A DNA stretch of 64,000 bases, taken from the NCBI GenBank assembly GCA_963575745.1, contig CAUYUJ010000020.1, positions 1-64,000 of the forward strand, in the 5' to 3' direction. This stretch comes from Prorocentrum cordatum. Its lineage: Eukaryota. The first letter of the stretch is position 1; the number at the start of each line of letters is the position of its first letter. Below the pieces are notes generated by a model. That model had not been told where the DNA came from and did no database searches. It saw only the letters and a list, made by a program, of their open reading frames with translations. Both the position numbers and the translations under genes were made by a program. This document shows positions 1 through 64,000 of the stretch, piece after piece.

Positions 1-3000
1 GCAGGCAGCCGTCATGGACGTTTCCGACCTGACGTTCCCGGACTTGAATGTGAAGGCCAGGTTTCTTCTCATCGCAGAGGTCGCCACCGGCCTGATGTGT
101 GGAGACATCACTGCGAAGATCGGCCTCAAAGATAAAGGCACGGACTCGTCAGCTACACTGTTCACGACGTTTGCCAGAGCCTACCTTCAACACTATCCCA
201 AGCCAAGGTGGGTTTTCGTCGATCCTCAGCCATCTTTTGTGGGCGGCGAGTTTGAAGACAACTGCCAGCTGGCCGGCATCGGCGTCTCAGCGAAACCAGG
301 AGGAGCACATTGGATGGCTGGCGACATCGAGCGCCGCATCTCGACCGTCAAGCAGGTAATGAGGAAGCTTCGCCTACTATACCCGAAGCTGAGTCCCGAG
401 ACCGTGTTTTACATCTCGATTGCGGCGGCCAACAACATGGACAACATCAAGGGCTACACGCCGATGCAGTGGGCATTCGGGTTCTCTCCCACCGAGGACC
501 CAATCTTGGCGCATAACGCAGCTACTGGCAAGTTGAAGTCCGACTTCTTCGAGATCGAGCGGGTACGAGCGGATGCAGAGGCGACTTACCTGAAGGAGAA
601 GGCGTCCAGGAAGATCTCAGAGCTGAAGAACTCAGCCCCACGACCTCGACATGAATATAAGCGAGGGGACTGGGTCTGTGTCTGGCGGTCGTACGCTGCG
701 ACAGGGAAGCGAAAGCTTTCCGGACAGGATTTCTTCACGGACGGCCTCTTCATCGGACCGGGCAGAGTTCTGTTCTCCGAGCCGGCGGTCCAGACAGGTA
801 ACAAGGACGGCGTGATCTGGGTCATCATGGGCAACCGATGCTGGCGCTGTGCAGCTGAGCAACTGCGGCCAGCCACGCAGTCGGAGATCGCCCAGATCAA
901 CCTGAAGAAGGACGACATTCTCAACAGTCCGCTCGAGGACGTCTGGAGGCACCTCCAGGACTTTGACGACATCGCCGGGGAGCCCTCCCCAACGGCAGAT
1001 GGCATGAGGATGCTACCACGTCAACCTCTTGAGGGCATGCCGAGGGTGATCGAGAATCCCGATGTGGCCGTGGAACCCCACGACGTCACGGAGGCAGATG
1101 ACGACCTGGAGGTCGACGAGGACAACTCAGCACCAGAGCCACCACAGATTAAGCGAACAAGATTGAGAGGCAAGCAACCGACTGTGTCATGGCCACCTGT
1201 ACCGACTGAAGCTTTCCAACCGCGTTTTGGGAGATCATCTTCATCAAGAGCCTCAGCTGAAGTTGCTCACGCTGCCCTCTTCAAGGCGGCGAGCGACCAT
1301 GTGGAAGCCAGCGAGACCGACATCATCAACTTCGTGCAGGATACGAACAACGAGGCCGAGTTGGACTTGATGAAGATTGAGATCGAGACGGACCTGGAGG
1401 AGTTCTGCTTCGATGCGAGCGCGTACCTGGAGAAGCAGCTGAACCGAGTGGCCAACAACACGGTCAAGAAGGGTGTGGAGGTTTCGTTTGGCCGCCTGAG
1501 CCCCGAGGAGAAGCCACTGTTTCAAGAAGCAATGGCACGGGAGCTGGCGGAACATGGCACGGGAGCTGGCGGAACATCTGGAAGTACCGACAGTCCGGGC
1601 TGCATCGGCTTACGCTGACTACAATCGTGGAAAGGACATTCCAGCGGACAAGCTGATCAAGATGAGGTGGCTACTGACCTGGAAGCCTTTGACACCACCT
1701 GAACCACCGGACAAGTCGGACCCGCACCCCGTGAGCACGCCAGACGGGAAGTTCAAGGCGAAGGCCCGTATCATTCTGTTGGGCTTCTCACATCCAGACC
1801 TTGTCAGTCGGGACAAGTTCGGAGATCGGGTACTTCCCACGGCGTCACCAACCATTTCAAGAAAAGGGAAGCTGGCACTCCTCCAGATGGCTGCTTTCCA
1901 CGGCTGGACCTTCGAGCTAGCCGACGCGAAGTCCGCCTTCCTGCAGGCCGGGCACACCGAGGAGTGGAGGAAGCTCTACACGAAGGGCGTGAAGGAGCTC
2001 CGGCAGGCCTTGCAGATCAACGAGGAGGAGTCCATGAGAGTCTTGGCAGCGATCTACGGGATCACGAATGCGCCGTGGGTTTTCTGGAAGTACGTGGACC
2101 ACAAGATCCACGAAGCAGGAGGCAAGAGCGTCCTCATCGAGCCATGCATCTGGATCATTCAGGACCAGAACGGCACCGTGTGCGGGGTCATTGGCTCGCA
2201 CGTGGACGACTTTGGCATCGCAGGCGACAGCGACAACAAGTTCTACCTCGACATGAAGAACATGCTGAAGGAGATGCTGCGGTGGTCTCCATGCGAAGCA
2301 CGCCATGCATGTGGGCAGGCATGTGGATCACCCAGGAGCCATCGGGCAAGATCCATGCTAGCCAGGAGGAGTTCTGTCACCAGCTCCTCGAGATCAGGGT
2401 CGAGTCCGGCAAGTACCTCTCGAAGGACGACAAGCTCAAGCCGGAGGACGTCACCCAGTTCAGGGCAGGCCTGATGAAATGCCAATGGAGAGCGACACAG
2501 ACAGCACCACAGTTCTCATGTCGGGTGTCACTGTTGGCTCAACGGGTGAACGAGGCGACGTTCGGAGACCTGAAGGACACGAACGCCCTCATACGCGATG
2601 TGAAGCGGACAGCTCGTGATTCCCTGGTGTTCCACAACTTCAATAGCAACGGTGGCAGTAAGCTGAAGTGGGACGACCTAGTGATCGTGACGTGGGTCGA
2701 CGCAAGCAGACTACTACAACGAGGAGGCTACATCGTGGCGTTCACCACGGCCGAGATCCTCAAGCAGAAGGAATGTGCAGTATCGATCGCCGACTGGAGA
2801 TCGTACAAGCTCAAGCGCACCGGCATCGGCACCAACGGCTGCGAGGGACAGGCTCTGTACGACGGCGAGAACGCGGCGTACCTGATGCGCATGCTGTGGT
2901 CAGTCATGCACGGAGTTCCAGTCACCGCGCACACTCAGGAGGAGGTGGCGCAATCCATGACCTCGGTGCTGGTGATCGACAGCCGAGGAGTTTATGATTC

Positions 3001-3645
3001 AGTTCACAACAAGGAGAGTTTCGGCATAGGCCTGAGCGATGCGAGGACCGGCGTGGAGGTTCTACATGTGAAGGCGAACTGCGGGCCCGAGAAGAACCAG
3101 CACCTGGTTTGGGCCCCCTCGGACCTCAATCTCACCGACGGCCTCACGAAGGACAGTCCCGAGGCAAGGAAGCCTCTGGCTCTGTGGCTTGCACGGCGTA
3201 CCTGGATCATCAGGTACGACGAGGATTTCATGTCAGCCAGGAAGCGACAGCGAGCCAACAAACTCGCTCAGGACAAGCCGCAGGCATCTGCAGACGCTGA
3301 AGCCGAGGCCGCCGACGCTTTAGCTTTTCTCGACCTATCTTGAGGATAGGGTCGGGCTCTTTTCTCATCATTCCTTTTCATATTCGCACTGTGCAGGGCC
3401 CCTCTTTTGATCCAGTTCGGTCGGAACGGTCGAGAAGGATTTTAGGCTCATGTCGAGCCGAGGCGACTCGAGCGAAGTTTTGAGTCAACCTCTCCTTCCT
3501 CACTCTCTCTTTTGCCGCCGCCTCCGCGGCTGTATGGGATCGAGGAGGGGGCCCCCTCTATTGTGCAGAGAGCGCGGCAGACACGCTCGCCAGCACGGGC
3601 TGGCGCCATCATGCTCGACGGACGAGCGCAGCACAGCATAATACA
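1..3645 (+). mobile_element. Ty1/Copia LTR retrotransposon #1, 3' part (integrase-RT-RNase H plus probable 3' LTR); 5' part lies outside the window
   Basis: Domain order INT-RT-RH is the Copia order. The right end is inferred from a candidate TG(3390)...CA(3645) segment that cannot be verified without the 5' LTR. Confidence 0.85.
14..3343 (+). pseudogene. Copia pol (integrase, RT, RNase H), broken by two frameshifts
   Basis: Integrase: PKPRWVFVDPQPSF and AHWMAGDIERR (14..1618). RT: KMRWLLTWK, KAKARIILLGF, ADAKSAFLQ, YGITNAP, HVDD (1554..~2295). RNase H: TWVDAS, EGQA, VIDSRG, TDGLTK (~2295..3343). Frameshifts at a 22-bp tandem duplication (1532-1575) and near 2295. Confidence 0.9.
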
Positions 3646-3654
3646 GCGTCGACG

Positions 3655-4326
3655 TTAATCACGACAATAATCACCCACCCTGCTGGCAGTTTCCACGAGG
3701 TTGCGATCGATGGGGTCGAAATTGGACATCAGAGCTTTCGGGACGTCCTCCCATAGCAGCTTGTGGTGATAGTCAAGCACACGCTGGAACTCGTCTTCAT
3801 CGCGATGAATCATCACATTTACACGCTTCGCATTCACTTTGAGCCAAGCCCGCTCTTGGTCGAGAGTCTGGAGCAGCCGATCTGAATTGTCACTGGGATT
3901 CAGCACCACAGCGTTGGCACCGAGAACCAAGAGAGCGTCGTGGCGCGCCATGACCTCCTGTACGTATTCTCGGCTCAATTCACCCCCGACCTCAAGCAGC
4001 TGCAGCACGAACACGCACAAGTCACCGTGGGGCTCGAGCTGTTCCAGCAACTTCTGCATCATGTACTTCTCGTACCGCGTTTCGAACGTGCATGGCACAA
4101 GCAAGCTGCCGCACTCGGACGCCAGGGACGCGATTCCCTCTGCGTCCCAATGGCCTCCAGGCGCAGAGTCGGGCGTGGCGAGCTTGCTAGGTCGCTGCGG
4201 AGAGCTCCACGGCACCAGGGTGGCGAAGACGAAGTGCGCGGGCAGCTGCGAAGCCATACGGGAAACATAGCTCTCTATCGCTGCTTGGCTGGACGCCGAC
4301 GGCAGCCGAACTTCCCTGGCTCCCAT
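3655..4326 (-). pseudogene. Intronless retrogene, protein of unknown function, 3'-truncated next to Copia #1
   Basis: Open frame from the ATG at 4326 (MGAREVRLP...ETASRVGDYCRD), starting about 75 nt downstream of a relic spliced leader. Confidence 0.7.
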
Positions 4327-4399
4327 GGCACAGAACCCAGCGGTGATACGAGGATTCGTGCTTCCCCGCGGCAGCGCAAGCACCTGGGGCCGTTGGCAC

Positions 4400-4421
4400 C
4401 TTGAGTCAAAATGGCTACGGA
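4400..4421 (-). other. Relic dinoflagellate spliced leader (DinoSL)
   Basis: Minus strand reads TCCGTAGCCATTTTGACTCAAG, 21/22 match to DinoSL. Confidence 0.92.
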
Positions 4422-4423
4422 AT

Positions 4424-4720
4424 GGGAGCACGAAACGTGTGAGGGGTGCGCTGGAAAGGAAGGTGGAACCGCATGCGAACGCAGCCACTGGGGCCTTCGG
4501 TGGAGCCCCCTTATGGGGCTACGATACGTGGGAGGAGTGCGTGCAGGAATGGGAGGCGGAACTGCATGGGAACTCTGCCACTGGGGCCTTCGGTAGATTT
4601 CCCTATGGAGCCACGAAGCGTGTGAGGGGTGTGCTGAATTGGGGGGCGGAGCTGCATGCGAACGCAACCACTGAGGCCTTGGGCAGAGCTCTCTGTGGGA
4701 GCACGAAACGTGTAAGGCTT
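4424..4720. repeat. Diverged ~91-bp tandem repeat, about 3.3 copies
   Basis: CACGAAACGTGTGAGGGG-like starts at ~4429, 4520, 4612, 4701; shared CCACTG(G/A)GGCCTT core. Confidence 0.75.
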
Positions 4721-5399
4721 GTGCCGAAAACGACATGCGGAGGGCGAAGGCAGGGGTGGGGAGAGGGAAAAGGAGAAAAGCAGAGGAGGAGAGGAACGAC
4801 GCGGGGCGTTGTCCAATTCAAAACGAGCACCCAACACCACAGGATGGTTCGGAAAGACTCGGTGGCAGCGCCGGGCCGACTTCGGTAGGCGGCTAGTTCC
4901 CCTGGTTCCAAGTTCCGGGTTCCGGGCCGATTCTGGTAGGAGGCCAGGTTCCCAGGGTCCACATTCCGAGTCCAGGGATCCCGTCTCGGTAAGGTTCCTG
5001 GGTCTCGACTCTTGGTTTGTGGCCAGGTACCCCAAGGCCATGCGATCATGGCCAGGTTAAGAGGGCGCACAAACTGTAGTATAATTGAACAAACATGTCC
5101 GAGGGTAGCGAGCAGAGCTAAACAGCGAGCCAAAAAAAAAAAAAAAAGGGGAAGAGAGGGTAATTACTGAATATATATAAATAATTATATATATATATTA
5201 TATATATTCACAAACAGTATTCATATATATATATATATATAATATACACATAAAAGCGAGAGAGGGAAGAAACAAAAAAAAAAAAAACAAAAAAAACTTC
5301 AGCTCTGCTGGGGGGGGGGGCCGGGGGGGCTCTGCCGGGGTAGGGGGGGAGGGGGGGGGGTCATCGGGTCCACGCTTTCTTTCCCCCCCCCGGGAATCC

Positions 5400-5970
5400 C
5401 AAACCGCCCCAAGACGGGCCAAAAGGGGCCCAGAAGGCCACCAGGACGGTCCAGGAGGCGCCCGAAACGGCCCAAGAGCGCTCCTGGACGCCCAAGATGG
5501 CCTGAAGACGGCCCAAAAGGCCTCCAAGACGCATCAAGGAGATCCCAAGAGGACCCCAAAGAGGGCCCCAAGAGGGTACAATAAAGAAGTTGCTAATAGG
5601 TTTTTGAACATTTTAACCTTATCGTCTTTTTCGTCTTGGAAGCGCCGAAGACGGTCCAAGAGGCCCCCAAGATCGCCCCAAGACAGCCCACGAGGCCCCC
5701 AAGAGGAGCCAAGACGGTCCAAGAGGGCCCCAATATAGCACTGGAGGCCCCCCAAGATGGCCTCAAGAGGGCGAACCCGAATGGACCCTTCTGGTCCCCC
5801 ACCCCAAGATGACCCCAAGAGCCCCCAAGATGCCCCCGAGGCGCCCCCGAGGGGCCCCCAGAGGCCCCCAAGAGGTCCCCAAGAGGCGCACAAGAGGACC
5901 CCGAGAGGCCCCCAAGAGGCCCCAAAGGCCCCTAAGAAGCCCCAAGAACCAAGAGGCCCCAAGAGGCGCT
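5400..5970 (+). repeat. CCAAGA/GGCCCC-rich dispersed repeat family
   Basis: Dense (G)GCCCCAAGA(G/C/T)G motifs; related copies at 12310-12800 (-), 18120-18850 (+) and 62930-63560 (+). Confidence 0.75.
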
Positions 5971-6106
5971 CACTCGCGTGCTGCCAGGCCAGAGGTGCAC
6001 GGCCTGACTTGGCATTGCTCGGAAGCGAAAGCGATGAACGAAGAACCTTCCACCCGTCGCCGTCACCAGTCGTCGGTCGTCGGCCGTCGGCAGCCGTTCG
6101 CCGTCA

Positions 6107-6190
<84 letters not shown>

Positions 6191-6418
6191 GTCGTCGTCG
6201 TCGGTTCGTCGCCATTAACTCCTTCGTCTGTCGTCGTCGTAATTATCCCGCTCGTCGACCGTTGGTCGTCCGTTGTGATCGTCATCGCCCATGTCAACAA
6301 CAATAGCATCAGGAGCGCCCCGGATCGGCGGCGCTGGCCGGAGGCCACCACAATATATATATATATATATATAATATATATAATAATATATATATAATAT
6401 ATATATATATCTATATAT

Positions 6419-7785
6419 GGGTGGCCTCCGGCCAGGAGAGAAACCCGGAGGGACCCAGGAGGGAACCCAGGAAGGGACCCAGGAGGGAACCCAAAAAACA
6501 GGTTACGATCACTGTGCCCGAACACAAGGCCACATGGTTGCACGCATGTTACGCAAGGACACCAGCAACGGCTCAGCATCAGTGGCGATACCACACAACA
6601 AACCAAAACTTCAACACTGCCTGGGTCCCTTCCTGGGTTCCCTCCTGGGTCTCCTCCTGGGTCCCTTGCTGGGTTTCCCTTTTGGGTCCTCTGCAGGAGC
6701 GTCTCTGGGACATCTCTGGGGCCTCCCTGGTGCCTCTCTGGTGCCTCCAGGGGTGTCCTGGGGCCTCCTGGGAGCGTCCGGAGCCGTCCGCCCCCCACGG
6801 GGGCCTGGCGGAGGGGGGTGAAAAACCAAAGAAACCGAAGGAAAAACAAAAAAAAACAAAGAAATCAAAGGCAGACCACCGAAATACCCAAAAAAACCTA
6901 AGGAAAAACCAAAAAAAAAAATCAGTGTTTCGTCCACCCCCGCGCCCCCAAGAGAAAGTATTGAAATCTTTGTTTTTTTTGTTTTTTCTGTTTTTCCTTA
7001 GGTGTTTTTGGTTGTTCGGTGGTCTGCCTTTGATTTCTTTGGTTTTTTTGGTTTTTCCTTAGGTTTTTTGGGTTTTTCCTTGCCGTTGTTGTTTTTCGCT
7101 CGCCCCTTGCCTGGATGCCACGGATGCAGACTCTCTTCAGAACAATGGCAAGACAGAGGAGGAAGACGACGACGACGACGACGAGGACGACGACGAGGGT
7201 TTCCTATGGTTTTGCTTGGTTCCGCCTTCGATAAGGGAATCTGATTGGGAGGAGAAGGAGGAGGAGGAGAAGGAGGAGGAGGAGGAGGAGGAGGAGGAGC
7301 AGGAGGAGGACGAGGAGGAAGAGGACCCTGGACAATCGGCCCCCTCTGCTCAGTTTTTCAGGGGGGCGGGGATACGGCAGAGCCCCTGCCGTATCCCCGC
7401 CCCCCTGACAAACTGAGCAGAGGGGCCGATTGTCCAGGGTCCTCTTCCTCCTCGTCCTCCTCCTGCTCCTCCTCCTCCTCCTCCTCCTCCTCCTCCTCCT
7501 CCTCCTCCTCCTCCTCCTCCTCCTCCTTCTCCTCCTACTCCTCCTCCCAATCAGATTCCCCTATCGAAGGCGGAACCAAGCAAAACCATAGGAAACCCTC
7601 GTCGTCGTCCTCGTCGTCGTCGTCGTCTTCCTCCTCTGTCTTGCCATTGTTCTGAAGAGAGTCTGCATCCGTGGCATCCAGGCTAGGGGCGAGCGAAAAA
7701 CAACAACGGCAAGGAAAAACAAAAAAAAACCTAAGGAAAAACCCCCAAAAAAAACAAAGAAATCAAAGGCAGACCACCGAAAAAC

Positions 7786-7873
<88 letters not shown>

Positions 7874-9385
7874 CAAAAAAAAAATATTCAATATTTTCTC
7901 TTGGGGGCGCGGGGGTGGACGAAGCACTGAAATCTTGTTTTTTTTGGTTTGTTCGGTTTTTCCTTAAGTTTTTTTTGGTATTTCGGTGGTCTGCCTTTGA
8001 TTTCTTTGTTTTTTGTTGGTTTTTCATGCGGCTTCTTCGGTTTTTCACCCCCCTCCGCCAGGCCCCCGTGGGGGGCGGACGGCTCCGGACGCTCCCAGGA
8101 AGCCCCAGGACACCCCTGGAGGCACCAGAGAGGCACCAGGGAGGCCCCAGAGATGTCCCAGAGACGCTCCTGCAGAGGACCCAAAAGGGAACCCAGCAAG
8201 GGACCCAGGAGGAGACCCAGGAGGGAACCCAGGAAGGGACCCAGGCAGTGTTGAAGTTTTGGTTTGTTGTGTGGTATCACCACTGATGCTGAGCCGTTGC
8301 CGGTGTCCTTGCGTAACATGCGTGCAACCATGTGGCCTTGTGTTCGGGCACAGTGATCGTAACCTGTTTTTTGGGTTCCCTCCTGGGTCCCTTCCCGGGT
8401 TCCCTCCTGGGTCCCCTCCTGGGTTCCTTCTTGGGTCCCCTCCTGGGTTCTCTCCTGGGTACCCTCGTGGGTTCCGTCCTGGGTCCCTTCCTGGGTTCCC
8501 TCCTGGGTCTCCTCCTGGGTCCCTTGCTCGGTTCCCTTTTGGGTCCCCTCCTGGGTTCCTTCTTGGGTCCCCTCCTGGGTTCTCTCCTGGGTACCCTCGT
8601 GGGTTCCCTCCTGGGTCCCTTCCTGGGTTCCCTCCTGGGTTTCCTCCTGGGTCCCTTGCTGGGTTCCCTTTTGGGTCCTCTGCAGGAGCGTCTCTGGGAC
8701 ATCTCTGGGGCCTCCCTGGTGCCTCTCTGGTGCCTCCAGGGGTGTCCTGGGGCTTCCTGGGAGCGTCCGGAGCCGTCCGCCCCCCACGGGGGCCTGGCGG
8801 AGGGGGGTGAAAAAAACCGAAGAAACCTGAGGAAAAACCAAAAAAAAAAGAAATCAAAGGCACACCACCGAAATACCCAACAAAAAAAAAACTTAAGGAC
8901 CCCCCCCCCCCCCAAAAAAAAAAGAGTGTTTCGTCCACCCCCGCGCCCCCAAGAGAAAGTATTGAAATATTTTGTTTGTTTGTGTTTTGTTCTGTTTTTC
9001 CTTAGGTGTTTTTTGGTTTTTCGGCGGTCTGCCTTTGATCTCTTTGGTTTTTTTCGTTTTCCCTTAGGTTTTTTTGTTTTTTCCTTGCCGTTGTTGTTTT
9101 TCGCTCGCCCCTTGCCTGGATGCCACGGATGCAGACTCTCTTCAGAACAATGGCAAGACAGAGGAGGAAGACGACGACGACGACGACGACGAGGACGACG
9201 ACGAGGGTTTCCTATGGTTTTGCTTGGTTCCGCCTTCGATAAGGGGAATCTGATTGGGAGGAGGAGGAGGAGGAGAAGGAGGAGGAGGAGGAGGAGGAGC
9301 AGGAGGAGGACGAGGAGGAAGAGGACCCTGGACAATCGGCCCCCTCTGCTCAACTTGTCAGGGGGGCGGGGATACGGCAGGACCC
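6419..9385. repeat. Inverted triplication of a ~1-kb repeat unit (A, inverted A, A), flanked by (TA)n
   Basis: Palindrome centre at ~7383 (GATACGGCAG-agccc-CTGCCGTATC). 6447-7380 is mirrored by 7386-~8420; a third copy at ~8620-9380 has the orientation of the first. A 12-bp CTCCTGGGT(T/C)CC array occupies 8380-8660. Confidence 0.85.
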
Positions 9386-9412
9386 ATATATATATATATA
9401 TATATATATATA

Positions 9413-11375
9413 CAAGACTGCATTGGCGCTTCGCGCCATGCACCTTGGTCCTTCGAATCGAGCATAAATGCCTGCTCGCCTCATCCACGTTGGCCTTGAA
9501 GCGCGGCAAGCTCATTTAGGATTGCGTTTGGAACTGAATTTTGAAGGGGCCCCTGCAACGTGGCGGCGAGAGAGCGGAGGCCCCGAAAGAATAGAAAATC
9601 ACAGCAAAACCTGAAGTGTCGAGCTGCGAACCGTGATATGCGCCTTCCTCTCTCGACTCTTGCCCTGCGAACCTCGAGCCTCAAACGTCGACGTGCGATC
9701 TTCTCGGGAAGTTCACCGAATCCCAAGTTCACAACGGATTTCCCGAATATTGTTGCGACGCACACATGTGCGCTGTCTCTCGTTACCGGGAATCGAGTCT
9801 GAGGCCAGCAGCAGGAGGTGTCAGGGGGAGGAAGTCTGTTTCCGCCCCAGCGCGCTTGCGTTCCGAATTACGCGGTCGGCCGTCAGGCGCCGCCAGCAGC
9901 AGCGGCATCGTCGACCTCGTGCTCGTCGCCGGCTGCCACGTTCTCCCAGTCACTCCCAGCCTCTGCGCCCTCTTCTGCTGCAGCGCCCCCGAGCCGAGCC
10001 AGCAATTGCGACTCTTCGCAAAAGGCGAACTGCGCGCCGTAATCCGCGAGGGTGGCCTGCTCACAGAATGAGTACACCCGCCGCGCCACGTCGTGGTTGA
10101 ACTTAGCAAGAGTCGCGGCTTTGTGCTCCTGGAAAGCCTTCACGCGCGCGGCTCCAGCTTGCCGGATCAGGACGGTCCACAGCTGGATGGCGGCGGCGTT
10201 CTGGGCGTGAAGCACGGCAACCTTGCGAACCGGTCGTCCGCGTTTCCCGGTTGCCCACACCGTGGTGCCCAATCGCTGGGACACCACGCGGCGCGGCCCG
10301 CTGCCTGCGAGCACGACCGCGGGAGTTTTCTTGTGCCGCCCGTGATCCGGGCACCGCGACGAGGGCTGTCGAATGCGCAACGCATTCTTCACTCTGAAGC
10401 TTCTCCACCCAGGAGACGCCGCGAGCACCCCTTCCATCTCTTCGGCGGACGCCGCGAACAGGGCCTGTACCATGCCGCCTTTGTGGCCGAGCTCCGTGAG
10501 CGCGCTCAGGAAGCATCTGCTGTTGGCGGCAATTTTTCTGAGCTCTCGCGCGGCTTTCGCTGCGTGGAGCTCGGCGAGTCTATTCTTCTGTAGCTTCCAA
10601 GGATTGAAACTGTCGCCAATCAGGTCGGCTGGGTGCCCGGGGTGTTGCTGGAGGACCACGTTGAGCTTCGCCACCACTCCCTTGGCTCCGGCGATGGTGT
10701 TCACATGATCGGCAATTATGCGCAATGCGCAAGGGGAGTGCAGGAACTCGAGCAACAGCGCCGTGCTATCTCGAGCGTGCTGCGGGCACTGATTCAGCAT
10801 GTGTGTCTGAGCCCGGCCCGTTTTGTCAGCGCACTCCAAACATACTTTCTCGCCCTCGATGCTCCTCACGTACAAAGGAGCCGTGCTGGTTGACCCCGTG
10901 TGGTTGTACGCGTTCCACTCGCTGGCGGGCACGTACGTGTCGCGCCACGTCGACAACGCCAGAAGGAGGGCCTCACATATGTGGGCGTGGACTCACATTG
11001 CGAACCACCCTGGCGTCATTGTCGCCCTGGGTGTTGCACAGGCCGCGCCCCCCGAAGGGAACCGAACGTGCATGTCGATAATTGTGGGGTGGAGGGGGGG
11101 GGCCCAGTTGAACGACACCAGGGTGGTTGAATGTAATGCCCACACGGGTCCTTGAGCTCCGCGGCAGTGAGAGTTGCCATGTGCACGTCCATGGCTGGCA
11201 CCAGCTCCGCGCTGGGAGGCAGGGCGCGCCAGCTGCTTGGCAGATCTGCGGTGCGCAGCGTTTTCTTGAGCAGGCTGTCGCGAACCATCTGCCGAACGCA
11301 GCGAACGAGCCAGAACGAAACCCAAAAAGAGTCCCTCGTGGTCACCGCGACTTCACCCTTGAAGGCGCAATGGTG
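9413..11375 (-). pseudogene. Frameshifted retrogene of unknown function downstream of a relic SL
   Basis: Non-repetitive, protein-like minus-strand ORF pieces 11016..11345, 9883..10956 and 9481..9765 directly after an SL; ends at the (TA)n tract at 9412. Confidence 0.6.
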
Positions 11376-11397
11376 TTTGAGCCAAAATGGCTACGGA
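11376..11397 (-). other. Relic DinoSL, followed by a probable older degenerate SL
   Basis: TCCGTAGCCATTTTGGCTCAAA (21/22), immediately followed by CACCATTGCGCCTTCAAG (11358-11375). Confidence 0.9.
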
Positions 11398-11947
11398 AAT
11401 TGAAGCTGTCTGTTATGTTGGGGGAAAGGTGCACATATGTGCGTCATCACACGCACCTCCACGAATAAGTAGAGCTCAGAGGGAATGAATGCGTCCGTCA
11501 TTGAGTTTTCCGGCCGTTTCGATAAAAACATCCTCCAAAAGATGCCAATCGAATGCAATCCTTTCGCAGATCTTGCGAGACAGGTCAAACACCACATAGT
11601 ATTTATAAGTGTGAACATGACACGTGTAAGAACACATTGCGAAGTCCATCTTTTGGACACCGATCGTCAGAGAATGTCGTTTCTGCGTGAACCATCTTCC
11701 CAAAATAGAGCCCCGAGGTATCCCCTGGTACTTTTTGGTAACCCAGACCTTCTTGCTCTGTGTCGAGGCCCCGCTTCAAAGCCTCCTGGGGCTTCCGGGG
11801 GGTCTCCTGTGGCGTTCTGTGGCCTTCTGGGCCGTTTTGGGTTTTCGGGCCCGTGGGAACCTTGGGCCCTGGGGTGTCCTAAAGCCTCCGGGGGGGTTCT
11901 GCGGCCTCAAGGAAACTCCTTGGGCCTCCAGGGCCCCGTGGACGCGG

Positions 11948-11969
11948 CACACACACACACACACACACA

Positions 11970-12049
<80 letters not shown>

Positions 12050-12130
12050 TCGCAAACGCACACACACACACACTTTTCCTCAGGGAGCGCACCATATCGC
12101 AGATGCGAGTGCCGGAGGCACACACACACA

Positions 12131-12163
<33 letters not shown>

Positions 12164-12165
12164 GC
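11948..12165. repeat. (CA)n microsatellite, interrupted
   Basis: Directly visible. Confidence 0.95.
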
Positions 12166-12309
12166 ATCACACAGACACACACAGTACACCACGCACAGAA
12201 CACACACCATCCACAGGACATCTACGAAACTCACAAACAACTCGCAGAACAGGGCGTATCTCTTGGGAGCCTTTTGGGGGCCTGTGGGGATCGCGTGGTA
12301 CGCCTCTCG

Positions 12310-12800
12310 GGCTTTTCTGGGAAGCTGGTGTGAAGCCTCTTGGGAGTCGATTTGAAGCCTCATGGGGTCTTTTTGGGGCTCCTGGGGGCCGATTGGAGCC
12401 TCTCGGAGCCTCGTGGGGGTGTGTTGGGGCGCCTCTTGGGGTTTTCTTAGGCCTTCTTGGGGCTCTCGTGGACCGGAAAGCTAGATCTTGGGATGTTTGG
12501 TCGCCCGCTGGGGCCTTTTTTGAGGCTTTATCGGGGCCTTGTTGCCCTCTTGGGCGCTTCTTGGGTCGTCTCGGTGCCCGCTTGGGCCGTGTTGGGGCTG
12601 TGTAGGGGGCCTCTTGGACCGTGTTGCGGCGGTCTTGGGAGCCTCTTGGGCCGTCTTGGAACGTCGGGAAGCCGAAAAGGCGAGAAAGCCAAAAACTTCG
12701 AAAAACACCATGGGGAATCAACAATTGTGGCCTCTTGGGGCCTTTTCGGAAGCGTCTTGGAAGGCCTTTTGGAGCGTCTTGTAGGCTCTGGGGCCGTTTT
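12310..12800 (-). repeat. CCAAGA-rich dispersed repeat, reverse orientation
   Basis: Repeated TCTTGGG(G)CC motifs. Confidence 0.7.
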
Positions 12801-13049
12801 GTGAGCTTCCCGCTAGCCCACTGCAGAGGCTTCGCAAGGACATTAGGGACGTCCAGAGATGCAGAAGGCCAGCCAGGGGCGTCCAGGAGGCCCGGAAGGC
12901 TCGGGGGACCCCCTTGCCAGGCGTCCAAGGGGCCCCAAAAGCGCCAGATTCCGGGGGTCCGATTTCCCGGGGGGGGGGGGGGGTCCCACCCCCCCGGATT
13001 GTAAAAATATAGAAAAGGGAATATATATTTATATGTGTGTGTTTATATA

Positions 13050-13176
13050 TGCATACATGCATACATGCATACATGCATATATACATGCACACATACATAC
13101 ATGCATACACACATACATACATGCATGCATGCATGCATACATACATACATACATACATACATATGCATATGCATAT

Positions 13177-13207
<31 letters not shown>

Positions 13208-13273
13208 CATATGCATATACATATACATATACATAGACGTATACATATACATATACGTATACATATACATATG

Positions 13274-13334
<61 letters not shown>

Positions 13335-13840
13335 GTATAGATATACATATACACATACATATACATATAGATACACATATACATATACATATACGTATAC
13401 ATATACATATGCATAGACCTATACATATACATATACATATACATAGACATATGCATATACATATACATATACATCTACATATGCATATACATATCCATAA
13501 TCATATACATATACGTATACAAACAACAATACAAACACAACTACGTATACATATACATATACACGTACATATACATATACATATGCCTATACATTTACAT
13601 ATACAAATACATATACATATACATATATCTACACATATACATATACAAATACAAATACCAATACATATACATGTACACATACATATGCATATACACATGC
13701 ATAAACATATACATATAATATGCATGTACATATATATATACATATACAAATACATATACATATACAAATACATATACATATACATGTACATATACATATA
13801 CATATAAATATATATGTATATATACATACATACATGCAAA
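13050..13840. repeat. Compound (ATAC)n/(ATATAC)n/(ATATGC)n microsatellite
   Basis: Directly visible. Confidence 0.95.
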
Positions 13841-14384
13841 TATATGGTCCGAGGGAGAGAGACAAAGAGGGGGAAACAAAAAGAGAGGGAGTTGTGACAA
13901 CGGTTGTAGGATAAATGTGTACATAACTATATGTGTGCATACATATATATACATGTGTCTGTGTGCGTGTGGACACATGCATGGCCACACCGCTGTTTTT
14001 CAATGAACACACAAAGAACGCCCAGAGATGGAGAAAACATTGACAGCCGACATAAGTACCCGTTCTTACCAGCATCCACTTACGACTGGTACCCCTACCC
14101 TCCCCCCTCCTCCTCCTCTCCTCCTCCTCCTCCTCCTCCTCCTCCTCCTCCTCCTCCTCCTCCTCCTCCTCCTCCTCTTCCGCCCCCTCCTCTCCCTCCT
14201 CCCCCCCTCCTCCTCCTCCCCCTCCACAATTACTCAATATGAATACTACTCTCCCTCTTCCCCTGATGACGTGCTGGGAGTGTTCGCCCCCCCCCCCCGC
14301 GTCCTGTTTTTTTACACACAGGTTTCCCGGGAGTTGGGTTTTCGCTTGCATGTTTTTTCAAAGTGCTGCTCTCGCTGAGGCGCC

Positions 14385-14550
14385 GGCCTCATTTTCGGGC
14401 CCCGCTCGTTCCGAATCGTGTTCCCGCTGCAGCGCTGGCCTCATTTCCGCTCGTTCCGAATCGTGTTCCCGCTGCAGCGCTGGCCTCATTTCCGCGTTTC
14501 CGCTTGTTTCGACTCGTGCTCCCGCTGCAGCGTTGGCGTCATTTCCCGTG
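14385..14550. repeat. 45-bp tandem repeat, 2-3 copies
   Basis: CCGCTCGTTCCGAATCGTGTTCCCGCTGCAGCGCTGGCCTCATTT repeated. Confidence 0.8.
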
Positions 14551-14768
14551 CCATGCCACGGCGTGCAATGCAATGCCAGGTTGACACTACGCTTTGCGGT
14601 GCTCTTCTACGCCATGCCATGCCGTGCTCCACAATGCATCGCGCACCCTTTCGGGATCATTGCCCTGCTCGACATCCGACTGTGCGAGTAGCGAGGGGAT
14701 CTGCGCCATGGTTAGGGATGGGAGGGAGGGGTAGGATGTCAGATATGACGCGAGCGCACCTAGCTTGT

Positions 14769-15181
14769 TCCTCCTCCTCCTCCTCCTCCTCCTCCTCCTC
14801 CTCCTCCTCCTCCTCCTGCCCTGCTCCTGCTCCTTTCCTGTTCCTGCTCCTCTCCTGCTCCTTCCTCCTCCTCCTCCTCCTCCTCCTCCTCCCTCCTCCT
14901 CCTCCTCCTCCTCCTCCTCCTCCTCCTCCTCCTCCTCCTCCTCCTCCTCCTCCTCCTCCTCCTCCTCCTCCTCCTCCTCCTCCTCCTCCTCCTCCTCCTC
15001 CCCTCCTCCTCCTCCTCCTCCTCCTCCCCTCCTCCTCCTCCTCCTCCTCCTCCTCCCCTCCTCCTCCTCCCCTCCTCCTCCTCCTCCCCCTCCTCCTCCT
15101 CCTCCTCCTCCTCCCCTCCTCCTCCTCCTCCTCCTCCTCCTCCTCCTCCTCCTCCTCCTCCTCCTCCTCCTCCTCCTCCTC
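14769..15181. repeat. (CCT)n microsatellite
   Basis: Directly visible. Confidence 0.95.
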
Positions 15182-15289
15182 ATGCGACCCGCAAGGCGAG
15201 GTCTGTCGACTGCGCGCGCCCCCCCCATGAGCACCCCCGCGGCCCTCAGGAACCCGCAGCCGAACGCGCCCGCCGCCCTGCGCCCCAGC

Positions 15290-17950
15290 GCCGATGCCAG
15301 CTCAGCCGGCGAGCTCGGCAGCCAGGGCCGCGCGCGCGCCCCGCCTGGCTGCTTCCGCGCCCGGCGCGGCGCGCAGCTGGCGCGCCGAGGCGGGCTGCAG
15401 CGCGACCGCCAGTTCGGCGCCCCAGCGCAGCGCCCGGGCGCACGCCGCGGCCGCGGCCGCGGCGGCGTCGCCCCCGGCCAGCAGCTGCGCCCGGTCGCGC
15501 GCCAAGCGGCGCAAGTGCCGCAGGGCCGCCGGGCCGCGGCGGCCGCCAATCTCCAGGGCCACCGGCACCACCCGCCAGGGCGCGCGCCCGGCGGGGCACC
15601 GCTGGCGCTTGTCCGCCTCAGCGGCCCGGGCGACGGCGCCGCCCCGCGCGGCGGCGGCTCGCAGCCCCTTCTCGTCGCCCGGCACCCCGCAGCGCACCGC
15701 GACGAGGATCGCCTCCTCGCGCTGCGCCGCCAAGCTGGCAGCGCCGCAGTGGGCGCAAGCCGCCCCGGCCGCCAGGCGCGCCGCCACCGCGCCGCCCGCG
15801 TCGCAGCCATGCAGCGCCAGCGCCAGCGGTCCCAAGCCGGCACCGGCGTCTGCCGCGCAACGCGGTAGCCGCAGCCGGCGTGGACCCGCTCCAACGCGGC
15901 CCCCAAGTCGCTGCCGCGCGCTTCGAGCCCGCCCCCGCGCGAGCAGCGCAAGGCGAGGCGGGCTTTCGCGCCGAGGGGGTCGCTGCAGGGCCGGCCAGCG
16001 AGCTGCCCAGCAGCGCAGGCGCAGTTGCGGCAGGTCGCCTCCGCGGGGGCGGCGCCCTGGTCCAGCAAGCAGCGCGCCGTGGAGCAGAAGTCGGAGCCCT
16101 CCAAGCGCTGCCCAAGCGCGCCGGGCGAGGCGGTCTGCCAGTCCAGGCTGCCGCGCGCGGGCCGCCGCAAGAGCGGAACAGCGCCCGGCCCCCGCCAGAG
16201 CCCAGGGAGCCCAGCAAGGAAGCGTAGTTCCCCTGGTCCATTCCGACAGCGGGCGTCCGCCAGAGCTTCTTGCGAGGCCCAGTGGCGAGCTCGGCCCAAG
16301 CGGGCAGCCCGCCGGGGCCGCCCCTGCCCCAGCGGCGCGGCGGCGGCGGCAGCGCAGCGAGCTCCGCGAGGCTGCTTCGGAAGGAGGCGGCGAGGGGCAG
16401 TGTGCTCGCGCCCAGGTGGCCCAGAGGCCGGCCCCGCCCGCCCCCGCAGGGGGCCCAAATTTTGCGCCCAGGAGGCCGCCCAAGCTGCCGGGGCCAGCTC
16501 CTCCTGGCAGCGGAGGCCGCGGCCGCCCAGTCGCAGCGGGGCCTGCAGCACAGCTGCTCCAGAGCGCGAGCGGGTCAAGGCGCGCGAGCTCCTCGTAGGC
16601 GGCCAGGAGGGCGGCGTCGTAGGTCGCCGCCGCCGGCCGCGCCTGCCCTGGGGGAGTCGCGCACAACGCGCGCGTCAGCTTGCCGGTCCCGCAGCGCCGC
16701 GGGAGCAAGGCCGCCGTCTGCGCCGCGGGCAGGCGCGGGGAGGCCAGCGAGGGCAGCTCGGCCACCTTCGAGAGCAGCCCGGCGGCCCGCGTCGCGGCGT
16801 CCTCGGCGCCCTCCGTCGCGTAGTCGGCCGCGCCCAGGTCTGCCCGGCGCACCTCGGCCAGGCGCGGGAGCTCCCGCGGCTGCGGCTGCTCGGAGAGCGG
16901 TGCTCCGGCCAGCGTCAGGCCTCGTCGCGCTTGCCAGTGCGCCTCCAGGCCAGACGGGCACGCGGCCCGGGGTGGCCACGTTTGCAACTCCAGCCCCAGC
17001 GGGGCGAGCGCCGCCTGCGCCGCCAGCAGCACCTCCGGGGCCGGTGGCCCGCGCGCCTCTGCCCGCCGGCGCAGCTCTTCCTCCGGCGCGCGCAAGTACG
17101 CGGGGGCGCAGGCCGCAGGCGAAGAGGACGGGCGCGAGCGGGTCGCCCTGGTCAACGCCGCCAGCGGCGCGCAGGCGGTGGCAGGCCCCCTTGCTGCCCC
17201 GGAAGAAATACTGCGAGCGGCGCCGGCAGAACAGCTCTGCGAAGGGGAGAACAGAGGGATCCACCTCCTCCAGCTCCCGGAGGCAGGCGGCCCGGCCCGC
17301 GGCGCAGGAAGCGTCTTTTGCGCCCAGGGCGGTAGCCACAAGGCGTGGCGAGGAGTTCTGTCCTGGCGGCTGTGCCGATTGCAAACTGCTGCCTGCCGAG
17401 CGCGTCTCGCAGGTGGCCTCGCCGCGCGGTCGCCAGCGCGCAGCCCACCAGGCGCCGCAAGATGTTCGGCGACGCGATGGGCCGAACGCCGCTCTCGCCC
17501 TTCCGGAGCGGCGTGAGTTTCGAAGTGGCAAGAGTGGCGGCGGCGCTCTCGGGGACTCGCCCCTCTAGGCGGTCGCAGACGCCGCGGAAGGCTGCCAACG
17601 GCCCGGGGTCGGAGAGCACAAAGTTGGGATGGCCTGGAGGACCTTCTTCAGCCGCCCGTTGGAGAGGGGCGCGTCGTCGAGCTGCCAGGCCGGCGGCGGC
17701 GCCAAGGCGGGGGCGCCCCGCAGCTGCGGGAAGCCCCGGCGCTGCCGCCCTGTCTCCGGCGTCAGCGGCGCCAGCCCCGGGCTGCTCGGGAGCGCGGCTG
17801 CTCGGGAGCGTTCCTCGGCTAGCGCCTTCCGCAGCAGCTCGTTGGCCAAGGCGCTCGCGCCCTGGCCCAGGCAGCGCCCCTCGCGTCGCGGGCCTTCGCC
17901 AGCGCCCGGCCCGTCCGGCGAGCCTCCGCCAGGAGCTCCCCCCAGTCAGT
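15290..17950 (-). mobile_element. Decayed CRE-like non-LTR retrotransposon fragment (RT plus C-terminal zinc finger and restriction-like endonuclease region)
   Basis: Motifs across shifted frames: LTPLRKGESGVRPIASPNILRRLVG, QQFAIG, GVDQGDPLAPVLFA, LPLGQG, CRNC...LRCSRGGG, EADKRQR...VVPVALEIGGR. The YLDD segment is not visible. Confidence 0.75.
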
Positions 17951-18119
17951 GTCTAACCGTGCTATTCGGCACCTAGCCCACGAGCATTCGGCACCTAGGA
18001 TACTACTAGTACTGGTCCCGAAGTGGGGCGACTGAACATAAGCGTCGCCTCCCGTGTTTTCTCTCTTCCCCCTCCTTCCCTCCCCCCAACCCCCTTCCCT
18101 GGACTTGGAGGGGGGGGGG

Positions 18120-18850
18120 GGGGGGCGAGGCGCCGCGGCGCCAAAATGGCCCAGGATGGCTCCAAGAGGCGCTCGAAGTCGTAAGATGGCCTGCAAGATG
18201 GCCCAAGGCACTCCAAGATGGGTCAAGATAGCTTCCGACATACTTCCAAGAGGCCCCAAGACAGCCCCCGACGGATCCAAGTGCCCTTCGAGCCCAGCAC
18301 GGCGCCCTCCAACATGCCAAGACCCTTCAAATGCCAAAGGGAAATCAATGTTTGTGGCATTCTCGCCTTTTCGCTTCCGATGGGCCTCCGGGACCTCAAG
18401 ACGGCCCCAAGATGGCCCAAGAGAGCCCCAAGCGGGGCCCAAGAAGGCCTAAGACGGCCCCAAGATCGCCCAAGAGGCGCCCAAGAGCGGCCCAAGAGAG
18501 CCCCAAGACGCCATTCTTGAAACTCCAGGGGGGGGGCCCAATTGAGGGACCTCCATGTTTTGAGCGATGGGGCCCAAGATGGCCCCGAGAGGCCCCCCCG
18601 CCTCTCCCAAGACCCCCCACCCCGCCCTATTTGGCACAAGATGGCTCCAAGAGGGCCCCAGATAACCCAAGATGGCCTTCAAAATGGCCTAAGATAGCCA
18701 AGCATGGTTCAAGATAGCCTCCGACAGCCCTCCAAGAGGCCTCAAGGCACCCTCAAGATGGCCCTAGATAGCCGAGCATGGCTCAATATAGCCTCCGACA
18801 GCCTCTGACGAGCATGGCTCAAGATAGCCTCCAAGAAGCCTCAAGGAAAC
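18120..18850 (+). repeat. CCAAGA-rich dispersed repeat
   Basis: Repeated CCAAGATGGCC and CAAGATAGCC motifs. Confidence 0.75.
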
Positions 18851-21374
18851 TGGCAATCAATTATGGATGGGCTGGTGTGGATACTTTTTTGGTCGCGGCC
18901 GCGCGGCAGAGGGCAGGCGGCAAAAGGGGGTCCGGGGCACGGGCCAACCTAAATTAGCTACTAAGCGAACAGCAAGCCGGCCGGGCCAGCACTCAGAAAC
19001 TGCGGCTGAGGCAGCAGCAGCTGGCGACGCTTGAGGGCTGGTCTGCAACGCCCAGGGAAGCTGATGCACCTGCAGACCTGAGGCAGTGATGCCAGAGGTG
19101 GAATTAGGGATGTACGCCAGAAACGCCTGTCCAGCACTGTGCACGTGGCCCTGCCGCGGACTGAAGGGGCGCTGTCACTGCTGGTACCAGGAATGGTGCG
19201 CAACCAGGGACGGGGCGGGGCGAACGCAAATAAGCACAGGCACTGTGGTCAGGAGTGACCAGGTACAGACTGACCATGTCGCCGCAGGGCGCCAAGGGCC
19301 AGGGCCGCGGCAGCGGCACAGAATATGCAAGGTGGTCGGGGACGGCTGCAGGGGAAGCACGGTGTCTGCCGGAAGGCTGAATCACTCCAAGACACAACTG
19401 AGTACCCTGGGAACGTCGCCAGTCCCGAGCAACAAGGCTAAAGGCCAAGCCCCAGAGGGTGACTGCACCAGGGAGCCCGGCCCAGGGACACGACGCAGTC
19501 GCCGCTGGAGAACCGCGCGTTGCGCGGAGGGACACCAGACTGGCGGGAATGAACATCGCCAGTGCAGCGGGAGGTGGACACCAGGGGAAACCAGCGCCAG
19601 GGGGGGGCAGCCCACACAACGATGCGGGGCCGCGGGGCCACGTGGCAGCTAGCCGCCCTGGCCAAGTAGGACCCTCGCTGGCTGGGGCGGCGGGTACAGA
19701 CATCACCAGCTGGCCAGGTAGAGGGGGGCCCACCGGGGACACCCGGTGCCAGTGGACGGCCGGCGTGAACGCGCGCGAGCGCGGCCGGGGGCGGCCCCGC
19801 CCCTGTAAGAGGGGAGCGAGAGAGAGAGAGAGGCAGAGGACCAGGGAGCGGCTGACGGCCGCACGGATTCGCATGTGAGTGACACGTCCGGTGGGACGTT
19901 ATGGGAACGCACATGCCCGAAGCGGGTGGCCTGGACCGCGAACAGATTCTCAGAACATCAGACGAGTCGACTGCCGTGTTCTCCTCAGGCGTTCCCACTG
20001 TCCTGCGGGTCCACGCGATGGAAGTTTGTCATCAGCACTGGCACCGCCTCTGATGGCGCTGGCCTCGGGAGTTGCCACTTCCCGTCGCAGTGCTGTGGCC
20101 ACAGCTGGCCCCCCCAGCATTCATCCTGACTGAAGTGTGCCCACCTAGACCTCACGGCGCGCACTGACTGGGAGTGGCCAGGGAACCGTCCAGATGGCAC
20201 GCCACGCGGGCTGGCCAGCCAGCTAGTGGCTCTTGACTGCTCTTGCCCGCGTTACCAAGGGCGCAGCTGACGGCTGCCAGGAATATCTAACAAGGGCCAG
20301 GGAGCAGCTGACGGCTGCCAAAGGAGGGCACTGGGGCGCGCCTTGCTCGCCGAAGGTAAACGCCGGAGAGGCGGCTGCTGTGTATGGGGGCCAAGGAGCG
20401 GCAGGCAACAGCCAGGGTAACGGGGACGTCAGAGAGGCGACCAATGCTCCCGGCTGATGGCCGCATCCTGGAACCGAGTGCATCGTGGCCTTGGCCGTTC
20501 GCCTGCACTGCCTTGCCGGGGCGCTGCCCCACTTGTCGGCTTGTGACTGTCCGCTTCCGAGGCTGCGGCCATCAGGCGGGCGATCCAGCGTTCAGAATCC
20601 ACCCAGGAGGCACCCCGGCACAGGACGGGGATTCCACTGGCGCTGGGGGATGGGTCCTCGGCGCCCCCCCCCCGTGGCGGACGCACATGGGTCGGCGGCG
20701 GCCAGGCGCCAGTCCTCGCGGGTAGCCGTACTTTGCATGAGTAGCTCCATGGCGGGATAGGGGCTGCATTCCGCCAATGGGTTTCCACGGTGGGCTCCGG
20801 GTCCGAGCCACGTTCGTCGGGCACGTCCATGAAGTGCGTGAGAGAGGAAGAGAGGGGGAAGCCAGGGGGCGGCTGACGGCCGCACAGCTTTGTGTGAATC
20901 CCCAGAGAGCCAGGAAGGAGCCACGAGACCAGAGGCTCATGGGAGGTAAAACACGTCGAGCGCCGGGGAGTAGGAACAGCCGGGGCGCCCGAAAGTTGTT
21001 GCGCGTTGGACAGCGGCATCCGCGTGCCGTCCACTCGCATCTAACCAGCCGAAGCTGTCTAGCTATGCTGCGCCTTGGGAGGGTGGGGCGGCCGCCTGCC
21101 CCAGCGATAGGCAGCCCCAAGGTATTATGGCCATCAGGCCAGGCGCAGCGAGGTGAGACAGGCCCTGTGGCGGGCCAGCGCTCGCTGAACATGGGAGCAG
21201 CTGCGCCGCGAGTCGTTCAGCGCGCAGCGGGGTGGGTGGGGTGGGCGAGTGCCCGTCGCTCGTGTCGATGGCGGCGGGGGGGCCTTGGTGGCTGCTGTTC
21301 TGGTTGTGAATCGTTGTAGCAGCTAGCTTGCCAGTGGGCGAGGGACTGAGCCCGTCCGAGGCTGCGGCGTCGCC

Positions 21375-22169
21375 TCATGCCCACCAGCGACCCCTCTTGT
21401 CGGGGTCGCGGTGGTCGTCTCGCTGGGGGGAGCGCTTGCCTCCACCTTTCCATTCGGATTCGTTCCACGTGGGGTCACCTTCACCCCATTTTGACCAACC
21501 CTGCCAGCCATGCCATTGCTCGGTGCGACCCGCAGGACTGTTCTCTGTCCAGGAGGCCCGGGCATCTCGGCGCCCATCCCTGAGGGCCTCTGCTGACCAG
21601 GGAATCTGCGCGCCCCTACTACCCGTTGCCCAGGGAGCCTGTGATACTCCACCATGCCGCCCAGCGCCCTCCATGTGTTTGCGGCGGATGGAGCCCCAAT
21701 CTACCTCGCGCTTGTGCTCCTGATCCATCTTGCACGCATCGAAGCCAGCCCTCCTCCAGGCACCCATGAAGCTCATGCAGGTTTCAGGTGCGTTGAGTCG
21801 GGGGGTGCTTTTGTAGCCCCCTTTTACATCATTACCTTGTGCCGCGCGCCTGGACCACGCGTGCCAAACACCGTTGAAGACGCCCCCGACCGTTTTCTGC
21901 AGACGCGCAATCTTGACCTGGATTTCCTCGGTCTTGTTCAGTTCTGCTTCCGCCAGGGAGCATTTGTACATGGGGCCGCTGGACATTGGGTCTTTAAGGT
22001 TGCTGAACGCCCAGTGGTCGGAGCTGCTACCTTTCTTGGGCTCGAGCCGCACTGGGTTGCACCTGGGCGACTTCGCTGCTCGCAGCCCTTTCCCCCCACG
22101 ACATCTTCCGCGTCTAGGCGGGCGTGCCCTTGCTTCCAGGGTGGTAGGTTGGACCCGCTGGCGCCCCTT

Positions 22170-22226
<57 letters not shown>

Positions 22227-24594
22227 AGTCCATGACGGTGCGCTGTCCCACGGGCCATCGTCAGAGGCCTTCTGGGGGCTTGGTTTGCCTTGCTCGCCGC
22301 TCCAGCTGGCTGCTTCTTGGGCGACGGCTTGCGCGTAGGGCGCCCATGGGGCTTGGGTGGCGGAACTTGGTTCACCAGGTGCGCTGCACCATGAGCGAAG
22401 GGGATCTGGCTCCGAGCTCCTGCTGGGGCCCCTCTCGTTAGCCACCACGGTTTGGGCCTCCGTGTCTGGGTTCCAGTCAGGGGTCGGGCTCCTGGGCCCC
22501 TGTCCTTCCGCCTCTACTTTGCAAGGCTGTCCGGCGTTACTCTGGTCGACAGCTGCTTCACGGTTCTGGGATTCATCATTGGCCCTGGGAGCGCCGAACG
22601 CATCGCGGATTGGCTGAGGGACATCGCCGCTGCAGGCTGCGTCCGAAGGCCCTGCCGCCTGAACCTTACGCACGCCCCCGTGACTTGCCTCGCTTTGGGA
22701 GCCTGCGCCTGCGGTCTCTTTGTGCCCATCGAGCCAGTTGGCTGCGGGCGAGTCGCCCTGCCCCATTGCGCTGGTGGCGGTCTGGACTGGGTCTTGTCGT
22801 GCCAGGGAGTTAATGGCGCCGTCGGCCATGGCGGAGGCGTCCATGTCTGCTAGGTAGCCCAGCAGGGTACTGCTGGTGTGGCAGAAAGGGTCGAGGACTC
22901 GCTGCTCTCCCAGGAGCGAGGCGCATGCCCGCCATTCATCCGCGCGCACGACATTTTTCGAAAAGTGGAAGACGACCCGGGCGGCCGCCGCCCTCATGCC
23001 ATCCCAGGGGACGTCGGCTGGGTGGCATTATGCGGGGATCGTTTGTCCGTAGATGCTGACCAGGAAGGGGTTCTGCCTGCAGGGGGGGCCACGACGCTTC
23101 GTCAGTCTTGTCACCAAGAATACCATCTCCATGCTGCTGGACGCAGCCCGTCCACCGCCTGTAGACCTCCGGACTCCAATCCAGCAGAAAACGATGCAGT
23201 GCGCGGTGCATGCCCCGGGAGTCGGGCAGGCTGATACCCCGCCCGGGCAGCTCGACTGTGGAGCGAGTTGGCGTCACGGGACCAGACGGAGGGGGGATAC
23301 TTGGGAGTAGGGCGCTGATATCCCGGAGCCTGGGGCCCTCGCGCTCTTGCTGCACGCTAGAGGAGGAGCCCTCGCCCCCTGCTGCGGGGGGCTCTCCGCT
23401 TGCGCGGTCCGTCGGCCTGGAGTAGGCGTCCGCGGCCGCTGCGTTGGCGGCGCCAGCGTGGCAGTGGACCGTGACGTCGGCACTGTCAACTTCCATGCCA
23501 GCGGGGGTGTCTCGCTTGGCTGGCGCCCTGGGGTAGACGTCAGCTGACTGCTTGTCGAGGATGTGGTCAAGCGTGCCTGGAGCAACGTTCCAGATGTACG
23601 TTAGGCACCATCTGCAGGACCAGCTGGCATTCCACTTCCTCAGGAGCCAGAGTGCTGACATGTGCTCCCAGGGGGGGGTCCCGTATCGCTGCAGATGGGT
23701 ACGTCCGTGTCGGGGCGCCAGAGGAAGCAGCCTAGGGCGGGCTTGTTTGCGCCGCAGACCGACAGGGGGGCCCCTGGCGGGCACGCGTCACACCTGGCCG
23801 TGCAGGTGTTGGTGGAGTGGGCGTCGAGGCCTAGCCTTCCGTCAGCAAGCTTGTGGGCGGGGAGCGTCATGTTGGCCAACCGCGGCCGGTATGCGTTGGG
23901 AGCCGTCATGACAAGGTCGCACAGTGATCGTGGGGTCGGCGCAAGCGGAGGACACCCGAACCCGAGAGGAAGGTGTGCCAGGGTTGGGAGCACCGATGAT
24001 TTCCTGTCTTGCCGCTTGTCCTCCAGGTTGGTCATGTGGCCCAGGATTCGCTGGCCCATGGCCATTTCCGAGCTGCAGCCGGGCGGGGCGAAGGGGGTGG
24101 GGGGGCCTCTCTTCTCTATAAAGACAATCCAACATCGCTCGCAAAGCCATTTGCAGTCCCTGCCCAGCATGTAGGCCTGGGCGCGGCTCCGCGCCAGGAG
24201 CTCCCTTGCGTCGTCATCTTCCCAGGTGCCAGCTGAGTACTTGAGCCCTTTCTTGGCGCAGTCGCTTCCGTCGCAATTGATTAAGCATCCTTTTGAGACC
24301 CGTGCTGGCAAAACGTCCGTCGGTCACCCGCGGCGGGTTCAAGAGTACCCCTGGAGCGGGGGCAGCCGGCCTGTCGTCGTCGAGCCGTCTTCTGGACATT
24401 GCGATTCCTCCCCCGATGTACTGCAGCCCTGCCATGGACTTCGGACACCCGAGGCCCTGCCCCGACCCAGTGAGCTCCTTGTGCAGGGCGCAGATGGAGC
24501 AGTCATATCCACATAGAGTGTTGATTCTGGCCGGCTGGACGAGCGCCTCTAGGACCCTCATAGGCGCCTCCAGTGGGAACCTGCTGTCTTGCAT
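21375..24594 (-). pseudogene. Frameshifted C-terminal continuation of the helicase ORF, with Cys-rich (zinc-finger-like) and low-complexity regions
   Basis: Overlapping minus ORFs 24214..24594 (CGYDCSIC), 23640..24311 (CDGSDC...WLCERCW), 22936..23784 (WSCRWC) and 21375..22997. Confidence 0.5.
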
Positions 24595-27500
24595 CTCTCT
24601 CTGCCCAAGTGCGCGGGCACTGGTGCTCCCGGGCGACCGCGTGGTGGCGCGCGCACGTGGCGAGCCTGCTGATGTGCTTGATAGCGTCCTCGAACTTCCC
24701 GCGCAAGGTGGTCAGAGCGTTGAGAGTTAGGCCCCAAGCGTTGGCGAAGGCGGTTCTGCATTCCAGGTGGACATTTTGCCAGGGTACGCAAATGCCCATC
24801 ACCGCTTCCACTATGTCCCCAGTGGCCTCCGGGTAAGGGAAGGGCCAAAGTGTGGCACGGGGCTCGCGCAGCTGGATCATCATGACTACCAGGAGGACTC
24901 CGAGGGAGGGGGTGTCCAGTGGGAGTCCGTCGCTGTTGAGGAGGTCCTGCCTCGGCGTGGAGCCGCCTTGGGCGGCTTGGAGCAGATGCGCCAGGTTCTG
25001 CATCCCAGGGTGCACGCGATACCTCCTGCATTTTCCCGTGGTTGCCCTCCAGGCCTTTGGGAATTGGTGTAGGATCTCAGGCGGGGTGCACCGCTTGTTG
25101 TCCTTGGGTCGGTGGCTGCGGCCCCGCACCTCGGGCATGGGAGGGAGTGAATCGACGGGGACGGCCAGGCTCTTATCTGCCCAGGGTGCGCCAAGCCCCA
25201 GGACCCACACCAGCGCAGCCCACGTCATGTTGTAGACGAAGTTGCTGGCGGCGATTCCGAGGTCCACGTCGTAGCAGAACCCCAGGTGGCCCCATGCCTT
25301 GCGGTCGAACAGGCCCGGTTCCCTCGGGGCGTCGGCAATGGAGTACAGGTGAGGGCGTAGACCGGAGACTGTGTATAGGACTACTCCCCGGGCAGGGTCC
25401 TCGACGAGCCTGAGAAGGCTGTTCTGCATGGCCTCACCGAGGGCGCCCCAGCAGAACGCGGGATCTAATGGGGCAGCCATCTTGTCAGCGAAGTTCTTCT
25501 CCATCGAGGCACGAGCTTTGTCTATGGCGCTGTCAATCTTCTTGATTGCGTCGTCGCCTGCATGTGAGAGGGTAGCCGACTCAGGGACCCAGGCTGCTAG
25601 ATCCATGATGAGGTCGGAGCCTGTGTCGATCGCTAGCACCTTGCGCCGTCCACTTTGGTTAGGCTCCTGAAACCGCACCCACAGCTTCGCCATGCGCCCG
25701 TACTCGGGGAGCTCACGCAGCCTTGGCCGGGAGGCTGTTGTGAACATCCTCCCGTCGCCAGTGATCACGACGTTGCGCGTCGCATCGGCGATGGCGACGT
25801 TCACCCTGTTGGCGTTGTCCATGAAGCCCCAGTCGTGTCGGCCGTTGGATCTGGTCGTTAGGAAGATGACGATGTCTGCTTCACCTCCTTGGCTGGAGTC
25901 GATGGTGGAGAGGACGAGCCTGCCGCTTGCCAGGTGTTCGGCTGCGAACTGACGTACGCCAGGGGTGTCCAGGGAGACGCCAATGCGCCATGAGTCTGGT
26001 TGGTCAAAAACGCTGGCGTAAACGCGAAGGCCCACTGAACGCCTGAACTCGCTCGCTGCCCAAAGGCCCCGGCCTTTGCCCCCTACGGACTTCCCCTTCC
26101 CCTTGCCCTGGCCTTTCGACTGTCGAAGAGCGCCGCTGATGCTTCGGGAGCTCCGGGGCCACCCGTTTTCCAGGATGGCACATTGGAGCTGATAGCCGAT
26201 GACTACCCGGACTGCGAAGCCTTCCTTCATTTCGGGAATTAAACCTCCGATGATGTTCACTGCCTGGGCAGCTTCCCAAAGGTTAGCATATCCAGCGTGT
26301 AACTTTGAGGTGACCTCAAGCGACGGGTTGTCAACCAAGAGAAATCGGCGTCGCTGTTCAGGGGGTTGCCTGCCAGGGTCCATGTTCCTCAGTGCCAAGC
26401 GTAGGTCGTCGATGTCTGCCTTGGCGGCGCCGGCCAGTCTCGCGAGCTCGCCCTCGTCCCAGGGTCTGATCTGCTGCCGGGGGAGACCCGTGACGAGTGG
26501 CCTTTGGGCAAGTGGGTCGGTGAGCCCAGAACGCATAGCGCTGTTGTAGAAGACCCAGTTGGGCAAAACCAGGATGTGAGGGCGCATGCGGTAGCACACG
26601 TTTAGCTGCACGACTGCTGTCGCGTGGTCTCTCAGAGCGTGGTGGAGCCGGTCGAATACAGAAAGGCAGAAACCCTGCTCTGCAGCCCTCCTGGAGATGA
26701 CTGTAGGTGGGAGCTGCTTGGGATCGCCGACCAAAACCAGGCGCCTCCCTGAGCGGATCACGCTGTCGAGGGACATCGTGGCCATTAGCTCGTGCGCCTG
26801 TCCCGCTTCGTCGATGATGAATAAGGCGACGGCAGCCGCATTCTTCAGCGCTTCGGCTGACTCGCGCGCGGCGATAATAGTCAGGGCCTGCTTGAGGAGG
26901 TTGGTGCGAAATCCAAGGAAGTCTTTGGACGGCGCGCCACCCTCGTAGGGGAAGCTGCCCGTGGCCTTCTGGTAGTGCCCCCCTGGTGTGAGCTCAGCCA
27001 GCTCTCTCGCGGCCTTGTAGTCTCTGGCAAGGCGCACGCACAGGGCAGGGAAACCGGCGTTGGGGTCTAGCTTGTTGGCTTTGCGCGCGGCGAGGAGTGC
27101 CTGGGCGGGTTAGTCCGCTGCTGCGTTTGACCCTGCGCCCAGGGCCACAGCCAGCCCGGAGTTTACCGGGCCTGCCCAAGTGTCCAGAGCTGCGACTGAG
27201 AAGATGGTCTTCCCGGTTCCAGGGGGGCCGTGAGCAATTGCAACGCGGTGGCCGGTGGTGGCCAGGAGCGCTTTGGTAGCGTCCTCGTTGAGACCGCGCC
27301 GAGCCGCGCCATTGCCCAGGGTCGTCTTGGATGGGAGGTCTCGTCCTCGCTGGAACACCTGGCCTGCGGCGCCGTCCACTTCCTGGTCCGTGAAGGGCAG
27401 CGCTCCGCGGGGCGCGGTGGGCTGCGCTAGAGCTGCAGCCAACGTACCAGGCGCGGGCAGGTCTGTGCAGGGCGCAAACGTCTCCAGGGTAGCGACCGCT

Positions 27501-28636
27501 CGTGCTCTGAGGCTCTGCCCGCATTTCGCTGCATGGACTGCGTCGTTCGCGGCAGCCTTGTCCGCCCCGTCTGCAGTCCGGAAGGTAAGTAGGTAGGTGA
27601 TGCGGGCCAGGGGGATGCCGAAGAGGTCCTCGGGGTGCTGTTTCAGCTTGTGGATTTCATTCAGCGCCGCCGAGATCCGGCAGAACTGGAGCTCCGATGG
27701 CACTCTGTCCACCCGATACCACGGCTCACCTTCGTTTTTTGGTCTGGGGATGTCGGGATTGTCGTGGAAGGGGCCGTGTTTGCCCATGCTGTACTCGACG
27801 ATGCACTCGTGCGCTGGGTACTTGGTGCCTGGTGAGAGCCCGAGCGCTTCGCAGTCTGCTGTAAGGACCGAGGCGCCGAGATCAGGCGGCCACCGCAGCT
27901 TCACGGAGGCGACCTTGTCCAGTGCGGGGCTGGTGAGGGAGATCAGTAGAACCTGGGCATCCTGCCCGGCATCCTGCCCCTTGAAAAGGATCTCGTAGAT
28001 AAGGTTCCACTGCAGGAGCAGGAGCCGCTTTCCAGCCCCAGGGTTGAGCGAGTCCCTCAGTCGGAATCGATCCAGGGGCGTCCAGGTCGAGTTTTGATCA
28101 ACTGAGGTGACCGCAACATCCAGGGCGCAACTGCGTCGCCTGAGGAGGCCCGTCCTGGCCTTGAAAGAACCATCCCAGATTGTCTCGGTCGCTGCCATGC
28201 ATTCGGTCCATGCTAGCCTTTCGAGCGACCGACCACGCTGGCGAAGCTCGCATGGCCACTGGGGGGGGAGAGCCACGGCGTCAGGGATGACCCCCAGGGG
28301 GGCCGTCGCGTGCACCTGGGCGCTGCCGCAGCTGCTGGGGATGGCGAAGAGCTGCTTGACCGCGGTCGCCGCGGCTATCGCGGCTGACTCGAGGACGATC
28401 CTCGCTGTACCTGCTGTTGGGGCTGCGCTGCCGTCTGAGCTGTGCTGCTCCTCGGGCGCCTCTGTCTGCGGCCATCCTGTGGGTCCCCGCGACGGTGCTC
28501 TGCCGGCGGCATTCGAGCTGTCACTGGTGGCGCTGGGCATCCTCCACGGTGAGGGGTTGGCTGCCATGGGGAAGAGGGTGGCGCCCCGCCTTTCCAGAGG
28601 CCCGCCATCGGTGCCCGAACTGCCGGTACTGCACAA
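24503..28636 (-). pseudogene. Upf1/Nam7-like superfamily 1 helicase with long N- and C-terminal extensions; disrupted at ~27110
   Basis: Walker A HGPPGTGKT (27206-27232), SNAAAD, IIDEAGQ, LVGDPKQLPP, SVFDRL, LNVCYRM, TIDSSQGGEADIVI, GFMDNANRVNVAI. Confidence 0.9.
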
Positions 28637-29283
28637 GCCCAGGTCCCTCGCCGAGCTTGCTGGGGAGGTCGGATATCCTGGGACAGGATGGTGCCTGGTG
28701 GGCTGATGTGGTTAAAGGGGTCATCCCTGGATGGAAAAGTATTGGGCACGTGGTCCCAATCATCTGGGAACGACCATCCAGGCATGGAGGCTTGTCCGTT
28801 GGTCTTTCCTGGCTCTGGCAGCTTCCACCCAGGCCATTCGTGCCTTGGGACCGCGCAGTCATGCGTCGAGTCCCACGCGGAGCCTAGTGTCATGGTCCAG
28901 AGGTTGCCCGCCGAGATGAAATGCCTGGGGTCTGGCCACCCGCAATCCCACTGCCTGTCGCCCTGCCAGTAGTGGTCTGATCTCAGGAGGCGCACCTTCC
29001 CGTCGCAGCGTTGTTGACGCAACTCGCACCACCAGCACCATTCCTGGTTGAAGTGTGCCCAACGTAGCCAGGGACACTCGCGCGCACGGAAGGGGCGGAG
29101 ACCGTCGACAGCTGGGGGGCCGTCCAGGCGGCACGCGACGCAGGCTGGCCAGCGTGCCAGTGGTCCTTGATTGCTCTTGTTCTTTCCAATGCTACCAGGG
29201 GAGCAGCTGACGGCTGCCAGAAATTTGAAAACACGGGCCAGGGAGCAGCTGACGGCTGCCAAGCACCTTAGAAGCCACAGGGC

Positions 29284-30233
29284 TCATCGATCACCCTGCG
29301 AGGGGAGGGGGAGGAGGAGGGGGGGGGGGGAAGAGGGGTTTTCCATGGAAGGCGGCCAGGGCACAGCTTGAGGGGTCGCATAGGTCGACGTCCAGCCCTT
29401 CCACGAGCGGGAAGTGGGCTGGGAGGGCGGTGTGGGAGCCGGCCCACTTGATGTGCGTGCGCACGGCGGTTTCACCGTCGCTGTGAAACTTGTCTGCCCA
29501 GAATACTCCCAAGGTGGCAAGGCTGTCCGCGGCCTTGTAAAGGCGGCGCCTGACGGCCTGCCAGGAGAGTACCCATCCTCTGTCCTCAGCTTGGCTGAGG
29601 GCGCTCTCCATCTGTTGCGCCAGGTGGAGCTTCCTGTACCTGGCCGTGCCATCTCCGTATCTGATGGCTGCCAAGTTGTCCCCTACTACCCTGGCCGCCC
29701 GCAGAGGCCCTGCCAGGCGGGGAAAGAAGGCGAGGCCGGCTCGGCATCCCGCCGCCTCAGCCATCTGAGCGCTGATACTGCCGGGGAGCGCAACAATCGC
29801 CACTGCGATTATCCCGGGCGCCAGTCGCGCGGTCGTGGTGCCACAGGATAGCACCCGCACCTGAGACCTTGGCGCGGTCGTCAATCCTCCTCGCCCCACC
29901 ATCGAAGGTGATCTCGTAGAGCCATTGCGCGCTATCGGAGTCAGGAAGGGGGGAGCTCCGGACGGTGATTTCGTCGCCAGGTGCGAGGTCGGCATTTGCG
30001 CAGAGCGTCGCGGTGTGCGCGTTGCATTCCCGACAGAAGATGGAGGTCCAGTTGGCCGTGGGGTTACTGTCTGTCCTGGGACAAGGGAACCACCCGCGCC
30101 CGGGCAACATCCATCCCGCGCGCAGCTGACTGGCCTGGATCACGGCCAGCTCGGCTCCCTCTCTGCTGTGACTCTCTGCTGTGACAAGTGACGACTGGGA
30201 GCCTGCGCGCCTCCCCTCCCGCGCGGCGAGCAT
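29284..30233 (-). pseudogene. RNase H domain of the LINE (RNase HI type), frameshifted
   Basis: ITFDGGAR...GAGAIL, AQMAEAAG, VVGDN, WQAVRRRLYKAADSLA. Confidence 0.85.
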
Positions 30234-30239
30234 GCCGAA

Positions 30240-33200
30240 TCATGTGTGGCCTGGCGGTCCCACATGCGATCTTGTCCCGGAGTGGGAGGGGATGGCAGAC
30301 GTGGCAGATGTCCTGCATGGGGGCCCATACGGCGGTCTCGTCCGGGGTTGTGAGCCTCGGCGCGCTCTCAGCCTCGGCGTCGCTGTCGTCGCTGTCGCCC
30401 TGTTGGTCGGTGTCGGGAACAACGAAACCCTGAAGAATGAGTCGTGCCGCGTCGGCGGCACCCAGGTGTGCATTCTAGATTGACGCAGTACCTGACGGAG
30501 ATGTGGTGGAGGACCTTGGTCGGGAGGGACTGGATCCCCGCTGGTGGTGATGGCAGTGGCTAGATACTCGGGGTGCCCTGGGGCTCTCGCAGCGCCCCAC
30601 GCTAATGCGGCAGCTGGGCACCAGTGCCACACGTGCTCGGTCGACGCTTCTCCGACGCCACACAGGGGGCATTGCCCGTAGGGGCCTGGCCTGGAGGGAG
30701 CTCGCACACTGTTTTGTGTCTGCCCGTAGGTGTCCACTCTGCCCCGCAAGGCAGTAGGCAGGACGCGTGGGTCCAGGAGGTGCCAGAGGGCGGAGTTGCG
30801 TGGGCCAGGGCCCAGGCATCTAGCGCACCAGGCCTCGCCTTCGCCGTCCTGCCCGGCGGTGATCCAGACGTGCTTGGCGGGGGCACCACAGGGGCATCGG
30901 CGCGGCCGTCGGTCGGCCGCTCCGCGCCGCCTGACCGAGCCTGGTAGACCATTGCTGAGGATACGGAGAACGTGGTGTGCCTCGGTGAACGACAAAAAGT
31001 GGCTGAGCAGGGTCCATTCAGTCCCGTCGGAGGGGTGCCACCTCCTCCCTTGACTGGTTTCCCTCAGCCATTTGTTGGCGAAGGGGCCGTGTAGCTGCGC
31101 CCATGCTGCGGCGTAGACCACCCTCCCGAAGTACTTTCCGCGCACTAGCGCTGGCTGTTCCTGAAGGCGGGTGAGCATCCGCGCGGCCTTGCGTTCCGCG
31201 ATGACCTTGGATCCAGGTCTCGTGGCCTCTGGCTGCGTTGCTGCGCGAGCCGCCCATCTGAGAAGCTGATTCCAGCGGATCCTGGCGCGTTTCTGGGCGG
31301 CGCAAGGGCCCCAGACGTCATCCATGGCGCGCGCTCTGGCAGCGACAACCCACGCCGCGGCCACTGGGCACCGAGGTGCGCCGGGCACCTGGTAGCGGAT
31401 GCCTACGCCTGTGAGGATGCAGTCTGGTATCCAGGATGCGGACGCAAGTCCGACTGCGACCCTCAGCTGCGCGCGTAGCGCACGCTCTTGCACCACGTCG
31501 GGGGCGGCGTAGTGGGCAGCGTACGGAACCAGGGAGACAAGGTAGGAGTTCCAGGCTGCTGCCGTTCTAGCTGGGGACATCCTCGCTAGGTGGAGGGCCA
31601 TGGCCAGGTCTCTCATCTTGGGGATAGGCCTCCGCGACGAGGGCGTCGGCCTGCGCCTTGGCGAGTTGCCCGGCGGGTGGGACTTGCTCACCCTCCGCTG
31701 CTCGCGAGACCACCACCGCTCCGAGGTAGGGCCAGTGATCTCGGACCGAGGATCCCCCGAAGGGGGTATAGTCCATAAGTTTGCGCCACCACTCGTGTCA
31801 GCAGGCGGGGACCAGGGCCGTCTTGAAAAAGCGAAGTTGCAGGGGCGTTCGAGTGGGCGGCATGCCTCGAGGACTTGACGCTCTACGTTCCCGCTGAGGA
31901 GCGCCAGGATGAGCTCGCCGGGGAGGCCAGTGATCAAGACTTCATCACCGTCGTTTTCAAAGTCAACCAGGGCTTCGGCGAGCGCTGTCCTGAGCGTAGT
32001 GGAGTCCGCGGCGCAGATGCCCCTGCAGCGATGCGCCTCGACCAGAAGGCCAGCCGCGCGCGCCGCCCAGAGAGCGCGATGGCTGCGCGTAGCGCCTGCC
32101 TCGTCGAACTGAGCAGGGCGGCTAGGTCGCCCACGCATGCGGGGTCGTCGTCGGCCATGATCTCGGCCAGGGCAGAAATCAGGGGATCATAGCCCATGCA
32201 CCATAAGAGCGGGGAGCGGTGCCACCCATCCCGACGGATCGGAGGAGGCGGCGCACTGGCCCCGTGCACCTGCCTTTGCAGGTCTGCACTCCTCGCCCTC
32301 CGATGAGGGAGTCCAGGGCGTGGAGTAGCCAGGCTGGTAGCTTCCGCCTCTGGAGCAGGTCTCCCATCCACTGCAAGGAGATCCTTTCGAAGGCCTCGTT
32401 TTGGTCGCAGAAGATGACCGCAGTGCCAGGGGCTTCTCCTGCGCGTGAGGCCGCCCTATCGACATACTGCTCTACCGCCGCTGCGCGTCTGCCGAGTAGG
32501 GCCTGCCAGGCGGGCCCTGGGACTTCAACGGGCCGTGGCCCCTTCCCAAGGTGCGCGGTGACTCTCGTAATGTTGGGCCCGCACTGCCCGCCTTTCTTGG
32601 CGGCTTGGTTGGGGCCGAGGAGGGCCTCCACGGCCGGCCCAATGAGGTCTGCGAGGGTGGCGCCATGGAGCCTCCTTAGGGACGAGGGCAGGTGTAGCGG
32701 TCTCATGTCGTTGGGCGTCTCTGCCGCCGCCTTTTTCCCGACCCACACTGACAGGTCGACGGAGGGGCCCAGGACAGTTTCAAGGACAGCGGGGTTCAGC
32801 ACTGCGGCGCACCAGGCCTGCGCCAGCAGGCAGGCAACAAACCTGGCCCCAGGGCGGTAGACTTCGCACGGTTCACCGTCGATGCCGGGGGCGCTTCCGC
32901 TGGGGGCGAGGACAATGGAGGCGATCCTGCCCCAGCGGGGTTGGGGCCTGTCTTGGATGTTGATGCCGGGATGGTGCTGGAAATAACCATCCAGAAGGCG
33001 CGTCGCCGCCCCAGGGAGGGGAGGCGCTGCGTGCCATATCTCGCTACGGCTATCCCATAGGATACGGTCTACCTCTTCTTGCCTTTCGCGCCAGCGACCT
33101 GACGCGTCGCGCACCCCGAGGACGGAGTGGGTCTTCTGATATATCTCTCTGCCTGTCCTGTAGTGCGCTGCCAGGGAGGCCCGTTCGGCGCCAGGTCCTC

Positions 33201-33432
33201 CTTGGGCAGGCGTCAGCCTGACAGCTCTTCGCTGCGCCGCCTCTGCGTCCCATCTTCGGAGCCACTCAGCGGCTTCCGTAGGTGTCAAGCCCTGCCCGCC
33301 CCACCCGTAGTCGCGCGGCCATGCTGCGAGGGTACCGACAGGGCGCGTAGACCCGCCTCTCTTGCTGGCTGTCGCCAGGAGGAGCCTGGGGGACGCGTGT
33401 GCTTTGTTCCTCCTCCATTTTCTCCAGTCCAC
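30240..33432 (-). pseudogene. Non-LTR reverse transcriptase plus C-terminal zinc finger, frameshifted, catalytic motif decayed
   Basis: SAPGIDG, DMRPLHL, NQAA, IFCDQNEAFERI, VGMGG..PLLW, and CVGDLA at the YxDD position. Downstream CPLCGVGEASTEHVWHWC. Confidence 0.85.
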
Positions 33433-34643
33433 CAGTCCTGGAGAGGAGCAGAAAGCGCGTGTCTGCCAAAGCGCATCAGAGCAGGAATAATGGGCGGCGG
33501 GATGTCGGCGGCGCCGTCAATTTGCTCAGGCTGATTGGGCGCGGGAAGCGCCGCCCCTGCCTCGGTCTCGCCGTCGTCATTGTCGGTGCGCATGTCTGGG
33601 GAACCCCCAGGAGTCGCGGGTCTGACCCAGGCGACAGGCTGCAGGAGCCCTGTCAGATTGACAGCTGGGACGCCGAAGGCTAGCTCCAGGCACGAGAAGA
33701 CTTGTCTGAGGTCCGCGTGAGCGGCAGAGGGAAGGTTCCTGTGATCCCCTGCCTTCATGGCGCACTCTCTGCGGGCCCTGCGCGCTCCCACGGGCTGCAG
33801 GTAGATGGTTGCGTGGTCGGACAGTGTGGGCTTCCACGCCTTGTGCACTACGTGGGCGTAGAGCTGGCGCACTGGGCAGGCCAACATGTCGATTTGTGAC
33901 TCGTTGTCCTTGTCGACTCTGGCGGGGCCGGCCGCGTGCACCACCGTACTGAGGACACCCCGCAAAGCTGCCACGGTCTCTACTTCTCCTTCTCGTGGGT
34001 CGTCCAGCTGGAGATTGACGTCGCAACCCCTGTATGTGTCGAGGATATCCCAACGCTCGGCGGCGTCGGCGACTTCGGCGATGGTCTCCTCCTTCCGGGA
34101 CGGGGGGAGGTAGATGGAGACGACGCGAAATTCGTGGTCGCCGCGTTGCACTGCGGCGGAGATTGCACAGCAAGGGATAATGTCTTCTTGGTCGAGGAGC
34201 GCGACGCAGTGCGGGAGCAGGATAGAGACTCCCCCGGCCAGGCCGCCTGCTGGCCCGCGGTAGCCCCGGGAAGAGACGAGCGTGCGAGCAGGGAGCATGG
34301 TTTTCCATAACTCTCCCTCGTGCTCGGACCTGTGTGTCTCTTGGATCAGGCCAATGCGGTGGTTCAGGGTCATCTGCGTCAGTACTGCATGCTTGATATG
34401 GATCTTAGCGGCTGTGAAACTCCGAAGGTATCTGACATTCCAGCTGGCGAGTCTGGGCAAATTGTCGGCAGCGGTTGCCTCTAGGGGTCGTAGGAGGTCG
34501 TCCACGGTGTGATCACCGCAGAGGGTCTGCCAGGCTGGCTGGTTCCATGGGTCGCTGTGAAGCGCGCTCCATAGGCCGCGGGGGCCACGGAATCTGAATC
34601 GGGTGCCCGATTCCAGGGTAGAGTTGAGAGAACGGCAGGCCAT
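33285..34643 (-). CDS. APE-type (exonuclease/endonuclease/phosphatase) endonuclease of the LINE
   Basis: ASWNV, LIQETH, GGVSIL, SIYLPP, CDVN, SQID, LSDH in the canonical order. Confidence 0.9.
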   Translation of the reverse strand: MACRSLNSTLESGTRFRFRGPRGLWSALHSDPWNQPAWQTLCGDHTVDDLLRPLEATAADNLPRLASWNVRYLRSFTAAKIHIKHAVLTQMTLNHRIGLIQETHRSEHEGELWKTMLPARTLVSSRGYRGPAGGLAGGVSILLPHCVALLDQEDIIPCCAISAAVQRGDHEFRVVSIYLPPSRKEETIAEVADAAERWDILDTYRGCDVNLQLDDPREGEVETVAALRGVLSTVVHAAGPARVDKDNESQIDMLACPVRQLYAHVVHKAWKPTLSDHATIYLQPVGARRARRECAMKAGDHRNLPSAAHADLRQVFSCLELAFGVPAVNLTGLLQPVAWVRPATPGGSPDMRTDNDDGETEAGAALPAPNQPEQIDGAADIPPPIIPALMRFGRHALSAPLQDWWTGENGGGTKHTRPPGSSWRQPAREAGLRALSVPSQHGRATTGGAGRA

Positions 34644-34736
34644 CCGCCAGGCTGGGGCGCGGGTTCCAGGGACCAGCTGGTGCCTGGGGGGGGGGGCCTA
34701 GCGCTTGACACAGCGTTCTGGGGCCCTCGTTGGAGT

Positions 34737-36055
34737 CTAGGGGAACGGCGGTCCGCGGAGTAGGCCTTCCGATTCCTGCAAGCGGTTCGCGACGTCGTCC
34801 GGGAGCGGATGATCCCGTAGTGGGGCCCATGGGCATTGCATCCCAGCGAAAGTCCTCGCCGCCACCAGGGCCTGGGATATTTGGTCACCGGATGGGGCCG
34901 GCGCGACAATTTCCTGTCCGAGGCCCCCTCTGCTCCAGGCGCGCAGGGCGGAGACTATTCTTCGCTGTAGGCAGCGAGGATCGACGTGGATGCCCACTGC
35001 GCCGTACAGCTGCCTGCCATGGATGCCCAGGGATCGGTAGTAGCTGGCGAGCCCGACCGCTCTCGCTCTTAGGTCATCGGTGGGGGGTCTCAGCCCGCAG
35101 GCTCCCCCTTCGTCGATTAGCCACTCCCCCCAGGCTTTGACTTTGGCCTCGGTTGCCGGGCTCTCCCTTTCCCTGCCGGTCATCACCAGCGTCAGTCCTT
35201 CTAAGCAGCCAAGGAAGCGGTCTTCGGCCTGGTAGGGCCCTGGATCGCGTCCAAGTGGGGATCCTGCCGCCCGGTCTGAACGCCCATTTGAGCTCCCACG
35301 GGCTGGGGAGCCGGGGATAAGATGGTGTCGGTTGGGGGCGGGAAGTTCCCGAACCGCAGCCTCTCTCTTGGGCTGGCGACCACATCTCCCGCGTTCATCC
35401 TAACCGCCCAGTCCAGGTTCAGGTCTCCCATAGCGGCACAGATGGCCTTCCTGTGGGCTGCCGGCATGGAGGCCACGTTTTCCACAAGGACCAGCATCTT
35501 CGGGTCTGGTCGTCGCTTGCTTGCCAGGCACCAGGCGATGGGCACTGCGAAGACGCAGCACGATTGCGCGCCAGCCAGGCCGTCGCATCCTCCAAATTTT
35601 CCCGCTGCCGACAGGTTGCTGCATGGAGGGCCTGCTACAATAAGCAGCGTGCTGCCTTGTTCCAGGGAATCCAAGTGCGTCTCCCATGGCGTTCAGCCGC
35701 CAGGGTGGTCCCGTGCTCGGAACAGGTCCCACACGTCCGCTGCGAATTGAGTGCGCGGGGGAACACCATCTGTTGGATCCAGCGTGGCGCTCCATCTCCT
35801 GGCCACTACCTCTGCGGCCTCTCTGGAGTGCTCCGCGAAGACCGAAGTCCGAAATTTGTGGCTTGCTCCGAGCTTGTGAATCAAGTCTCCGATGGCGAGT
35901 CGGGCTAATCCCCATCCGTCGAAGAGGGAGACCAGGTGAATGTACGCGCCGCTCCCGGACCCGGCCGCGTCGGCTGCTGGCCCCCCTCGCGGCACCACGC
36001 TGGTCTGCTGCGTGAAGTCGACCCCCCTTGCTTCGTCCACTCGGACCCTCCCCAA
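34737..36055 (-). pseudogene. C5 DNA cytosine methyltransferase, DNMT3-like motifs; in-frame TGA at 35693-35695 plus disruption near 35200
   Basis: Motif I LVSLFDGWG, II FAE, III DVWDL, IV AGPPCSNLS...GLAGAQS, VI VENVASM, VIII RERLRFGN, IX RPPTDDLRARAVGL, X LYGAVGIHVDP. Confidence 0.88.
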
Positions 36056-36205
36056 GATATCCCAGGCGGCGCGGTCTGGTCCTAAACGAACTGCACCCTG
36101 TTCGTGGAGGGACCTGAGCGTTTCCAGGATGAGGTTGTTGTCCAGCCCGGCGAACGCTGCCAGGATGTGGTTCGGGGGAGCTGGGCCCAGATCTGTTGTA
36201 GGACG

Positions 36206-39200
36206 TCAACTGTCTGTGGTGCTGCGGTCGGCTCCAGATATGTGGCTCCTGCGTTCGCGGAGTCGCCCTTCTCTGCCCGTCGCCTGGGCCCTGTGTCTCG
36301 GTAGCGATTCTGGTGATGCCCCTGGGCTGTTCTGTGCGCCTGCCCGCTGTACTTGTTCCTTCCCACATGGCGATGAGCGAGCGCGTGCTCCCTTCCTCTG
36401 GTCTCGAGGCGCTTGCCCTCTTGAGCGAGCCCTCGGCCTCTCTCGGTCAGCCTGTCCCCGTCGCCTGTTCCGGCTTCTGGCGTGCACTCGCCGGGCTCCT
36501 TGCCGCTCTGGCTCCCAGCTGTGCCGACTTCTGCGATTGGCGGCGCGGGGGGAGCATCTCGGCCGTACTCCTAGGGGCCTGGGATGGTCACTCGGCGCAG
36601 CCTCTCCCGCCTCCAGGGTCGGGGGATGAGCGGCTGTTGATGGGCATCCTGGGGCCTGTTGCTGCTGCTCTGGGTGGGGCTGGTCGGCTCGTAGGTTGGG
36701 CCAAGAGTCAACGGCTGCCCTGAGCTGGCTGGCGTCGACCGTCACCTCCCTGGTCATTGAGTCTGAAAGGGTATCGAGACCAGCCGTGAGGATGGCCCTG
36801 AGTGCTCCGTCTGTTAGGGTCTGGAAAGGGACTCTGGGGCCCTCCTCGCTGGAGCTGCCTCCAACGGTAGCTTGAATCCTTGCACATGCTGAGTCCGCCG
36901 TTAGTGCCGCAGTTCGGGGGAGAATCCCCCTGCCTGTTCGGCTTCTGTTTCCAGGAAGAGGATTGGCGTTCCAGTGGGCGGAGAAGGGGGCCAGCAGTCT
37001 GTCAGCGAGGGAGAGCTGTGTCAGCATCCTGCGAATTCGCCTCCCTAGCTGGAGCATTGAGGTGCCCCAGGCAATAACGCTTAATACGACCCTCCATCTA
37101 TCCCTGTCGGGGCATCCCTGTCCTTCCCAGCGGGACGGAGGGCCGAGAGGGGCCAGTATGACCGCAGCGCGGCTGAGAAGTGTGGCCCAGTCTGCTTCCA
37201 TGCAGGGGGGTAGGAAGGTGCTGTTCCTGGGGGTGCCACCTCTGCCAAGCGGGTCACTGTCTCTCCTGTTGGGCACGCTGTCAGGGGGAGGTCTGGTCCT
37301 CGGCTCAGCGTCGGCGCTTCTGCGCTCCGCGTGGGCCGCGTCTCCTGGCCCTGTGGGCTGCTCCTGGGCCGGACTACTACCTTCAGCCTGTTGCCTGTCT
37401 GGGGGCACCGTGTGCCCACCCTGGAACATTCTGTCTTCGCCATGGGCTTCCTGCTGCGATGAAGTGGCTTCCTGGGAGGAGGTGGCGTTCTGGACCGCAG
37501 GGGTGGGCTGGTCTGGCGTGCCCCCCGGGCTTCTGTCAGGGGGGGGGTCGGAGGGTGGCCTGCTGCCGCCTCCGGCTGGGTTTGCGCTAACACCAGGGAC
37601 ATGGCTGCTGACTGGCCGCGCGCGGGCATTGTCTCCGCTCAAGGCAGGATTGTTGCCGGGGGGGGGGTTCTACGTCAGCGAACGGACGCGGCGGAGCCAC
37701 GCCCTGGGCTCGAGTTGGTGCGGGGTCCATCCTGGAGTTGGCCTGCCGGATGCCGTCAGCGGTCGGGCCCTCTGCGGTTTGTATCGCGTGTGTGCTGGGC
37801 ACCTGCGCTGCGCCGGTTCTGCGCGCTTGGCTTTCGAGCGCCGTTGGTCTGCCAGGGGTTCGACTGCGCCTTCCTTGCGCCGCGGGGTCTTGAGCAGGCC
37901 TGGTACCGGCGCTGCCTTGGTCGTCGACTTGGGCGCCTCTGGCGGTCCTTCTGGGCCCGAGCACTCTGCCGGGATCGCGGCGCTGCCTTTCCCCTTGGGT
38001 CGAGTTATCCAGCCTGTCGGCTAGTGCTTCCAGTAGGGCCTCGGTGCCAAGGGCGAGGGAGTGGCTGGTGGACCCGTCGGTTTCCGACGTCCAAGGACTT
38101 CGAGCAAGGGGCGATGCGCGGTGTAAGTGGGGTCCGGCTCTGGTGCGAGCCACTGCGCGAAGGGGAGCTGTCTTGTGGCCCCCTCCCTTATCAATATTTC
38201 GCCGATGAGGCGGAAGACGCGGTCTCTGTTTAGGTTACTAGGGTCTGCAAGCTGGAGTATCTATATCGCTGCGAATAGGTCCCAGTTGTAGCGAAGCATT
38301 GGCCTACCTTCGCACTGCCGGCGCTGCTCCAGGACAAGTCTGGTTTGTATTATTCTTGCCAGGTCGTGGATGTTCTGCCCCCTTACGCAGGCCAGAAATC
38401 TACCAAGCATACCACGAGCAACCAGGACCGCGTCGTCATCGGCCCTCACTAGTTGCGCGCTTGCGCCCGCTGCTGGGCGGTTCCTGCGCATGAGCACTTC
38501 CGCCATGTTGGGGTGGGTCATTGGGCGGGCTGGCCCCAGCTGGGGCCCCACTGCCGCTCTCCTCCTGGGTGGGAGAGTAGGGCCGGCAGTCCGTCTGGCG
38601 TCGATTCCTAAGTCGGCTGGCGTGGGCGCGGTAGCTGGCGCGGCATCGACTGTGGCCAGGTGCACTGGGCCGTAGACCAGTTGGAGGTTCACACGGGCTC
38701 GAGGTCGGTCCGCCCCCCGATTGGCGGCTCTCCGGTCTGCGTCGGACGGGGGGGCGACTGTGACCCGCGCGGGGGCCGAGGTGTAGAGAAAGCCGGTTTC
38801 ACCGCTCGTCGTCATGCCGACCGCCCCCCCAGCCGCGACGGCGGCCACCAGGTATTCACCTGGGTGGAGGATGGCGTGGAAGCCACGCAGATTCTCATGG
38901 TCTCCGGTCGACCTCCGGTGGGTCATTGGGGCGCATCTGTCCACGGCTGCCTCGATGTCGCGGAGCCAGTCCTCGGTGAGGGGCGGGGGCGAGGCCCTCG
39001 TGTTAGCGGGGTGATCTCCGCCGTTTATTCCAGCCGGGAGTGGCCATACTCTGGTGTGTAGCTGGACTCCAAGGGGGCCTATTGCGGCTCAGAACATCCT
39101 TAGCGCGCCGTGGCCTGGCAGCCAGGGGTCTGGACGCATGTGCCGAGCCTGCACCGCTCCTATCTGCTCGCCACGTCGGTCGTGGGCTGAAATTTCTAAG

Positions 39201-41178
39201 ATTTGTGGCTGAACCGCTATTCTTGGGGCCTGCCGCACTGTAGCCAGGGCGAGGGCTTCGACGTGCTCTTGGTGGTCACGGAGGGGCCCCCCGCCCCGCC
39301 TAATTTGTTCCCTCGAGGGAGCGGCTGGGCATATACGAATAAATTGTGGGCCAACTGCGCTGCAGCTCGTCCCGAAAAAGGCTGCCGCCACGGTGACGGC
39401 TGCTGCCAGTCGCATGCGCACCTGCGCCATGTGCCTGTAGTCTGCGCAGTCGGGAAACCGGGCATAGACTGTGGAGATCTGCTCTACGGCGCCCGTACCG
39501 ACGGCGGCTTCTATGGCGTCGACGACGCCCTGTCGCCTGGACTGTCCGAGGTCTGCTAGATTCCATCCGAGGTGAAACCCGTCTTCCGGGTTTGCCAAGT
39601 CTAGCGTACGAGGGTCCTCCATTCCATTCTCCTTCCAGGAGGATTCTTCTGGGGCTGAGGGCTGGGCTGCCGCTGCCGCTCCCGAGGGCCCCTGGGACCT
39701 CCTCTCTGAGGTGCCTTAGTATGGGGGCCGCTATCCTCTCTGGGGTTTTGAGAAACAGCAATCCCGCGCCACATAGGCCAACCCTGTAGCCAAAGGCCGC
39801 TGCAGCTTCTGCGGCGATGAAATGGACCAGGCAGGTGGCCTTGTTGAGTACCGGGACGTGCACCGAGTCCGAAGCCTCTTTGGACCTCCACGTGCACCCA
39901 TTGTTGCTCGTGATTAGCGACTGCTGCGCCGAGACCTGCAGCGGCTCCAGGGGTAGGTCGTCGTCAGCTCGCCGGTCGGTCGGCCTAGCGGGGCGGCAGC
40001 GCACTACGCGGTGGTAGAGTGGCCCCAGTCCCGGTTGCAGCAGCATCTCGTCGCTCGGAAGGGCGATCTTGGTCGCAGCCCAGTCGGCCCCTCCTGAGCT
40101 AGGACTGGCGGACTCGTAGGTCTCGCTGCCATCTGGTGATCTGTGCAATGACCGTGTCATTGCAGCGTTCTGGCGTTGGGGTGTGCAGAGCGTCGCTGAC
40201 GTCCGCGCTGCTGCCACCCCAGTGCACCACAATGGAGGGGGGATCTGGGCCCTCAGGGGTCTGCCTTCCACAGAGAACTGTGCAGCGAGCAGCTGCTGCA
40301 GAGGGGGGGTCATTCTGCCTGTTCGGACTGGGTTGCCGATAGGCACCAGGTGTGCGATCCGACTTGCGGCTCTGAATCCCCACTGGGAGTTGGCTATGGC
40401 GGCGAGCTCGATAAGGTCTGGGCCGCCGGGTGTTGGGACGCCCTCCCTGCGCTGCCAGGGCCAGGACTCTGCATGGTCCTCCGGCCAAGGCAGCGGCTGC
40501 CAGTGCGGCGTCGATTTGTGGCGCCTGAGCGTCGGCTAGCAGCACAGCGGGGATCGTCTGTTGTTCGTCGCCCGCGTCCATCTTGGAGCGCATCAACTCC
40601 TTGATCTGCTCACATGCCCCTGGGCCAGACAGGGCCATGGTGGTTCTAGTACTGTCGGCTTCTCTATTCCCAACAAGCGCTCTCCGCGCGATGACAGGTT
40701 CCGCTCCCAACTCCCTGACTGCTCCCATGAGGAGGGCGACTGGAAAGGGTGGGGGCCCTCTCCGCCGGTTCTCATCATCCGGTGGGAATCTGGCCAGCAA
40801 TGAGGCCCACCTTGCATGGGTGATCTGGGGGATCTGACGCATCCTCTCCTGCCGGGTTTGGGGGGCAGGTATTATATAGCCATCGTCCTGTGCTCCTGCT
40901 GCGCCATTCTGCGCTCCGGCGACGCCGTCCTCGTCTGTGGAACTGTTCACCGCGCCTTCCTAGTCGACCTCCATACTGGGTTCTGGGCTGGTGGGGGGTC
41001 TCTGCAGGATCACGTGCCCGTGAATCCCCCGCATGTCCTGAACCGTGACGTAAGTGTCGGGACGTCTGATGGTGACCAGGTCTGCCCGCAAGCAATCCAG
41101 CTCTGGGGCCAGGGCGCGCATGGCGTCTGAGAGTTCGTGATACCTGAGGGGAGGGAGTAGGGGGGCGAGAAGCCCATC
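36206..41178 (-). pseudogene. Frameshifted ORF1-like region of unknown function upstream of the DNMT
   Basis: Chain of abutting or overlapping protein-like minus ORFs (40099..40950, 39300..40346, 39089..39622, 38261..38944, 37587..38153, 36206..37642); no motif recognised. Confidence 0.55.
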
Positions 41179-41502
41179 TGTCTCCCCACCGACGCTGTCC
41201 CCAGATGACAGAGTGTCCCCTTTTGTTATCTGGCCTGCTCGGTCTCAGTCCCAGTGCGATCTCCGATCGCACTGCACACGCACTCTGGCACTCGTAGTAG
41301 TCGGAGAAAGGAAGGGATGGGTCTTGGAATGGAATGAGTAGTGAGTGACGGAGGATTAACAAAAAGTGAGTAGAAGAAGTATGGCCTTGAGCCAAAATGG
41401 TTACGGAGGGGGCCCAGTTCCCGATCAAATGGTTCAAGGCCAGGGGAAAGGGCGAGGGCTGCTCTCCTCACCCGATCAATGAGCTAGAGGCGCTCACTCC
41501 CA
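41179..41502 (-). repeat. 3' LTR of Copia #2
   Basis: Direct repeat of 51358-51681; 10 substitutions counted by eye. Preceded on the minus strand by TTTTCCGGGGGAC (candidate PPT). Confidence 0.95.
41386..41407 (-). other. DinoSL-like sequence inside the 3' LTR
   Basis: TCCGTAACCATTTTGGCTCAAG, 21/22 match. Confidence 0.9.
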
Positions 41503-41831
41503 GTCCCCCGGAAAATAATGGACTTGAAACGGGATAAGGCCTTCATCCTCCGCAACCATCGGCCTGCTCGGGAGGAACTCTGACCGAGGCAGACAAACCG
41601 TGGAGGTCGTCCTCCTGACTGCTCTCTAAAAACACAGCGGGGCAGAATGGTCTTGTCTTGCTGTTCTGCAACACCCGTAAAGAGGCTCTGGCCAAGGGTG
41701 TTCTCGCGAGGAGCATTCACCGGCACTGAGAGCAAAGATGAGAGGCGCCACTCAAAAGCACAGCACGTGACACAGGCTCGGGCTGGGCCAGGAAAACGGG
41801 CAGAGGACGGAGAGAGAGGGAGCCGACGATT

Positions 41832-43480
41832 CTAGTCCAGCTGCCTTCTCGACGCAGCCCTGGAGCGGTTCTTGGCCCCGGGGTCCTCCTTGCGTTTCTG
41901 CGAGGACTGCTCCTCGGCGGCGAGCCGAAGGAGCCCTGATTTCAACAGATGGAGCTGAGCAGCGTTACACTTAGCCATATCTGCCTTGGTGAGACAATCG
42001 ACCGGAAGGAGCGGGTGAGGCATCCATCGCATTGACGATCCGATCCGATCCATGGTACCTCGTATTACCGCTAAGTCTATCGCAGCTCGGCGGTCCGACT
42101 TGGCTCCGGAGGTCAACTTGGATAGAGTGTCGTAGATACCCTTTGCGTCGACGACGCTCACGTTGTCGGCCGTCTGAGGAGGGCCTAACACTTCACATTG
42201 GTCTTTCAGAAGAGCCACGAAACGGCCGAGATTCTCCCGCCAGCGTTCGTTCACTACGTTTCCACGTGCGACGTCCAGCAGGAGAATCTGCAGCCACTCG
42301 GCTTCCCCAAGAGCACTGGAAAGAGCTAAAGTCTCCCCAGCCAAAGTAGAAACCACTTGGCGCCGTAGTTTCCCGGACCTCCAGGCAAGGGGGGCGACTC
42401 GGGCCCGGGGCCCGTGGGCCAGCGAATTGTCGGCCATATAGATCTGCCAAGCTTCCTGAGGATGCCGGGGCCCCACTTATCCTCAGTCCCCACCCCTCCA
42501 CAATCACTCGCAGTCGCCAGCGCGAAACCGTCGGGCTTAAACCGCCAGACGATGATCGGGAGAGAGGCTGTCGACCTGAGATGGTCGACCATCTTATTCG
42601 CATCCAGCAAATCTTCCACACAGGGACTGTTGACTTCTGTGGCCAGAATAGAAGCGGCCCCCGCGGCCTCGGCGCGGGTTTCCCTGCCGACCCACTGGAG
42701 TTTGTAAATGAGGCCCCTAAAAGCCGCCACTTCCCCTCCGACGAGTGGGCCCGCGTGGTCTCCTCTGCGCCCTCGTGCCAAGGGAATCTTATTAAGTTGC
42801 TCCAGGATGTATTTTTCTTGATCGACAAGAATCCGGCCCCCGGTGAACCGAAGCCTACGGCCTATGTATTCCACCCCGGCGGCATCCAGGAGTTTCATCT
42901 TCCCAAACGTGAAACGCTCCTGAAAAGGGTCCAGGTAGTTTTTTCTTTGCCTTCCCTGAACGCTATGGCCCAGTCGTCTACTTCCACCGGGACCTGCGCC
43001 TGCAACTCGCCGCGGGCTCGCTCCACGAATCAGCAGGGCTCGAGCTCAGTGCGTTCGAAGCCCCGCGACTTCATGAAATTGGCCGCGGCGCGGTGAAAGG
43101 CGAGGGGCGCGTCGTCTAGGCCGTAGACGGGCGCTATCAACTCGATGAGTGAGCCGGGCGGAACCGGGACTCCGTCGCACGGTTCCACGAACACTCGGCC
43201 TCGAGCGCGCCTGAGGGGTTCGGACTGACAGAAAGCATTCTTGATATCCCCAATATAGATAGTAAGACGATACATGAGAGACGTGACGAGAAACAGCATG
43301 AGTGCCTCCATGCATGGAGTAGGAGCATAGACCTGAAGTTCCGCCGTGTCTTCGTCCTGATGTCCCCGAACACACCACCTGGATTTGGCTTTTCCCTCGA
43401 AAAGGCCCCCTCCTGCGGTTTCCACCTTCGGACCATGCGACTCGAAACGATCCGGCTCGGGAAAGCCAGCGGAGCTCATT
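41832..43480 (-). pseudogene. Copia RT and RNase H, frameshifted
   Basis: KSRWCVRGHQD, GDIKNAFCQ, YGLDDAPLAF, VEVDD, WRSGKLRRQVVSTLAGE, VDAKGIYD, DCLTK. Confidence 0.9.
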
Positions 43481-44649
43481 GGCTTCCTTGGGGGGGTGCA
43501 CGATCACAGCCTTGGTTCCCTCGGATATAGCTTTCCATTCGTTCGCGTCGGAGATGTCGAACTTCATTTTCTCTTCTGGGCTAAGACGCCTGCACTGAAC
43601 CTCGGCCCCTCGAATGGCCAGGAGAGAAAGAGAAACGGATCCATCTTCCCCAGGGACGATTTCCACGTCGGCATTTCCGTTGGCGTAGGTCTCCCGGGAC
43701 CCACTCCATCCCTGGGACTGGATCTCTTGTTCTAACTGATCGAGAAGGTCGACCTCCTCGTCCATATGGGCAAGAAGGGTCATAGCCATGTCCCCGCCGC
43801 CCTCGGTACGATCTCCTCCTCGTGGCGAGTGGGACCTCTGTCGAGCGGAAGCCGCAAGTTCCCCAACCCGTTGCCTCACTCTGCCTTCCTGAACTCCCCG
43901 AAAGGCCTCCCCTGGAGTGCGGGTCATTCTACCGCTCCCTCCATCCAGACGCCTAAGTCCCTCCGTGTCCTGCATCAAGCGAATGAGCCGACCAGGGTCT
44001 ACTGGCTCCGCTGAGCGATGCTGAGAGGCAGAATCGGACAGCGCCAGCCTAGGAGCACTGGCGGGCGGAACACTGGCAGCCGAGGCTTTTAAATGAGGGC
44101 TGTCGGGAGGGACATCGCCTGGCCCCCTGTCCCTTTGTTCACCTTGAGGGGGAGTGGGCCTCGAGCGCGTGGCGCGACCCGAATCGCCGTCTCGTTCGGC
44201 AACACTGCGAGCCCTCTGGGACTGCCCAGAAGTCTGCCTGGAGGGCCCAGATGAGACTTGAACCTCGGATCTGTTTTCCAAGGACTCGGGAGCACGCGTC
44301 CCTTCAGAATGGGCCGGCAAGGTAGCCCCCTCAGGAATCGGGGCCAGACCTGGAGGAGGCAGAGGTGGAAGAGCCCCGAGTTGACCGCCTAATTCCCCCC
44401 CTTCTCCTGAGGCAACAGATGGGGGGACAATGTCGGGACCCTCCCCCGCGGCGGCCCCGCCATCCGCCTCCACCGCCGGCGCCATCTCTGGGGGGGAGGC
44501 GACCTCAACGGGAGCGTCTGGAGCCCACGCTCCGGGGGGAGGGGGCCCCTCACTGGAGACGTTTGTCCCAGCCCGACGCGCGCTGGTTTGGGCCTCTCTG
44601 AGAAGCTGTTGGACAGACGAATCAGCAAGAATCTCTGCTCCCCGGGATT

Positions 44650-45710
44650 CTTCGGTCGTGGCCAACCGGACCTGCTCCGTGGAGCATTTCCAGAGACGAG
44701 ACCTCATCGCTACCCAAACCGACGTGCCGTTTTGCAGCACCACGAGTCCTGGACCAACCCATCTGTCTCTTTGAAGGGCGAAAGTTTTCTGGCCCCCCCG
44801 GGGAGCTCTCCTCCAGACGTAGACCCATTGACCTGGAGAGAAGTGTCTGTCTCGATGGGTGGGTGCGCGTGCTGCCCTAGCCAGACGACGTTGGTTGGAC
44901 GACTCGAACAGTTCTTGTCGCGCCAACCTCCGGATGGCGCCCCGGCGAGCGAACTCGGCCGCCGCGGTGTTCTGATCCCAAGAGCCAATGGACAGGTCAT
45001 CTGTTCCCACCACCTGCAGGGGGTCGTCCGACGTAATGTCGTTGGGTATCCGGGGGTTAATGCCGAAAACCATCTGACAGGGAGCAAACCCTCCCCGGTG
45101 CAGGTACCGATTTTTCGCGGCCGTCACTTCGTGGACCAGCGTTTCGAGCTCCAGCGTGGTGGTGACGAGAGTGGTCTCGGAGGCCCGAACCAGGATGTCC
45201 TTAACCCACCCCCCGTGTCTCTCGGCTCGGCAGTTCTGCCACGGACTCTCTGAGTCCGTGACATGCTGAAATACCCCCAGATGTTCCAGACCTCTCTCGA
45301 AATGACCCCGAAACTCAGGCCCTCCGTCGGCGATGGCGAACAGGGGGTGAACGAAAAAGCTCTCATCCAGGCCCTCATAAAGGCCCTCCAGGCTCCCAGG
45401 GCAGTGCCATCGTACATTTCTACGACCTGATAGTTGGCCCCATGGCAAATGATGTTGAGAAAGGGCATTTGTTCCAACTTAAAAGTGACGTAGAAGGTGT
45501 CTGACGCGATGATTCGATTGAACTCGAGCGTTCTAGGTACCGCCACGAAGCGACTGCTGGCTGGACGCGAGTGCGCAGCGCAATCGCCACGTCGGTACTC
45601 GTCATGCACAAACTTGAGCACCTCTGGCTTGGCTTGGGCGCCTCTAAGGACCTTCAGGAAAACATCTTCATGGGGGTGACCTAAATTGACGTGCACCTTG
45701 TGTATTAGCC
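44650..45710 (-). pseudogene. Copia integrase (HHCC-like region, catalytic core, C-terminal WxGPG region), frameshifted near 45400
   Basis: HVNLGHP...C, FNRIIASDTF, DGGPEFRG, SPWQNCRAERHGG, RWVGPGLV. Confidence 0.88.
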
Positions 45711-45899
45711 GTCTGACCTTCGGAGTGATCTCAAAGGGACGATCCTGGGCTACCCCCTCAGGGTCGGGATCGCCCTCAAGGGCTTCACCCTCTTCGACGT
45801 CGGCCGGATAGCTCTCGGCAAGGTACAGCTCGGGTCCCCCAGCCTCTCTCGCCACCCTGATTTGTCCTGGTGAGGTCTCGGGAATGGCCACGTTCGTGC

Positions 45900-46535
45900 T
45901 GGCCCGAACGCCCCCGGCCAAAGCTCGAGCAAACTTCGGCGGATACACTCGAGCCCTAGCTGTCATTGAACTGCCTATCAGATGAGCGTGCCAGCGGTCT
46001 CCGGCGCACCTCGACCCTGCAAATCGCTCCAAAAAGGCATCACACTTAGACATTAGCCTCGTGGGTTTCTTCGACAAGGCCCCATCTCCCGACACTGACA
46101 AACCGAAACGACAAAGATCAACGCACATCGAACCAACTCCAGGGAGGTTCTGCACATAGCAAACCATCTCGGTCCTCCATGACCCCGCGGTGACGGGGTG
46201 TTCGAAGGCGAATTTTCCCCCCTGATGGCGTTGTTCTAAAGCCACCTCCATCGCGAAACCGAGCAGAACGATGGCTTCAGCATTCTTGCGACGCTGCTCA
46301 GGAGTCGTTTCCAAATGGGCGGTGGCGTTGTGCGCTATGGAGAAGGCATCGCAAGGGGGTTCCAATATGGCCATCCAAGGTTTATGCTTTTGCAGAAAGA
46401 GACGAAACTCCTGCCTGCGCTGTTCTTTTAGAGAGTCCCATCCTCCTTCCTTGTCGAAGCTGCCCAGGCGCACCACTCCGGCGTGGTCAGAGGAGTGAGC
46501 GATCCTAGGAGGAGAGAAGACCTCGACAAAGGGCC
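45900..46535 (-). CDS. Methyltransferase-like domain embedded in Copia pol, just upstream of integrase
   Basis: FVEVFSPPR, FDKEGGWD, EPPCDAFS, FAFEHP..GSW, DLCRFGL, KKPTRLM, VYPPKFARAL; the order resembles C5-MTase motifs I, II-III, IV, VI, VIII and X. Confidence 0.6.
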
Positions 46536-46797
46536 GGCTCCTAAAGCTGGGCTCTGTAAAGTTTGGTTTTGTCGAAACAACCCCTCCCCTCTCCCAGTTT
46601 TCTCTTGTCCCCTTTCGTTAGATATACCTCTCGATCATCTGGCCACTGATCCCCGAAAATAGTGTCGTCAAGCTCCTGGCAGTAGAACTGGGTTTGGCCG
46701 TCCCTCTCCTGGATCGGTCCAACCTCGAACACCCTGCCCAGTTCCTGAAACCGCGCACCTGAACAGATCTCGAAAATGTCCCGGTGGTTGGGATCCC

Positions 46798-48681
46798 CTA
46801 TCCTCGTACTGGTACTGTCGTGGAGGCCGGGGCGTCGGCCCAGGTCCACTTGCCGCCGCCCTCGTGACTCCACGTCTTCCACCCAGTCTGATCCCACCCC
46901 TCCTTGGCCAGGCGCTTCTTCTCGGCGTCCTTCATCTGCTGCTGCTGCCTCCAGGCTGCCTCCTCTGGGTTCTCCGTCGGCGTCCGCGGACCCCCTCTGG
47001 CTGACAAAGGTCCCGCCGCAGAAGGCCTCGTCGGGCGCTCGGCCCTCTGCTGAGGCTGCTGCCCGCCGCCCTGCATCGGGCCACTCTGCACCCCAGTGAG
47101 CTGCTGGGCGGGGACCACTGGAGCCGTCGCCGGGGGCTGCTGCTGAGTGCCCCTGGGCGTCGAGGGCATCGCGAAGCTGCTGATCGTGGAGGACGAGAGA
47201 AGAGCTCCCTGCTGATCGCGAAGACCCCGAGGATTGTCCACCCTGGTCTTGGCGTAGCCGATCGGCGGAGGCCATGCTGCACTCGATGTCTGATGAGTCG
47301 CCGTGCCGGCGCCGTACGACGGGTAGGCGCTCACCACTGGGGCCGTGCCGACAAAGCCCCAGCCCCCCTTCTGGGTCGCAGCCGCGGCCGCCGACGGGGT
47401 TCCACACCTCGGAGAGGGCATAGCCGCGATCGAGACTCCGTGAGGCGGCGTCTGCAGCGGCGGGGGCTGCTGAAGGGCTGGAGGAGTGGCAATGCTGTGA
47501 TGCTTCACTCCCTCCGGCGCTGGCGGTGGTCTGACTGAGACTGGCCCCTGCCCAGGCTCCTCGTGTTTCACACTTACACTTGCCTCTGGGGTTGACACTC
47601 CCGCCTCGCTCTTCCGACCTGTTGCCTGTGGCGCCTCGGGCACCGGCTCTCTCGTCACCAGTGGAGGCGGCGCCTTCGTCGCGGCGGGTCCGGTCAGGAC
47701 CCGCGCCGTCGACGAAGGCGCTGAGAGCTGCTGGGGCTTCGACTGGAGCGTCGCGACAGCCTCCATCTGGCCCGACACCGTCGCGCAGAGCTGGTTGATG
47801 GAGGCCTCCTGCTGATTCTCCTCGTTGGCGATCTGCTGCAGGAGGCGCATGGTCTCGTCGCCGCCGTCGTCCGAGCTGGCCGAGGGTTCCATCGCCGCTC
47901 TCTTGGCTGGAGAGGGCGCCGCCTGTCGGCGACGCTGGGCCCTCTGCTCCTTGGCCTGCTCCTCCACGTCGCGCATGATCACGTCGGGCTGCTCCGCCTC
48001 GACCTGTTGATAGGGTGTTCCAACCGCCTGAGCGTCGACCGATGCTGGCCATGGCGGCACCGTCCCTGCCGACGTTCTCGCCGCTGGCACTCCTGGCGGA
48101 GGAGCTGGGGCTGCCACTAAAGCCTGCAACTCTGGATCGGCTCCGCCCAGCTGGGCGAAGCCCTTTGCACACAGCGAGCAGGCGGCCGTCTGGCGCTTGC
48201 ACACGCAGGTCATCTCCTTCTTGGGCGTGGACTTGTCTGGCTTGGTGTCCTGGTACGCGACTCGCATGGTGCACAGCCCACACCCCCACCAACGCCCATG
48301 CCCATTGCTGCCAAACTCCACGTGAATGGGCATGTGGCGGCACGTGTAGAACTGCGGCGGGATTACCCGCATGCGTTTGACGAGATTCGTCGGCCAGAAG
48401 CGTCGATTGATCATCATCCTGCCGAACTCGTCGGCCAGCTTCGAGAGCCAGAATACCATGGCCCCCACCACAGCCGCCCACGACCTCTGGCCGCGGCTCA
48501 TGGACTGTGGGACTGGCGCTCCGGTGGCCGCGTAGGTCCACTGCTGGTGATCGCCCAGCTGTTCGCCCATCGTCGTCGGGCGGTTGGCCCGGCGCTGCGC
48601 CTCGGCCTGCCCCTTCTTCTTGCCCTTGGAGGTGGAGGAGCCTCGGGGGCCATTGACGGAGTTCACGCCCGGCGGCGGCAT
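46798..48681 (-). CDS. Additional Copia polyprotein segment with Cys/His motif and low-complexity linker
   Basis: 627-codon open frame with CRH...GSNGHGRWWGCGLC and CVC...CSLC, between protease and the MTase-like domain. Confidence 0.55.
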   Translation of the reverse strand: MPPPGVNSVNGPRGSSTSKGKKKGQAEAQRRANRPTTMGEQLGDHQQWTYAATGAPVPQSMSRGQRSWAAVVGAMVFWLSKLADEFGRMMINRRFWPTNLVKRMRVIPPQFYTCRHMPIHVEFGSNGHGRWWGCGLCTMRVAYQDTKPDKSTPKKEMTCVCKRQTAACSLCAKGFAQLGGADPELQALVAAPAPPPGVPAARTSAGTVPPWPASVDAQAVGTPYQQVEAEQPDVIMRDVEEQAKEQRAQRRRQAAPSPAKRAAMEPSASSDDGGDETMRLLQQIANEENQQEASINQLCATVSGQMEAVATLQSKPQQLSAPSSTARVLTGPAATKAPPPLVTREPVPEAPQATGRKSEAGVSTPEASVSVKHEEPGQGPVSVRPPPAPEGVKHHSIATPPALQQPPPLQTPPHGVSIAAMPSPRCGTPSAAAAATQKGGWGFVGTAPVVSAYPSYGAGTATHQTSSAAWPPPIGYAKTRVDNPRGLRDQQGALLSSSTISSFAMPSTPRGTQQQPPATAPVVPAQQLTGVQSGPMQGGGQQPQQRAERPTRPSAAGPLSARGGPRTPTENPEEAAWRQQQQMKDAEKKRLAKEGWDQTGWKTWSHEGGGKWTWADAPASTTVPVRG

Positions 48682-48916
48682 GGCTCCGTCTCACTGGTGC
48701 ACGGCCGAACCCGACTTGACGATGGAGTCTCTGGGAAACGTCCCCGTCGGGCTCGCTGAGATAGCTGGCGGCTCGAATGCTCGAGCCCAGCTGCTGCGTG
48801 ATGGCGAACGCGATGATCCAGATGAACGACTGCTTGGTTCTGGACGTCTCTCGTCTCCGAAACGACCGAAGTTCACGAGCCTCTCGCCTTCCCGGTCGCC
48901 CCTGCCGTCGTACCTG

Positions 48917-49660
48917 TTATTCTCCTTCGGTTTTCCTAAGTACCGCTCTGCTATCCTTAGTACGATCCGGGAGGACGCTAGGCTGTGTGAGCTCCGATCT
49001 GCGCTCCTGGAAGTTCTCGTCTTGGCCCCCTGGGGCCTCTCGAGTTACCGCACCTTCCCGGGGCCCCGATTCGGTCAGCTGTCCTGGACGCGTGGCCCCC
49101 TGGGGTTCTCGCGGGGAAGGAATCGAGCCTGACCCAGGCCCAGAGGATGATGGCGAGGAGACGATGATATACCTAGACATCGTCTCGCTCCTGAAATCTT
49201 GCTCCTCGACCTCCGGATGCTGGCTCAGCACCGAAGGAGGACACTTGAAAACTGCTCCCGGAGTGGGCATTCCGAAATCGTCTAAGCGCATGGTGCGATG
49301 TCCGGTGGGAAGCCGACGCACGTCAGCCTTTACCCCTAGACGCTCGAGTTCGATCTGATTCGTGCTTAGGTCGATTCTCGCCCCTAGCATCTCCTGAAAC
49401 CCTACTGGGAGGAGGGGCGGCACGTCCTCTTTGAGGACGTCCAGCTCGATGACGCCCATCTTTCCTTGGATGCCCGCGGGGATCAGAGCAGTGCTCAAAA
49501 CTGTTGCGCCACCCCCCCGATCCCGCGGGCCGAACGAATACGGGGGGGCACCTGGGGCACTCGCAAGCCTCGCTTGCTCAGAAGCTCACAGCGCCGCTTC
49601 AAAGCAGGCATACCAATCAGTCGTTGACCCGCTGCGGCGTCGACGATCATCTCGCCTGGG
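48917..49660 (-). pseudogene. Copia aspartic protease, frameshifted
   Basis: MIVDAAAGQRLIG (~49612-49650, decayed D-T-A/G motif) and DVPPLLPVGFQEMLGARIDL. Confidence 0.75.
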
Positions 49661-49789
49661 TCGACGCTCATGAGGGTGACTGTGGCGCTGTCGAAGTCCG
49701 GGTCGCGGCTCTGGGTCGGGTCAAGAATGTTCGCATAGACGTAGGCGCTGACATTCGCGGCGGCTGCCGCGGATGCACCGTGGCCATTC

Positions 49790-51312
49790 CGCGCCGGACA
49801 TTCACGAGAACAATGACCCTTCTGATTGCAATTTCTGCACCTCGTCCTTTTGATCAGCTCTGTCAGTGGAAGACGTGATTTCCTCTGTCAAACCTGCCCA
49901 TTGGCAGCGCGATGTCCGCGTGGCTGCCTGTGGGCCGGCTCTGGTTTGTCCTTACTGCGATCGAAGAACTTGCGATCCACCTTCATCTTGCGCTTGAGAT
50001 CCCGGTTCTGCTTCCACGTTTTGCGCCTCTCCTCCTGCATGGTCGCAAACGCTTGCGGAAGCTCGTCGTCGCACAGGCCAGGGCCCTCCAGCGTCACGTA
50101 GACCTGCTGCTCGCCGTCGGTGTCCAACGAGGAGACGTCGTCGTCCTCTAGGGTGGAGTCGACGTCGAGATCGTCCGTCTGTACGGAGTAGGTGGGCTCA
50201 TCCTTGGGGAAACTGCTGTCCGCCATGAACGATCTCTTCTGGAAGGATAGGCGCTCTCGCCGGGTGACGTCCATCTCCCTGATCGCGGCGAGAGCCTCGG
50301 AGTAGGAATCGCAGGTCTTCATCATGACCCTCATCAACTGCTGGCCTCTCTCGTCGAGACCGACGCCCTCTTCCAGGAACATGAACTTCCAGTCATCTGG
50401 GACTGGAAGACCTAGTGTCGCCACCTTGTCGAATGCCAGGTCGATGCGGGCGGCGCACTCGGTGAGTCCTTCTCCCTGCCGTCGTCGGAATGAGAAGAGA
50501 CACTCTCTTCCGGCCTTCCTTTTCTCGTCATCCACCTTCTCGCCTGACAGGAGGTCCAGGCGCTCTATGATTTTGTCGGCGCCGTTGTTGGAAGTGAGAA
50601 CTTCATCCGATAGGTCGTCCATCTTCCTCTGGAGGTCAAGAGGAAGTACCTTGAGAATGCGATCCACATGCTTATGAGCGGGAATGTCTGTGAGCTGGCG
50701 CCAACGTACAAGCTGGCGCCTCCATAGTTTGTACTCGTTCGAACTGCTCCAGGCGCCCGGGCCGGCGAAGTCCTTGCCCCGCTCGCCCCAGCCGCTCCAG
50801 TCCTTCCAGGTGGAGTCGCCCATCCAGCCGTCGTCCCAGCTGTCCCTCCAGCCGGACTTCCACCAGCCGCTCCGGTCGGCGTAGTCCTCGACGCCGTCTG
50901 AGGCGTCTCGCTCTCCGGTGCGCCTCTGGCTCCAGGGATCTCCACGCTGCCACGGATTTTCGTCTTGATCTGGCGCTGCCCCACTGGCCCGTCCTTCGCC
51001 TGCTATGTCGGTTGCCCGACCTGCTCGGCTGGACCCATGGACCTGGTCTCGCACCATCATGATCACCCTCTGCAGCTGCTGCGGCGATATTCCTGTGGCC
51101 GGGTCTGGCCTGGCAGGTGGCGGCGCCTCTGGTGGTGCCGGCCTCGCCGCTGTAGCAACTCCATCCAGCAGCGCTCTGAGCTGCTCCTCCGAAAGGCGAA
51201 ACTGGCCATCCTCATCTGCCCATTGTCTTGCTGTTCCCAAGGCTGCAACGATCGGCCCCTGGCCTGCTGAGGCCGAGCTGTGAGGTGAATTAGCACCCTG
51301 CTCCTGAGACAT
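49790..51312 (-). pseudogene. Copia gag with CCHC zinc knuckle
   Basis: Long ORF after the PBS (YKLWRRQLVRWRQLT, FRRRQGE); CRNCNQKGHCSREC at ~49797-49840, beyond a TGA at 49888. Confidence 0.8.
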
Positions 51313-51345
51313 CGTCGGGTCCGCAGAACCGAGCCTCCGCAGAGG

Positions 51346-51356
51346 CTCCGCTACCA
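51346..51356 (-). promoter_or_regulatory. Primer-binding site, initiator-Met tRNA type
   Basis: TGGTAGCGGAG, 1 nt inside the 5' LTR end; compare the Ty1 PBS TGGTAGCG. Confidence 0.8.
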
Positions 51357-51357
51357 C

Positions 51358-51681
51358 TGTCTCCCCACCGATGCTGTCCCCAGATGACAGAGTGTCCCCT
51401 TTTGTTATCTGGCCTGCTCGGTCTCAGTCCCAGTGCGATCTCCGATCGCGCTGCACACGCACTCTGGCACTCGTAGTAGTCGGAGAAAGGAAGGGATGGG
51501 TCTTGGAATGGAATGAGTAGTGAGCGACGGAGGATTAACAACAAGTGAGTAGAAGAAGTATGGCCTTGAGCCAAGATGGTTACGGAGGGGGCCCAGTTCC
51601 CGATCATATGGTTCAAGCCCAGGGGAAAGGGTGAGGGCTACTCTCCTCACCCGATCAATGAGCTAGAGGCGCTCATTCCCA
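51358..51681 (-). repeat. 5' LTR of Copia #2, containing a DinoSL-like copy at 51565-51586
   Basis: Direct repeat of 41179-41502; SL-like TCCGTAACCATCTTGGCTCAAG (20/22). Confidence 0.95.
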
Positions 51682-52800
51682 CACATCTCTTAACTGCAGG
51701 CTTCCAGGGTGTTCGCTGGCGGTGGGGTCTCCAGGGAGGCTGGCCGCAATACTGCCTCTGTCGTTGGCCCTGCAGTATGGGCATCGGATGGGCGTGGTGT
51801 TTCCTCCTTCCCAAAGCAGTTGCGGTTGGCTTTGTCTCCATTGCTCTAGGCAGTGCCTGTGGAACCTGTGCCCGCAGAGGATTAACACCTCGACTGTACC
51901 GCTCAGGTCTCCACTGCAGATGGAGCAGAGTTGCGGTCCATCCCCGGCGTCCCACGTTGGCATGGGTTCGGGTGCACCCGCCCTCATCACACGCTCGGCG
52001 TCGCCTGGGGGTTCCGCGACGTTCGCGATGGAGGCTTCCAGACTCTCGATGAGGAGGCGGGTCATGGAGGAGGCCTCTTCCTCGGTGTGGCACGCCCTGA
52101 GGCCAGCGCTTCGGATGAGGAGACGCACCTGCTCGTTTTCGAAGGGGGTGTATAGGATGGGGTTTCGCACGCCCCCTCGCGGAGGATGTCCCCAATGTCG
52201 TTGGGGGTATGGATGCCAGCAAGTTGCATCTATCTGGTGAGGACTTCGTATGGTCTGGCGTCGATTCCTCGGACACGTCGGACTGGTCGAAGGAGGGGGA
52301 TGTAGTGTGGCGCGAGGCATAGCCAGATGGCTCTGGCGATCCAGCTTCCTGGTTCGAGCTGTGGCTGCGCCTCCCTCAGCAAGCCTTCTGCCACGAGCTG
52401 CGCGTCGGTTCCACTGATGGAGCTTCGGTCGATGCTGTTGGGTTGCCTCGGCCTGCCGTTGGCCTCTTCGTCTCTTTGTGTAGCGTCCAGGTCTTGTATC
52501 ACTGCCTTCAGGATGTCGCCCCTAAGACGGCTTCTGAAGGCCAAGAGGTCACCTAGACGCCCCAAGAGAGTTCCATTAGGGCGCGATGGACCGAAGACCG
52601 AAGCGTTGCCCTCCAACTACCAAGCGAATGCTTCCACCAACGCGAGTTTCACACGACAACTTGGGGACATGACCACAACCTAACAACTTCCATATCCCCA
52701 CGATGGCACGGGCAAGTGACAACCATAATGCAGGATGGGCCCGCAGAACGAGCGAAGCATTTGAATAAGCTCTTCGGGGCTCAGGCCCCAAACTCACTGT
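51682..52800 (-). pseudogene. 5' part of the giant element's first ORF, with a RING-H2 finger (51772-51927)
   Basis: CSIC-x12-CGHRFHRHC-x20-CPYC (C3H2C3); upstream abutting ORFs 52230..52616 and 52576..52797; cut by Copia #2. Confidence 0.8.
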
Positions 52801-53218
52801 CCTATGATGCGCTCGTTGGAGTCATCGGAGCTTCTCGTACGGCTTTTCCCGAGGCCATGCGGGTGCTGCTGGGAGCCTAAAACTCCAGCACGCCCGGGCT
52901 CTCTCGGGGACCCATTGGGCCGTCCTGGACGCGGCCCGGAGGGGGGGGGGTCCGGCCAGGGGCACCAGAAACGTTGGGACGGCCCCTGGGGGGGCCAGAA
53001 TCCTTGGAAAGGCCCCCTGCGTTGCCCCCCTGCCGGTACCCTTGGAAAGCCCAGCCGACGGGCCTGGCCGACGGGCCCCGCCAAGGGCCTGCAGCCGAGG
53101 GCGGGCCCGCTGCCAGGGCCAAGGCCGAGGGCAAGCCCAGGGCTGGGCGGACGTCGCCGCCAGCGTCGAACGAATGGTGGTTAGCGTTGCAAAATCCGTC
53201 CGCATAACTAATTGTTCT

Positions 53219-53470
<252 letters not shown>

Positions 53471-54007
53471 TCACGTCGAAAGCACGAATTTCCCGCCGCC
53501 GAGGGCCCGCCGAGGGCCCTGGCCGAGGGCCCTGCCCGAGGGCCCTGCCCGAGGGCGGCGGCGCCTGCCCGACGGGCGGCTGCTGCTGCCCGGAGGCCGC
53601 GGCAAGCGCGAGCGCGGCCGCCAGGCGCGGCCCTCGCATTCTCCCTGTGGGCCGTGGGTCGGCGAGGCCGTCGCCGTCGTCGTCGCCGCCGTCGTCGTCG
53701 CCGCCGCCAGGGGCGCCCCCTGGCGGCCCCATGGCCTATCGGCAATCAATGGGCGATTGGAGGTCGATGCACCCCCCCCCCCCTATGCCTTTCCCCCCCC
53801 TGCGGCCATCGGGCGCCTATCGGCAGTAAATGGGCGATTGGGGGTCGATACATCCCCTATATTCCTAGACTCCCCTATTTACCTAACAGCGAAGACTGAC
53901 AGGTCTCTAATGGGGTCAAAAGAAGACATCTGATGACTCCCCAAGGGGGTCTGGGCGGGAGCCGGACAAGCGAGGGTCGGGCTCGTTTTAAGCAAACAGT
54001 CACACAC

Positions 54008-54372
54008 ACTTCGTGCTCTTCGACCTCCCAGAACTCCATTCCCGGGCCACATTTTGAATGCCCGGAGCCAACTGTAGGCCACTTCGTGCTCTTCGACTTC
54101 CCAGAACTCCATTCCCGGGCCACATTTTGAATGCCCGGAGCCAACTGTAGGCCACTTCGTGCTCTTCGACTTCTTCCCAGAACTCCATTCCCGGGCCACA
54201 TTTTGGATGCCAGGAGCCAACTGTAGGCCACTTCGTGCTCTTGGACTTCCCAGAACACCATTCCCGGGCCACATTTTGAATGCCTGGAGCCAAGTGTAGG
54301 CCACTTCGTGCTCTTCCACTTCCCAGAACTCCACTCCCGGGCCACATTTTGAATGCCCGGAGCCAACTGTAC
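54008..54372. repeat. 73-bp tandem satellite A, 5 copies
   Basis: ACTTCGTGCTC starts at 54008, 54081, 54154, 54230, 54303. Confidence 0.92.
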
Positions 54373-54718
54373 GCCAACTGCTCCCATCATTCCTACTCGT
54401 TCACTCCACACACTACAACTACTACTTCACTGTTACCACTACTACCATCACTACTACTTCTACTGCTACTACTACTGTTACTATTACTGCTGCTGCTGCT
54501 GCTGTTGCTGCTGCTAGTGTACCTATTGCTACTGCAACTACTGGCAGTGCCACTGCGACTGCCGCTGATGTTGCCACTGCGACTGCCACTGCGAATCCGA
54601 ATGCGACTGCGAGAACACCAGAATTCTACAACAGCACTCTTACATGAATACCACAGGCAATGTTTCCAGCTATGCTTCTACACATCGCTGTTAGGTTGCT
54701 TTGCCGGGATAATTTTAT

Positions 54719-54862
54719 GTCGGGCGTGTCCCCCTACAGGGCGATTTTCAACGAAAAAATAATACCCCAAAAATACCCAAAAAAAAAAAAAAAAAATACT
54801 CATATGTTTGAAGTCTGTTTTATTTCTCGTGGAGAATCCCCCTGTAGGGGGGCAGGCCCGAC
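54719..54862. mobile_element. MITE-like 144-bp fold-back
   Basis: About 42-bp imperfect inverted repeats, 54719-54761 and 54821-54862. Confidence 0.5.
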
Positions 54863-55102
54863 TTAACCCCCTTATTTTTGTCCCCAACGAGGCCTCCGAA
54901 AAAGTGGCGCGAAAAAAGCCCCAGGAGAAGCAGGCGGGCCTCGGAGCGACCCTCCGGGGGGGTCGGCGGGCCTCTGCGGACCGGGCAGCGACACGCAGGA
55001 CGCGTCGTCAGTCGTCTTGCGTCGTTCGTCGTCCGTCGTCCGTCGTCTGTCGTCCGTCGTCCGTCGTCCGTCGACCGTCGATCGTCGATCGTCGATAGTC
55101 GA

Positions 55103-55158
<56 letters not shown>

Positions 55159-55814
55159 CGTCGTCGTCGTCGTCGTCATCGTCGCCGTCGTCGTCGTCGT
55201 CGTCGTCGTCCGTCGTCGTCGTCGTCGTAGTCGTCGCCGTCGTCGTCGTCGTTGTCGTCGTCGTCGTCCGTAGTCGTCGTCGTCGTCATCAGTGGTCGTC
55301 AGTGGTCGTCAGTGGTCGTCATTGGTCGTCGGTCGTCCTCGTCGTCCTCGTCGTCCTCGTCGTCCTCGTTTTAGAAAGAGAGAAAGGAAGAATGCAGGGA
55401 GGGGAGGAGAGAGCGAGGGAGGAAGAGAGGAGGGGAGCAGGAAAGGAGGGGAAAGGGCAGGCGGTGGACGACGAAGGAAGGACAGGAGGAGGAGGAGGAG
55501 GAGGAGCAGGGCGAGAAGGAGGAGGAAGAGGAAGAGGACGAGGAAAACGGGAAATGGAAAGGAGGGAGAGGAGGAGGGGAGGGGTATATAGAGGGAGAAA
55601 GGGGGAGGGAGGGGTGGCAGGCAGGAAGGAGAGGGAGAGGAAGGACTGGGCGGAAGGAGGCCGCTGCCCGTTGTTGCGGGCACCGACACCTGGGGGACGC
55701 ACGTGCCCAAGGCGCACCACCTGTGTCCAGCGCAAACGTATGGCGAGCTCCAGCGCCCACTGGCTCCCTCTCCGCCCCGCCCGAGCTTCTCCTCTCCTCC
55801 CTGGCGCCCCTCCC

Positions 55815-56560
<746 letters not shown>

Positions 56561-56720
56561 CTTATTTTTCTTCGTAGTATTAGTATTATTATTAGTAGTA
56601 GTATTAGTATTATTTATAATAGTAATAAGATCGTTACTAACAATACTAGTTTTACCATTATTATGATGATTAGTATTGGTACTATTATTAGTAATCTGAT
56701 TAGTACTATCAGTAGTATTA

Positions 56721-57737
56721 ATAATCCGCCGGCCCCCTTGTGGGGCCACCAGGCTGTAGGCACGTGATTCGCAGTTTCCTGTACCAGTCGTAGTTTGTAG
56801 TTTCCAGTGTTACAGTTCTGCTTCTTGCTGGTTACTGGAACTAGTTGATTGGCCGCGCGAGGGGGGGGGAGGCCCAAACGGGATTTTTAGCGTCTCCTGG
56901 GCGCGTTGTCTGAATTGCTGGGGGGGCTCGAAATCGACACCCCTCACACAGATCCGCGGGGTCAGGGTCCAAAAACACAAGGGATTTGCCACATTTCTGA
57001 AATTCGGTACCACCCCTCACGCAGATCCGCGAGGTCAGGGTCCAAAAACACAGGGGATTTGCCACATTTCTGAAATTCGGTGCCACCCCTCACGCAGATC
57101 CGCGGGGTCAGGGTCCAAAAACACAGGGGATTTGCCACATTTCTGAAATTCGGTGCCACCCCTCACGCAGATCCGCGGGGTCAGGGTCCAAAAACACATT
57201 GGATTTGCGACATTTCTGAAATTCGGTGCCACCCCTCACGCAGATCCGCGGGGTCAGGGTCCAAAAACACGCGGGATTTGTTACATTTCTGAAATTCGGT
57301 GCCACCCCTCACGCAGATCCGCGGGGTCAGGGTCCAAAAACACAGGGGATTTGCCACATTTCTGAAATGCGGCGCCACCCCTTACGCAGATCCGCGGGGT
57401 CAGGGTCCAAAAACACATGGGATTTGGCACATTTCTGAAATTCGGTGCCACCCTTCACGCACATCCATCGCAAGGCGTGGTGACCCAAACTGCGAGAACT
57501 CCCTCGGCCCTTTAATCGCAAGGTGTGGTAACCAAGCCCGTAAACCATACACGTCTTACCAATCGCCAGGTGTGGTAACCCCTCTTGTGATCAGTTGGTT
57601 TTGCTGATTGCGAATCGGCTTCGCATGAAGTTTCGATACTGCTTCACGACAGCGCCAAGGCCTCATGACTTAGCTCTTCCATGGCCCATTCTCCGAGAGA
57701 GGGGGCCGGCGACAGGGGGCGAAGCCCTTACGGATAG
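56721..57737 (+). mobile_element. Non-autonomous Helentron/HINE-like element carrying satellite B
   Basis: Subterminal inverted repeat CGCCGGCCCCCT (56727-56738 / 57700-57711), then hairpin GGGC-GAA-GCCC; inserted in AT-rich low-complexity DNA. Confidence 0.55.
56938..57460. repeat. 73-bp tandem satellite B, about 7 copies
   Basis: CACCCCTCACGCAGATCCGCGGGGTCAGGGTCCAAAAACAC... repeated with period 73. Confidence 0.95.
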
Positions 57738-57739
57738 TC

Positions 57740-58398
57740 TTAGTATGATCATTAGTATTATTATCCATAATAGTATTATTATGAATGTGATTGTTATTAT
57801 TGTTCACTAGTAGATTATTAGTGTTATTATTGCTAGTATTAGTATCAATATTAGTATTAATACTTTTATTATTAGCAGCATTCGTAGTAGCACTATTATC
57901 ATTAATACTATTAGTAGTAGTATGCTATTACAACCAGTATCAGTATTCGTATTAGTATTGGTATGATTATGATTATTAGGATTAGAAATAGTGCTAGCAT
58001 TCATAGTAGCATTGATTATATTAGTTGTTATTATTAGTAAGAGTAGTATTTGCATTCGTGGTATAGTTATCATTCGTATTATTAGTACGATTAGTGTTAC
58101 GAGTATTAGAAATACCATTGTTAGTATAAGTATGAGTGATATTTGTCTTAATATAATTATTAGTATTCGTATTCTTCATATTAGTATTGACATCACCATT
58201 CGCATTTATGTATTATTATGATTATTAATATTCATAGTTCTTATTATGACTACCATGTTCATAATATTTCTATTATTAGTAGCATCATCCGTATTACGAT
58301 TAGCAAGATGATTAGTCTTATCAATATTACTATTAGTATTACCATTAGTAGTACTACTAATATGATTATGATTACTACTATTACTACTATTACTATTA

Positions 58399-58489
<91 letters not shown>

Positions 58490-58499
58490 CACTACTACA

Positions 58500-58533
<34 letters not shown>

Positions 58534-58534
58534 G

Positions 58535-58569
<35 letters not shown>

Positions 58570-58574
58570 ACTAT

Positions 58575-58633
<59 letters not shown>

Positions 58634-59762
58634 TACTATTATGTTTATTCTCCTCCTCCTCCTCCTCCTCCTCCACCTCCTCCTCCTCATCCTCCTCCGC
58701 CTTCTCCTCCTCCTCTCTCCCCTCCTCCTCCTCCTCCTGCTCCTCTCCTCCTCCTCCTCCCTCCTCCCTCCTCCTCTCCTCCTCCTCCTCCTCCTCCTCC
58801 TCCCCTCCCTCCTCTCCCTCCCTCCTCCCTCCCTCCTCTCTCCTCCCTCCCTCCTTCTCTCCCTCCCTCCTTCCCTCCCTCCCTCCCCTCCCTCCTCCTC
58901 CCCCCCCCCCCCCCCCTCCTCCATGGACGAAAACTTATTCCGCTCTGCAGCGACTTTCGCTGTGTCGAAACGACTGAATTCAGGGCTCTGCTTGTTTCAG
59001 CACGCAGGCAAATTCCATAGCTTCTCTTACTCCTGGATACTTAAGCCCGGTTTCCTACCAGAGCTATGCTCGAACAACTAATCTCGCTCTCCTATTGTTC
59101 TGCTGCGTCGTGCGGTATTTCTGCTAATTTTCGATATTTAGAGCAGCTGCAAAGCTCCTGATTGCATTAACTGATTCGGCAACCTCGGACGCAACAGCCT
59201 GCCTGCAGTCTCGATGTTTCGAATCAACGCTATTATGTAAAGGTTTCTGTGCTCGGACAGAAGCTCTACGTGTCCTCCCGGTAACTTTCGTTGACGGTTT
59301 ACCACCGGCTCCCAGTTGTGAGTTCTATCTTTACAGATATACATGTAATCGGCCCACCGAGTATGTGTGATGCCATAGTGACCAAGCAGAATCGTTTCGA
59401 GCCCCTCCTCCTCCTCATCATCATCAGCAACAGCAGCATCATCATCATCATCCACGTCCTCCTCCTCTTCTTCATAGTATTAGCATCATTCATAGAATTA
59501 TTAATATTAGTATTCTTCCTATTCTTCCGATTACTACTATTTTTATTGTAGTTATTATGCTTATTCTGCTTGTTATGAGTATTAGTATTATTATTCCTCC
59601 TCCTCCTCCTTCCTCCTTCCTCCTTCCTCCTTCCTCCTTCCTCTTTCCACCTTCCTCCTTCCTCCCTCCTCCCTCCTTTCTCCTTCCTCCTTCCTCCTTC
59701 CTCCATCCTCCTTCCTCCTTCCTCCTTCCTCATTCCTCCTTCCTCCTCCTATTCCTCGTACG

Positions 59763-59842
<80 letters not shown>

Positions 59843-59979
59843 CTAGACTACTACTACTACTACTACTACTACACTACTTACTACTACTACTACTGCTACT
59901 ACTACGACTACTACTACTAACTACTACTACTACTACTGCTACTACTACTACTAATACTACTACTACCTACTAACTCCTA

Positions 59980-60022
<43 letters not shown>

Positions 60023-60300
60023 TACTACTACTACTACGAACTATATACGACTGATACGACTACTAGTTACCTACTACTACTAACTACTACTAACTACTAC
60101 TCTCTAACTACTACTACTACTACTACTACTACTACTGCTACTATACTCCTACTACGACTAATACTACGACTAAGAACTAACTCACTACTACGACTACACT
60201 ACTACGACTATAGCGACCAGCGACTACTGCACTACGACTACGACTACGACTACGACTAACTCTACTACTACCACGACTACTACTACTACTACTGCTACTA

Positions 60301-60373
<73 letters not shown>

Positions 60374-60637
60374 ATACTACGTAGTCATCTTCTTATTCTT
60401 CTTCTTCTTCCACTACTACTATTACTACTACTACTACTACTACGACTACTACTACTACTACTACTACTACTATGCAGTATCCTCCATATTCTTATGATTA
60501 TTGGTTATATTCGTAGTATTAAAATGTATCGTCTTCTTCTTCTACTACTACTACTACTACTACTACTAATACTGCTGCTACTACTACTACTACTACTACT
60601 ACTGATACTATTACTAATACTACTACTACTACTACTA
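57740..60637. repeat. Low-complexity block: degenerate (TAG/TAT)n, (TAC)n and (CCT)n, with a short unique island at 58923-59400
   Basis: Directly visible. Confidence 0.85.
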
Positions 60638-60737
60638 NNNNNNNNNNNNNNNNNNNNNNNNNNNNNNNNNNNNNNNNNNNNNNNNNNNNNNNNNNNNNNN
60701 NNNNNNNNNNNNNNNNNNNNNNNNNNNNNNNNNNNNN
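60638..60737. other. Assembly gap (100 N)
   Basis: Run of N. Confidence 0.99.
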
Positions 60738-61247
60738 GGACGAGGAGGAGGACGAGGAGGAGGAGGACGAAAGGGAGGATAAGGCGGAGGAAGGGGGGGG
60801 AGGAGGAAGAGGAGGAGGAGGAGGAACAGTAGGAGGAGCAGGAGGAGGAGGAGGTGGAGGAGGAGGAGGAGGAGGAAGGGGAGAGGAGGAGGACGAGGAG
60901 GTGGAGGAAGAGGAAGAGGAAGAGGAGGAGGAAGAGGAAGAGGAGGAGGAAGAGGAGGGGGAAGAGGAGAAGGGGAGGCGGAGGCGAGCCGGCCGATTGG
61001 CCAGCCCACACCCCCGACGTCGGGGGTGACCCGGAGGAGGGGGGACACGAGTTCGATCCGCTGGTGCATCGAACTGCCGCAAACAGGTGCCCCCGCATCC
61101 CCCACCTGTTGGCACCTAAAAGGGAACTGCCAATGGCTGGGGGGCATCTGTCTTGGGCGGCTCGGTGCAAACACCGATCGAACTCACACATTATTGTTGC
61201 GTCGGCGGCTGGGCAGAGGGTGACTGGTCTGGCGATCAAGGGGCGCA

Positions 61248-61476
<229 letters not shown>

Positions 61477-61849
61477 CTGGGGCACACACACCCCATTTGC
61501 GGGATCCCGACCTTCGCCCGTCGCCACCGCGGAGGCTCACCTCGGGGGGAGGCGGGCGCGAAGGACGGGGACATTTATTTTCCGGGAATGAATATATAAT
61601 AAGAATCAACATACCGGACCAAAGGACACGGGATCCGCGGGGCACCGCACGTGAAGCATCATGCAATCAACGGAACTGTGCACATGCTTACTAAAGCTAT
61701 GATTATACGGGGGAGGGGGGGTCTTCCCAAGACAGATGGGGGAAGAAGGACGAAGGAGGCACGAGGAAGGGTGAGGAGGGGAGATAGGACGGGATGCCGT
61801 CGCTTCCGACATTTGGGGCTCAAGAGGAACATGTATCGGCCTGCGTAAA

Positions 61850-62826
61850 TAGGATTTCGAATTGCGTCTCTCCCACTAGGACCATGCACTCTTCCGCAAA
61901 TGTCTGGGGATAATGAAACAGACGCGTGATGTATGGTGAGTGTGTTCTCCCACCACCGCCCCTGCGTGCAAATGCGAGAAGGGTGCCGATTCCGTCAGTG
62001 GTATGATTCCGAACTGCGTCTCTCCCACCATTACCATGCACTCTTTCGCAAATGTCTGGAAATAGTAAAACATACGCATGTTGTATTGTGAGGGTGTTAT
62101 GTCACCACCGCCCCTGCGTGCAATTGCGAGAAGAGTGCCGAATCCTGCAGTGGGAATTCGAACTGCGTCTGTCCCAGGAACACCATGCACTCTTTCGCAA
62201 ATGTCCGGGGATATTGAAACAGACGCATGATGTATGGTAAGTGTGTTTCGTCACCGCCGCCCCTGCGTGCAACTGCGACAAGGGTGCCGGATCCTCCAAA
62301 CGGATTCCGAACTGCGTTTCTCCCAATAACACCATGCATTCTTCCGCAAATGTATGGAGATTGTGAAACGGACGCGTGATGTGTGGTGACTGTGTTCTGC
62401 CACCGCCGCCCCTGCGTGCAAGTGCGAGAAGAGTGCCGAATCCTTCAGTGGGATGTCGAACTGCGTCGTTCCCACTAAGACCATGCACTTTTCTGCCAAT
62501 GTGTGCGAATAGTGAAACAGACGCATGATGTATGGCGACTGTGTTCTGTCACCGCCGCCCCTACGAGCAAGTGGGAGAGGGGTGCCAAATCCTCCAGTGG
62601 GATTTCGAACTGCGTCTCTCCCACTACCACCATGCACTCTTTCGCAAATGTATGGAGATTGTGAAACAGACGCGTGATGTATGGTGAGTGTGTTCTGCCA
62701 CCACCGCCCCTGCGCGAAGTGCGAGAAGGGTGCCGAATCCCTCAGTCGGACTTCGAACTGCGTCTCTCCCACTACCACCATGTACTCTTTCGCAAACGTC
62801 GGGGAAGAATGAAACAGACACATGAT
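61850..62826. repeat. ~149-bp tandem satellite, about 6.5 copies, resuming at 63640-63702 after an insertion
   Basis: CCATG(C/T)A starts at 61882, 62034, 62183, 62332, 62481, 62630, 62778. Confidence 0.92.
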
Positions 62827-63639
62827 AAATCCGCCGACCCCTTGGGGATCATCGGCGTGTGAGATGCTTCCCCCTCCCCAAACCCCTCCCCCGGGAGCCC
62901 GGTCCGGTCGATTTGGAGGGGGGGGGGGGTCCGGCGCGAGCGCAGCACGGCCGGGACGAGCGGTTCACGGGGCTTTTCCGGGCCCAAGAGGGCCTCAAGA
63001 CGGGCCAAGAAGCCCCCAAGAGGCCTCCAAGACGGCCCACGAAGGCCCCGAGACGCCAAACGACCGCTCCAAGACGCCCAAGATGGCCCCAAGACGGGCC
63101 AAGAGGTCTCCAAGACGGCCCCCGAGGTCCCAAACAAGCCTCCCAAGAGGACCCCAAGAGTCTAAAATTGTTGATTTTCCATAGTGTTTTTCTATTTTTT
63201 TTGCTTTTCCGCCTTTTCGGCGTCCCGACGCTCCAAGACGGCCAAAGAGGCCCCCAAGAAAGCCTCAAGATGGCCCAAGAGGCCCCCAAGACGGCCTCCA
63301 GACGGCCCAAGACGGCCCCAACACGGCCCAAGAGGTCCCCAAGACGGCCCAAGAGGGCTCCAAGACGGCACCAAGAGGGGCCCAAGAGGGCGACCAAACA
63401 TGTTGAAACTCTAGCTTTCTGCCCCCAGGAGCCCCAGGGGGCCCCAAGAGTGCCCCAAGAGGCCCCCAGAGGCCCTCACGAGGCCGCCCAGACGCCCCAA
63501 GGAACCCCCAAGAAGCACCCCAGAGGCTCCGAACCGGCCCCCAAGTGGCTCCAAAACTCGCTTTTCACCCCTTCGCAGCTTCTACTACCCCCAGATTGGC
63601 ATAAACAAGGGGTCGGCGGTGTGGCGTAAGCCTAAGAAT
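62826..63639 (+). mobile_element. Non-autonomous Helentron/HINE-like element with a CCAAGA-rich interior, inserted in the 149-bp satellite
   Basis: Inverted repeat CCGCCGACCCCTTG (62831-62844 / 63606-63619), then hairpin GGC-GTAA-GCC; the satellite unit continues on the other side. Confidence 0.6.
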
Positions 63640-63847
63640 CATGAGTGTGTTCTGTCACCGCCGCCCCTGCGTGCAAGTGCGAGAAGGGTGCCGAATCCTT
63701 CATCCCCAAGCCGATTAAACTAAAATGTGGGAACACCGATAGATCCAATTAGACCATTTGTTTTTCGGGTGTGCGGCAGTGTCGTGGAACCAATTTGTTT
63801 TGCGCGGATCCTATTTCCCGTGTTTGAAAACCAATAGAACCATTGAT

Positions 63848-64000
63848 TTTCCGGGAATACATACAAAATAATAATTAGCATCCCGGACCCAAAAGAAATG
63901 GCATACGCGGGGCACCGCACGTGAAGCATCATGCCATCCACAGTACTGTGGATCTGCTGACCAAAGCTATGATTATACGGGGGAGGGGGGGTCTTCCCTG
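63848..64000 (+). repeat. Direct repeat of 61578-61730
   Basis: Shared GCGGGGCACCGCACGTGAAGCATCATGC and AAAGCTATGATTATACGGGGGAGGGGGGGTCTTCCC. Confidence 0.85.

Follow-up and report, generated by a model that had tools for sequence, protein, structure and literature searches.

A 24-kb co-oriented run in Prorocentrum cordatum DNA is probably a mosaic of a decayed LINE, a giant helicase pseudogene and upstream coding remnants

The window analysed here (the whole stretch of 64,000 nt) carries a 24-kb run of coding remnants which a preliminary description had taken for one giant LINE-like retrotransposon. Our analysis does not favour a single element and points to several neighbouring units as the most likely arrangement. 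We consider it probable that the run combines separate units lying in one orientation: a DNMT-type LINE, a helicase unit, and an upstream RING frame with a coding-like stretch (Table 1). The first would be a dead SymbioLINE-Dnmt-type non-LTR retrotransposon, roughly 8 kb long, extending from 36.2-37.7 kb down to ~29.3 kb. Directly downstream of it would lie an independent helicase unit of ~8.9 kb (29262 to 20322) with one ORF of ~2,600 codons and with a conserved 5′ end, a start and a stop of its own, now a pseudogene and followed by a fragment of a second unit. The third, upstream, would comprise the coding-like stretch, also decayed, and the RING-H2 frame, parted by a younger Copia-like insertion. 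All parts are pseudogenes. Three observations speak against joining RING, unknown stretch, LINE and helicase into one element: the LINE ORF2 ends as in its relatives, the helicase is self-contained, and the 5′ end of the helicase unit recurs without the LINE.

Table 1. Positions of the features in the window and the evidence on which each was called
Feature	Position	Strand	Evidence
RING-H2 stop-to-stop frame	51676..52521	-	Pfam zf-RING_2 E 3.8e-10; translation
Copia-like LTR retrotransposon	41179..51681	-	self-BLAST, LTR ends, sub-cut-off RVT_2, zf-CCHC
Coding-like stretch, three frames	38264..40959	-	GC periodicity, ORFs, translations
Probable C5 cytosine methyltransferase frame, LINE ORF1 candidate	35204..36205	-	weak Pfam, motifs by eye, ESM-Atlas
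LINE ORF2 pseudogene	29294..34742	-	phmmer, Pfam on relatives, tblastn colinearity with 10 relatives, other copies without indels
Giant zinc-finger/SF1 (Upf1-like) helicase pseudogene, ~2,600 codons	21375..29192	-	Pfam, P0169, tblastn, C-terminal alignment
Helicase unit 5′ end	28977..29262	-	two copies of 21-mer TGGCAGCCGTCAGCTGCTCCC, then ORF start, Cys-rich N-terminus
Second decayed copy of helicase-unit 5′ end	20059..20321	-	72% identical to 29262-28977

All domains of the window share one strand with the Copia-like element and the spliced-leader relics; those listed in the preliminary description lie on the minus strand roughly where it had placed them, and none of the 46 plus-strand ORFs of at least 120 aa in the window matched a Pfam family at E ≤ 0.01. 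A shared orientation of this kind is to be expected in a dinoflagellate, and the dinoflagellate setting proposed earlier agrees with four spliced-leader relics in the window, all on the minus strand, each matching 20-21 of the 22 nt of what we take to be the dinoflagellate spliced-leader sequence. Window DNA is 65% GC and has long stop-free frames on both strands; such frames are common by chance at this composition. CpG observed/expected and composition were uniform across the parts (0.63-0.89), and comparison of GC, CpG and GpC separated none of the readings. As had been noticed, the run nearly lacks microsatellites, (CT)27 at 22171-22224 being the only tandem array between 18511 and 53220.

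Contigs from sequencing run X1 (DNA; share of window words 0.52) covered 30 of 30 bins over 20001-40000, and 3,149 of the 3,297 contigs placed there were below 99% identity, so that other copies of all parts within these bins must be present. The contigs are too short to tell what joins what, and their summed depth, which varied from 5.5 to 109 per 667-nt bin, does not rank the parts. A depth peak at the polypurine tract 29300-29338 was artefactual.

Alignment to relatives establishes that the window holds a decayed LINE with predicted APE, RT and RNase H in ORF2, which ends after the RNase H. The parts were placed at ~34445-33798 (APE), ~33426-32072 (RT), 30671-30615 (zinc knuckle) and ~30227-29420 (RNase H), followed by a TGA stop at 29293-29291. 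Pfam on the window ORF2 frames themselves returned only RVT_3 at E 0.096, with no RVT_1 at E ≤ 1 and no endonuclease match. By phmmer, ORF2 found 400 relatives (best E 1.7e-95; 52 at E ≤ 1e-30), and six among the 150 matches listed were full-length, with 1,782-1,836 aa and RT starting at residues 427-461. ORF2 is colinear end to end with environmental APE-RT-RNase H proteins of ~1,800 aa. One of these, P0020 (1,782 aa), carries Exo_endo_phos (residues 101-320), RVT_1 and RVT_3 in Pfam; its residues 18-1773 align by tblastn to 34691-29420, residues 18-442 occupying 34691-33429, directly before the RT block. The APE, RT and RNase H assignments made previously are borne out by the relatives' Pfam domains and by colinear alignment, and the zinc finger is confirmed as well. 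Counted from coordinates over 5.4 kb, ORF2 has at least four frame changes, besides three in-frame stops located at 34737-34739, 34698-34700 and 30240-30242; other copies, seen in X1 contigs, are without its indels. A live LINE of this kind would multiply by target-primed reverse transcription, in which its APE nicks the target, its RT copies the RNA and its RNase H clears away the template, a mechanism that we propose from the family alone.

The 3′ limit of ORF2 was defined by the same relatives. The stop lies ~33 codons past the end of the P0020 alignment, and RVT_3 in three relatives ends 8-39 residues short of the C-terminus. None of the ten relatives tested by tblastn matched below 29420, and ORF2 relatives gave no match elsewhere in the window. 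The 15 relatives scanned with Pfam carried only Exo_endo_phos, Exo_endo_phos_2, RVT_1 or RVT_3; DNA_methylase, helicase or RING occurred in 0 of the 15. Comparison of 29225-29400 with 34700-41178 yielded no convincing LINE terminus or target-site duplication (21 shared 9-mers against ~7 by chance, mostly G-runs). Viral-contig scans with P0020 and with the helicase homologue P0169 returned nothing.

The frame upstream of ORF2 is probably a C5 cytosine methyltransferase and a candidate for ORF1 of the LINE, judging from its motifs. LFDGWG, GPPCS and ENV (motifs I, IV and VI) were spotted by eye, with motif I at 35926-35909, the PC motif at 35632-35618 and ENV at 35482-35474, and 30 of 30 ESM-Atlas feature matches were PF00145 clusters (best score 0.95). 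Pfam DNA_methylase matched ORF 35204-35692 at E 0.019 and the read-through at E 0.053, with 13-15 bits against a cut-off of 22. No homologue of the fragment was found at E ≤ 0.001 among 414 candidates from longer proteins, and PDB sequence searches with the frame returned no methyltransferase. Of the C5-methyltransferase reported earlier, what stands is a probable frame, by motifs and Atlas; a Pfam match above cut-off or a homologue did not follow. Since no homologue was found, the tie of this frame to the LINE family rests on adjacency and precedent. The frame contains an in-frame TGA at 35693-35695 and is open upstream to 37669 past a further stop at 36206-36208. A 5′ junction may conceivably lie at one of the poly-C runs, 37669-37658 and 37547-37538. 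Methyltransferase C-terminal motifs that seemed by eye to continue in frame 34740-35399 were rejected, with no Pfam match at E ≤ 1. The frame just upstream of ORF2, not established as DNMT, has its stop only a few nucleotides away from where ORF2 is inferred to start.

Downstream of the LINE, the helicase is a predicted self-contained ORF, colinear from first to last residue with the stand-alone protein P0169 (2,541 aa; 47% identity over the core, 96% coverage). A tblastn alignment places residue 3 of P0169 at 29184 and residue 2118 at 22794, and the last ~235 residues of the protein match the end of ORF 21378-23027 (score 280 against 55 ± 9 for shuffles); no P0169 match was obtained below 21600. 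P0169 has only helicase families in Pfam, and its 90% cluster comprises four members of 2,535-2,541 aa on separate contigs. The core of the window helicase was detected in ORF 24506-27109 (AAA_12 E 1.6e-22, AAA_11 E 2.8e-14), with Walker A at 27229-27206, DEAGQ at 26818-26795 and motif V at 25909-25880; motif VI differs from that of P0169. This core, the Cys-rich N-terminus and Cys pairs in the flanks confirm the Upf1-like SF1 helicase with Cys-rich regions that had been recognised. Decay, again counted from coordinates, amounts over 7.8 kb to five frame changes, one in-frame stop (27110-27112) and a lost start, the window reading ATT at ~29192-29190 where P0169 has Met. With frame changes and in-frame stops in both LINE ORF2 and helicase, the earlier view of a decayed copy holds. 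The P0169 cluster, from environmental sequence, is the only close relative. A metagenome scan with the helicase alignment kept 80 of 136 candidate loci, all matching generic motifs (query residues 26-498), with no close relative among them. AlphaFold models of the N-terminal and C-terminal regions, built from 5-sequence alignments, were unusable (mean pLDDT 30.2 and 32.4, respectively).

The helicase unit starts sharply at its 21-mer pair, the 21-mer having 4 matches in the window against 0 expected. The 5′ end that recurs is a stretch of 280 bp; its second copy directly follows the 3′ untranslated part of the first unit and is neither preceded by LINE sequence nor continued by a helicase body. 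The unit would belong to a multi-copy family, whose members may be genes arranged in tandem or dispersed, or may represent a mobile unit in its own right.

Linkage between LINE and helicase appears unlikely. An arrangement to which we accord only a minor chance is one composite of ~16-17 kb, with the methyltransferase as ORF1, APE-RT-RNase H as ORF2 and the helicase as ORF3, or else with the helicase as a 3′ transduction passenger, the RING staying outside. From the ORF2 stop it is only 29 nt to the first 21-mer and 98 nt to the helicase start position, on the same strand, with no recognisable separate LINE 3′ UTR between them; against this, the helicase has its own start and a homologue that stands alone, and 5′-truncated LINE copies would give no sharp common 5′ start to the helicase module such as recurs here without the LINE. 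LINE and helicase resemble each other in decay density and composition, and both are multi-copy in run X1. There is precedent in the insect LINEs reported to have acquired SF1 helicases (PMC6338049), and ENA proteins of ~4,300 aa join an Upf1-type helicase to RVT_1, though of a different family; the scanned relatives of this LINE, in contrast, have no helicase. Most contigs bearing the 5.4-kb ORF2 relatives measure 6-13 kb, a weak piece of evidence, and are thus too short for an extra 8.9 kb; as a similarly weak test, contig sizes of the helicase cluster coincided with those of none of 18 LINE-relative clusters. Since the relatives used belong to other organisms and share only 45-47% identity, a lineage-specific fusion would escape them. 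The 98-nt gap, the equal decay and the lack of LINE termini or a target-site duplication therefore leave the composite some residual probability. About as improbable, in our estimate, is a LINE subfamily with a third cistron (helicase 98 nt behind ORF2, ~17 kb) or a helicase unit that is a new mobile unit travelling with, or by means of, the LINE.

Nothing connects the RING frame or the upstream coding-like stretch to the LINE, and the mosaic of separate units accommodates both as neighbours. The RING-H2 domain claimed earlier is secure by its zf-RING_2 match (40.3 bits against a cut-off of 27.3), with the Cys/His core at 51927-51766 in C3H2C3 spacing. Between RING and LINE lie the 10.5-kb Copia-like insertion and ~3.5 kb without family match. 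As described previously, the LTR element is nested in the run, and it cuts the 3′ side of the RING frame. Its 325-bp LTRs (41179-41502 and 51357-51681) are 96.9% alike by self-BLAST, each contains a spliced-leader relic, and the 5-mers on either side of the element, CCATC and ACATC, share 4 of their 5 letters. RVT_2 scored 30.1 bits against a cut-off of 31.6, the zf-CCHC match is weak, and no integrase or protease family was found in the element with Pfam at E ≤ 0.01. The coding-like stretch has at least two frame changes and an in-frame stop at 39089-39091; Pfam gave nothing at E ≤ 1 for it except a chance-level match (E 0.15), and an ESM-Atlas search with ORF 38264-39088 gave no usable match. 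The ~6-kb ORF formerly proposed in this region is not one ORF, codon-position GC periodicity being clear only over ~37800-41100 and weak over ~36000-37800.

A full LINE-like element of ~24 kb, beginning with the RING (53.2 kb), reaching down to 18.9 kb and broken only by the Copia-like insertion, is highly improbable: its domains do share one strand within one microsatellite-poor block, and removal in silico of the LTR element with its 5-bp duplication leaves the RING frame open for ~130 further codons, arginine-rich and of low complexity, but every point against the LINE-helicase composite applies to it, neither the RING nor the stretch 37.7-41.2 kb has any tie to the LINE, the relatives' ORF2 proteins begin at ~34742, periodicity fades over 36.0-37.8 kb, open frames are cheap at this GC content, and below 20059 there is no recognisable content.

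Such a single element, if true, would surpass every known LINE in size and unite modules for methylation, ubiquitin ligation and helicase activity, and the third-cistron arrangement, if true, would make a ~17-kb retroelement with DNA methyltransferase, RT and RNA/DNA helicase. Under the mosaic that we prefer, the LINE would be a DNMT-carrying element of published type in a GC-rich dinoflagellate, not obviously of the group in which the type was first described, modestly widening the known range of retrotransposon-borne methyltransferases. The helicase would represent an unannotated family, present in many copies and coding for a giant protein, that has intact relatives in marine assemblies and a sharply bounded, conserved 5′ end.

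Each unit has a known counterpart. The nested 10.5-kb element resembles Ty1/Copia in its TG...CA LTRs, gag-type zinc knuckle and RVT_2-type RT ~1.5 kb from the 3′ LTR, and differs in an RVT_2 score just under cut-off and in the spliced-leader relics of its LTRs. The helicase shares Walker A, DEAGQ and later motifs with Upf1-like SF1 helicases (AAA_11/AAA_12; senataxin, IGHMBP2 and ZGRF1 according to databases), and its best-named distant matches are of senataxin type, covering 11-26% of the query. Unlike these helicases, it has long flanks, ~600 residues on the N-terminal and ~1,400 on the C-terminal side of the core, in which Cys pairs abound and no family is matched; neither SEN1_N nor the UPF1 zinc domain was detected in it with Pfam.

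The whole architecture had been thought undescribed. Its methyltransferase and APE/RT/RNase H part is not, because the same architecture was published for SymbioLINE-Dnmt (de Mendoza et al. 2018, Nat Commun 9:1341; PMC5890265), a non-LTR element of dinoflagellates whose ORF1 is a DNMT and whose ORF2 carries Exo_endo_phos, RVT_1 and RNase H. The window has a DNMT-candidate frame followed by an Exo_endo_phos/RT/RNase H ORF2 in the same order, a likeness of domain layout drawn from the published description and not from the published sequences. No A-run follows the window ORF2 stop, and the published family is described as having no poly-A tail; target-site duplications and conserved UTRs are described for it as well. 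Unlike the element described there, the window is ~65% GC, its DNMT frame is under the Pfam cut-off and no target-site duplication was found. Insect LINEs of the TRAS/R1 and Jockey groups carry an SF1 helicase domain (Morozov et al. 2019, PMC6338049) which is virus-derived and fused in the polyprotein, whereas the window helicase would be a separate 2,600-codon ORF with its own start, in putative association with the LINE; common to both is an SF1 helicase that physically adjoins a non-LTR retrotransposon.

The domains listed in the preliminary description, which read 18857..53218 as a single LINE-like element of ~24 kb, are indeed present on one strand. All domain matches lie on the minus strand; those to the RING-H2 finger and the helicase are solid, and the LINE domains were recovered through HMMER relatives. 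None of 46 plus-strand ORFs of at least 120 aa carried a Pfam family at E ≤ 0.01. GC content is 58-66% across the region, and the only gap in the window is one of 100 N (60638-60737). The run is also microsatellite-poor, as described, with a single tandem array, (CT)27 at 22171-22224, within 18.5-53.2 kb. A dispersed minisatellite based on an 11-mer (CCCAAGAGGCC-like) occurs at four places in the window and marks the downstream edge of this block. However, as detailed below, the parts of the run are probably a mosaic of separate units, and the giant-LINE interpretation is probably wrong.

Features located in the window
Feature	Coordinates	Strand	Remark
Spliced-leader relic	4400-4421	-	21/22 matches; outside the run
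Spliced-leader relic	11376-11397	-	21/22 matches; outside the run
Spliced-leader relic	41386-41407	-	21/22 matches; in LTR
Spliced-leader relic	51565-51586	-	20/22 matches; in LTR
LTRs of Copia-like element	41179-41502, 51357-51681	-	325 bp
Coding-like stretch	40959->38264	-	spread over three frames
Probable methyltransferase frame	36205->35204	-	one TGA
LINE ORF2	~34742->TGA 29293-29291	-	in-frame stops 34737-34739, 34698-34700, 30240-30242
Helicase gene	29192->21375	-	in-frame stop 27110-27112
11-mer minisatellite	5400-5967, 12573-12800, 18397-18510, 62977-63554

The Copia-like insertion within the run is real: its LTRs are 96.9% alike, and Pfam detected an RVT_2 match near threshold and a zinc knuckle. 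A spliced-leader search of the window with a 15-nt core of the dinoflagellate sequence (at most 1 mismatch) gave four sites against 0.14 expected, all on the minus strand. With the upstream bases included, these match 20-21 positions of the 22-nt leader, which supports the view that the genome is a dinoflagellate's. Two lie inside the LTRs as near-complete relics ~95 nt from the upstream end of each, which suggests that trans-spliced RNA of the element was reverse-transcribed, the leader thereby being incorporated into the LTR. The other two probably mark the 5′ ends of transcripts that were retroposed. Also outside the run, 6432-9380 holds large inverted and direct repeats (0.8-1.5 kb, 81-92% identity) around a poly-A run at 7787-7884.

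Upstream of this insertion, the RING-H2 finger is well supported (zf-RING_2, E 3.8e-10). When the LTR element and its 5-bp duplication were excised in silico, the RING frame stayed open for ~130 further, arginine-rich codons; this means little because GC is 65%. The coding-like stretch that follows belongs to no recognisable family, and no tie to the LINE was found for the RING frame or for 37.7-41.2 kb. One contig of X1, a DNA sequencing run with short contigs matching the window, is identical over 37757-38049 and resumes at 39053-39180 (17 differences in 128), omitting 1,003 bp; it comes either from a variant with a deletion or from a further copy of the stretch.

In the window's own frames, the sole Pfam match to a LINE domain was RVT_3 at E 0.096, since these domains are too divergent. 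HMMER with frame 32182-33516 nevertheless retrieved 400 relatives (best E 1.7e-95); among the 150 listed, six are 1,782-1,836 aa long, with RT starting at residue 427-461. In 14 of 15 relatives scanned, Pfam found at least one of Exo_endo_phos, Exo_endo_phos_2, RVT_1 and RVT_3, one having none of them, and no further family was found in any of the 15. Where RVT_3 was seen, it ends 8-39 residues short of the C-terminus. Residues 18-1773 of P0020, a 1,782-aa environmental relative, align to 34691-29420 in six pieces, and no LINE relative matched below 29420 or above 34691; ORF2 is therefore delimited as tabulated. By alignment coordinates, the six pieces follow one another in frames 2, 0, 1, 2, 2 and 1, giving four frame changes in addition to three stops. 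Precisely these indels are absent from X1 contigs, which have 5 letters fewer at 33423, one additional G at each of 32215 and 32069, and an additional CA at 29818; better-preserved LINE copies therefore exist in that organism. A plus-strand polypurine tract at 29300-29338 (poly-Pro at the ORF2 frame end) draws thousands of contigs from all three runs; as an artefact of this, depth in bin 28672-29338 peaks at 5,477. The short matches closest to the window RT (P0022, P0055 and P0131, 61-72% identity) carry the EukProt label of a Pyramimonas culture, a green alga, which conflicts with the dinoflagellate spliced-leader relics.

The helicase core is clear (AAA_12, E 1.6e-22; AAA_11, E 2.8e-14). A search limited to near-length proteins gave relatives at motif level only; among longer proteins, there was one close relative, the environmental P0169 (2,541 aa, 47% identity over 96% of the 868-aa query), whose only Pfam families are helicase families. 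Its 90% cluster comprises four full-length proteins, each encoded on a separate contig; the environmental contigs encoding P0169, P0265, P0266 and P0268 are 15.6-27 kb long. The alignment of P0169 starts with residue 3 (29184) and extends to residue 2118 (22794), and the end of frame 21378-23027 is matched by its last ~235 residues (score 280 versus 55 ± 9 for shuffles). The window therefore has the whole gene, colinear with a stand-alone protein. In the window, ATT replaces the start Met codon, and the frame is broken by one in-frame stop and five frame changes. Two copies of a 21-mer lie 70 nt ahead of the helicase start, and the 280 bp from the first (helicase 5′ module, 28977-29262) recur at 20321-20059 with 72% identity, starting sharply at the same base directly behind the 3′ part of the first helicase unit. 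Thus the helicase unit has its own 5′ boundary, found once without the LINE. In three environmental proteins of 4,181-4,341 aa (P0170, P0269, P0271), a UPF1-type zinc domain, an SF1 helicase and a 2OG-Fe(II) oxygenase occur together with an RVT_1 fragment at the extreme C-terminus; they match the window in the helicase core only (33% identity) and could represent a further large element with helicase and RT, or gene models that were merged.

A composite of LINE and helicase is unlikely, although the two are close: only 29 nt lie between the ORF2 stop and the first 21-mer, and 98 nt between that stop and the start of the helicase; the two are decayed to a similar density, composition is uniform, and a LINE 3′ UTR and TSD were searched for and not found. 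There is also precedent, SF1 helicases occurring in insect LINEs according to the available text of PMC6338049. However, the ORF2 end and the helicase 5′ boundary are each defined, LINE relatives lack helicase, DNMT and RING domains, and the contigs bearing them are mostly 6-13 kb. These same observations, with the unlinked RING and 37.7-41.2 kb, make the full 24-kb element very improbable. Of 3,297 aligned X1 contigs, too short to reveal junctions, 148 reach at least 99% identity; as most fall below this, all parts have other copies.

Within the mosaic of separate units that we favour, the C5-methyltransferase reported earlier stands in part. The frame has LFDGWG, GPPCS and ENV, ordered as motifs I, IV and VI, and all 30 ESM-Atlas feature matches obtained with the 163-aa frame are PF00145 clusters (best score 0.95, 177 shared features); Pfam DNA_methylase stayed below cut-off (E 0.019 and 0.053), and PDB and homologue searches gave no match. 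It is a probable C5-MTase. The frame is open upstream to 37669, past one more stop, with weak codon-position periodicity at 36.0-37.8 kb, and no 5′ terminus of the LINE was located. The LINE of the window is of a type already published: in the available text of de Mendoza et al. 2018 (PMC5890265), SymbioLINE-Dnmt has an ORF1 with DNMT and, after it, an ORF2 with APE/RT/RNase H, and lacks a poly-A tail; here likewise a probable DNMT ORF1 lies upstream of an APE/RT/RNase H ORF2.
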